Source of the DNA: Ginglymostoma cirratum
Lineage: Eukaryota
NCBI GenBank assembly: GCA_024137785.1
Contig: JAHRHZ010000145.1
Location: 35,791,435-35,855,434 of the forward strand
DNA: 64,000 nt
Direction: 5' to 3'
The position numbers were made by a program, and so were the translations under genes. Of this stretch, positions 1 through 64,000 are shown one piece after another; position 1 is the stretch's first letter; each line of letters opens with the position of its first letter. The notes below the pieces were generated by a model, which had not been told where the DNA came from, searched no databases, and saw only the letters and a program-made list of their open reading frames with translations.

Positions 1-16
1 TGAAGGAATTTAGACC

Positions 17-205
17 AACAAAAGTGCTGGAGAAACTCCACAATCTGGCAGCATCTGTGGAGAGAAAAACTGAGTTAACATTTCAAGTCGAACATGACAC
101 TTCTTTGGAACTGTTCTCTCCACAGATGCTGCCAGGCATGCTGAGTTTCTGTAGTATTTTCTGTGTTTGTTTCAGATTTCCAGCATCCATATTATTTTGC
201 TTTTA
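17..205. mobile_element. palindromic short element, family A, degenerate
   Basis: inverted arms ctggcagcatctgtggagaga / tctctccacagatgctgccag. Confidence 0.75.
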
Positions 206-500
206 TTCAAATGAACTTAGATACCTAGATAAAATGAAAAATTACAATTAATGCATTTTTAGGTTTAACGTGAAATGAGATTAGTGTGAAATTGAACAGT
301 TGTGCACCTGGAATTTTCCAGGACTTGAAAATGGTATTTATAAATGGTATAGTTTTTGGAAGGCACGCTGTGCAATTATATGTACATTTGTGTGGTAGAT
401 TCAATAGCTTGGCATAGGGAAAGAAAATTACAAGAGCCAAAATGGCCTATTCTTATTATTTATTTCCTTCTTCTATTCTAACATTCTTTTTCTTTCACAG

Positions 501-779
501 AACCTGCAAATATTATTGAGAAAGCAGAATCTATTAGTGTAACTGTAGGAGAGCCAGCAACATTGGACTGCAGTTTTACAGGAACACCAGAAATTAAAGC
601 AAGATGGTTTAAGGATGGCACAGAGCTGGTGACTGGTAGAAGATATAAAATCAGTGTTACTAATAAAGTGACAAGTTTAAAGATCCGGACTACTGAGAAG
701 GAGGATAGCGGTGAATATACTTGTGAGGTTGCGAATGATGTTGGAAGCAACAGTTGCAAAGCTTCTATTACAATATTGG
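501..779 (+). CDS. ttn: titin Ig exon, super-repeat position 4 (EPANIIEKAE...)
   Basis: cag|AA...G|gttggt, 279 bp, phase 1/1. Confidence 0.95.
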
Positions 780-3700
780 GTTGGTACCCTTGTTCTTCCA
801 TTTTATTGCATTTACTGCAATACTAAAAAATAAAATGTAAATATCTTGCACAAGATTATAGCTTTTTCTTTCCCACTATGTGTTGGACAGATCGCATAGT
901 TCCACCATCATTCAAAAGAAACTTGAAAAATATGGATGGCATGAAAACATCTTTTGTTAAGATGGAATGCAAAATTGCTGGCTCTCTTCCAATGAGTGTG
1001 TTATGGTATAAGGATAACCAAGAGATAATCGCTAACCAAAAATACAAACTCTCTTATCATGATAATACCGCACAGTTGGAGATTCATCAATTAGAGATGG
1101 CAGATGGTGGAACTTACGTTTGCAGAGCAACAAATGCGGCAGGAACTGATCAAAGTAGTGGTGTCTTGACAGTGAAAGGTTGGAAATGTTATCTTAAATA
1201 TCTTAATTGTTATGCTAATTAACCAGTTAACCTAGTTTTATTTAGCCATCACAAGCATTAATTTTATCCAACTTAGTTTGTTATATTGACAAACATTCTG
1301 AGAATATAATGAGTTATACTTAGAGTTATTGATGGACTCTTGTCTTGCCATATCTTTTCAAAGATGCTTCTTCTCCTTTTATTTTCTTGCCATAACAACT
1401 GCAGTTTTCCTCTGGTAATTTCAGAGCCTCCATCTTTCACTGTGAAACCATTGTCCCAGGATGTTGTGCCTGGTTCCAAAGTACAATTTAGAAGTGTTAT
1501 GAGTGGAACACCTCCAATGACAATAAAATGGTTCAAGGACAGTAAGGAGTTGACATCAAGTAATTTATATTACATTTCAAAAGAAGGCTCATCAAGTTTG
1601 CTACAAATACATTCAGCAAAAGTATCTGATACTGGTGACTATACTTGTCAAGTCAGAAATGAAGTTGGCACAGAATCATGTTCTGCTACTCTTTTTGTCA
1701 AAGGTGGGGATTTTCTTGATAGCATTTCTATGAGACATTGTATACTGAGCCTTATTTTACAGTATGTCTTTCTTTGATGGCTTATGCACTCTCCTAGCTT
1801 CATTTTTGTAAATTCATCTTTATATTAATTGTTTCATTATTTTTCCCCATTGACAATCTGAATATTCTTTCAACACTTTTACTACTACGTTCATCTTATT
1901 TCTCTTAATGCAATTAGAAATGGAATGTTGTTGTTTCCAAAGTTCTATTTTATGGTCATGATGTGAGAGTTGGCTACAATAATTTATTTTAATTGGGAAT
2001 TTACATATACTCATATATGTATATATAAAACAGGATTATTGTAGCCCCATGAAGACAAGCGAGCCAAATACAATGTGTAAAATCTCGGGAATCAATTTCC
2101 ATTTACAGCTCTTTTTCCAGCTGGTTCCTCCTGTTTAAACTTCACCGGTCTCCAGGTTTCAAAAAGATCATCTTTGCTATTCCTTTATTAGTTGATGAAT
2201 CATAGATTTAATTATCTTTGCTTATTATACCATCCAGGAAAAGCAGCCCTCTTGACTGGCACCCTATCTGTAATTTTCAGCATTCACTTGCTTCACCATC
2301 AATGATCAGTAGGTACAACATCTTACATCCACAAGGTGCAATGAAGAAATTCACCAAGACTCCTCAATCAGCACTTTCTAAGCTACAACCTGTACCTCCT
2401 AGAAGGACAAGGGCAAACGATGCATAGGAACACCACCTTTGCATGTTACCCTCAAAGCCACATGCAAGTCTGACTTGGAGCTACTGTTCCTCCACTGTTG
2501 CTGGGTCAAAATCCTGGAAATTCCTCTCTAGCAGCAGTGTGGGTGTCCCAACAGCTCAACGACTGCAGCAGTTTAAGAAAGCAGCTCACCTTGTCAAAGC
2601 AAATTGGGGAAAGATAATAAATGTTGGCCAAGTTAGCAATGCCCATGCCAAACAAATACTTTTCAGAAATGAAAAGTAGAATTTGCTTTACTATAACAGA
2701 ATGTTCTATGTGGCATCAAACTTCATAATCCATAATTCCAAGAGGTGAATGTGCTATATGGTTAAGCAGGATCAATACTGAATGTCTAAGGTAATTAGTG
2801 TAACAATGAAATAGAATATTGAGAGTGAGGATTATGAAACAATATTCAGACAATTTTAGCTAATTACAGTGGAAACAAACATAGAGAATGTTGGAACAAA
2901 AACAGAAGTTGCTGGAACAGCTCAGCAGGTCTGGCAGCATCTGTGAAGAGAAAATCAGAGTTAAAGTTTTGGGTCCGGTGGCCCTTCCTGAGCTTTTCCA
3001 GCAACTTCTGTTTTTGTTCCTGATTTACAGCATCCACAGTTCTTTTGGTTTTTACAGAAAATGCTGGAAAAACTCAGCAGTTCCGGCAGCATCTGTGAAG
3101 AAACAAATCGAGTTAATGTTTTGAGACCAGTTTGACTCTTCTTCAGAACTGTTTTGCAAATAGGAGGCACACACAAGTGCCAATTTGACTACATCCCTAG
3201 CACCTACCTTCCCTTTAAATGAAATGCAGAATATATAAATTATAACTTAATAAGCTCACTTTATTTTTAAATGAGACTTATTCAAATTTGAGTTTTTGGG
3301 TTCGTCTTTACTCTATTAAAAAGAAAATGCCCACATATTTAAATGTACATGAATTTTCCAAGATATCAATGGTATAGAATATTGTTATTGGTTATGATTT
3401 GAAAAGGAATCTTTTGAAAAGGATCTTCCCAGGAAAATTATACAAATGTTTTAAAAATTGCATCTTATGCTCTTTAAAAGGTCAGTTGGAAATCAAAAGC
3501 AGATAACTTTTGTTGGAGCATATTTGTGATTAATAGGAGATCATGCCAGTCATCATGAGTTCCTATTCATCATATTCATTATCTTCATTGTGTGCACATA
3601 AAACCTTTTAGTTTTCTTTTTATTCAGTTCAATAAATTTTCATCTTATAGAGCCTCCACAGTTCATTAAGAAACCAGAGCGGACCATGTCATTACAAAAA

Positions 3701-6700
3701 GGAGGTTCAGTACGTCTTGAGTGTACAGTAACTGGCACGCCTGAAATCAAAGTTACCTGGTATAAGAAAGAAAGTGTCATTCACCCAAGCGACAAAATCA
3801 GGATGTCATTTGTTGACTCAGTGTCGGTCTTTGAATTGATTGATGCCAGTGTGGAAGACAGTGGACATTACACTTGCAGAGCAGAGAATGAAGCTGGTTT
3901 TGATAATTGCAATGTCATAGTTGCAATTAAAGGTGTGTAGCCGCAAACCACATGTTCAACTCAAATCTGACAATTTGTTCTGTCAAATCTTTCCAGTGTG
4001 ATGAGTTTCTAAATTGTTTTGATTTTTTTCTTTTAGAACCTCCTTCAGTTAGAAAGAAACTCGAACCTGTTGAGGTAGTAAAAGGCAATGATATCAATCT
4101 TGAATGTGAAGTGGATGGTACTGGCCCATTTGATGTCACTTGGTATAAAGACAATAAGCAGATTCGACCAAGTATAAGGTTCAAGATGTTCATTGGAAAA
4201 TCTTTATTTAGTCTTTCTGTTCAAAAAGCTGACAACTCAGACATTGGTGAATACAAGTGTGAAGTAACAAATGATGTGGGAAGGTGTTCTTGTGTTGCTG
4301 GAGTTAGGTTAAAAGGTCAGTTATCCAACAAAATTATTTATTCTTTAGACATTTTCAATAATTCCATCTTGCAGTTCATTCTTGACTTTATTGTTTTAGC
4401 TTGAATAAATACCGATTGTGATTTTATGTCTAATTCACAAAACTCTTAACTTTAAATCAGAACCTCCTTCCTTTGTGAAAAAGATTGAAAACATTACAGT
4501 ATTATCGCAAAGTGCAGCCAGTTTTACCAGCCAAATACAAGGATCGTCTCCAATACTTGTTACATGGATGAAGGACAAAGATGAAATCATAGAGGATGAC
4601 AATATTAAAATATCTTTTGAGAACAATATTGCTACACTGCAAATTGCTTCCGTTGGAGCAAGTGACAGTGGGAAGTACACATGCCAGGCCATAAATGATG
4701 CAGGAACAGAGAAATGTTTTGCTACTTTGTCAGTAACAGGTTAGTATGAGACATGGGATGTTTGTGAATTTCCATGAAGTGCCAAATATGCAAACAATGT
4801 CTTTCGCTTCCATCGATTGAGGAAGAATGGTTTTTCTTGCAGAACCTGCACAAGTCATAGAGAAGCCACAGCCGTTAAGTGTCACTTCAGGAACTGCAGC
4901 CATCTTAGAATGTGTTGTTACTGGTACTCCAGAACTGAAAGTAAGATGGCTCAAAAATGAAACTGAATTGACCTCCAGCAGGAAGTACAAAATAACTTTT
5001 GTGAACAAGGTGGCAATCCTAAGGATTCTGTCTGTTACTAAAGAAGACAGTGGCGAATATGTTTTTGAAGTTCAAAATGAATTTGGACAAAGCAGCTGCA
5101 AAACTACATTGACAGTCCTAGGTTGGTTTTCTTTATTCTTGTGTTGAAACTTTTTGAAGCGTATCTCAAAAATGAAACTTAGATGGAAGAGCTGAACTGA
5201 AAAGATTATATTTTAAAAGCACCAAAAACAGATGTTTTTGTGTCTTCCTGTTGTCTTCTAAATGTATGCAGTTGGCTAAAGACAGCACCTTGGTAACCTC
5301 TTCATATTCTTTTAAGATTATGTAATAATTTTCTTCATGCCTTCAGCAACTAGTTGAATAATAGTGTCTGTAAGTAAAATATGCCAAAACTTTCAGGGTG
5401 AATTTTAATGATTGGGGGGGTGTAATGATAGTGTCAGTGGTCTGTCTGACTGCTCGGATGGGAGGCATGGCCGTGATCCATTTGAATTGCTAGACTACAT
5501 GCCTGAACAGTGTCCTTCTTTACCTTGCTGGCTGAGGACTAGCACAATTTTGAGAGGGCTATTGACTGATGCATTCCGTAAGATAAGGAGGTAATGAGAG
5601 CAAGGGTGGATGGTACAGAGCCCGAGCTTGTAATGTCACACATATTGTTCTTGCAGAACCCAGCAGAGCACTCGTGATTCTACAGAAAAATGTTTTAGGC
5701 TAGTTTTTCAAGGGTCATCAGCTGCGCCATGAGATGTAATGAAGCAGAGTATGCACAGTGCACATCCTGTATGATATCCCATAAAATTGGATTAGATTCT
5801 AAGAAAATCATAAAATCACAATTCGCACGTACTCGCGGCTTGCATACTTGATTCTGCTGTGCACCCTGCAGAAGTTCATGGAAAGATTTGCTGGAGATGG
5901 ACCAGTCTGTGTGGTCTGCCACCTCTTATGAACTCCATTATCATCTCATTCCTACCAGTTGAAGTGGTTAAAATGTCCCTTTGATATTTTAGCTGATAGC
6001 TGATAGTCTATTTTGTTATTCTATGTTGGATAGATCGTATAATTGCTCCATCATTTTCAAGAAGTTTAAAGAAAATGGATAGCATCCTGGGGACATTGAT
6101 GCACATGGAGTGCAAAGTATCTGGTTCCCTACCAATCGACATTGTTTGGTACAAAGGTAACAAAGAGATATTTACTGGCCCCAAATACAAAATATCATTT
6201 GAAGAAAATACAGCACTTTTGGAGATCAAAGAACTTGAACTCACAGATGGTGGAAATTATTCGTGCAAAGCAACAAATACTGCGGGAGTCAGCGAATGCA
6301 GTGGATTCTTAACAGTAAAAGGTTGGAAGATCCTGTTACTCCAAACAGCTTTATCTTAAGATGCATAAAATGCTGGTTTTCCAGCTGTAGCATTTTCTCT
6401 TTTCTTCTGCAATGGTAAAATATCTAAATAAATTAACTGAATTTTCACTACTTAAAATATTTTAACAAATGATCAGTACTAACATGACAGGATAATGTAA
6501 CTAATCTTAGAATTTGTAGTTTTGTTTTTAACCTATCTGACCTAACTGAATGACATTTTCTTTAACAACTTTTAGAGCCACCAAGCTTTGTCCAAGAACC
6601 AGTATCCCAAGCAATTGTACTTGGTGCTACACTGCAGTTTAAGAGTGTCGTGAAAGGAACTCTTCCACTGATTGTCAAGTGGTTCAAAGATAACAGGGAA

Positions 6701-9700
6701 CTGAGGCCTAGTCCAAGATGTTCCATTTGGAATGAAGAAACAACACACTACTTTGAGCTAATCTCAGCGAAAATTTCCGATGCTGGTGTTTACAGCTGCC
6801 ATCTCAGCAATGAAACTGGATCAGTCACAAGCACTGCAGAAGTTTTCATCAAAGGTTTGCAATTCTTGTCAATCTGGTTGCAAATTAAGTCTTAGAAAGC
6901 ATTTTTAATAGCATAGTCTTCCTTCCCTAATTTTCTTCCTGAAAAAGAGTAAGTTTTATCTGAAGATCATTTTTCTCTTACGTATTAATCAATAGTATAA
7001 CAGTCGTAAATTTACTTGGAAATTCCAAAATTCAGCTGCATTACATTTAACTTTGTCAGAACCTCCAAGTTTTGTTAAGAAGCCAGCTCCTTCAGCAGCC
7101 CTGAAGCAAGGAGAATTTGCACGTTTTGAGTGCAAAATAACTGGTACACCTGAAATCACAGTTACGTGGTACAAAAATAACACAGAGATTAGAACCAGTG
7201 ACAAATACAGGACATCGTTTCAAAACACAGTGGCTGTGCTTGAGATTACTGATGCAAGTGTGGAAGACAGTGGGGAATATTCCTGTGAAGCACAGAATGA
7301 AGTTGGTGGTAATAGCTGCAACTTTTTGGTTCAAGTTAAAGGTGTGTATTATAATATCCTAAAGGAGATTTAACTCATTAGCTTTTGATTGTTTCCTAAA
7401 CCACATTGTTCACTTTACTCCTCAGAACCTCCCACATTTATAAAGAAACTTGAACCTGTTGATGTAGTTAAAAGTGATGATGTAACTCTTGAATGTGAGG
7501 TGACTGGTACAGCTCCGTTTGAAGTTACGTGGTATAAAGATAATAAGCCAATTCGACGTGGCAAAAAATGCAAAATAATCTTTGAAAATTCTTTAGCCAG
7601 TCTTACCGTTCTAAAGTCTGAAACTCCTGATGTTGGTGAATATACATGTACAATAAAAAATGATGTTGGCAGTTGCTCCTGCAGTTCTACAGTCAGTCTG
7701 AAAGGTTAGTTATGGCTTAATGTAAGAACCCTTCTGATCTTTATAGCAGCACTTCAAATGTTTAATGGAGAATGCATTGCTCAACTCATCAGCGAAACAT
7801 CCTTTTACATTGAAGCACATTTAACTAAAAGTTGTGAAATATATTCATGTAACCATTTGTTTTAAACTAGAACCCCCAGGATTTTTAAAGAAGATTGAAA
7901 GTGTAACAACGTTGTCAGGGAATTCTGTTGTGTTCCAATGTGTAGTCAAAGGCTCAAAGCCTATTTATGTAACTTGGATGAAAGACAAAGATGATGTCAA
8001 AGAAGATGGTAATATCTCACTGTCGTTTGAGAATAATATTGCTACTCTTCAAATAAGTACAGTTGGAGAAAATCATGCTGGGAAATATACATGTCATATC
8101 AAGAATGAGGCAGGAACTGAGAAGTGTTCTGCAACATTGCTGGTAGCAGGTCAGTGGGACATTAACTCAATAGTAGCATCCACTTCAATGACGTTGCCAA
8201 TTACAAATCAATTCAGATTCTTTGTGATCACCAACTGAAAATGAGATTCATAGCTGTCAGATATTGAATGGATTTTTTTTCCTTCATAGAACCAGCAAAA
8301 ATCATAGAACAAGCACAGTCACTCAGTGTGACTGCAGGAAATCCAGCAAGCCTGGAATGTACCGTAGCTGGTACACCAGAGCTAAAAGTTAAATGTTTGA
8401 AGGATGGTAATGAAATGGTACCAAGCAGGAAATACAAACTCAGCTTTGAAAATAATGTGATCAGCCTAAAGATTCCTTCTGTTTCTAATGATGATACTGC
8501 TGAGTATACGTTTGAGGTCAAGAATGAATTTGGAACCAGCATCTGCAAAGCTTCATTGACTGTATTAGGTTAGTGTTTACTTGCATTTAGAATTCACTTA
8601 GTTAAATTGCCGGGATCATTTGAAAACTTTGCTTATAAGGTCAGAATCCTGATCACAACCATAAATGTAAATAAAGGGTTTTATTAGTATAAATTTCCAG
8701 TCCTAACGAAAGTAGGCAAATTCATGCAGAGACTTTTAAAATAGGTTTTATAGTGCTTTTTGCTGAAACGTGAAAATAGTTGAGATAACAAGGTGTAGAG
8801 CTGGAAAGCTCTACAGAAATTCAGAAAGAAGGGGCTCGACCCGAAACGTCAGCTTTCCTGCTTCTCTGATGCTGCTTGGCCTGCTGTGTTCATCCAGCTC
8901 TACACCTTGTTATCTCAGATTCTCCAGCATTGGCAGTTCCTACTGTCTCATGAAAATAGTTGACCTGGTTGTACCGAGTATAAACATTGTTAAAATGAAA
9001 CATGAAGTCAAAGCTTATTATCTTGTACTTATGAAGTGAGGGCGAAGCAAAAACTTCAATTTCTTTTTATCAATGTTTAAAAGAAGTTTTGTCTTGAGTG
9101 TCTCAGAGAGTCTACTTCCTAATAAATCTGAATCTTTTCTGTTTAATTCAATATATCTTCTTATGAACAGTGGATTTTATTCATTTAGAAATACTTGTAG
9201 TTGACTGGTTCTTCATTCATCACTTCATCTTGAACAGATCAACAAATACCTCCAATATTTACAAAAAAGTTACGGAAACTGGATGCTGTTTTGGGATCTT
9301 TTGTACAAATGGAATGCAGAGCTTCTGGTTCACTTCCAATGAGCTTTACTTGGTATAAAGATTTCAAAATAATAACTTCTGGTGCAAAGTACAACATATT
9401 ATCTCAAGATAACGCAACAACTTTGGAAGTTAATAAACTAGAATTTTCTGATCATGGGAACTACATTTGCAAAGCAACCAATTCCGCAGGAAGTACTGAA
9501 TGCAGTGGTATCCTAAAAATAACAGGTGTGAAAGATAAACTTATTCTATTTCAAGTTTCTACTATAGCTTTTGCATTTTCCTCCACTAATTAAGCTTCCA
9601 AGTTTTGCATGATGCCCTACAAGGGGTGTGGGGCTGTTATTGGACTAATAATCCAATGGTCTAGGCGAATGCTCTGGGGATTCAGTTAATTCAAATCCAA

Positions 9701-12700
9701 TTAATGAAGTCTGGAATCACAAAGCTTGTCTCAGCTATGAATGTGTTAACTCTCAGTTACAGTTGCAAAAATCCATTTGGTTCACTAAGGTCCTCAGAGA
9801 AGGAAATCTGCCATTACCCGGTCTGGTCTACATGAGATTCCAGACCCACAGCAATGTGATAGATTCTTAGCTGCCTTCAGAAATGGGCCATCTTGTTCAA
9901 TAGCATCTAGGGATGGGAAACAAAAGCTGGCCTTACAAGAGACGTCCATATCCCCGAAAAGAATAAAGAAAACAAAAGGGCTGAATTCTTGGGGTTGAAA
10001 ATGAATGGGACTTGAAAGTGCCCGAGTGGAAAGCTAGTTTCCTGGTCCTGCTTACGATGCTGCCCATTTTTGCCAAAAGTTGAAGCAGGGCCTGGGAAGA
10101 TGGTACTCCGTGAGATTTGTTAAGAAGCTTGCTAAGCATACTCAAAGGGGAATATTTGGGCATTTGATTTTATTTGGGCTTAACTATTTGGAGACTAGCA
10201 TCCAGGCACAAGCCAGAAGTTCTAAACAAACTTGTGGGCTCTCAGTATCTCCAGTGGTGCATGCAAAGGTTGCTTTGCACAGGAGTTTCTTCCCCCTACA
10301 CCAGCCTCCCCTGCAGTGGTTGTCTGGCAATTGTAATTTCTTTTATTTAAACATTTAAGCAAAATTGGTAAGAACGAGCCCACAGGTTGCAGTGTACTAT
10401 CTGATACAGTTGGCTACTCTGTTCAAGCAGAAACACCTGTGAATAGCCTGCCAACTTCTACAGCCTGCCCACTGCATTAATTGAACAGAAAACCTTTCTC
10501 CATGCCAATTAAGGCAAAGTCCCAATGAAAATCTCAGTGAGTGATTGTGTCCTTAGAAAGGGGAAAGGGGATGGGTTTGAGACCTGGAAACAGTCATGAC
10601 TTTTGTTTCTTGCCCAGGGGAGAAGATCCAGCCCAAAATAAATAGTTAAAATTTGTTATGCAGTTCATGGTAAATCTGTGATTTTGTTTTTAATTGACCT
10701 TGTTCAATGTAAATCAAGTATTATAGGGATCCAATTGTAATATTCTTTTTCCTCACATGAATTATAGAGCCACCAAGTTTTGTGGAAAAGCCTGTAGCTC
10801 AGGAAACTCTGCCTGGATCCACAGTACAGTTTAGAAGTGTTGTGAAAGGAACCGCTCCACTGTCTATAAAATGGCTGAAGGATGGCAGGGAGCTGATGTC
10901 TGGAGCTGACTGTTCCATTTTAAGTGAAGGTTCAACAAGTTTACTTGAGTTGTTTTCAGCTAAAGTCTCTGATTTGGGTGACTATACTTGTGAAGTCAGC
11001 AACAAAGTTGGCACTGCTACTTCTACAGCAAGACTATTTGTCAAAGGTGTGTATTTTTGGTTCACTTATTGAACCATTGTGGGCTACTGTTGGAAAATTC
11101 TGTCTTCTTCAATTTTGCAAACTTTGCAAGTTTGCAAAGCTATTTTTCTCCGGTTATTTTTCATGTCAGTAATGTGTTGTCTTCTTTTATTCCTTCATAC
11201 TAATAGGTGTTTCATTATTCCTTTCTGTAGTGTATCTGTTTGTTCCAGCATTTTACATTTGTAACAATGCTTACTCCATTTTCTTCTCTAGGACCAATTT
11301 ACTTTGGCTTGTCTTCCTTTGCTTTTTTGTATCTTGCATGAGTGACATTGGAAAGAATTTTATCCCTCCACACACAGCTCAGAAGCTATCTGGGAGGTTG
11401 AAACGCCTGTTCAATTGATCTGGAAAGTGTTGGAGATGTAGTTGCCTGTGTTTCTTTTCACAATTGCCTTGTGTGAAAAGGCCAGAGGACAATCTTCCTA
11501 CCCAGAAGCCAATTGAGGCCCTTAATTGGCCAAAGGGCCCCAATCTGCCACCGTTGGTGTGCAACCAGCAATGGGTAGATAACATAAAATGTGAAAAACT
11601 CAGACGATAAATCTGAGCAGGTATCTTCTGGTCCGTTGGGAGTCTGGGGTTTGGGGTGAGGGTGTCCCAAGAAAGATACTATCCTTGAATGGTCTCACAA
11701 AAAAGTAATGCGCATGCCTAGGCTAGATACTAACAGCTGTCCCATCTTGATTGAACTAGACAGGGAGGCCACTGTGAACCTTCCCCACATAATGGTGAAC
11801 TTTTAACTTATTTCTTTGTTTTTGTATTTTGCACCGAAGATTTTGTACCCAGGTACGTTTGTACCTCAGATTGCGCTGGAAATGATGATTTTGTATGCTT
11901 TTCATTACACTCCTGTACTTCTGTACTTAAGTGCACGTGACAGTGACCCCCATTCTAATTCTACCTTGCTCCTGGGTACTGTACCCATAATCCTCTTCCT
12001 TGGCCTCCTGCAGCACTAGCAGAGGCCACCGCTCCCTGTAGTTCAGCCAATCCTGAAGAGCAGCCATCCGCTGGTTGGTTGGTGGCTCTTACAGGTCAGA
12101 AATTCTTTCTAAGGACGACCAGGACTCCAACTACAGTCGAATACCTGCGTGGTACTAAGGCAGGTCAGGGGGAATAGTGAGGAGAGCGTACAGCAAGGTC
12201 ACCGCTGCCTTTCCAGAGATGAGCCCCACCGTGATGTTGTATCGTTTCCTGCTTGGACTTGCTATTTGTAATGGAGTTTACTATGTTTTATTCTCCAGAA
12301 CCTCCATATTTTATTAAGAAATTAGATCCTGCAGCAATATTTAAAAAGGGAGAGACAGCAAATTTTGAGTGCAAAGTAACTGGAACACCTGAAATCAAAA
12401 TCTCTTGGTTCAAGAATTATCAGGAGATTAGTGCTAATCAGAAATACAGAATGTCATTTGTTGATTCTGTGGCAAACCTTGAAATTGCTAATATAAGCCT
12501 CGAAGACGGTGGGATTTATTCTTGTAAAGCACAAAACGAAGCTGGCAGCGAATCATGCGAGATGAAGGTTGCAGTTAAAGGTCTGTGAAAGTTTCTAGTT
12601 ACTTTTTCTGTTGGTCATTAATTGTTCTTTCTGAGAGTGTTGCAAGTTTTTTTTTTGGGGTAATTATAGACTCCTTCTGCAATCCATCACTTACATTGTC

Positions 12701-15700
12701 ATAGCAAATGGCTTCCTTTCAGTTGTGGAGTAAAAGTTAATTCCATGTGGGAAGCTGGCAAATGCAAATCATGCAGACATTTTCATTGGAGATGCCCGGA
12801 TATTTAGCTGTTGGGCGCGATTAGAACACGCCTCAGCTGCACAATGAGCTGATATGCACTTATTGGTGAAGTTCCAGCAGAGGTTCACTGGAAGCCTTAC
12901 CCATTGCTAGGTTCAATGGTATTAACATGGGTAAACATCAGCAATAGAACACGAAATGTGATGGGGAATAGTTAAATCTTCCCTTCTAAGTTTTTTTTGA
13001 TATATTAGCCTCGCGTATGTCCGGGCATTGGTTGAGGACTGATGGTGCCATAAAAAGTTGGAGTGAAGCAAAAATACTTTTGACGTAAATTTACTGAGCT
13101 TTTTGTCTCATTTGCTTGTTAGCAAGTTGTTCGACAAAGTTCTGCATGGTAAACTGGTTAGCAAAGTTAGATCACACGGAAACCAGGAAGAGCTGTCCTT
13201 TTGGATACAAGATTAGCTTGAAGGCAGCAGACAGAGGGTGGGGGTGGGGGCATTGCTTTTTGGATTGGAGGCCTGTGCCCAGATGTGTGTGTAACAATTG
13301 GTGCTGGGTTCACTGCTTTTTGTCATTTATATAAATGATTTGGATGTGAACATAGAACGAATGGTTAGTAAGTTTGCAGATGACAACATAATTGGAAGTG
13401 TAGTGGACAGCGAAGAAGGTTATCTCAGAGTACAATGGGACCTTGATCAGATGGGCCAAGGAGTGTCTGATGGAGTTTAATTTGGATAAATGTGAGGTGT
13501 TGCGTTTTGAGAAGACAAATCAGGGCAGAACCTATACACTTAATAGTAGCATCCTGGGGAGTGTTACAGAGCAAAGAGATCTTGAAATACAGGTGCATAG
13601 TTCCTTGAAAGTGAAGTCACAGGTAGATAGGATCGTGAAGAAGGCGTTTGGTATGCTTGTCTTTATTGGTCAGTGCATTGAGTATAGAACCTGGGAGGTC
13701 ATGTTGTGGCTGTACAGGACATTGGTTAGGCCACTTTTGCAATACTCTGTTCAATTCTGGTCTCCCTGCTATAGAAAACATTTTAAATTTGAAAGGGTTC
13801 AGAAAAGATTTATAAGGATATTGATGGGTTGGAGAGTGTGAGCTACAGGGAGAGGCTGAATAGGCTGGGGCTATTTTCCCTGGAGCATCAGAGACTGAGG
13901 GGTGACCTTTTAGAGGTTTAAAAAATCATGAAGGGCATGGATAGGGTGAATACCCAAGGTCTTTTTCCCAGGGTAGGGGACTGCAAAACCAGAGGGCATA
14001 GGTTTAAGGCAAGAGGGGTAAGATTTAAAAGGGACCTAGCTGGCAACTTTTTCATGCAGAGGGTGGTGCATGTATGGAATGAACTGCAGAAGAATTTGTG
14101 GAGAGCTGGTACATTTACAACATTTAAAAGGCATCTGGATGGGTAAAAGAATAAGAAGGGTTTAGAGGGATATGGACCAAATGCTGGCAAATGGGACTAG
14201 ATTAATTTAGGATATCTGATCGGCATGGACGAGTTGGACTGAAGGGTCTGTTTCCGTGCTGTACAATTCAATGACCCTATTTCTGTATTAGTTTGTCTCT
14301 CTGAATTTATAATCAGACATTGAAAAGAAAAACACTTGAATAGTTCTAATGTCAGTGAATATTGTTGGGTGTCGCAAATTTTAGGGGCAGTGACTTGTAA
14401 ACCATGTTATGTGTTTATTCTTTAGAACCGCCTACATTTACGAAGAAGCTTGAACCAGTTGAGGTAGTAAAATCTACTGATGTCACTCTTGAATGTGAAG
14501 TGGCCGGTTCAAGTCCCTTTGAAGTTATGTGGTATAAAGACAATAAACAAATTCGACGCAGTAAAAAGTACAAAATAATCTCCGATATTTCTTTAGCCAG
14601 TCTTTGCATTCTAACATCCGATAGCTCAGACATTGGTGAATACACATGTACAGTAAAAAATGATGTTGGGAGTTGCTCCTGCAGTTCTACAGTCAGTTTG
14701 AAAGGTCAGTCACAATCCAGTTCTCCCAAGTACTTTTACCTGGATGTTGTGTCGTACCTCTTCGTTGTTATGTTCCTGTACATTATTAATCAACATCTTG
14801 AATCACAATATTTTTAAAAATTAAACATTGACCATGTAGTATAAATTATAACAGGTTATATGTTCTCTTTTACATTAAACTAGAGAGACCAACCTTCATA
14901 CAAACAATAGAAAATGCAACAGTATTTTCTGGAAATTCTGCTGTGTTTCAATGTCTTGTAAAAGGCTCAGTTCCAATAACTACAAGCTGGAGAAAAGATG
15001 GCAAAAATATCAAAGAAGATGATAATGTAAAAATGTCCTTTGAAAGCAATGTTGCCACATTACAGATTATTAAAGTTGAAGAAAGTCACAGTGGAAATTA
15101 TGTTTGTCAGGCAAAGAATGATGCAGGAACTGCGAAATGTGCTGCTACATTGGTCGTAATGGGTTAGTACCAAATAATAGGCACAACATTGTCCAAAAGT
15201 CTGAGTTTCATGACATTTACTTTTTCACATGAAATTGTTTTCGTTTTCTTAAAATTAATTCCATGGTTGTCAGAATTAGAAAATTTAGAATTGGAGGGGA
15301 AATAAACGTAGAAACAGAGAGAAAAGGAGCAGGAGTACATAATTGAGGCCTTCAAGCCTGATCAGCTATTCAATATGATCATGGCTGAAGATCCAATTTA
15401 CTACCCCAATTCTGCTTTGTCGCAACACCCTTTGATCCCTTTAGCCATAAGAACTACATCTAACTCCTTCTTGAAAACATTCAATGCTTTGGCCTCAACT
15501 GCTTTCTATGGCAGATAATTCAACAGGCTCACCACTATCTGAGTGAGGACATTTCTCCTTGTCTCAGTGCCAAATGGCCAACCACATGTTATCAGACTGT
15601 GACCCCTGATTCTGGACTGCCTGGTCATTGGGAGCATGTTTCCTGCTTTACCCTGTCTAGTCCTTTTTTTTAATATATAGGTTTCTATGAAAATCTACCC

Positions 15701-18700
15701 ACATTTTTAAAAACTCTAGTGGTGGATCACTTTCCAGAGATCATTTTCTACGTGGAGCAGTCATTGTTAGGAATTCCAAATATGACTCTGTTTACTGCAG
15801 GGCATGGTTTCTCAATTGTGTCTTAAAATACACTTCTGATAAATTGTCAGATGAGATTTCCACTCTGTCCATGTGAGGTCTTTCAGTATCTATCACCATC
15901 CATTTTATGGCTTTTCTGAATGAGATTGTTCATATAATGCTCAGTTGGCAACAGTTTTACAACATGAACAACAACTCCTTGTGAGCTGAGTTGAGACTGT
16001 CACAAGTCATTTCACATGGAGCGATATGGAAAGTAGATGGGAGACATGTTCATTGTAGAAGTTCTGGCTGGAATTGAACCCAATTCTGAGTCACCAAGCT
16101 GGACAGCCCGCACCACAAGATCAATTATGAAATAGCAATCAAGATTATACAGTTCTGATGTAACTGATCTAATTATTCCCACAGAACCTGCGAAAATCAT
16201 AGAAAAAACTGAGCAATTCACAGTGACTGCAGGAAACCCAGCAATTTTGGAGTGCACTGTAGCTGGTACGCCAGAATTAAGTGTTGCATGGTTCAAAAAT
16301 GGAGAGCAACTGGAATCAGTTGGAAAATATAAAATGAGTTTTGCAAATAAAGTAGCAAGTCTAAAAATTCGGGCTGCTGAAATGGATGACGCTGCTGATT
16401 ATACTCTGAAAGTCCAGAATGAATTCGGAGCCGACAGCTGTAGTATTTCTTTGACAGTGTTAGGTCAGTGATTACTTTGTGTTGATGGCTTTAATCTCCT
16501 ATAATCAATATTTAAAACAAAGCAAATATTGTTACAAATTTTAAAATAATGAACAAATTTTTGAATTGATATCTTTTCTCCCTTGCACTGGACAGAACAA
16601 ATAATTGCTCCATTGTTTACAAGAAAATTAAAGGAAACCAGCAGTACTTTAGGATCTTTTGTACAAATGGAGTGCAAAGTTGCTGGTTCTATTCCGATGG
16701 ACATCTCTTGGTATAAAGATGGCAATGAAATATCAGCCAGTAACAAATACAAGATGTTATTTCAAGACAACATGCTTTCTTTGGAGGTCTTTGAGTTAGA
16801 CGTTTCAGATGGTGGAATATACTCTTGTAGAGCAGCAAATTCAGCAGGAAAGGATGAATGCAGTGCTTTCCTAAGTGTAAAAGGTGTGAACGTTTGTCAT
16901 ATTTCCTTCTCATCAATGAATGTTGCTTTGCTCAGCTAAGTAATTTTTAAATTCTTTCTACAGTAGTCTAAATATACTTATTAAATATGTCTATCTTCAG
17001 TTTGTTAATTCATCATGTTTTGAAGAACATGTTAGCATGCGTCCATAAAGTTCTCTTCAACCTGATCATGTCTTATGGTTTGTCTATACATGAGTTAATT
17101 AAATGTGTTTTTTNNNNNNNNNNGACAGCATAAAGCATATTTTAATTTTCTTGAGCAAAGCTTCTATTAGGTTCTACGCTTTGGTTGATTGTGGACTTTA
17201 ATGTGATTACTTTATAGAACCTCCCAGTTTTAGGCGGAAACTTCAATCTGCTGAGGGAATAAGAAACAGTGGTGTCACCCTTGAATGTGAGGTGGCTGGT
17301 ACAGCTCCCTTTAAAGTTATGTGGTACAAAGACAATAAACAGATTCGATCTAGTGAAAAATATAAGATGGTCACTGAGAACTATTCAATTAGTCTTCATA
17401 TGTTGAAGATTGCTCCTTCATTTGTTGGTGAATATAAATGCACAGTTACTAATGACGTGGGAAGCTGCTCCTGCAGTTGTGGTGTCAGCTTGAAAGGTTA
17501 GTTACATTGTGATTGAAAAGCACTTCTGCTTGTAATGTTGACATCTTTAGTTACAAAACAGTTCAAAAACATTTGCTATTAAACATTGTTCTTTTATTTT
17601 CATGGAAGACATTGGGAAATAATTCATATTTTTCTGCCTATATTTATCTTGAACCAGAGCCCCCTTCATTTATAAAGAAGATTGAAAATATTGTAGTGGT
17701 TGCTGGAAATCCTGCTACATTTCAATGTCGTGTGAAAGGTTCACATCCTTTATCTATAAGTTGGATGAAAGATAATGATGACATCAAAGAAGATGATAAT
17801 CTAGCAATTTCCTTTGAAAACAATATTGCTACCCTGCAAATTAAAGCTGGTGACTCAAAGTATAGTGGGAAATATATGTGTCAGGCTAAAAATGATGCAG
17901 GAATTGAGAAATGTTTTGCTACATTGATAGTAACAGGTTGGTAGGAATTATTTGTGAATATGATTAACTAACATATTGAAGCCAGTTGCTGCTCAGTTCA
18001 AATTTATTGTTTTTGTGAAATTGCAGAATGCATAAGACAATTGAATGTTACTCAGCCCACCATTTTTTCTTAACAGAACCTGCAAAAATTGTTGAGCGAG
18101 CAAAGTCACACAGTGTGACTGTGAAAAATCCAGCAAATTTGGAATGTACTGTAGCTGGTACACCAGATCTAAAAGTTAAATGGCTGAAAGATGGAAAGGA
18201 GGTTACATCCAGCAGAAAGTGCAAATTGAGCTTTGAGAAAAATGTAGCCAGTATAACGATTCTGTCAGTAGAGAAGTCGAATAGTGGTGAATATACTTTT
18301 GAAGTCCAGAATGAATATGGAGTCGACAGCTGCAAAGCTTTCTTGACTGTATTAGGTCAGTATTTATGCTGTGTTAACAGATATGGATGTGAGAAGAAGT
18401 GCAGTTAAAGCATGAAATTAGGTTTGGAATTCTAGGCTACTTTTATAGTTTAAGCTTACAGATTGTGCTCTATATTGTACAGATCAACAAATTGCTCCAA
18501 CATTTACGAAAAAGTTAAAGGATATGGGCATTGCATTAGGGTCTTCCATGTCCATGGAGTGCAAAATATCTGGCTCTTTTCCAATAAGCATTCATTGGTA
18601 CAAAGATGGAAAGGAAATATCAGATAGCAACAAGTATAAAATATCACAGCAAGATAACTCCTCAGCTTTGGAGATGAATCAACTAGAAATCGCAGATGGT

Positions 18701-21700
18701 GGAATTTATACTTGCAGAGTAACAAATGTAGCAGGAAGTGATGAGTGCAGTGCCACACTTGTTGTGAAAGGTTTGAAATAAAATCTTTGTGTTTTCTCTC
18801 CATTTCTTATCATGAAAAACATCATTTGTATCATACTTTAATCTTAACAGACTTGCGTGAAATAATTGCTCGGAAAGCTTTGTAGTTGGATATTTTACAG
18901 TGCAAAAGTTGATGAATCTTTATGTGCTCTTCATTGCAACAAATATATTTTTCTTCAATGAATTTTAGAGCCACCAAGATTTATAGTAAAACCAAAGTCA
19001 CAGGAGGTTCCCCCCAATTCTGCAGTGCAGTTCAAGAGTGATGTAAAAGGAACACCTCCCCTGTCTTTCAAATGGTTTAAGGATGACAAGGAGTTAAACT
19101 CTGATGCTACGTGTTGCATAATGGCAGAAGGTTCATCCAGTTCTCTACAACTGTATTCAGTAAAACATTCCAGTACAGGATACTATACTTGCCACGTCAC
19201 CAATGATGTTGGCACAAATACTTGCACAGCAAAGTTATTCGTTACAGGTGTGCAATTTTTACGTGGTGTCGGTATATAGTAACAGTATCTTGTTTGTATT
19301 TCACTTGTTAATGTCTTTAAGTTGCTGAAAATTCTCAGCATGTACAGGTCTTCTTTCTTGTACTTTGTACTGCTAGTATCTTGTGTTCTTCTAGACATCA
19401 AACATATGCGATAATCTTACACCCTTTATCACATCAGTTCTACATTAGCTTCTTATACTCTTCGTGATTTCAAGAATGTATTGTCTTATACTCTGCATTA
19501 ACCCAGTTCTATTGAATGTTTTTATTGTATGTTACACTAAAATTATCTTAGATTCAGATTTGCCTTTGTAAACATTCTCTTACTGATCTCTGTTCAGTAT
19601 TATATTTCTTTTCGCATGTTTCACAATTCCAATTAATCCAGCATGGTATTGTTCTCGGAACCTTACCACTAAATGTCCTCTGTTTTGGTATCCTAGAGCC
19701 CCCATCTTTCATTCAGAAGCTGGAGCCATCCAAAGTACTGAAGAAAGGTGAATCGGCACACTTTGAGTGCAAAGTGACAGGCACACCTGAAATCAAGGTT
19801 TCATGGTTCAAGAATGACCATAAAATTAGTGCTGATAACAAATACAAAATGCGTTTCGATAAATCTGTTGCAGTTCTTGAAATCATTCATGCTGATCTGG
19901 AAGATAGCGGTGATTACATTTGCGAAGCTCAAAATGAAGCTGGCAGTGCAAGTTGCAATGTCACTTTTACTGTCAAAGGTACGTAGCTTTCATCAAGTGC
20001 TTAGAAATCATTCTAAAGCAAGTATCTTTTCTTCATGACTGCATAAATGAGACGAATTATAATCTTCCTACAGAGCCTCCAGTTTTCGTTAAAACACTTG
20101 AGACAGTTAATGCCATAAAAGGCTCTGATGTCGTACAGCAGTGTGAAATCAGCGGTACATCTCCTTTTGAAATTACCTGGTATAAAGACAAAAGGCAAAT
20201 CCGAGCAAGTAAAAAGTACAAAATTACTTATGAAAACCATGTAGCAAGTATTCATATTCTGAAAGTTGAGACACCAGATATAGGGGAATACATGTGTGTC
20301 GTCAAGAACGATGTGGGAGGTGACACTTGCATTGGCACATTAAATCTAAAAGGTTTGTAAACTTTCCAAATTTAAATTATCCTACTCTGACAATTTTTGG
20401 AAAAGAATTTTTCAGTTTGTGTCTCACAAGTAAAGAATATCTATTTAATTCTCCAGAGCCGCCAGTATTTGTGAAGAAACTTTCAAACATTTCTTCTGTG
20501 CTTGGAGAGTCTATAACTTTACAAGCTACCATTAAAGGCTCAGAACCAATTCATGTAACATGGATCAAGGAAAAGGAAGAAGTGAAAGTTGATGAGTATA
20601 TGACAACTAGCTATGAACAAAATACTGTTACTTTGCATATTGCAAAAATGGAAGCAGTTCACGCTGGAAAGTATGTTTGTCAAATTAAAAATGATGCTGG
20701 AATGCAAGAATGCATTGCTACAGTATCACTTCTGGGTTAGTGCCTGATGTCAGGTTTTTTTTTGTTATTTCTAGAATTTGGTTCATATTTAAGAGCATTG
20801 CTCAATATTATTTTAATTTTATTATGTTTGTCAAGAGCTTTTTTCATAAAAAGACTTTCTTTCAATTTAGAACCTGCCACAATTGTGGAAAAAGCGGAAT
20901 CTGTCAGTGTAAGTGCAGGAGATCCAGCAACTTTGGAATGCATTGTTAGAGGCACTCCAGAACTCAGAGTGAAATGGCTGAAAGATGGTCATGAGCTAGC
21001 ATCTGGCAGAAAGTATCAGATCAGTTTTATAAATGGAATTTCCAACCTAAAGATTCTGTCTGCAGAGAAGGCCGACAGTGGTCAATATACTTTTGAAGTT
21101 CAGAATAATGTTGGTAGTAGCAGCTGCAAAGCATCAGTCAGCGTCCTAGGTATGGTTTAGCCCTTTTTCTGTTTGATACTTTTTCAGGATTTCTTAACTG
21201 CCTGTGGATAAATCTTTTTTTCTAATTATGGCTTGTTGGTGTAACTCAAACAGATCGAATTATTCCTCCGAAATTTACAAGAAAATTAAAGAAAGTGAAT
21301 GGTATCCTGGCCTCTCCCATCCAGATGGAGTGCAAAGTGTCTGGATCACTACCTATTGCTGTGGCTTGGTTCAAAGACAGACAGGAGATTGTACATGGAG
21401 CAAAATATCAACTCACATTTGGAGATAACACATGTGGTTTGAAAATAAGTACTTTGGAACTGTCAGACGCTGGTAATTATACATGTAAAGCAACAAATGC
21501 TGCAGGAAGCGATGAATGCAGTGGTGTCTTGACTGTGAAAGGTCAGTTTTATTCTCAGTGAAGTTTTTGGTATTTTCCTCACTCTTTATATTATTATCAC
21601 AATGCAGATTTTTTAAGAATCTGAAAACCTAAGTAGTTTATAAAGAATGTAGCCGCAAGATTGAAACTTAAATCAAACGAAATATACTGTTCAAAAATCA

Positions 21701-24700
21701 GATGTGAAACTAATGTGCTCCATCTTAAATAGTCAGTTATATACAAGGTACTAAAAGGATAAAGAACTTTTAATCTAAACCAATATCTTCAATCATATTC
21801 AGAGATAGTGGGAACTGCCGATGCTGGACAATCTGAGATAATTTTTCAGAAAATTTTCTGAAGAAGGGTCCAGACCCGAAACGTCAGCTTTCCTGCTCCT
21901 CTGATGCTGCTTGGCCTGCTGTGTTCATCCAGCTCTACACCTTGTTATCTTCAATCATATTACCTTCTATACTCCATGGATGTAGAAGATTAACCAATTG
22001 GTCTGAGTACTTACCCAGGCCGACATATCTTCAGCTTTCTGTTCACTTCCAGTAAGGTTGTTTCTTCAAATATTCTTAAACCTCTCCAGCCTTCACAGAT
22101 TCCCCAGTAAACGTCGGCACCTCCAAGTCTTATGTCTAGCCAATTCACGTCAGAAAACTCTTGCTTCTAATATTATTTAACTCTGGAACCTTATATCTAA
22201 AATGTGATCTCTCTCTTTCAGTCTCTCCCATCTTTCTTTAATCACATTTCCATATGACTCTCTGCCTTCTTTGCTTGCTGATTTTGTCTCCCCTTGATAA
22301 AATATTTCAAATGACTCTCAGTCTTTCTTGGACAAACTTCTGTCAAGTTTACCAGCTTAGATTTTGCTCCATTACCCTGTTATGCCCATTCATCAGTCTC
22401 CCCATACAATCCCCCCATTTGGTCCTTTGGCAGTGTTTGGCTTAAGGAACCCATGCTGTAGAAGCCTCTGTCTGTGGCTGACACAGAAGTCCTCAGGGCC
22501 CCTAAATTTCAGATTCTACTAAAGGCTTATGCCTCTGATGACAGTATATTGGATCTATTTGCCTCTGCTAGGACTAGACAGATGCTAGCAACTGAAGCAA
22601 AATAAACCAAACTATTCCTACATTATTTTGAGGTCTCACACTAATTTCTCCCAATCAGCTTTGACATTCCTTAGTGATGCTGCTTCAGCTTTCTTTACAG
22701 CTTCGGCCACATACTTACTCCTCTTTCCTGCAAATTTTGCATGGAAGGCAAATCACATGCATTGCCACTTTTGAATGCACCACCAAATCACAGGAAATAA
22801 TATGATCTGGGGTGGCTTTGTACATTCAGCTCCTGTTCCAGGTATCCTTCCACAAGATGTGAGTTGGATTTCCTTGACCTGATTCTTGATGCATCCCGTT
22901 TCCTGATGGAGTGTAACAAGTCCTATGGGTTATCTCACCCTGCATTGATGTTATTGAAATGTTCTGCTAGTGAGCGCGTTGGATAAGTGAACTGGTTTAT
23001 GTACTGCTCAAGCTTTCTCAAATATCTGTTTTTAGCATGAAGATTGATTTTTTTCTGGTCGGTATACGTCCACTAACTCAATCTTACCTTCGATTTTTGA
23101 AATGGCATTAAAAACTTCTGGAATATGGTGACATGTACCTGCCTTTAACTAAGTAGGCTACTGGGTTAGTTCCTTATTGACTGGCATTGCCTCCATCCTG
23201 CAGTTGCCTGTGGTATTAAATCCACATTTTCTCTCCTCATTTGGAGGGTGTGGGAACACCATTGTGGAGCTCCCAGTGTGCTACACCCTTTCAATTTGGT
23301 ACTTTGTATTTACCACATATGGGAGTGTACTATGGTGCCTAACACTGTATCCATCCCTAATGTCCCCTATGCTGTTTTTCCTAGAGGCCTCTCCAGGTGG
23401 GGTGTTGTCAGTGAGCACTGATACAGCTGGTGCCATTTCCAAAATCTTCCTCCATCTAAAATACAATCAGAATTATCAAATATACATGTACTGATCCTTG
23501 AGTTGGTAACCAGTTGTTTTGATGACTACTTTCCTCATAAGATTCATAAGTTGCTGTCAAAGCTGTCCTTCTGTTGTCTGTTTTTGCACCCCACTCCCAT
23601 CAGATTGTTCCATTTATTTCACTAAAATAGCATTCTGGGGGCGGGGGTCTTTTATGAGCCCCAGAGTGGTAATGCTTTGAGTGTAATGTTCAACACCACA
23701 GGTACAAATGGTGTACTCATGGTGTACATTATTATACAGAGTCATAGCTCTCTTTATCAGCACAAATCCCTTTTGAGGTCCCTCTGTCTGGGCAGAGCAG
23801 GGGCTCTCTCCTGGAGTAGTCATGGTGAATGGTCTGGTTCGATGTTCCATTTGTGCTCGAGTGACTGGAAGCTCTCCATTCTTGTTGCCTTGCTCATCCT
23901 GCCATTTGAACCCAATGATTTTAGCGGTCACACTCTCCTCACCATTCTCCTTGCAGTCTACCTGTCAGGTACACACAGTTATATTTTCACACTCAGAATG
24001 CCCAATCCTGACCTGATCCCAGTGCCATCTCTGTTACATGGCCGCACCACCTTCCTAAGTCAGGAATTGATATCTGCACGGGCATTCGATGCAAGGGTAG
24101 TTATTCACAGTCACTGCAATCAGTTGCTGTACAGTCGCCCTATCTCTGGTTCTGATCGGCTTGGAAGGGATTTCTTCTTAGGGGCCTATAACCTCAATCT
24201 TGTCATGTGTCACCCTTGTAAAATATACCAAGCACTTTCCTTCAGTGAAGACAAATGCTCATTGGTCTACCCTGTGATCATCTGGAAAGTAGAAAATATT
24301 GGGCTACCCCCGGTTACTGGGTTCTCAGTTATTTAATTCTATCCTTACTCCTTGTTACTCTTGTAACTGTGATTGTGATCTTCTGATGGACTTTATTTTT
24401 AACTAAAACAACTTCCTTTGTTATTCCTGCTGCATGTACGAGGTTCCCAATTATCTTTCCATGTTGTATTTATCCTTCCCTGAATTAATGTATAACCTTG
24501 TCTGCTCCAGGCAGTCATGCACTACTCCAAATACATTCCTATAATCTGTGTGTCCGTTGGTTTTCTTCCGTGATGTTTTAGGGATTGGCAAGTGCAACAA
24601 ATCTATGAACTGGCTTTAATTAGTTTTTATAAACATTATCTGTGACCAAACAATGTTCAGGGTAATCAGTTTGTTTAAAGTGCATATTGTTTGCCCTCAC

Positions 24701-27700
24701 ACAGTCATCTTTTCCTATCAGCAATCTGTGGGTCTCATGTTTCCTGGGCAACTGTGTTCCCTGGGAGACGAAGACATTTGAATTGCCTTTTTTTAACTTT
24801 GGTATGGAACTTCCTTCATAGATGTGGCAATGTGTTTTATTTTTAAAGTCATACTGTCATTCTTATCAAGTAAGATGAATCTTTGAATCTTGGTTATTTT
24901 CCCTAGTCCTGTAACCACTTTCACAGGATCTTAGATTGATCGTCCAGTATTTTCAAACTCTTCAATTACGTTTCTTTTTTGAATTTAAATCACCTACAAA
25001 CGTTTGTTTCTAAGTTTGGATTAACAACATTCAAAACATCCTCCTCTAGTCTTTTAAGAACTGTGGCAGGAACCACATTCTTCAACCTCACAGTTCCCTT
25101 TTTAATCCCAGGATCTATCCAATCAAACACTGAGCTAGTTACAATTTTGCCAAACATTTAAAATAAAGCACATTTTCCCTTTAAACCAAATTATAAAGTT
25201 TCGAATTTCACATACACCAAAAGTAATCCAGTAGATACACAGAAAAGAGTAGCACATATTTTTTACAGAAAGGAAAACAGAAGTAAATCAATTATGTCAC
25301 TGATCCCAATTCATTTTTCTTCAAATGTCTTTCAACTATAATTAAAATCTGAAGAGCAATAAATCTCATAGCAGGCAAATCTCAAGACATTCTACAGCAG
25401 CCTATAGTTTGTATAATCCCTCAAATCCTCATTTTTATAATGACTTAATTTAGTTTCCTGTTCTTTAATCTACACCCATTTAATGCAGTTTTGCTCACAG
25501 ATGCTTCATACACATTAATATTTAATTCAACAACTTCCCAAAATCTCAAAGAGATCAAACAACAAAATGAGCTTACACACACATGAGTTGGTTTGCCTTT
25601 TCTCCTTTTACAGCAACGTTCCAGCTACAGTGGTACTTCCAATGTAATTTCTGTTAATCGTGCTCTAAACCTTGTTTCTGTCCCTCAGCTTGCTTCTAGA
25701 TGTTTCATTAATTTGTTTCTGCATTTGTGTATATTTGTGGATGTGGATTTGCATTTAGCATTAGATACTTGCACTGATTGAGAATTGTTTACCAAACAGA
25801 AAATGGAAATAAATGGGTCATTCTCAGATTGGCAAGCTGTGGCTAGTAAGGAACATTCCAGGCTGGGTGCCCAGTTATTGTGGGGTGCCCACAATCTATG
25901 TCAATGGTTTAGATGTGGGGACCAAATGTAATATCTCCAAGTTTGCTGATAACACAAAATTAGGTGGGAATGTGAGTTGTGAAGAGGATGAAAAGAGACA
26001 TAAAGGGTATTTGTATAATTAAGGGGATGGGCAAAAACATGACCAATGGAATAGAATGTCAAAAACTTTGAAATTAAGCACTTTGATAGGAGAAACACAA
26101 ATTAAGGAACGTGTTGATGTGCAAGGAGCATGGGAGTCTTTGTTCATAAGCCAATGAATCTATGCTCAGTAATTATGAAGATAAATGATATGATTCATTA
26201 GATTAATCATGGGAAGAGTGGGATATATGTTTGAGGAGAGTTTGAGGATACAGGGCCTATATTCATCAGTGTTGAGAAGAATGAAATGTGATCTCATTGA
26301 AGCACAGAAAATTCTTACAGACCAAACAGGATAGATGAAGGAAGAACATTTTCTCTGGTTGTGTGTGGTGGGGCAGGGATCCAGAACCACTGGACATAAG
26401 TTTTAGAATTAAGGGTAGGCCATTTAGAATATGCTGAGAAAGAATTTCTTCACTCAGAAGGTGGCAAATATTTAAAATTCTCTTCCCAGACGTCTGTGAA
26501 AGCTCAGTCATTAGATATAGTCAAAACAGAAATTGACAGATGTCTAGAAAGGAAAGGTGTTAAGAGATATATGAATAATGCAGGAAGAACAGCAACGTTT
26601 GAGTTGAATGACAGATCAGGCTCCTATTTCAATGTTCCTGTAACTGGATGTATGAATTTGCCAGGCTTCTTGCAGAGGGGCAGTGACACCAATATTTGAT
26701 GTCTGTGACCTTAGACAGAAAATGGAAAGACATTAACCAGAACTCTAGCTGTCACTTTTGAGAGACATCAGTTTAGATTTTAGCTGAGGAAAAGGTCAAG
26801 CCTTGGTCATTGCCTTGAACAAATGATCAAATTGCTGGTGACAGCCTTTCTGGCTTCTGCATGAAGAATGATCTCTTGATCGAGGGACTAGACTGTTGCC
26901 ATTATGTGTGGATTAGCATGGGCCATTGCCATCAGGAAGAAAGGTGACAGAGGGGTAAAAATTGTGAGCAAAGAGAAAAACTGATCTTGTTTTGTAACAA
27001 AAATCATGGTCTTTACATTTAAATTTCTGATAAATTTATTGCTTAATGTTACATTGTACTATTTTTCTTTGAACTTTTTAGAACCACCTTCATTTATTAG
27101 AAAACCTGATTCTCAGGAAGTTTCACCTGGTTCAAATGTGAAATTTACAAGCATTGTTACTGGAACAGATCCATTAAAAGTATCATGGTTTAAAGGTACT
27201 ACTGAACTGGTAGCAGGAAGGCAATGTCATATTTCTTTAAGAGACTCAACAGCAGTATTAGAACTACTAAATGTGGAATCATCCCAAAGTGGAGACTATA
27301 TCTGCCAAGTCAGTAATGAAGCTGGCAAAGTTTCTTGTACAACAAAATTGTTTGTGAAAGGTTCGTAAAACACAAATTTAAAGAAATAAATTCAATATTT
27401 TGCTTGTGTTGGCCTTTTTGAGAACTGTTTTCATCTGTGTCTTTACCAGAACCAGCAGTGTTCCAGAAGAAGTTGAACGATTCTAGTGTTGTACTGGGGA
27501 AGTCAGTTTGTCTAGACTGCACGTACACTGGTACCCCAGAAATCAAAGTCACCTGGAAGAAAAATGGATTAGCTATATTACAGTCAGACAAACATATTTT
27601 AACTACTACTGAAACATCTTGTATTTTGGAGATTCTCAACTGTACTAGAGATGATGATGCAAAATACTCTTGTGAGGTAGAAAATGATGCTGGGATGGAC

Positions 27701-30700
27701 ACTTGTCATGCTGAAGTGAAAGTATTAGGTTTGTTAAACTCACTGGTTTCTATTAGTCACTCACTTTACATCAATATTCTGTTATTTTCTTTATACATAT
27801 ATATAATATGCATAATCTTTCATTGTTGCTTTCTTGCTTTTATCTCAGAACCACCAACGTTTGTCCAACATTTACAGCCTCTGGAAATAACATTAGGAGA
27901 TCCAGGATTTTTCGAATGCAGACTTGTTGGAACACCTGAAATTAAAGTGTCTTGGTACAAAGGAGACACGAAACTGAGAGCCACCCCTAATTGTAAAATA
28001 GAGCTTGTGAACAATATTGCAAGACTGGAATTGAAGAAAACAACTTTGAGTGACAGTGGAGAATTTATATGCAAAGCTGAAAATAAAATAGGGACCTGCT
28101 TATCAAAGGCCATGCTCACCATTCAAGGTGACTTTACTTAACGGATTCATTTGATATCTGTTCTTGGCAGATTGGCATATGTCTGCATTTTATACATTTT
28201 CTGTTTGAACATTTTAACTATACTGTGGTTGTTAAAAAAAATCCTATATTACTGTGTGATTAATGTACCCTTTAATTGTCTGTTTTACAGAACGTAAAAT
28301 TGCACCTTCTTTCACAAGGAAAATGCAGGGAATAGAAGGAACTCTCCATCTTCCAGTGACATTTGAATGTCATATTTCTGGTTCAGCACCAATTGAAACT
28401 ATTTGGTTTAAAGATGGTGTAAAACTAACTAGTGATGAAAATGTACTTATATCCTTCATAGGGAATGTAGCAACTCTTAAAATTCTTAAAGCTGAGATGC
28501 ATCATGCTGGTGAATACACTTGTAAAGCTATAAACATGGTTGGAGATGCTTCTTGCAGTTCAAGACTAACGCTGAAAGGTTTGTTGAGTAAAATATTTAT
28601 TAATTATCTTCTACTTCTTGTCTTTATCTTACGTCCTCATTTTATAGTGTTTAAACTTGAATATCTACTTCTTTTAACTATCATTACTAGACACAATTAC
28701 CTTACATTTAATAATATGACGACAGAAAATAATTCTTTCTTATTATATTTTTAGAGGCGAGGGTGGCCCCTGTGTTTGACAAAAAATTAGAGCCCATGGA
28801 AGTTATCACTGGGCAAAGTGTAGAACTTGAGTGCCATGTAACTGGCTCTTCCCCAATTAAAGTTATTTGGCTGAAGGATGGCAAAGAGATTCGTTCAAAT
28901 ATGAATTATAAGATATCTTTTGTGGAAAATACACCTCACTTGACAATTCTAAAAGCAGACAAGGGAGACTCTTGTCAGTACATTTGTGAGGCTAGCAATG
29001 ATCTTGGAAAGGACTCAACGCAAACACAAGTGACTGTAAAAGGTATTTCTTAATATCAGCCATTGTTCTGTTTCTCCCAGCCCAGAAATCCAGGCCAGGC
29101 TTTATTCATTAGCTGGAAGAATATTGCTTTTGTATGTTTTATTTCTTCATTGTGATTATTTTTTCTGATGATTTACTCAGTTTTAGTTACATTATGCATC
29201 TGAGATTGTTCTCTTACAGGCAATTACTTAGAAAACAAATTGAAACTGTGAAAAGTAACATTAAATGTGATGAAAATCTTTTCAATCTGTATTAATGGTT
29301 CTTAATTTTCACAAACTTCCACCATCCATCATCCATCTTCAAAAATATTTTGAGGTTTTCGGTTTTTAATAGATTCCACTTGATGCAGTATAACTTCACT
29401 GAAGTAATGAAGAAATATATCTGACATTTGTAACATTGATTCATTTTGTTGTGCCTATCTGTTTCAGATCGTAAAATTCCACCAAGCTTTACTAAAAGAC
29501 CTCTTGAACAAATACAGGATGCAGAAGGAAAAGCTATAAAACTTGAAGGCCGAGTATCTGGTTCACAACCAATATCTGTAACCTGGTTCAAAGATGATCA
29601 AGAGATCCTACAAACTGAAAATTATGAATTGTCTTTTAAATATAATGTAGTACTACTGAACATTAAGAAAGCACATCTCACTGATACTGCTGTTTATACA
29701 TGTAAAGCATCCAATGAAGCAGGAACTGCAGTATTTACTGTGTCTGTACTGATCACAGGTTAGTGATGAAGCCAATTTTTATTTATATAACATTGCTTGG
29801 TAACTGCATGCAGAAACTAATGTTGGCAAATGCTGCTATTGCCTATTTAGTGAAATATATTGGCAACTCTTTAAAGCTGGCTTGACATTCTTTTTTAGTC
29901 TTAGGTCTAGCTGGCATTGTAAAACCTGACATGTTGTCAGTTTTTAATCAACATTTCATTTAAATCTTATCTTCCTAGCAATGGTCTCTTATGGAAAATA
30001 TCTAAACACTGTTGAATGTCAACTAAAACTTAAATACAAGCTGCTTTGAATGGTTTTAACATTTTGCTAAGTTCTGAGGCTGCAAGTTTGGAAGATTAGC
30101 TTGGCTACATCTTTTCCTGCCTGCTGCCGTGATAATGTTGAACTCTCACTAAAGTGGTATGAGTTCAAATCTCACTCAACAGTAATTCAGTCTCTCTTTT
30201 TTTGTCTTTGCACAAGTTTTTCCTTTTCTTAGACAGGTCCCTGGATGAAACATTATGTTGTATGAAGGTGCTAAACACCTCCAAAAAAAATTTCCCAACA
30301 TCAACGCTTACGTTGTTGGCAAATTATAAGGTGCCGTTCATAATATCTGTGAAGTAGCCTCTGACACAAACTGCTTAAATCTCCCAGATGAAAGAGGAAA
30401 TTTGATGATGGGAAGCAACAGTGGGTAACCTCAAAGGGAGAGGGGCTATGCACTGTCTAAACTAAATGGTTCAAGCAATCTTTGATTGATGCGGGCGCAT
30501 TTTCCATTTTAGATACTGATATGTATTTTGTTGTTTTAGAGCTTATAGTGCCTCCTGTCTGCGACATACCTCTTAAACCAAAGACAATAACCGAAGGAGA
30601 ATCTTTGCAGCTTAGCTGCCATGTCCATGGATCTGAGCCAATTAAGATACAGTGGTTTAAAGACAGGAAAGAAATGAAGCCATCTGAAAGATTGAATTTC

Positions 30701-33700
30701 ACCTTCAAGGATGGTACAGCTGCCCTAGAATGTAAAACATGCGCTAAAACAGATAGCGGTGACTACCTATGTAAAGCTACAAATGAAGCTGGAAGTGTTT
30801 CTTGCAAAGCCAAACTAACAGTCCAAGGTACGGGAGTGTTGTGAAATAGGTTATCGTGGCCAGCATATTAAGGCTAAAAGCTCTTATTAATCATACTTGG
30901 TAAAGCGTATCCAACTTCTTCAGTCTCACAGCATGAAGGAAAAGTTCATGCAGTTTTGAGCTCCTTGAAGTATTAAAGCCATATTAATAGTGTCAAAGCC
31001 AGGCTCTTGCATTGGTCAAATATGCCTACATTGTGAATAGTAATTGTTTGCTGGTCAAAAATTCTAAAGGTATTTTGGCAGATCTTGCAACCTCTTGAAT
31101 CAGACCTCTTGTTGAGCTAGGCATGGAACATTTTTTAAAAGAAGAGAAAATGGCTTCTTACTTTTGAATTTTTAAACAAAGAATTAAACAAAAAGCATAG
31201 TTCTGGTTCATATTTTAGCGCTTATAGTTTCATATTGAATTAATTGTATTTTTCCCAGACTGAAAATATAATTAAACTCTTCTTTGTTGCCATAATATTT
31301 ATTGTCACTTTGGCGTTTCAAATGCTGCCAAAAGCTCTTTATTTGATATTTTATTTCCAGTGTCTTTGACCGCAGTGTTAAATATGATTTTGTTAAATAA
31401 GAATGTGGTACAAAAGTTAGGTTATTTTTAAACAGATGATCACATACAGACATAATGTGAACATGTACCTTTTTTTTAATTAGCTAACAGGATGAGGGCA
31501 TTGCTGGCTGGGCCAGCATTTATTGCTCATCCCTAATTGCCCAGAGGGCAGTTCAGAGTCAACTACATCACTGTGGGTCTGGAGTCACATGCAGGCCAGA
31601 CCTATAGCAGTTTTCCTCCCTAAAGGACATTAGTGAACCAGATGGGTTTTTTTTCCCCCCTGACAATGGATTCACGCTCATTATTAGTTTCTTAATTCCA
31701 GATATTTTATTGAATTCAAATCCCACCATTTACTGTGATAGGATTTGAACCTTAGTCTCCAGATTAACAGTCCAGCTATAATACCTCTAGGCCATCACCT
31801 CCCTGGTGGCGGTTTGTAAATTTTTCATAGGATGGTACATGGGATGTGTTAGAGTAGTTTTCCATATTGTCAAAGAAATATCTTACTGTTATCTGTTCTG
31901 AATTGTTAATGCTTGTTGTGCATATTTGTCAGAACATCATGAAAGTTTAATTCAAAAACTTCACATATACCTTGGCCATCCCTAGATGAACAAACATAAT
32001 AAAAGCATTCCATCTTCATGTAGCTTAGGTCATCCACCAACTGATGTTGAATTAGATGAAATATAAAATCAAACATCCTACAACCTCCATGTTTAGCAAA
32101 TTTAAGCAATATCAAAGGAAAATCACACCCAATACATCACACTCTGCACAAACATTGCATCATTGTGATTGCTGAATTTATGGACAGTTATTTAGTACTG
32201 CACGAAACTACAAAGTATTCGATGCAATTTCTTGTTCAAATATTGATGGCATTGGTGTAACATAGAATCCTGCACCTAAATTCAGATTCAAACCTGTCCT
32301 GACTGCAGATTTAAATGGGAGGAACTGGGTCCTGCTTCTCCTTTGCAGGCTCAGGTCAGACTCGGTTTCATTGTACATTGTACAGACTCAGTACATTGCA
32401 CAAAGTTGAAACTACATTGAGGTAAGGTCATATTTCTACTGTAATGTATCCTGAAGCGCCTGGCCAGAATATAAAATAATCTTTGTTATTGTAACTGCTT
32501 TAAATGTTAGTTTAAAAAATCCAATTATGTACACATTGTTTACTCATTTGTATATTCAGCTTGTTTCCTAGTAAGAATGTTGACATTGAAAACTAAAGCT
32601 ACAATGTAACATTCTTTTAACTTGTTCTGGTTTAGAAAAAGCTGTAGCAAAGAAAGTGGTTTCTCCACCAAAGGCAGACAAGATCTTCTTCATTGAGAAA
32701 CCAAAGAGTGTGAAAATAACAGAAAGTAAGTGCAGCGTGGATATTTCTTCTCATGCATTCTGATTATTAAGATGAAACATTTCTGAAGTATGTAAAAATT
32801 GTCAAAGCAAAAAATTACTAAATAATTACAACGCCCAAACTACTGACTGTTGGCTAGAAGGTATTACGGTTTAAATTTTAGCCTGAAAGTAGATTAATTT
32901 TCATTCAAGAGGGAAAAAAATGTAATCATACCCATTATCTCAATCAGGGCACCTCGGCCAGTAAGGGTCTTGAGCAAGGTGGGAGGGGTTGATGGTCTCT
33001 GGACTGAGATGAGTGAAGAGAGGAGGTGAAATCTGTGAAATTCATGACCACAATTAGGCTTTGGAGGCCAAGTCCCTGAATATTTTGAAGAAAGAAATAG
33101 ATGTCTAGACACTGAAATTGAGAGTGGGAACATGATGTTGACAGTCAGGATCAGTCTCAGAGCAGACTCCATAAGCTAAATGGCTTACTCTTCCTCCCAG
33201 TTTCTACTTTTCTAAGTGGCAAATGGAATGCCTAAAGCCTCCCACCTCACAGCAATAACATGCAGGGACCAGGCTAAGCATGTTTTGGGTAAAATGTCTG
33301 CCCCTTAGAGGGAAGAAAGGGTGGCATCCTGTGGGTGACATGCTGGAGTGGGTTGCCCTGCTTGCACATGGGACACCTCCATGATTAACATGCTCCCAAA
33401 TTCCTTACAGCCACTTCAAAGTAGCCCTTTGAAAAATGGCCTTTAAATTCTGGGCTGCCTTCCACTGCCCAGCATTTTATGGCACTGCTGGTAGATTGAT
33501 GTGTGTGAATGCTCCTTGACTGGGCAGGGTAAGGACCTCATTTCTTTAAGTTTAAGGGCATGTGGCTTATGGAACCATACCTCTGCACCCCCCCCCCACC
33601 TCCCTGCGCCAAACACACATGCTACAGGGGGTCTGCAAAATTCAGCTACCTGAGTTGTCTACGTTTTTCATCACCTAGTACATTAAATAAAGTGCATGTC

Positions 33701-36700
33701 ATTTCTCAGCTACATAGGGAAACAAAGCCTGAGCTAGTGAATTGTAGCTATGAAGAAAGGTTGGAGAGTTTGGGGTTGTTTTCTTGGAACAGAGAAGGCT
33801 GAGGGATAACATACAGTATGGAAACAGACCCTTCAGTCCAATTTATCCCCACCAACCAGACATCCTAATCTGACCTATTTCCATTTACCAGCATTTTGCC
33901 AATATCCCTCTAAACTTTTCCTGTTAATATGTCCATCCAGATGCCTTTTAAATGTTGTAATTGTACCCACCTCTACCACTTCCCCTGGCAGCTCATTCTA
34001 TACACACACTGCCGTCTGCGTAAAGAAGTTACTCCTCATTTCCCTTTTCAATCTGTCCCCTCTCACCTTAAACCTATGCCCTCTAGTTTTGGACTCCCCC
34101 ACATTAGGAAAAAGACCTTGTCTATTCACCCTGTCCTTGCCTCTCATGTTTCTATAAACCTCTATAAAGTCAGCCCTCAGCCTCTGATGCTTCAGGGAAA
34201 AAAGCCCCGGCCTATTCAGCCTCTCCCTCCAGTCCTGGCAACATCCTTTTAAATCTTTGCTGCACCCTCTCAAGTTTAACAACATCTTTCCTATTGAAGG
34301 GTAGCCAGAATTGTACACGTGATTGAGGTGTATATAATTGTGAGAGGTAGAGATAGACTAGACAGAAAAAATTTGTTTCTCTTAGCAGAGAGTTGCAAAG
34401 CCAGGGTTCTTTGATTCAAACTAAGTGGCAGAAGGAATAGAGGGGGTGTGATGAAAAACGTTTTTATGCAGATGGTAGTAGATGTCTGGAACTTGCTGTC
34501 TGAGTTGGTGGTGGAGGCAGAGAACCTAAACTCTTCTTAAAAAATACCTGGATTTGCACCTTAAGTGCTGTAAGATGCAGAGTTATGGGCCATGTGCAGG
34601 ACGATGGGATTAAAAAGATCATCTGAGTGTCTTTGGGTTGGCATGGACAAGATCAGCTGAATGGCTCCTTTCTGTCCTGTATTATTTCTGTGGTTATAAA
34701 GAATTTCATTATAAATATTTGACAGGAAAAAGTAAGAACACAAATTTTGAAGATGTTAGCAAAGATCTTAATTACTTTGTACAATTTGTGTTTCAGAGAG
34801 TATTGCAACGTTCACTGCAAAGGTAGGCGGTGACCCAATCCCGAACGTTAAATGGATGAAAGGAAAATGGAGGCAAATAAACCATGGTGGCCGAATTATT
34901 GTGCAGCAAAAAGGACAAGAAGCCAAATTGGAAATCAAAGATACAGTAAAAACTGACTCTGGACAGTACAGATGTGTGGCATCTAACAAATTTGGTGAAA
35001 TTGAAAGTAGTGTTAATTTGGAAATTGAGGAGAAGAAAGAAATTATTGTTGAAACCGACTTCAGAGCTAAACTGAAGAAGTAAGTGTGTTATATTCGGTG
35101 CAATTGTTAAATTTCTGATTCATAATAAGAATGAAGTGATTATACTCAAATTAGTATTTGTCATTTTACAATTATTTGTCCTGTTTATCAGAAAAACGTA
35201 GTGAATATTTCCAAAGTTTAATTTAATACAATCTCTTTTGCAGTTAACAGCGGTATTATCTTTGATTAGTTATTCCTTTTTATAGAATGATAAAATAAAT
35301 ACATTTTACATAGTATGTAATATTTATTTTTGGTCCATCAGTCTCTGTATTTGATTTAATATAAGTTTAATTTCAAATGTAGTAATAATGCATTAATATT
35401 TAACATCTATTTTATAAAGAACACCTTCCAAACAAAAAGAAGAAGAGGCAGACAAGGATATTGACATTGTGGAACTGCTAAGGAATGTTGATCCTAAAGA
35501 ATATGAAAAGTATGCCCGCATGTATGGAATTACTGATTTCCGTGGTCTACTTCAAGCCATTGAACAACTGAAAGCCAGCAAAGCAGAAGAAGAAACTCAC
35601 AGATTTGTGAGTTAATTTCCGATCATTTATCTGAGCATTAATACTGTGGAGTATACCATCATTTTCATACCAGATAAAAATCTTGCATGGTTTTTTTATG
35701 TTACAACTTTCAATTTGTTGTTGCTTTCTAAGGAGTTGGAAGAACGTGAACGAGGTCCTGAAGAAGAGGAGTTTAATGAACTGATCCAGTATATCCAGCA
35801 AAGAATAGAAAAAGTTGAGGTAGGATCTGCAATATAATTGATGAATATTGACCTCATGTTTTATTCAGGGTGGTATTTTGGAGCATTTTGTTTGAAGTGA
35901 ATATTTAAAAATAAAATTTGACCTCTGCAGCCTATTGAATTAACCAAGGACATTGAAGACCAACTTGTACGTACAAATGCGGATGCCGTGTTTGAATGTG
36001 TGATAAAGATAAACTATCCTGAAATCAAACTTTCTTGGTACAAAGGAACTGAAAAATTAGAATCAAATGACAAGTATGAAATTAGCATTGATGGTGACAT
36101 TCACTGCTTAAAGATCAAAGATTGCACACTGCAAGATCAAGGCAACTTCCGCATTGTCTGTGGCCCACATATTTCCAGTGCTAAGCTGACTGTTGTCGGT
36201 AAGCAGAGTTTGTGTTCTTTTAATTCTGAATGTATTTACCTTTCTTTTGTCTCATCTCACGTCATTGCATCGGTTTGTGTTCTCCAGAGCCCATCGTTGA
36301 ACAGCACCTTGAAAATCTTTCTGGTAAGGAAGGCCATATTTGTATCATGGTTTGCCAGTTTTCCTTACCCAACCTGAAAACTGAGTGGTTTAGGAATGGT
36401 CGAAGGATTGAGGGACAAGGCAGATATTCCATAGACGTTGCAGATAAATTGCAGAAGGTCACTATTAGTGACTTGAGACCAGAGGATCAAGGCCGATTTA
36501 CTTGCAGATATGAAGATCTTGAAACATCCGCTGATCTATTTGTTGAAGGTTTGTAGCTTTACCCAAAAAAAACTTACTGAATTGTACTTCAGTGGTCACT
36601 TTTTTGTTCAAATATTGTATTGTTTCTGCTTTTGTTTGTTATAGCGCAACCAATTGAATTCACAAAGACAATCCAGGATATAGTGGTGAAAGAGCATGAG

Positions 36701-39700
36701 TCTGCTGTATTTGAATGTGAAGTGTCCTTTGATGATGCCATTGTAACCTGGTTTAAGGATACAGTGGTGCTGAAAGAAAGTCCAAAATACAGCTTCAGAA
36801 GTGATGGGCGACGACACTTTATGACTATCCATAATGTCACAACAGAAGATGAAGGTACATATAGTATAACAATTAAATGTGTCATTTTTATTAGAGTAGA
36901 CGTCTGTATCAGTTGTCTGTTTGCAAAGTTGGCACTTGAGTTAACTTTGAGGGAAGAAACAGAGAAGTTACACTTATATGGAATCTTGGTTAGGTCACAT
37001 TTAGAGTACTGCACTTGTTCATCGCACAGTGGTAACAGAATCATGCCTGCCTCTCACCCACTCCTGCCTTCCTCACTAACATTTTACCCACAATAGAGAA
37101 GGGGTTGTGCAGTCTACTCATTTGTGAGCCAATTAAAGCCCTTAGCAGCAGATTTAATGGTGTTCTCTTTCCATTGCTGGGATTGGTGGCTGACAAGGAA
37201 ATTAGATTTCCTTTGAGAGCCCCTATGTGCTGAAGTCCCCACAAGAGTCCCGCTACTCGTTTCATTTCAGCTTCTCACTGCCCAATCCAACCTGGATGTG
37301 CCAGGATAACCCCAGTGAGGTCTTGTACCTTCAAGTCCAGCTCCATAATCCATTTCCATCTGGGACTTGCAGCAGTTCCAACAATGGCCATAGCTGTAAG
37401 TGTCACTGCTGGGAAGAAAGTTGCCTACCATTTAAGTTCCTAGCAGTTCTCTCATGTGGAGACATGCTTCTTGATGGGAGTGGAAGGCCCACCTCAAGAC
37501 ATTTAACACCCGCTAAGTGGTTGCAGGGTACATTTACCAAGCTGGAGAGGACTCATCCCTAACTTTTATGCTGGGGTCAGGGACCCTAATGCCCACCACC
37601 TTTAAAATTCAGCCGTATTTATGAATAAGGATAGAGAAACACTGGAGAAGGAACACGGAAAATTTGGAAACATGAACTTATATCTAATCAGTTTAGGAAA
37701 TAAAAGAGTGCTGGCAAAGGAAAAAGCTGAAAGGTGACCTGATAGAATTCTTTAAAAATGAGAGCGTTATACGGAATAGATGAAAATAAAATGTTCCAAT
37801 TATGGGGTAGATAAATCTTAGGACCATAAATACAAGATAATCACTAGTAAGTAGCTCGGGAGAAATATCTTTATTCCACACAGATTATTTAAATTTTTTT
37901 GCTGCAGAGAAATATTTGAGGTAAATAGCATAAACATATGAAAGGGAAGTCAAAATGAGTAAATGGGGGAGATAATAGTGGACAGGTATATTGATAAAAT
38001 GAAATAATACATAGAGGGAGGAGCCTTACCTGGAGCATAGACGCAGGCAAATATCTTGTGCCATGATTGGCCTGTTTCTGTGCTGTGAATACAAGTCGTA
38101 CCTTCCTAATCTCTGTTCTGACAAACTCTGCGATCTGGCGCATTCTTCCAGCACAAATGCTGCGGTATTTTCATGTTTCCAAAGAACCCGCAGTCCTTCC
38201 AGTTTCCAAAATTGCACCAGATGGTAAAAAGATCGTCAACATTCTCTAAAATAAGTGCTTTTCAACTCACTTTATGTCACATGACTCTTTTTAAGCATGT
38301 TTAAAAAAAACCTTCCATCCTAACCCTAATGGGTAACCCGTTGTGGTCCAGCAAATTCTATGGTCCAGCAAAGACACTTCCTGAGGCTATCAGATCGTGG
38401 AGGGATAACTGTACTGTGACAGTGCGTTATGTTGATTTCAAGTAAAACAAGGGCAAATACAGGAGTATGCAATTGTATTTTCCAGGGGTTTATTCAGTTA
38501 TTGCTCAACTTGAGCCAAGAGGTGAAGCTAAAAGTACTGCAGAACTTTATGTTTCAAGCCAAGGTAGGTGCAATTATAAATTAATGCAGCTTTTAAATAA
38601 AACTAAAATATTTCATTTATGATTTTATTAATTTTCATTCATGCTAAAATCTATTCTTTACAGAAATCACCTTGAAGCCCAGGAAACCTGGTGGGTAATC
38701 TGTCTACAAAAAACTAATACTCGAGTTCTTAGAATTTCCTCAATATTATCATAATGTATAAGCAGATCTAAGTGTTTTCATCTTCATTAAGTTAAAATAT
38801 CATAACAGTGCAAAAAATGAACAATGGCAAATAACTTTAATTACAAATATTTTTGAACAAGCATTTATTTGTATCTTTATTTTAGAGCTAGACACACAAG
38901 ATAAGCTGGTGATCAATAATTTAAAATGAGCTCCTAGCATGACAGTTGGTCAATGATGTTAATATTATTATTCAATCTTTTTCATAATATAGTTGAAATA
39001 TTTAAACCTAAAATACCAGTTACAAATTTCATTTCATTTCTTGTATTAAATTGTTCAATCAAATAGTAGTACAAGGGTGAAAGATGAAAAAATAATTAGC
39101 ACTCTTTTGTATTGTTTAGATCTCCCTGACCATTGGAATTCCTGTGTTAAAGCAAAATAATTTACCACTAAGAGAGCAGTTTAAGAATGTAATATCAAAG
39201 AAGTCTTCGTTTAATTGGGGAATGTATGGATTTTTCTGTCAAAGTAAAATTTTAATCAATTATTGTTTATTGTCAAAACGACATGTTGGATTCTTGAGTA
39301 TAATTTTCAGCTGAAGATTTGAAGTTCCTTTGTGTCGTCTGTCTGTTTGTGATCTGTTCAGTAAGCTGCATAAATACAATGTACTTGGAATAATTAGTTA
39401 TTTACATTTTTTTCTCCTTTCTATATGTTAGGAAAAGAATGGGCAGAAGAAATAGGTAACTTTTTTTGTCTTTTAATAAGATTTGAAAAGTGATAAACCC
39501 TTGATATTACTGCATTCTAAAAGGAATTGAAACGTGAAAGTAAAAAATACAGTGATGCCAGAAATCTGAAATTGAGCCAGATGCTGGAGAAACCACTAGA
39601 TCTGGCAGTATGTGGGAGGAAAGAAAAAGAATTAATTGATTGATTCTTAACAGACAAGGAGAAGCATGGGTTTCAGAAGGGAGTTAAAATCCGTGAAGGT

Positions 39701-42700
39701 GATGCCAGGTTGGAATTCTAACAGAGATAGTCGGAACTGCAGATGCTGGAGAATCTGAGACAACAAGGTGTAGAGCTAGATGAACACAGCAGGCCAAGCA
39801 GCATCTAAGGAGCAGGAAAGACCCCAGAAGGGTCCAGACCCGAAATGTCAACTTTCCTGCTCCTCTGATGCTGCCTGGCCTGCTGTGTTCATCCAGCTCT
39901 ACACCTCGTTATCTCAGACTCCAGCATCGGCAATTCCTACTATCTCTGAGTACATAGAGTGGATTGCTTTTTCAGTTGAGCTGGTGTATTTTTCAGTTGA
40001 GCTGGTGTATGGACTCCCTTTGAACATTGTAACTTTTCAGATTCAAATGTGCCCAGCTGAGAGAATTTTCCCATTGGCCTCCAGTGTCCCATGGATAGTG
40101 GGGGCTAGTTTAGTTGTTTGGTGACAGCCTCCTAGCAGGAGATTGAATGAAGCCAGTGGTTACAGACAAGCATAGAGCCTGGGTGCTGCACTAGCTGTGC
40201 TCTGTCCTGTGCAGAGGAGCAAGCTTGAAGACTTCTGATTGGCCTTCTAGCTTTGGTAGCCTACCCACTATGCTGAATCAGTGGCGACCCCACTTTCTGG
40301 CATTAATCAGCTGCTCTGAGGAAAACAACAATTGCCGCATGTTTCCAAGTTCTGACCCACATTTCAGCTGGATGGCAGGATTCAGAAGCACACAGAAAAT
40401 CCTGTATTTCTCACTCCACAGATGCCGCCAAACCTCCCATGTATTTCCACCATTTTTATTTTCATTATAATTAAAATGTGCAATGGCTGTATGATTTCTT
40501 CATGTTGTACCATTGCCATGAAAACATCTGCAAAATTTCATATGTATCGTTAAAAAGCATGGTCACCCTCTATCAAAATGCATAATAATATTTAGAGCCT
40601 AATGTTTCAACAAACAGTATGTTTGCTCAATAGATATGCTTTTGTAGAAATATTTGCAATGCAATTCTTGCATTCCTTCCTTTTGTGAGTGGTGGAAAAC
40701 TGGAGCTAATATCTTGGCCACCTATTGTACGCATGCTCAGCTTTTCTTCTCATTGGCTTTAAAGGAGAAGAAAGGAAAATTAGATGGCAGACAACAGGTG
40801 ACAAATCTATGACTGTGGCATTTCCATCACTGCTAAGAAATTTAAATCAACCTCTTGGATTGCAAGAAGCATTGCGTCATTACAAAGTTTAAATGTTTTT
40901 GACATTATACCTCGTCTGTACTTTCGTCTCCCTTTCTCCCAATTATTTTTACTTCCTCAGTTCTCACTGATATTTTTGCCATTTAAACTATGTATATTTC
41001 TATCCAAGATCACACTGTAACTTTTCTTTCATACGAGACATTTTTCTTTGTCACTCATTTATTGAAAACCTGTTTTTTGAACCTGCTAATGTGAAAAATA
41101 ATTGGGCGGCTATACTGCAATCCTGATAACAAAGGCCTGTAGCTCGCCTGACTTTGGGCTGTAGGTGTCATCTGTTTAAAACCAGTCAGCTGCCATGCCC
41201 AATGAGCATCCTCATGCAGCACACAGATCAGAGCTGTGAAAATTCAGCAGGCTCCAATTTGTTTCCAGCTTACAATTGCTTTCTGGTAAAGAACCATCAA
41301 ACCTTTTCTTCAAGTGCTGTCATTGGTACAGGACACTTTAGACCTTTAAAAACTGAACAGAGCTTTGGGGTTTTTAAAGACATTAGCTCGTTGATTACAG
41401 TATCTAAAGGACCTCATCCTGTTTCCAATAGCTGCTTTTCCGGGAAGAATCTGATACTGGTGACCCATCTTTCATATTTTAACCAGAAGTCAAAGATGAC
41501 ACACACTGATTTCTACCTCTCTGCTTGTAATCCTTTGACTTATTGCGTTGTTCGGAAACCTGTTAAATCTGGATCAGTCAGTTCCTTTCACAATGGTATG
41601 CAGTCTTAATCAGATGAAACCACCTGCTGGCTCTCTAAAATATATTATTGCAGTCTGAGTCTAATTTACTGTAATACCTGTAAAATCTGCTATTTATGTT
41701 CTGATCATCAAAATGATTAATCATTGGTGTAAATTTAGCATATTTATGTGATTAAACCCCTCTTTTGCTATTTATGTTGATTTATTTTGGCAATACTTTA
41801 CTTTAAACGGGACTATAATGTCATTAAGCAAACTGATATTGAAAAGACGTTGAAAATGACTGTGTAAGAGCAAAATTGTTGAAATGTAAATGTATCTAAC
41901 TAACATTGGGTTGTGACTGTATCTACCATTATCAATATTAATTCAGTTTACTTTTATTCTATTTTGTTTTACTAAGTCAGTTCCTCAATTAAGAAATCAG
42001 CGCACATAATTGAACAATATATTGCCAAATAAAAGCACAAATAGAAAAGTGGAATATGTTAATGTTTTTATGGAAATTGTTTTAATAAATTTAGAATTTT
42101 CTTGTTTTATGTTTTAAAAGTATACTATTCTGTCTCAAGTGTTATGTATGAAAGTTATTGATTGTAAACTAATATAAAATCAATCTTTTGAAGTTGCAGA
42201 AAAATATGAGATCAGTGAAGATATTTCGTACACAATATTGGAGGAAGAGGAATACGGCCGTTGGAAAGGTACAGACAGAATTTTGTTATCTCAATTAAGA
42301 ACCTAGCCAAAACTTACTTTCTAAGATTTTTAGAAAACATAAATATTTGGGTGAGGTTTCAGAAAACAACTAGTGTTCAAAGAATTGCATACATCATTAC
42401 CCACGCTTTAACAAGTAAATATGCATTTACCCAAACGTGGTGCTTTTTAAATAATCATATTCAGTGAAGCAAAATCAGCACATCATAGGTCTTTGGTCGA
42501 ATTTCTCAAATGTGCTTTTTTTTTAACCAAAGCAGAAGTGGTGTAACATCATTTTTCTTTTAAAAGTTCCCACAGCTCCCGAGGAGATTACTCAATACAT
42601 TTCTGTTGAAGAAGAAGCTTATTTAAAAGAAGGTACAAAGTGAACAGTGTTGTGTTTTTGAACCAGTGAGCGCTTTGTGCCACTATAATTTTATCTTGAT

Positions 42701-45700
42701 GATCTTTTCTTTTAAATAATCCCTTTCATGTAATTATTCTTCTCTTTTATATTGCTAAAATGCACTTCACCAACTTTTTGAATTCAGATCTTTGCTTGAC
42801 TGTGGCATAAATTCAGACCTTTTTTGTATGTGTGTGTTTGTCTTGGACTCCATATTAGAACATAGAACATTGAACATTACAGCGCAGTACAGGCCCTTCG
42901 GCCCTCAATATTGCGCCGACCTGTGAAACCAATCTGAAGCCCATCTAACCTACACTATTCCATTATCATCCATATGTTTATCCAACGACCATTTAAATGC
43001 CCTTAAAGTTGGCAAGTCTACTACTGCTGCAGGCAAGGCATTCCACACCCTTACTACTCTCTGAGTAAAGAACCTACCTCTGACATCTGTCCTATATCTA
43101 TCACCCCTCAATTTAAAGCTATGTCCCCTCGTGCTAGCCATCACCATCCGAGGAAAAAGGCTCTCGCTGTCCAATCTATCTAATCCTCTGATCATCATGT
43201 ATGTCTCTATTAAGTCACCTCTTAACCTGCTTCTCTCGAACAAAAACAGCCTCAAGTCCCTCAGCCTTTCCTCATAAGGCCTTCCCTCCATACCAGGCAA
43301 CATCCTGGTAAATCTCCTCTGCACCCTTTCCAATGCTTCCACATCCTTCCTATAATGCGGCGACCAGAACTGTACGCAATACTCCAAGTGCGGCCGCACC
43401 AGAGTTTTGTACAGCTGCAAAATGACCTCATGGCTTCAAAACTCAATCCCTCTACCAATAAAACCTAGCACACTGTACGCTTTCTTAGCAACCCTATCAA
43501 CCTGGGTGGCAACTTTCAGGGATCTATGCACATGGACACCGAGATCTCTCTGTTCGTCCACACTACCAAGAATCTTACCATTAGCCCAGTACTCTGTATT
43601 CCTGTTACTCCTTCCAAAGTGAATCACCTCACACTTTTCCGCATTAAACTCCATTTGCCACCTCTTAGTCCAGCTCTGCAGCTTATCTATGTCCCTCTGT
43701 AACCTGCAACATTCTTCCGCACTATCCACAGCTCCACTGACTTTAGTGTCATCCGCAAATTTACTAACCCATCCTTCTATGCCCTCATCCAGGTCATTTA
43801 TAAAAATGACAAACAGCAGTGGCCCCAAAACAGATGCTTGTGGTACACCAGGAGTAACTGATCTCCAGGATGAACATTTCCCATCAACCACCACCCTCTG
43901 TCTTCTTCCAGTCAGCCAATTTCTGATCCAAACTGCTAAATCAACCTCAATCCCATGCCTCCGAATTTTCTGCAATAGCCTACAGTGGGGAATCTTATCA
44001 AACGCTTTACTGAAATCCATATACACCACATCAACCGCTTTACCCTCATTCACCTGTTTAGTCACCTTCTCAAAGAACTCAATAAGGTTTGTGAGGTTTG
44101 TGTAGAGCAAAGTTTGATTGACTTGTGGAAGTCTGATTCCAGTCAGTTAATTTGTGTTTTACTGTTTCAAAATTTGTGTAAAAATTCAAGAAAATCTTCA
44201 TGGGCTAACTAAGTTTTGCTTAGGATTTTCAAAAGAGTTTAAAATGTCATTGTATTTACATTAGATTAATACTTTGGATATTGACACTAATTAGCCAAGA
44301 ACTCTTTTTAAATGGCAAACATATGAATTTTCAAAATTTGAGATGTGTTGTCAAATTTCCTGTTGTACTAACCTATGTCTGTTGAGCATCTGCTACAGTT
44401 TTGTATTTTCTTCGAACGTCTTTTGTTGATATTTGTTTGTTCTGGTCCAAGATCATGGTCAAGCCTTTTATTTAATATATTGAGTTGGTTTTCCTGTACT
44501 TCCTTTAAACTCTTTTTTGTGCCTTTCCTGCGTACAATGTAGCCAAAATGAAACATTAATAGCTGCACACATGTTTTTAAAATGGTAAATATATTCATCT
44601 ACTCAGCGTACACCAAACACTTAATAAACATAATACATTTTGGAAATATGAAGGAACCATTTGCAAATAGTTTGAACTCAAAAATATATTTATATAATAA
44701 TTTTCTAGCTGCCTTGCCAATATCCAGCTGATGTGCATTTTCTTGCAAGTATGTGAGTGTTTGTCGATGTGAGACCACAGAACCTTTGTTAATAGAGTTT
44801 GTTCAAAGTGTATAAATGTCTTTTGTTAGTTGTTGTAGTCTACAATAACAATAATGTCTTTGAAGTGTCTGGCGTTGGCAAAATATCCGTTCCTGAGAAA
44901 GTACCTGAACCAGCTGCTCCCCCTCGTCTTTCTATTGAACAGGAACCAGTTCCACAAAAAGGTACAAAAAGCTTGCAATCTGTGCAACGCACCATGTGTG
45001 TCCTGTGGATCTCATTAGTCTTCATTGCGTTTACTTACAACGAATAACGTCTTGTTGTATTTAGTTTTGTTTCTTCTTTATTTTTGTAGAATGCTTTCTG
45101 AGTTGATACACTTGATCAGAGCTGTTTTTGTTCTTCATAATTGCTCTTAATTGTGTACACAACAATCAGTGTTATTTTTAATGTTACTTAAAACTTGTAA
45201 AATAGTCGAACCTTTGTTTATACTTTTTCATACTAATTTAGAAATATGCATCTTTTAAAAATTATATCCAAGTGAGGTCGTTTGGATTTGCTGTCAGTCA
45301 GGACTAATAACCTTCACTAATAATCTTTACATGTCACAGACTGGCAAGAAGGGAGCAGTTCAAAAGTTTGCTCCCAAACTCTTTCATAAGCATTCTTGAA
45401 TGAATGAAACCAGTTCCATCCGTATGATCAGCTAAAACCAAAACCTGAAATTACTCCCATTGCAGAATCTCTAGTTGCCTTTAGTCAACTGCTACCATGA
45501 CCATAACATTTTCATTTGCTTTGAAAACTGATAACCAGAACAGATCCAATATTTAGATTTGATTTCCTGTGGTTATATTTTTGCAGGAACCATTCATAGC
45601 GAGGGCTTGATGCATATCCAACAACATTTTGTTCAATCTGGCTAATGTCACATTTCACCAATCCCATTCCAAACATATTAACAATAAATAGTGAATGTTC

Positions 45701-48700
45701 AAGCATACATAATTGTATTAGGCTTTCAACTCATAGGATTGGTCGTCATTGTTATGTATTTATCACTTATTAGTATTCTTCTGTATCACGTCTGTGCTTT
45801 GTGGTCTAACTGTTTGTAATGTACACTCATGTTTTATTTCCTTTTCATAAATATTGAAGTTAATTTTCTTGAATGTACTTTATCTAAAATTGAACATATT
45901 CTTTAAAGAGCCTACAAAACGTATTATTGAGGAAGTTGAACAAGTTACAGTTTCAAGAAAGGAAGTAGTTCCTCCAAAAAAGGGTATGGGATATTCATGG
46001 CATATTTTTAAATGATATTTTGAAATGTGCAAGAGCCTGGTGCCAATGCTGTTTGTCTCTGTTGGGCCCCTTCCCTAATGAATTTATTGGCAGGGGATCA
46101 ATTAATTGGGCACATGGAGACCCAACCTCCTCCCTCTGCCCCTATTTGGTATACAGCAGGAAGGCACTTGAATGACTTTCCCATGCCACCACTAATTGAG
46201 ATCCTCAAGTGTGTAATTTATGCTCACTCTCCTTGCTGATGGTATTTATCCAGCAGTGGGCAGAGGCCCTGCCAATCAGGAAGCCGAAAGAGTTCATATA
46301 GTGCAGTGGTACTGTCCCTACCACTGAGCCAGGAGCCCCAACTTCAAGTCCCACTTGCTCCAGAGCTGTGTAACAGCGTCTCTGAACAAGTAGTTTTAAA
46401 AATACCTACAGGAACAAAAACCTTTTCAAGTTTTCTTGGGGGATGCAGCAATGTGGGGAGTGAAGGTCCCTCATTCAAAGGAGTAGTGCTTGATTGAGGG
46501 GCACTGCATCAAGAAGGGTGGAGACTTGCCAGAATTAATCTCCCCCTGCAGTTGCAACTAATCCCCTTCTCCCGGTCTGTGACACCCCGCCCTCCAATCC
46601 TGATATCACTCATATTTCCTCGGTCTGGCCTGAAATGGGTGTAATCCTGGCTGCAGCCACCACTCCTATGGCCCCCTATGCTAGCCTTCCTATGGCTAGC
46701 ATCTCTAAGGGGCTGGATCTGCACCCTCAAGATCCTTCATCCTGGGGATTGTATTCATCCACTGCTCAGTTGATTTCCTGATTGGCACATAATTTTTCTT
46801 CCTTCATTAACGGGGTGAGGGCATCGCTGGCTAGGCAGCATTTATTACCTCTTCCTAATTGCCCAGAGGGCAATTCAGAGTCCACATTGCCGTGGGTCTG
46901 GAGTTACATGTAGGCCAGACCCGGTAAGGATGGCATTTGCCTTCCCTAAAGGGTATAGGTGAACCAGATGGATTTTTTCTGACAATCAGCATTGGATTCA
47001 TGGTCATCATTAGACTCTTAATTCCATCTTGTTGTTGAATTCAAATTCCACCGTCTGCCGTGGCAGGATTCAAACCCGGGTCCCCAGATCATTATCTGGG
47101 TTTCTGGATTAACAGTCCAGCAATAATACCACGACCATCGCCTCCCCTGTAGGCCTTCCTGAAACAAGGCAGTGTGGATCCTGTATATGTGAGGTGTCAG
47201 TGTACATCTTCTGCAGTGAGGTTGCTTACATCTTGTACTTTATAATTTTGTTTGTTTGTGAAATTGATGGACACATTGAATGAGATACGCACAATTGGAG
47301 ACAACACAGCAGCCCACGTCCTTTCTTTTAGAGAAGCCTCACCACATACTTTCCATTCAGGTACTTTCCTGATCCATGGTCCGTCTTCCCCTAGGGCCAT
47401 GGAGCCTGCTGGGGGGTGAGGTGGTAGAAACCCTGCCAGTCAATAGTTGCCAGCCAGAGATGAGGGAGAGCAGTTGGAGGTAGTTGTCAGTGAAAACGTT
47501 TGGCAGCTTAGGAAGGGGCTTGTCTCTCTGGGTCTCTTCTTCCCAGATTAAGCAGGATCTATCTGTAAATTAAGGAATACCCCAATTCTGGTAGCCTGCG
47601 AGCAATCCAATGTTTATTGTTGGGTTCCCTGTGTGGGACATTAATTGTCCGCTTAGGGGCCTTAGTTGGTGACAAAGCAAGAAGGATAGCCATGGAGATA
47701 GCAGGAACTGCAGATGCTGGAGTCAGAGATAACAAAGCACTTGTTATCCAAAGCTGGAGGCTCACAGCAGGCCAGGCACTATCAGAGGAACAGGAAAGAT
47801 GATGTTTTCGGTCAGGACCCTTCTTTCTAAGGATATCTAAGGACAGCCATGGGTCGTCTTGCCACTGACTTAATTGGGGTAGAGGTGGAAAAATGGCGGG
47901 TATCTCTCTGCTTGATTACATCCACCAACTCCATTCTCCCTACCAAACCAGCCAAGGGGAGGGCTTAAGAATCTTCTCATTAATTCTGGGGGCTTGTTCA
48001 TAAATTCTAATATATCCTTTCAGTGAATATTACAATCCAGTTAGTAAGTGTATTCTCATTTCAGTCAGAATTCTATAGGTTATTACAATTGAAATAATCT
48101 GACTTCATAATCCCATCATGTTAGAAACTGTTAAATCAGAACATTTTTGAAGCGGAAGAGGGATTGTAACAAGCAACTTAGTAGCCAACAGGAAATCTTC
48201 AGCAGTTGAAACTTCACCCGATGGAAATCAAGGCTGTGAATGCCCCTCTACATGCTGCACATTGAATTTGAGGCATATCTGTATTGACAAAGAATTTGAA
48301 ATCTTGTTGAGGAGAATTTGAAATGTTGTTGAGGAGACATGTTTTTCTGCTCCCTAGCATGGCAGTTTATTTGTCAGTCCAGTCAAAAACATAAAACTGC
48401 TGTATATGGCGAATGACATTCTGTTAATGAAAAGTCATATTCATAGTGCTACTGGTAATGATAGGCCAAATGGAGATTTACAAGTAAAATCTGATAGGCT
48501 AGTTGAGAATAAGTCTATGTACAGAAGAACCATGATGCAAAACGAGAAATTATTGTGTGACTGGAACAAGATAGTACACTGTCAAATGTATTAATTGGCT
48601 TGTTTGTGTTTACTGTTATGTGTATTTCTGTGATGGAATCTTCTGAGTGCATGTTTTTGATATTCTTTGTCCAAAATTAAATTGCTTAAAGTGCCCGAAG

Positions 48701-51700
48701 TTCCTGAGCCTCTTCCTGAAGAAAAGGAGCCAATTATACGAAAAAAGAAGGTTCCTCCAACAAAAGGTACAAAAGAAGCTATTTGTTCTAAGTTGGCATT
48801 GTTCGTTTGATGAACAGTCTAACCTCTTGCCATTATCTTGTAAAGTAATACTCTCTCTTAGATGTTTCAAATTGCCAATGCTCTGCTAGTTGCTAATCAT
48901 GTTTTACAATACATTAAATTCTTTGCTTATGTGTTTGTGCCATTCTTTTTCTAAATTACACTGTCCTTTTGCAAGAAAATAAATCATTTTGATCAGGTGA
49001 ACTGAAAAGCTTAGCCCCTTTATGCCTGGTTTCTGTGCTCTATGAGTGCATTCTTTCTTCCAAAATGCTATTTGTGATATGCTCTCACTTCTGTTGCTAG
49101 CCATGTTGCCATTATCTTTGTGAGCACTGGAACACATGCACAGAACGTCTTCCAGAAGTGTAGAGATAAGATGACATCCATGAGCATGTAATATTGATTT
49201 GACACAAGCTTTGCAAATTTGGAACGGAACACTTAGGCCACCAGCTAGCCTTTCTTAAGATCACACAACTGAGCAAGCATTCAGCAGCAGGCAGAAGCGT
49301 TCCTTCCATCACCATGCTAAGGGATCAGCAATTGCTTTTAGATTAGTTGTTGACTGATTTCCATTGCCTGTGCTGTGTTGAAGCAGTTTTGAGAGGAGAG
49401 TTCCAGAGTTGAAGGACGTTGTCTGGATTTCAAGAATTATGCGTAAACAATCCGATCAGAGACATGAATGCAGTAGTTTTCCCCCCCTTGAGCAGACCAG
49501 TACAGGGATGGTGAACAGAGATATCTCAGAGCAGAATAAATTACTGAAAGAGGCGGAATGAGGAGCAGGAGAACGACTTTTAGCAAGAGCAGGAGGAATC
49601 TCAGGGACATACAGTATGTTAGATGTCTTTGTTTTACTAAGGCTGTCTCCACTGAAATCTACCACCTATTGCGGTCATAACTGCAGCATTGGACAGGATA
49701 GCAATGGCTATCATGTTTGAATAGCTGGCAATGGATGGGAGGCTTGTAACAGTGTTAAATATGTGCAAGTCACGTGAATGAATGAATTTGAGGTATTAGG
49801 TGTAGTTGGCAGAGATTGTTGGCACCAGAGTGATTGGTGTGTGCACAATAAGCAATGACTAAAGCTGGTGGCCTTTCTGCCCTTGTCTTTCTAGGTTACG
49901 GAGGCCTCAGTTTAGAAGGTACTGTTGAAAGAACTTTGCAGTGCACCTTGTCGTTAGTACGCACTGTTGGGTCAGTAAGCCCTGGTGTTATGGGGAAATG
50001 GGACTTATTGTGAGTTTGGACAACACCAGCCAGGTTCTGAATGAGCTTAAGTTCATGAAGGGTGGAAGTTGAGAAGTTCACTGAAAGAGCAATTAAATTG
50101 TTGAGTCTGTAGGCAACAAATGCATGGACACACTAACGGATACACGGGAACAGGCGATATTGTAAAGGTGGAGAAAGACAGTTTTGATGATGAAGCAACT
50201 TTGGGATCAGAATCTCAGCTCAAGGTGAAGTGGATTGCTCAGGTTTTGAACAGTCGGGATCAATCTCAGATCGTGACCGGGGTGGTGAATGTAATTAGTC
50301 AATAAGGCTAGGTTTAAGCCCGGATTCTCCCCAATATTTAATTGAAGGAAATTGTTGCTCAGTTGGTACCAAATATTAGTCAAGGGTAAAGGCAAATCTC
50401 ATATAATGGTGAGGTTGAGAAATGTGGAAGTGAATTAGCAGAGGTGTGTGTTGTTAATGCCTGTGTGGAATCTAAAGTGTTATCAAATGCTGTGAGGAGC
50501 AGCATGCTGATCAGATGTACAACCTATGTACTGCAAGGAGAGATAAATTAGGATGCTACCTAATAGTTCTGTCTATTGCCTACATTATATAGCTTTCATT
50601 AAATGGCATCATTTAGGAGTCCAAACAAAACTAGAATCACTGAACGATAATCCTGTGCTGGTTGGAAGACACAAAGAAAGATGTTTGTGTTTGTTGAAGG
50701 TCAGTTATCTCAGCCATGGACATCACTGCAGGAGTTCCTCAGGAGGCCCAGCCATCTTCAGCTGTTAATTAATGATCTGTCATAAGATCAGCATGGGGAT
50801 GCTGCTGATGACTGCACAATGTTTAGCACCATTCATGATCCCTATGATACTTTAGTAGTACGTGTTCATATGCAGCAGGATCTGGGTAATATCAAGGCTT
50901 GGGTTAGAGGAAGTGGTAGAAGCAGGTGCAGTTATAACACTTACAAGCCATTTAGACAGGTGCATGAATAGGAAAGGTTTAGAGGGATGTGGGCCAATCA
51001 CAGGCAAGTGGGACTAATTTAGTTAGGGCAACTTGGTCGGTGTGGACAAGTTGGACCAAAGGGCCTGTTTCCATGCCATATGATTCTATGACTCCATGAC
51101 AGTAAATCTTTAAATAAATTTCATTTTTGTTTTGGATAAGCTTTTGCTAAATATAAAACATATTCTAAAATGCTAGATGTTGCTGAGAAGCCTACTCCTG
51201 AAGAACCAGTGCCAGTTCAAAGGAAAGAGAAAATCACAACAGTAAAAGGTACAAAAAGTGCAAAACGTGTGCAATTATTTTCTTACTTGATACAGTCATG
51301 TATTGTTGTCATTAATGTGACGTTTTAGAAAATGCTCATTCTTGACAATTTGCTGTTAATGTGTTGCAATGTTGTGGCTCATTGTCCTTAGTTGCATATG
51401 CGTAGATTATGAATATTGTGATAGAATTAACAATTCCATAAGATTTTGTTACGACAGGGAGTAAATTGGAGTGAAGATCTTTTTCAAGCCTAGAAATTCA
51501 TTTTTGTCTGTAATAAAAATGTGATGATATTAGAAATTGTAATTTCTAATTGTAATTGTAATTAGAAATCGTAGAAACTTACCAGTGATATATGGTAAAA
51601 CATTGAACTTGTTTCAATGACTTAGAATGAAGGGAAATTGAAATAACAAAATTTTTACACTGCGTTTCAGAAAATATAAGAAATTGATTAAAATTTCATT

Positions 51701-54700
51701 AATGCAAGTTACAAAAATCCAGAAGGCAATGCCTTACTTATTAAGTAACAGGAGTTGGTGCAGCTTTGCAGTTATGTCCTTATTCCAAGTGAAATTGTGA
51801 TGTTTTGTCCTCTTTGGTGTTAAGATGTATTCTATATATCTTCAATTATTTAAGCTTTTAAAATAAATAATATTCTTTCAAAGTGCCAGAGATTCCTAAA
51901 AAGGAAGTTGTTGAAGAGGCAAGAACAGTTATTATTTCAAGAAGAGAGGAAATTTCTGCACCAGAAGGTATAATGTTACCTTGAAGAATTTCATGCAATC
52001 TTCATTCATCCATCATTTAATATCAACTTCATCAGATCATAATCCAAGCATGGTTTTTCTCCACGATCTTCTATGTTTTAATCAGATCCCTGTTGTTGAT
52101 GATGCTTATGGTGGCATATTTTTGGTTGTATTTTTGTTGCGTTTTGTCCTATTGTAGTGTGAGATAATTACTTAAATGTCTCGTAAGTGTGTTTGTCTTT
52201 GTTTTGTCTTTTCTGTGTGGCTTTCAGCCTTATTTTTGCTTCAAAGTAATAAAATGGTGATTTAATTTGGAGCATTTAAATTTGTTAAAACAGTTCGAAA
52301 ACAAATCAGGCTTTTTTTTATAAAGTTTCACGTTTCTCTATTGAAATTGTACAGTTGTCAGAACAGAATTTTAAGCTCTGTGAAAAATTTGTCAGTTATT
52401 TAAAGGGAGCAAACCTTAATTCTGTACTTAGATTAATTTAAATGTTCACTGTTTCCCACAATTTATTTTAGTTTATTCGTTTGTAGTATCCATTGTCAAA
52501 ATTAATCATTTGTATAAGGAATATTTTCCTCTAGCAAATAAAATGCTATGAGGCAAGCTCAAACAAAATGACAACTCTTATTTAGTGCGCTGGATTGGGT
52601 TGGAGTGATCCAAAAGAACCAATTTTCGATCTAAGATTTATCAGGTGATTTTGTGATAGTGAGGTTGAAAAGCAATGCCACAATTCCTTTTAACATCCCC
52701 AGTTTGGGAAAGTGGGGGCATTTCCTGATTATACTTTGGAATCCAGATTAATAATAATAGCATCAAGCACATGTAATTTTCTGACTAAGCTATAACACCT
52801 GAGGAAAAAAACTTACAGTATGAATTGTTGAAAAAAAGTAGAAATTTTACAGTTGTGTTTGGCAGGATAAGAGCAAGTGAAACTATACTATCGCCAAGCT
52901 TTTAAAAGTCAATAGGCACAAATAACTAAATATCCTGATTGATCAAGGGTCATGACATAATTGTAAGTGCACCCCCAAGCAGATAACTGACAGTGAAACA
53001 CAGCACCAGTTTGTTAAGTTTAGGTGCTCAGGGTGACTGAAAGAGTCAGGTAGAAAGAGAAGAGTTAAGGAACATGCCAAAAACCATGCTATGCATAAGC
53101 TTTGAGTCTTATCATCGCTAATGCTGACAGCAATATCTTTGTGTGATGTTGTTCACTGTCTCTTCCAAAAAGGTTACTGTTGTGTGTGGTGGACATCCCA
53201 CCATGTTGGTTGTATACCTCTTGTTGTATTCCAAGTTCTGTGGCCAAAAAGACTGCAAGTAATTTAACATGTGCTCTGAGCAAGCTGACCATCATGTGCC
53301 TGATGACAGAAGAAATAGCAAATCTGGCCAAGTTGTAAATAGTTGTAAGGGCAGGAGTAGAAGTTGAGGGTGAGTGATGCAAAAAAAAAACAAGGTTGAG
53401 AAGTTATGTGTTCCCTAGGGACTTGTGGATTATTGTGGCAAGTAGAGAAGGATTGTTTTATGCTGAGGTAAATAAACAGTTTAGCAGGATTGTATCAAAA
53501 CATTCAATGTACAATGGATTCTTACCTAGGCAACCCAAATCCAATCATTAAATTTGCTAGTGCTTAGCAACTAGGTCCTGACAATAATGCTTAAAACATT
53601 CATCTATTGTACCACTTCTACCATGATTATTCGCCAACATGCCTCAGCATCTGCTTGATGTCAAAGGGAAGCAGAATGTCCTCTACGTTTTGAATATCAA
53701 CCAGCCCTTTATAGTTGTTACTGTAAATCTCAGTCCCGTTTGAGCCCTTCCTGTCTCCAGAAATCCTGCAACTCCACGGTATTGCTTCCCTGCTTTGGCC
53801 AGACAGGAAACAAATCTTTGTCGCAAGCCTTTAAGAACCTGATGCAACATTTGAGATCTCACCTTCTAAGCAACATGGTGACTGCATTTGATGTTAACAT
53901 GACACACTTGTGCAATTTAAAGATGATCAGGACCTTGGGTGGTTTTTCCATTAACTTGTCCAAATGCCTTTGGGTTTCATCACATACACACCTTATAATG
54001 AGACCAAATTGTTCCTATATTGTCTATATTGACTATATTGTCCCCAGTAGTGGTGTACGGGTAAACAGCTATCAAAATTCAGTTTCATTATTTCAGTGAT
54101 TATTGGTTTGATTGATAAATTAGAAAGTAATGTCTTTGTTTTTAAAATTGTGTTTTGTTTTTAAAAAGTGACAGAGGTTACTAAGAAGCCAACTGTTGAA
54201 GAAGTAAAACCAACTATTGTACCAAGAAAGGAAAAGGTTGCTCCAGCAAAAGGTATAAGATCATTCAGGATCCCAGTACCAGCATTAACTTTACATTAAG
54301 CAGCATTTTGCTCTTTCCCTCACAATGAAAATGATGGCTATTTTTTCAAGCAGAACTTTGGTCTGAATCAAAACAGCCTTCTTCAGGTTTAGACCAGTGC
54401 AATTCTTTTCCTGTATTCATGGATTTGTGTTGTTCTGTTGCAGTATGGTGAAGCAATAGTACCTGTATTTTGTTGTTTGAGGTACTCATGCCTTCTGGCT
54501 TAAACAAATGATAATTTTTATTGCAACACTTAGATTAAAATGTCATATTGAATGAACTCAGTGCAGGTCAGTATTAACTATTGAAAACAGGTCCAATATT
54601 TAAAGTAATTTTTAAAGATCAATTATCACAAAACATTGACGAATTGATTTGAAAAAGATATAAGCACAGTGAAATTAAAGTGTTCAATTTGTGAAAATAG

Positions 54701-57700
54701 TAAGGAAGTAATATTTTTGTACCTCCATTATTAGCAGAGATGTTATTTTAAAGCTGTTGTTAAGTTAGGAATTTTGGGTATTTTTCTATAAAAGGTATAT
54801 TGGAAGAAGAGCTATACTTAAAGTTAGGCTTGTAAAGTACTAGTGTTTTCAGGCAAATTTATTTTTAAAAATGTTAGAATGAAAGATAGTCAACTTTGCT
54901 AGCTTAGATGTTGTTTCATCATATGTTGTTAATAAGTAATATAACTCTTCATATTGATCCTTGTCTTGCTAAATGTTTTCTTACACAGAGGCTAATATAG
55001 CAAACATGCAGAAGTTACCTTTGTGATTTAGCGTTTGTTTGTCATTGCAATGAAAAATGTCACTTTAATTCAGTATGGTCCATTGTATGTTTCATGTCAT
55101 AATTCAGTGCTTAAATTTTTTCAAGTGCCAGAAGTCCCTAAGAAGCCAATTCATGAGGAAATTATTACTGTGAGAAGAGAAGATATTATTCCAACTGAAG
55201 GTAAAATGAATGCACAGAAGATTTTATATTAATATTCTTCATCCGTCATTACACCTCTTGTTCACACCATTATGGCCATATTCAAATACTACTTCTTATT
55301 TAAATGTTATATGTATTTCTATGATTGTGTCTTCGTGCTGTACAGTAAGTCTGTTGTAACCACACGAATTGGCCCAAATCTTGCTGGAATCGCGCATCTT
55401 GTGTTGTGCAACAATAGAATTTTTCCTGAAGTCTCCAGCTTAAATTTTTGGCCTTTCAATTGTTGAAAATACAAACTAATAACAAAATGATTATTATATT
55501 GGGGCATCTGCACTTTAGTGAATCTATTTCCTTGCAAATAGATATTACATTTACAATCAACATTAAGAGAGTATTTACCCTGTTAATTACCAATTCTTAA
55601 TATTCTTTGCCAAGCTTATTTCAATGTCAATGTGCAAATTCCAGTAAGTTTTTAAAATATCAAGGGCAAATTTTAGTTTCTGTGAGGCAAATAGTGGAGC
55701 AACATAATTATTTTTTAAAAAAAGTTAATTGTGACAATTTGTAATTTATGTCCTTTTTGTCTGAATTTGCACGATACCTATGCATGTTGGAAATTCACCA
55801 CTTGTTCCAGCAACATTTTTGAACCTTACACATTTCTGCATTGTCCATTCCAATGGCTAAAGATGCTGGAAGTACACAAGTATTTTTATGGCAGGGTATT
55901 AAGTAAATGTGAATTTGATCATGAATCTTCAGAATTATAGGGCTATTTAATATAAACAATATTTATTTGAAAATAGAACCCAGTTATTAATAGAATGATT
56001 GTTAAAACAAGCTGGTTTACATCTCATGTCTGTTAGTTACTTTTGTCGTGTATGTTTCATTTTATCTGTGTTTTAACAATCGTCAATGGTGTATAAATAT
56101 TCTTGGTTAAATCATGGTTGTAAAAAAATTATAATGATCTTTCAAGTTCTGGAGATCTCTGAGAAGACATTCGTTAAAGAAGTGAAAGTGATTACGACCA
56201 CAACGGAAGAAGAGATCTTTCCACCTCCAGGTATAAAAACAAGAAGATGTAAATTCAGTTATTTCTTGTACAAGAAGAAATCTATTCTTTTTATTAGAAA
56301 TCATTTTGACTTTTTATGGTTATCATATAAAGTCTTTCCAAGAAATGGCTTTAATTGCTGCTTATTAAAACACAATTTGTGTTCTTGCTTTAAACAAAAT
56401 TGTGATGTTCTGTCGTATTGTTATTGTGTTCTAACAAATGTTGTGAAATGCAAAAAAGCACCTTTTATGTGATAACATGATAAATATTAAGTTTGAGTAT
56501 TCATTCTTAAAATACACTGAGGTTCATGCTATTTAATTCAATCTATGAAAAGCATGAATTCGTTATCAGTGATAATATGCAGATTCATGTCAACACAATT
56601 GGAGATGAATAAATAGGATCATTTTTAAGACCATGTCAATTAGTATTATATACAATGGTTACAACCAGCAACATCCAGTTAGCCTGGTCTGACTTTTAAC
56701 CTACATTCAGGGCAAAAGATTCTACCTAACCTATTTCACCATTTGCTTGTGACCGCTACATATTTAAGTTTATTTTACATTCATATATCTTTTATTTTAT
56801 TAAAATATTATGAAAGGAAAGGTGTTTTATTTCTGCATCTTATACTATTCATGTTGTCATAAGTTGTCTCTTGCAAATTCCATGTTATCTTGATCATTTC
56901 AAATGTTGGTCTTGTGTAAATTTTTAAATATTAAATTAATCTTAAATTAATGATGTTCTTTAAAGTGCCAGAATTCATTCAGAAGACCCTTCCTGAAGAA
57001 GTTAAACGAGTTTCTGTTCCAAAAAAAGATATTATACCACCCAAAGGTATAAAAAGCTTTTTTTCATCAACTTGTGTAATATTGTGTAGTGTCTTCAGTT
57101 ATGTTCAATGTTATCTTTCACTGTCTTCTAATAAGTTACAAAGTTTTCATGCTTCTTGGTGTATAAATGGAAACAGTTTTCTCCATATTTGTTAATGTGT
57201 GCTAATCTGCTACTGTGTACTGTGGCACTATGGTTCATGTTTATAATTGTAGTGTGAATTTGTCATAAACAGTGATTCTAACAGGCAGAAAATATTTGTG
57301 GAATGTGGACTTTGGTCTGTGATCTTGAATATTGTGATCTTTACCGAATTTAAATATGGAAATAAATAATAATTTTAATGTCTTATATATCATGATCATT
57401 TGTTTGACAAAAAGTGGTGAAAACTTGGCTTTAATTAGAATGTTAGTAACAGCATTATTTTGGTGTCAAATATGTTTTATCAACAAACCTGTTGCTGCTG
57501 GATACTGTTTAATTACTTGGCAATTTTGATAAAATCATTGTCTTTTGAGCGAAAGAGATGTCTTGTCTGAGTTCAATCTATCATGTGTTTCGTGCTTTCT
57601 GTTCTTTTTATGCATCTTCATTGTTATCTCTTATATCTTCATGAATGAACCTGATCTTTAAACAATTGTCCTTTGAAGTGCCAGAGATTTGTGAGAAACC

Positions 57701-60700
57701 AGCTGTGGAAGAAGTAAAACCAGTCATTATTCCAGAAAAAGCAGAGATTACTCCGGCTAAAGGTAGAGCTATGAACAGAACATTTTATCCACGTTTTATT
57801 CTTTTATAATATAACATTGTGTTCTTGCAATAGTGAAGATAACGATTTCTGCTTTTGGGAGTCATCCCTTGAATTGCCATCTTGCTTTGGTGCTGCTTGG
57901 TCTTTAGATATAGACTGTCTTCCTGTTTTTATCGGAGGGTAATGTTTTCTCACAGTGCTGTACATTCATACTTTGTGTTGCATAGCAATCATATAGGAAA
58001 AAGTTTTTGAATGAATTAAAAGGATAATTAAACATAGATATTTACGCAGAAACTACTACCTCTACTGAATTTTAAGTTGAGGAAAAAGTTCTACTTTGAT
58101 GAATAAGTGTAACATTACAACATACAGCATTCATTCTGCAAAGTTTAAGTACAGTGCTCCACTAACAAATACCTGCAACACATCCTTTGATTCTACTCTT
58201 TTGACTAATATAATAGTTTTCTTTACTAAAAACCAAAAGAACTGCGGATGCTTTAAATCAGAAACAAAAACAGAAGTTGCTGGAACAGCTCAGCAGGCCT
58301 GGCAGCATCTGTGAAGAGAAGTCAGAGTTAACATTTCGGGTCTGGTGACCCTTCCTCAAAACAATTCTGAGGAAGGGTCACTGGACCCGAAATGTTAACT
58401 CTGATTTCTCATCACACATGCTGCCAGACCCGGGCGGGGGGAGCTTTCCCAGCAATTCCTGTGCTTGTTTTTAATATTTTTCTTTGTCGGTTTGGTTAAG
58501 GGAAAATATACAGGACTGGATTATGCATTGCTCTGACTGGCATGTTTTCAGCTTGGGCTGGGGGGATGTCCTGGATAGTCCACCACCTTCTTGCCCATCC
58601 CTACATGTTTTCATATTGTGGGATAGGTAATGCCTCCACTAGCCACCTGTCCTTCAGCCTAGTTAGGCCTTTAAGTCCACCTCTAATACAATAAAAGCTG
58701 AATCTGGGAGAGCCATTTTTGACTAAAGTTGGTGAGATGGCAGGAAAGAAAGAAGGTATCTTCTTTGGGGGTGTCCCTAATGCTTACAGGGCAATCCCCA
58801 TAAGGTTAGTCTCATGCTTTGCTCCTCACTGCCTGGCCTCAAATGTCTGTCTATCCTCTTAGAATTCCCAATCCCTCCCGATTCAAAAGGACAGGACTTA
58901 CCTGGGCTCAGTTGCCATCAATCTTCTTTGTGGAGATTTTTGTAATGCCAGCTGTGCCCATTACTTAGCTGCTGAGGGTGATCTTCTTTCCAGTGAGTGG
59001 CAGGACGCCCTTGTTAAGACCTCCTGCAGTGTAATATTGCTGGAGAGGAAGTGGCGGCAGCCTTTGGTAATGGAAGGGTGGATAGAAGGTGTGGGGAGAG
59101 TACATACAATTCCCCCTACAAGTCTATTGATCACAGAATCATTCCGTTCAGAAGGCATCCTTCGGCCCGTCTACATTGACAAAAACTATCAATGTGCACA
59201 AGTCCCATTTTCCAGCATTTGGCCTGTAGCCTTGAATGTTAGGACATACTTATCCAAGTACTGTTTAAACATTGTGAAGTTTTCCACCGCAACTACCCTC
59301 CCAGAGAATAAATTCCAGCCATACTCTCTGGCCGTAAATGGATGCCAGGACAGTACAGATCATTTTTAACCTTAAAAAAATGAAAGTAATGCCCTATTAT
59401 TTAGAAGCAATTTGTTTTATCACTGCAGAAATTCAGTTGCCTCAAAAGAGCACACTTTCAGTCAGGAATAGATTCCTTCTAATTTAAAAGTTACACAGCT
59501 GCAAATGTGAATTAAGTGGTATATTAGTACCTGTTGTAATTTGTGTTTTATGTTGTTGAACATCTTCAGAGTTATGTGTGTTGTCTGTCATGCTAATTTG
59601 CTCTTCGTACGTCATTGTTCTTTAAAGTGCCAAAGGTTCCTAAGAAGCCTCTGGCTGAAGAAATTAAACCAGCTCGTCTTCCAGAAAAAGAACCAGTCAC
59701 ACCAGTCAAAGGTATAAACTTAGTACAAAAAGATTTCTAAACATGCTGTGTTATTTTTGTGTGTTTTGTCGTTATCTTTTTGTGTTCGTTAGTTATCATA
59801 AAGTATTTCTTGAGATAAAGGAAAACAAGGATTTAAGCTAATTTATAGTGCCATGATATCTAATAAGGTTTCACCTCAAACATAGATAAAAGGTACTGCA
59901 GATGCTGGAGAAGCCGAGATAACAAGCATGGGGCTGGATGAACACAGCAGGTCAAGCAGCATCATAGGAGCAGGAAAACTTGACGTTTCAGGCCTAGACN
60001 NNNNNNNNNNNNNNNNNNNNNNNNNNNNNNNNNNNNNNNNNNNNNNNNNNNNNNNNNNNNNNNNNNNNNNNNNNNNNNNNNNNNNNNNNNNNNNNNNNNN
60101 NNNNNNNNNNNNNNNNNNNNNNNNNNNNNNNNNNNNNNNNNNNNNNNNNNNNNNNNNNNNNNNNNNNNNNNNNNNNNNNNNNNNNNNNNNNNNNNNNNNN
60201 NNNNNNNNNNNNNNNNNNNNNNNNNNNNNNNNNNNNNNNNNNNNNNNNNNNNNNNNNNNNNNNNNNNNNNNNNNNNNNNNNNNNNNNNNNNNNNNNNNNN
60301 NNNNNNNNNNNNNNNNNNNNNNNNNNNNNNNNNNNNNNNNNNNNNNNNNNNNNNNNNNNNNNNNNNNNNNNNNNNNNNNNNNNNNNNNNNNNNNNNNNNA
60401 ACTTGACGTTTCGGGCCTAGTTTTCCTGCTCCTATGATGCTGCTTGACCTGCTGTGTTCATTCAGCCCCATGCTTGTTATCTCGGCTTCACCTCAAACAC
60501 TTGAGTTTGTACAGATATTAGTACTATTTAACTTCGAGCAACCTGAAACCTTTATTTGATCGGTGATTTAACATTGACTTTGATAAATTTAATCGAAAGG
60601 TATGATTGAGAATATTTGAACTAATTTGAAAATTGAAATTAGCTAAGTGAATTTGTACAGAAAAATTTTCTTTCATTGCAAATGTTAGCAAAGTTGCCAG

Positions 60701-63545
60701 TCTAGCAATACAAAAATATTCGTGTTATAACCAATTATATTAAAATCATGAAAAGCCAATCACACAGGGGACCATTCTCAAATTTGTTAATCTGGGCTTT
60801 AAGATAGCCAAGGAAGCCACTAACGTGACCAAGTTTGACTACAAACGTGATGTATACCAAAGTATAACCAAATGGAAACAAAGTAACACAGAAAATGTGT
60901 GAAAAACATCTTTAATTTCTTCACACCTTACAACGGCCTGTTATTGGACAATAAAGGATGTTGTGAAGCATTTTGTGTTGGCTAGGAAAAATCGTAGCAC
61001 ACTAAGCAGAAAGAAATTCTTGTCTTTGGACAAAGCTGCCATGTTGTCAATGCAGTCAAACATGTTTTCTGTGCTTTTGTGGTGCAGTGCTAAATCTCAG
61101 AGTGTCTCTAAGGCCATTGCAGGTTCAGCTAGGGAATCAAATGAGTAAGCAGGTAGGCATCCTTCAGATACTTCAGGATGATAATCTTCCTTTTCATCTG
61201 TTGATACATTTTGTCCATTTTCCTGAACCCCACCTCAAAAATCCTGGAGGTCATCAAGTGATTTTGTTAACCTTATACTGTGTTATTAATGTCTTGACAT
61301 TTGCCAAGTAACGTGACTTCTTGGACTTTCCTATCACAACATGCAGCGACATTTTGGTGGCATCCATGTTGGCATGGGTTATATCACTGACTCACTCCTT
61401 GCTTCACTTTGCACTATTGCACAGTTCATCTCAAGACCATAAGACCATAAGACATAGGAGTGGACGTAAGGCCATTCGGCCCATCGAGTCCACTCCACCA
61501 TTTAATCATGGCTGATGGGCATTTCAACTCCACTTACCCGCACTCTCCCCGTAGCCCTTGATTCCTTGCGAGATCAAGAATTTATCAATCTCTGCCTTGA
61601 AGACATTCAACGTCTCGGCCTCCACTGCGCTCCGTGGCAATGAATTCCACAGGCCCACCACTCTCTGGCTGAAGAAATGTCTCCTCATTTCCGTTCTAAA
61701 TTGACCCCCTCTAATTCTAAGGCTGTGCCCACGGGTCCTAGTTTCCCAGCCTAACGGAAACAACTTCCCAGCGTCCACCCTTTCTAAGCCATGCATTATC
61801 TTGTAAGTTTCTATTAGATCTCCCCTCAACCTTCTAAACTCTAATGAATACAATCCCAGGATCCTCAGCCGTTCATCGTATGTTAGGCCTACCACTCCAG
61901 GGATCATCCGTGTGAATCTCCGCTGGACTCGCTCGAGTGCCAGTATGTCCTTCCTGAGGTGTGGGGCCCAAAATTGGACACAGTATTCTAAATGGGGCCT
62001 AACTAGAGCTTTATAAAGTCTCAGAAGCACATCGCTGCTTTTATATTCCAACCCTCTTGAGATAAATGACAACATTCCATTTGCTTTCTTAATCACTGAC
62101 TCAACCTGCAAGTTAACCTTTAGAGAATCCTGTACTAGCACTCCCAGATCCCTTTGTACTTCGGCTTTATGAATTTGCTCACCGTTCAGAATCTTTAGAT
62201 ATTAAAGAGCGATCTGGTAAAACTCAATAAGATAGTCCAGTTTAATCTGCGTTATAAGTATCTCCTGGTGCATTCTCATTCAGGACATGGGTGAGACTAT
62301 TTTACGGCCAACCCTCCAGGCTTGTCCATGATTTTGCATTTTATCATGGCCTGACTCAGCTCTGATTGACTGGTGGGGTATTATCACAAGCGTGTACAGA
62401 AATTTAGCTAATCTGGAGTTGCCAACTGGAACTTAGGTTTGTCATAGGCATCCTGCTTTTGGATTTCCTATTCTGCCGTGTGAATGGCTGACAGCTTCAC
62501 CACAACTGTCGCTTCGGATTACCCACATCTGGCTCATTTCACTCTATTGTGCAAATGCAACAAAAACTATGTATATGAAAACTCCAGCTGTCTCATTTGG
62601 GAGTTTCATTGTCCCATTTGAGGGAATATGTTCATTCTAATGTTTCAATCTGTTAGATTGTTATGTCTGGTCTTAATAAGTGTAGTATTATGAGGGCTAT
62701 GCTTATTTGTTTGAGCTAATAAAACAATAATATTCTTTTAAGTGCCAGAGGTTCCTAAAAAGGCCCCTGTTGAAGAAGTTAAGCTAATTACTCCTCCAAG
62801 AAAAGAGGAAGCCCCTCCAGCTAAAGGTAAATAGTGTGGCAATGTCTTTACATTATTACATTGATTCTACTTTCAACAGTCATCTCTCAAACCCTTTCAA
62901 ACCTTATCCAGACAATGGAGCTGATCATTATCATACTTATTTGTCAATCTATTTGTTTGTTTTGTTTTGACATGGTGTTCTGTATGTTTTGTTCATGTCA
63001 TAATGACTCAAATGTGATTTTTATGTTAATTTGATGTCAAATTGGAAAATGATCTGAGACATTTTGATTATTCACACAACATTGAGGAAGATTTCTGAAG
63101 TTAGCTTATTGGAAGTGTATTTTCAATTAATGTAAAAATTCGCCAGCAATATTTGTTAGTTCAAAGGCATTGCCCAGTGTATGTTTTAATGTGAATTGAA
63201 TCATTTTATTTGGAAAGATTTGGACAAAATGTTGATTTTTAGTAAAAACAATAAAATGTGAAATTTTTATATACATATTCAATCATTGCATAAAGATCAT
63301 TTTCTTTTTGATAAAGATGTTGTGTCGAGTCATAAGTAAATGCCGATTTGAACTAGTCTGTCTGCCACATTTGCAATGTTTCTTCATTTCTTATTTACGT
63401 TTCTTCAATTTTTAAGTAAGTTTGTGGAGTGAATCTTATCTTAAAAGCATTATGTTATTTAAAGTGCTAGAGGTTCCGAAGAAGCCAATAAAACAAGAAG
63501 AAAAACCAGCCATTGTTCCAAGAGATAAAGTAGCACCAACTAAAG
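501..63545 (+). CDS. ttn: Titin, partial multi-exon gene: I-band tandem Ig segment, N2A element and proximal PEVK; open at both ends
   Basis: About 63 in-frame AG/GT exons: tandem I-set Ig domains (EPP-F..., W-K-G, D-G-Y-C...N-AG), UN2A motif DPKEYEKYARMYGITDFRGLL, and VPEVPKKP...PPAK repeats. Confidence 0.98.
891..1178 (+). CDS. ttn: titin Ig exon, position 5 (DRIVPPSFKR...)
   Basis: cag|AT...G|gttgga, 288 bp. Confidence 0.95.
1425..1703 (+). CDS. ttn: titin Ig exon, position 6 (EPPSFTVKP..VVPGS)
   Basis: cag|AG...G|gtgggg, 279 bp. Confidence 0.95.
2200..2660 (+). mobile_element. 3' end of a degenerate non-LTR LINE sharing its tail with the local tRNA-SINE
   Basis: LINE ORF2-like C-terminal remnant (LDTIQEKAA); tail ...aataaatgttggcc..gcaatgccca similar to the SINE ends. 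Confidence 0.6.
2870..3152. mobile_element. two nested or adjacent family A palindromic elements
   Basis: inverted arms ggaacaaaaacagaagttgctggaa (2893-2917) / ttccagcaacttctgtttttgttcc (2996-3020), followed by a second arm ending gactcttcttcagaact. Confidence 0.8.
3651..3932 (+). CDS. ttn: titin Ig exon, position 1 (EPPQFIKKPE...)
   Basis: tag|AG...G|gtgtgt, 282 bp. Confidence 0.95.
4037..4315 (+). CDS. ttn: titin Ig exon, position 2 (EPPSVRKKLEPVEVVKG)
   Basis: tag|AA...G|gtcagt, 279 bp. Confidence 0.95.
4461..4739 (+). CDS. ttn: titin Ig exon, position 3 (EPPSFVKKIENITV)
   Basis: cag|AA...G|gttagt, 279 bp. Confidence 0.95.
4843..5121 (+). CDS. ttn: titin Ig exon, position 4
   Basis: cag|AA...G|gttggt, 279 bp, EPAQVIEKP. 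Confidence 0.95.
6034..6321 (+). CDS. ttn: titin Ig exon, position 5
   Basis: tag|AT...G|gttgga, 288 bp, DRIIAPSFSR. Confidence 0.95.
6576..6854 (+). CDS. ttn: titin Ig exon, position 6
   Basis: tag|AG...G|gtttgc, 279 bp. Confidence 0.95.
7060..7341 (+). CDS. ttn: titin Ig exon, position 1
   Basis: cag|AA...G|gtgtgt, 282 bp. Confidence 0.95.
7426..7704 (+). CDS. ttn: titin Ig exon, position 2
   Basis: cag|AA...G|gttagt, 279 bp. Confidence 0.95.
7871..8149 (+). CDS. ttn: titin Ig exon, position 3
   Basis: tag|AA...G|gtcagt, 279 bp. Confidence 0.95.
8290..8568 (+). CDS. ttn: titin Ig exon, position 4 (core Trp replaced by Cys)
   Basis: tag|AA...G|gttagt, 279 bp; ELKVKCLKDG. Confidence 0.93.
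8781..8950. mobile_element. palindromic short element, family B, with TSD
   Basis: arms gagataacaaggtgtagagctgga / tccagctctacaccttgttatctc; flanking direct repeat tgaaaatagttga at 8771-8783 and 8951-8963. Confidence 0.85.
9238..9525 (+). CDS. ttn: titin Ig exon, position 5
   Basis: cag|AT...G|gtgtga, 288 bp. Confidence 0.95.
9625..9975 (+). mobile_element. tRNA-derived SINE, degenerate
   Basis: B-box-like ttcaaatcc, body ggttcactaa..aaggaaatctgcc..ccagacccacagcaatgtg, A-rich tail; matches copies at 31.5 and 46.8 kb. Confidence 0.75.
9978..10633. mobile_element. possible non-autonomous DNA transposon (MITE-like)
   Basis: imperfect terminal inverted repeats gggctgaattct / agatccagccc. Confidence 0.4.
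10768..11046 (+). CDS. ttn: titin Ig exon, position 6
   Basis: tag|AG...G|gtgtgt, 279 bp. Confidence 0.95.
12299..12580 (+). CDS. ttn: titin Ig exon, position 1
   Basis: cag|AA...G|gtctgt, 282 bp. Confidence 0.95.
13115..14280 (+). mobile_element. CR1-type LINE, 5'-truncated (RT C-terminus plus 3' UTR)
   Basis: YINDLD...SKFADD, FNLDKCEVL, LYRTLVRPLLQYSVQFWSP, TRGHRFK; frameshifted. Confidence 0.95.
14426..14704 (+). CDS. ttn: titin Ig exon, position 2
   Basis: tag|AA...G|gtcagt, 279 bp. Confidence 0.95.
14884..15162 (+). CDS. ttn: titin Ig exon, position 3
   Basis: tag|AG...G|gttagt, 279 bp, ERPTFIQTIEN. Confidence 0.93.
15312..15720 (-). mobile_element. CR1-type LINE 3' fragment, degenerate
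   Basis: reverse-complement CR1 3' end (ggagcaggagta..ggccttcaagcctg..ttcaatatgatcatggctg). Confidence 0.7.
16185..16463 (+). CDS. ttn: titin Ig exon, position 4
   Basis: cag|AA...G|gtcagt, 279 bp. Confidence 0.95.
16596..16883 (+). CDS. ttn: titin Ig exon, position 5
   Basis: cag|AA...G|gtgtga, 288 bp. Confidence 0.95.
17114..17123. other. assembly gap (10 N)
   Basis: run of N; falls where position-6 and position-1 Ig exons are expected. Confidence 0.99.
17218..17496 (+). CDS. ttn: titin Ig exon, position 2
   Basis: tag|AA...G|gttagt, 279 bp, ends GSCSCSCGVSLK. Confidence 0.95.
17658..17936 (+). CDS. ttn: titin Ig exon, position 3
   Basis: cag|AG...G|gttggt, 279 bp. Confidence 0.95.
18077..18355 (+). 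CDS. ttn: titin Ig exon, position 4
   Basis: cag|AA...G|gtcagt, 279 bp. Confidence 0.95.
18483..18770 (+). CDS. ttn: titin Ig exon, position 5
   Basis: cag|AT...G|gtttga, 288 bp. Confidence 0.95.
18969..19247 (+). CDS. ttn: titin Ig exon, position 6
   Basis: tag|AG...G|gtgtgc, 279 bp. Confidence 0.95.
19697..19978 (+). CDS. ttn: titin Ig exon, position 1 (start of ten-domain-type unit)
   Basis: tag|AG...G|gtacgt, 282 bp. Confidence 0.95.
20074..20352 (+). CDS. ttn: titin Ig exon, position 2 variant (GGDTCIGTLNLK)
   Basis: cag|AG...G|gtttgt, 279 bp. Confidence 0.95.
20457..20735 (+). CDS. ttn: titin Ig exon, position 3 variant (KKLSNISSVLG..LQATIKG)
   Basis: cag|AG...G|gttagt, 279 bp. Confidence 0.95.
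20871..21149 (+). CDS. ttn: titin Ig exon, position 4
   Basis: tag|AA...G|gtatgg, 279 bp. Confidence 0.95.
21254..21541 (+). CDS. ttn: titin Ig exon, position 5
   Basis: cag|AT...G|gtcagt, 288 bp. Confidence 0.95.
21800..21950 (+). mobile_element. family B element with complete minimal hammerhead-like core and 16-bp TSD
   Basis: core ctgaaga-a-gggtc-ca-gaccc-gaaacgtc at 21858-21885; direct repeat tatcttcaatcatatt at 21784-21799 and 21946-21961. Confidence 0.85.
25790..26600 (+). mobile_element. CR1-type LINE fragment, old
   Basis: TIYVNGLDVGTKCNISKFADNTKLGG...; ghkf/kgrpf-type C-terminal remnants. Confidence 0.85.
27082..27360 (+). CDS. ttn: titin Ig exon, position 6 (I73 equivalent, counting back from I80)
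   Basis: tag|AA...G|gttcgt, 279 bp. Confidence 0.95.
27450..27728 (+). CDS. ttn: titin Ig exon (I74 equivalent; EPAVFQKKLNDSSV)
   Basis: cag|AA...G|gtttgt, 279 bp. Confidence 0.95.
27849..28127 (+). CDS. ttn: titin Ig exon (I75 equivalent)
   Basis: cag|AA...G|gtgact, 279 bp. Confidence 0.95.
28291..28578 (+). CDS. ttn: titin Ig exon (I76 equivalent; ERKIAPSFTR)
   Basis: cag|AA...G|gtttgt, 288 bp. Confidence 0.95.
28755..29042 (+). CDS. ttn: titin Ig exon (I77 equivalent)
   Basis: tag|AG...G|gtattt, 288 bp. Confidence 0.95.
29468..29758 (+). CDS. ttn: titin Ig exon (I78 equivalent; DRKIPPSFTKRP..EGRVSGSQP)
   Basis: cag|AT...G|gttagt, 291 bp. Confidence 0.95.
30540..30827 (+). CDS. ttn: titin Ig exon (I79 equivalent)
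   Basis: tag|AG...G|gtacgg, 288 bp. Confidence 0.95.
31485..31805 (-). mobile_element. tRNA-derived SINE
   Basis: reverse complement of the SINE at 9.6 kb; ggatttgaacc = B box on minus strand. Confidence 0.8.
32636..32725 (+). CDS. ttn: titin N2A: linker plus N-terminus of I80 (EKAVAKKVVSPPKADKIFFIEKPKSVKITE)
   Basis: tag|AA...A|gtaagt, 90 bp, absent from the ORF track; frame joins the next exon. Confidence 0.9.
33715..34690 (+). mobile_element. CR1 3' fragment interrupted by an inverted CR1
   Basis: SYEERLESLGLFS at 33745-33800 resumes as IEVYIIVRGRD at about 34320. Confidence 0.8.
33810..34318 (-). mobile_element. CR1-type LINE 3' end, nested insertion
   Basis: RLRADFIEVY...GESKTRGHRFKVRGDR on minus strand; same subfamily as 13115-14280. 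Confidence 0.9.
34797..35079 (+). CDS. ttn: titin N2A: I80 and start of UN2A (ATFTAKVGGDPIPNVKWMKGKWRQ...)
   Basis: cag|AG...AA|gtaagt, 283 bp, phase 1/2. Confidence 0.96.
35420..35606 (+). CDS. ttn: titin UN2A unique insertion (MARP/ANKRD-binding region)
   Basis: aag|A...TTT|gtgagt, 187 bp; DIDIVELLRNVDPKEYEKYARMYGITDFRGLLQA. Confidence 0.96.
35733..35819 (+). CDS. ttn: titin UN2A C-terminal exon (ELEERERGPEEEEFNELIQYIQQRIEKVE)
   Basis: aag|GAG...GAG|gtagga, 87 bp, phase 0/0. Confidence 0.93.
35931..36198 (+). CDS. ttn: titin N2A I81
   Basis: cag|CCT...G|gtaagc; KINYPEIKLSWYKGTEKLE...CGPHISSAKLTV. Confidence 0.96.
36288..36548 (+). CDS. ttn: titin N2A I82
   Basis: cag|AG...G|gtttgt, 261 bp; CQFSLPNLKTEWFRNG...YEDLETSA. 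Confidence 0.96.
36645..36854 (+). CDS. ttn: titin N2A I83, first part
   Basis: tag|CG...G|gtacat, 210 bp; FECEVSFDDAIVTW...MTIHNVT. Confidence 0.96.
36920..38090 (+). mobile_element. degenerate CR1 3' fragment split by an approximately 570-bp insertion (37040-37615)
   Basis: LYGILVRSHLEYC at 36970-37010; continuation and CR1-like tail at 37620-38090. Confidence 0.65.
38486..38563 (+). CDS. ttn: titin N2A I83, second part (GVYSVIAQLEPRGEAKSTAELYVSSQ)
   Basis: cag|GG...G|gtaggt, 78 bp; completes the D-E-G-V-Y motif. Confidence 0.94.
38664..38690 (+). CDS. ttn: titin 27-bp micro-exon (EITLKPRKP), N2A/PEVK junction
   Basis: ttctttacag|AA...G|gtgggt, phase 1/1. Confidence 0.8.
39432..39455 (+). 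CDS. ttn: putative titin 24-bp micro-exon (GKEWAEEI)
   Basis: long pyrimidine tract, tag|GA...G|gtaact, phase 1/1, purine-rich. Confidence 0.65.
   Translation, partial: EKNGQKK
39722..39948. mobile_element. near-complete family B palindrome (about 100-bp arms)
   Basis: cagagatag..ggaactgcagatgctggag..gagcaggaaag / ctttcctgctcc..ctccagcatcggcaattcc..ctatctctg; centre gggtccagacccgaaatgtc. Confidence 0.88.
39969..40010. repeat. perfect 21-bp tandem duplication
   Basis: ttttcagttgagctggtgtat x2. Confidence 0.9.
40765..40797 (+). CDS. ttn: putative titin 33-bp micro-exon (GEERKIRWQTT)
   Basis: ctttaaag|GA...G|gtgaca, phase 1/1, same AAG acceptor style as the PEVK exons. Confidence 0.65.
42194..42268 (+). 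CDS. ttn: titin proximal PEVK-region E/Y-rich exon (VAEKYEISEDISYTILEEEEYGRWK)
   Basis: cttttgaag|TT...G|gtacag, 75 bp. Confidence 0.82.
42567..42632 (+). CDS. ttn: titin PEVK-region exon (VPTAPEEITQYISVEEEAYLKE)
   Basis: ttttaaaag|TT...G|gtacaa, 66 bp. Confidence 0.85.
42857..44100 (-). mobile_element. CR1-type LINE, 5'-truncated, relatively young
   Basis: VYMDFSKAFDKIPH, GVPQASVLGPLLFVIFINDLD, SKFADDTK, LYKTLVRPHLEYCVQFWSP; terminal (agaacat)n microsatellite. Confidence 0.97.
44866..44961 (+). CDS. ttn: titin PEVK exon (VSGVGKISVPEKVPEPAAPPRLSIEQEPVPQK)
   Basis: ctttgaag|TG...G|gtacaa, 96 bp. Confidence 0.9.
45909..45983 (+). CDS. ttn: titin PEVK exon (EPTKRIIEEVEQVTVSRKEVVPPKK)
   Basis: ctttaaag|AG...G|gtatgg, 75 bp. 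Confidence 0.9.
46810..47148 (-). mobile_element. tRNA-derived SINE
   Basis: ggattcaaacccggg = B box on minus strand; same body as the 9.6 and 31.5 kb copies. Confidence 0.82.
47696..47838. mobile_element. family B half-element with TSD
   Basis: agatagcaggaactgcagatgctggag...caggacccttc; direct repeat aagga(t/c)agccatgg at 47682-47695 and 47839-47852. Confidence 0.8.
48692..48766 (+). CDS. ttn: titin PEVK exon (VPEVPEPLPEEKEPIIRKKKVPPTK)
   Basis: cttaaag|TG...G|gtacaa, 75 bp. Confidence 0.92.
49850..50450 (-). mobile_element. L2-type LINE ORF2 remnant
   Basis: NNFLQLNIG and LKLIQNLAGVVQTHNKSHFPITPGL resemble the L2 RT C-terminus. Confidence 0.7.
50680..51100 (+). mobile_element. LINE RT fragment followed by CR1 3' tail
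   Basis: gcaggagttcctcagg (GVPQG), gctgatgac (ADD); then CR1 tail ggtttagagggat..ggcaagtgggact.. Confidence 0.65.
51177..51248 (+). CDS. ttn: titin PEVK exon with shifted acceptor (DVAEKPTPEEPVPVQRKEKITTVK)
   Basis: tgctag|AT...G|gtacaa, 72 bp; the homologous AAG acceptor 6 nt upstream reads AAA. Confidence 0.75.
51884..51967 (+). CDS. ttn: titin PEVK exon (VPEIPKKEVVEEARTVIISRREEISAPE)
   Basis: ttctttcaaag|TG...G|gtataa, 84 bp. Confidence 0.92.
54169..54252 (+). CDS. ttn: titin PEVK exon (VTEVTKKPTVEEVKPTIVPRKEKVAPAK)
   Basis: ttaaaaag|TG...G|gtataa, 84 bp. Confidence 0.92.
55126..55200 (+). CDS. ttn: titin PEVK exon (VPEVPKKPIHEEIITVRREDIIPTE)
   Basis: tttcaag|TG...G|gtaaaa, 75 bp. Confidence 0.92.
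56147..56230 (+). CDS. ttn: titin PEVK exon (VLEISEKTFVKEVKVITTTTEEEIFPPP)
   Basis: ctttcaag|TT...G|gtataa, 84 bp. Confidence 0.88.
56966..57046 (+). CDS. ttn: titin PEVK exon (VPEFIQKTLPEEVKRVSVPKKDIIPPK)
   Basis: ttctttaaag|TG...G|gtataa, 81 bp. Confidence 0.92.
57679..57762 (+). CDS. ttn: titin PEVK exon (VPEICEKPAVEEVKPVIIPEKAEITPAK)
   Basis: ctttgaag|TG...G|gtagag, 84 bp. Confidence 0.92.
58225..58471. mobile_element. family A palindromic element with two head-to-head hammerhead-like cores and TSD
   Basis: + core ctgagga-a-gggtc-actg-gaccc-gaaatgtt at 58367-58396, mirror core at about 58328-58358; direct repeat taata(g/t)ttttcttt at 58211-58224 and 58472-58485. Confidence 0.85.
59130..59320 (-). 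mobile_element. short CR1 3' end
   Basis: cacagaatc..agaaggc..ttcggccc..ttatccaagtactgtttaaa. Confidence 0.55.
59628..59711 (+). CDS. ttn: titin PEVK exon (VPKVPKKPLAEEIKPARLPEKEPVTPVK)
   Basis: ttctttaaag|TG...G|gtataa, 84 bp. Confidence 0.93.
59883..60486. mobile_element. family B palindrome spanning an assembly gap, with TSD
   Basis: inverted arms on both sides of the Ns; direct repeat ttcacctcaaaca at 59870-59882 and 60487-60499. Confidence 0.85.
60000..60399. other. assembly gap (400 N)
   Basis: run of N. Confidence 0.99.
61432..62190 (-). mobile_element. CR1-type LINE 3' fragment, young
   Basis: uninterrupted 205-aa ORF2 C-terminus (LYKALVRPHLEYCVQFWAP...TRGHSLRIRGG); terminal (agaccata)n microsatellite. 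Confidence 0.97.
62743..62826 (+). CDS. ttn: titin PEVK exon (VPEVPKKAPVEEVKLITPPRKEEAPPAK)
   Basis: ttcttttaag|TG...G|gtaaat, 84 bp, canonical PPAK motif. Confidence 0.94.
63465..63545 (+). CDS. ttn: titin PEVK exon (VLEVPKKPIKQEEKPAIVPRDKVAPTK)
   Basis: tttaaag|TG...G|gtacaa, 81 bp. Confidence 0.92.
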
Positions 63546-64000
63546 GTACAAAAATGCAATAACGATCTTGTAATACAGCGATGTGCTTACATGATTAGAA
63601 CGAAAACAGTTATAACTTTTCATGGCACGCAGTATTCTTATTCAGAACTTTGTTTCTGGTCCTTATTGTTCCACTGGGATTCATTGACTCCTTTTCAAAT
63701 TATCGAAGGATTCATTATCATGTTGTGATGCTATTGTTTACATTGGTAGTAGCTGGAATATGCGCAGAAGTACGTATAATTATACGGTGCAGAAAGAACC
63801 TAATAGCTCCATTCTCACGCTTGAGCTCTCTCCCACCTTACCTAATCTTTCTTCTCAACAAATCCTTCTTTCCCTTCTTCTTTACGTAGCATTTGCTTAA
63901 TAGCATTTATTTTAATTGCTTTAATAACCTCATAAATGAGCAAGCTGTCGTCATTATCTTTGTGATTTTATAATTACGGTCCCAAATTTTGATTTTCTCA

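What the first reader, a model, noticed from the sequence alone, without database searches (positions are those of the whole stretch)
501..30827. Different I-band spring design: at least five six-Ig super-repeats but one visible ten-Ig unit
Seen: exon lengths and sequence types cycle 282-279-279-279-288-279 through units at 501-1703 (partial), 3651-6854, 7060-11046, 12299-16883 and 17218-19247. A single unit with distinct variants (GGDTCIG; KKLSNIS..LQATIKG..AGMQEC) and four extra domain types then runs 19697-29042, followed by 291- and 288-bp exons and N2A. Recalled: mammalian skeletal titin has three six-domain and three ten-domain super-repeats here. Inference: this lineage lengthened the Ig spring by amplifying the 6-mer, while the 10-mer was amplified separately in the lineage leading to mammals (or lost here). 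This would be independent evolution of titin extensibility.
Basis: partly seen in the sequence, partly recalled or inferred. Interest (0 to 1): 0.7.

Follow-up and report, generated by a model that had tools for sequence, protein, structure and literature searches.

The report
Shark titin spring, six short repeats
This is the elastic part of the muscle protein titin in what is likely a shark or ray, built from six short six-domain repeats (two domains inferred across an assembly gap) and one ten-domain repeat, a design already published for cartilaginous fishes.

Summary
All 37 Ig exons lie at the stated coordinates with the stated length cycle. One more complete six-mer lies upstream. The gap at 17114 holds about 1,280 bases in two runs of a near relative, with an Ig exon start at one edge and an exon end at the other. 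A ray titin model has exactly two domains there. The segment is therefore 3 + 6x6 + 1x10 + 2 = 51 Ig domains. Hanashima et al. 2025 (PMC12241362) report the same 6+1 design in elephant shark, 8+1 in whale shark, 3+1 in zebrafish and 3+3 in human, and draw the same conclusion of independent lengthening. My unit tree agrees and adds two small refinements. The extra six-mers predate the chimaera-elasmobranch split. The ten-mer triplication is shared by elephant and alligator, so it is not mammal-only. This is ordinary chondrichthyan titin.

The parts
501..1703 (+). 6-Ig unit 2, exons D-E-F (A-C lie upstream of the window)
   Evidence: groups with Callorhinchus unit 2 (99.9/100) and bony-vertebrate unit 2 (97.1/99)
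3651..6854 (+). 6-Ig unit 3, exons A-F
   Evidence: groups with the A-B domains of Callorhinchus unit 3 (91.3/93)
7060..11046 (+). 6-Ig unit 4, exons A-F
   Evidence: groups with a Mobula birostris unit (100/100)
12299..16883 (+). 6-Ig unit 5, exons A-E (F in the gap)
   Evidence: 72-85% identical to Mobula hypostoma domains
17114..17123 (.). Assembly gap; about 1,280 bases in a near relative, inferred to hold exon F of unit 5 and exon A of unit 6
   Evidence: bridging contigs in runs X1 and X7, two studies; Mobula has exactly F, A here
17218..19247 (+). 6-Ig unit 6, exons B-F
   Evidence: groups with the last Callorhinchus six-mer and a Mobula unit (100/100)
19697..29042 (+). Single 10-Ig super-repeat, exons A-J
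   Evidence: sister to all bony-vertebrate ten-mers (100/100); H best matches the first domain of PDB 3B43
29468..30827 (+). Two C-terminal Ig exons of the middle-Ig segment (291 and 288 bp)
   Evidence: matched by the same two domains in elephant, alligator, arowana, bichir
34790..38562 (+). N2A Ig exons (outside the finding, downstream anchor)
   Evidence: tblastn of the alligator tail, 53-77% identity

Best explanation
[quoted passage not shown] History: the jawed-vertebrate ancestor likely had three six-mers and one ten-mer. Block duplications of six phase-1 exons added three six-mers before chimaeras and elasmobranchs split, likely from the third unit. Tetrapods separately multiplied the ten-mer. 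Both routes give a similar length (51 domains here, 53 in human per PMC12241362). Function (inferred, not tested): stiff Ig runs with occasional hinges straighten at low force. The 288-bp exons add three N-terminal residues, which would lengthen the linker before E in every unit and before I and J in the ten-mer.
For: Exon map and position clades. Gap size 1,280 in two bridging contigs, with exon edges in the loose ends. Mobula model runs U5 A-E, F, A, U6 B-C. Only six F-type exons were found genome-wide, all at this locus (150 of 227 candidates scored). Architectures of other vertebrates. Unit tree and AU tests. Published identical design and tissue splicing in elephant shark (PMC12241362). 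Carpenter's-ruler model in review PMC3859903.
Against: The gap was closed only in a relative that differs at a few percent of sites, not in this genome; only about 30 letters of each loose end were seen. The grouping of U3-U6 with bony-vertebrate unit 3 is weak (93/78; U3-U6 as one clade 93/51). Callorhinchus units 4 and most of 3 and 5 were not among my sequences. Comparison proteins are automated, partial gene models. No expression or mechanics data exist here for this species.
Confidence: 0.93

Rival explanations
1. The gap hides further units, giving seven or eight six-mers as in whale shark, or extra ten-mers.
For: Whale shark has eight six-mers (PMC12241362). The gap is an unsized 10-N placeholder.
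Against: Single contigs bridge it with 1,280 letters in runs X1 and X7; F plus one more six-mer plus A needs at least 2,250 exon bases. Mobula has two domains there.
Confidence: 0.03
2. The ancestor had three ten-mers and this lineage lost two, or eroded them to six-mers.
For: Six-mers resemble the first six positions of the ten-mer (33 of 34).
Against: Bichir, arowana and icefish models have one ten-mer. The window ten-mer lies outside the clade of all tetrapod copies (100/100). Forcing U4 with tetrapod T1 or U5 with T2 is rejected (deltaL 296 and 271, AU p<0.001).
Confidence: 0.02
3. The ancestor had six six-mers and bony vertebrates lost three, so the shark state is ancestral.
For: U3-U6 monophyly is weakly supported (93/51). 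Units are about equally divergent (53-61% over B-E) and introns share no unit-level similarity.
Against: U1 and U2 pair one-to-one with bony-vertebrate units 1 and 2, and no single one of U3-U6 pairs with unit 3. PMC12241362 infers a three-unit ancestor.
Confidence: 0.08

Closest known systems
Elephant shark (Callorhinchus milii) connectin middle-Ig segment, Hanashima et al. 2025, PMC12241362
   Same: 3 + six 6-Ig + one 10-Ig + 2 domains = 51; orthologous domains 61-79% identical where compared.
   Different: Another species (likely an elasmobranch); no architectural difference found. Isoforms were not tested here.
Whale shark connectin (same paper)
   Same: Expanded six-mers, one ten-mer.
   Different: Eight six-mers against six here; whale shark sequence not examined by me.
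Amniote titin middle-Ig segment (human per the paper; alligator P0010, elephant P0013, PDB 3B43)
   Same: Same ten position types, same flanking domains, same domain spacing pattern.
   Different: Three six-mers and three ten-mers; J is followed by A of another ten-mer, whereas here J is followed by the terminal pair.
Ray-finned fish titin (arowana P0011; zebrafish per the paper)
   Same: One ten-mer.
   Different: Only three six-mers.

Membership tests
Vertebrate titin middle-Ig segment | Tandem I-set Ig domains homologous to titin I-band domains | tested here: met
   Top PDB hits are titin 3B43, 2RIK, 2RJM; homologue hits are titin-like models
Vertebrate titin middle-Ig segment | Flanked by three leading Ig domains and by two trailing domains plus N2A | tested here: met
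   i27-29 upstream match Callorhinchus 64-77%; N2A from about 34790
Vertebrate titin middle-Ig segment | Position-specific 6-Ig and 10-Ig super-repeats | tested here: met
Chondrichthyan-type design (6 or more six-mers, one ten-mer) | Six or more six-mers | tested here: met
   34 exons seen plus 2 inferred in the gap
Chondrichthyan-type design (6 or more six-mers, one ten-mer) | Exactly one ten-mer | tested here: met
   G-J occur once between i27 and N2A; gap too small for more
Chondrichthyan-type design (6 or more six-mers, one ten-mer) | Segment kept in skeletal muscle and mostly spliced out in heart | not tested
   Shown for elephant shark in PMC12241362; no RNA data laid here
Amniote-type design | Three ten-mers | tested here: not met

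The most novel reading that the evidence does not exclude
Two refinements of the published story. First, six six-mers is the ancestral chondrichthyan state, reached before chimaeras and elasmobranchs split, so whale shark's eight is derived. Second, the ten-mer triplication is amniote-wide (elephant and alligator copies pair one-to-one; Xenopus models show two copies), so it cannot be a mammal-specific adaptation such as for the diaphragm. Sharks would then reach nearly the amniote spring length with fewer long linkers (about 11 in 51 domains against about 14 in 53), which predicts a stiffer low-force spring.
Probability: 0.6. Interest if true: 0.25.

Novelty: already known. Interest (0 to 1): 0.12.

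Why it matters
It adds a further cartilaginous fish with the published 6+1 design and shows that the count is stable from chimaera to this genome. The only fresh point is timing: ten-mer triplication is shared with alligator, which weakens the mammal-specific functional story offered in PMC12241362. Chicken titin papers cited there may already show this; I did not read them.

Tried and rejected
Search of runs: no RNA holder listed, so expression was not assessed. The whole-genome search with an F exon found no displaced copy on another contig (150 of 227 candidates scored). Intron-against-intron BLAST found only dispersed-repeat matches and no unit-level similarity, so the duplications cannot be dated from introns and no transposon cause was shown. 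The first AU test used fast constrained searches and too few replicates; it was repeated with fuller searches and an unconstrained fast control, with the same outcome. The single-domain tree does not resolve the order of duplications. The primary I65-I70 structure paper was not obtained; I used a review. No earlier scan finding was returned. No human, gar, coelacanth, skate or whale shark titin was among the proteins I analysed, so elephant, alligator, turtle, newt, bichir, arowana, icefish, two rays and Callorhinchus stood in.

Full report
Observation. The window lies at G000:C145:35791435-35855434 in a 4.36-Gb genome. A splice-site scan plus two manual placements recovered all 37 Ig exons in 501-30827, each AG/GT-bounded and open, with the length cycle 282-279-279-279-288-279. 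I fetched 120 kb upstream. It holds a leading Ig exon, a 564-bp open exon with two domains, one complete six-mer and the A-C exons of the partial unit. Of 34 six-mer domains, 33 best match the same position of the ten-mer among ten types. All 34 fall into six well-supported position clades, and positions G-J occur only once. N2A follows from about 34790.

The gap. Contigs of four public runs were laid on the gap in each of two calls (five runs in all). In X1 and X7 (organism A, two studies) one contig covers both flanks with 1,280 letters between. X4, X11 and X12 gave loose ends or one flank only. The loose end after 17113 reads as an acceptor followed by a PPSF-type Ig start. The one before 17126 reads as an exon end with a donor like that of the A exons. 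An extra six-mer would need at least 2,250 exon bases and does not fit. Independently, a Mobula hypostoma model has U5 A-E (72-85% identical), then one F and one A, then U6 B-C. The segment is thus 3 + 36 + 10 + 2 = 51 domains, 49 seen and 2 inferred. The runs differ from the window at a few percent of sites, so this is a relative's gap size.

Organism. Orthologous domains are 76-87% identical to Heptranchias, 66-85% to Mobula and 61-79% to Callorhinchus models. An elasmobranch is likely; I did not identify the species.

Literature. The first paper search returned Hanashima et al. 2025, PMC12241362. I read parts 1-4 of 5 of the text (abstract to methods and the start of the references), not the figures or the supplement. 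It reports six 6-Ig plus one 10-Ig super-repeats in elephant shark (e27-e77), eight plus one in whale shark, three plus one in zebrafish and three plus three in human. It concludes that cartilaginous fishes and mammals lengthened the segment independently. It also reports that most of the segment is spliced out in heart and that i36-41 is skipped in skeletal muscle. Its Fig. 4 may already show the unit orthologies I give below. I saw passages only of PMC12198301 and PMC9529554, and passages plus section 8 of PMC3859903. A search for connectin, 10-Ig, super-repeat, chicken and tetrapod (12 of 447 listed) showed no other paper on the timing. The chicken papers cited by Hanashima were not read.

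Comparison. Two homologue searches returned 8 and 120 listed proteins. Arowana is 3x6 + 1x10. Icefish and bichir end in one ten-mer. Alligator has three ten-mers. Elephant has two plus the end of a third. Turtle has 3x6, one ten-mer and the start of another. Two Xenopus models show two incomplete ten-mers. These are automated, partial models.

Unit tree. I concatenated positions A-F for 34 units from the window and 11 proteins (558 columns, LG+F+G4, midpoint root for drawing). Left out were the Xenopus, Crotophaga, Brachyhypopomus, Clinocottus, Phrynosoma, Acipenser and Paralichthys models and five small fragments. Ten-mers and six-mers separate (100/100). The window ten-mer is sister to all bony-vertebrate ten-mers, and tetrapod copies form a clade (100/100) in which elephant and alligator T2 pair (99.6/100) and T3 pair (100/100). 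U1 and U2 pair with Callorhinchus and bony-vertebrate units 1 and 2. U6 groups with the last Callorhinchus unit (100/100) and U3 with its third (91.3/93). The link of U3-U6 to bony-vertebrate unit 3 is weak (93/78). AU tests reject mammal-only ten-mer duplication (deltaL 108), elasmobranch-only origin of U3-U6 (99), U4 = T1 (296) and U5 = T2 (271), all p<0.001. The Mobula F and A domains that fill the gap are 74% and 68% identical to the Callorhinchus F and A at the same place.

How it likely works. From established titin biology, as in review PMC3859903, the poly-Ig chain behaves as stiff segments with occasional hinges that straighten at low force. Every exon here is phase 1, so blocks can be duplicated or skipped in frame (shown by the sequence). 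The 288-bp exons carry three extra N-terminal residues, and PDB 3B43 shows the same longer spacing at H-I and I-J (aligned starts 5, 101, 198, 290, 384, 477). That these long linkers are the hinges is recalled from von Castelmur 2008, which I could not read. If so, a six-mer chain has fewer hinges per domain than a ten-mer chain; this is a prediction only.

Verdict. Real, correctly described, and already known. Interest 0.12.

Noticed in passing
window 8290-8568 (unit 4, domain D): The core tryptophan of the Ig fold is replaced by cysteine (KVKCLKDG against KVKWLKDG in unit 6). Heptranchias and Mobula birostris have the same change, so it is not a sequencing error; it may be a mechanically weaker domain shared by elasmobranchs.
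   Followed up: partly
window 7426-7704 and 14426-14704 (B exons of units 4 and 5): 77% protein and 82% DNA identity, far above the 52-59% of the other positions of the same two units. Suggests old gene conversion or constraint limited to B; Mobula U5B is also 72% identical to U4B.
   Followed up: partly
G000:C145:35782143-35782706 (upstream of the window): The second and third leading Ig domains lie in one 564-bp open frame without an intron, an exception to the one-exon-per-domain statement in PMC12241362.
   Followed up: no
window 13404-14263: Intronic fragment that looks like a LINE by recalled motifs; an inverted 78% copy lies about 300-700 bases upstream of the window. No link to unit boundaries was shown.
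   Followed up: no
window 44800-57200: Short PEVK-like exons appear in open frames downstream of N2A.
   Followed up: no
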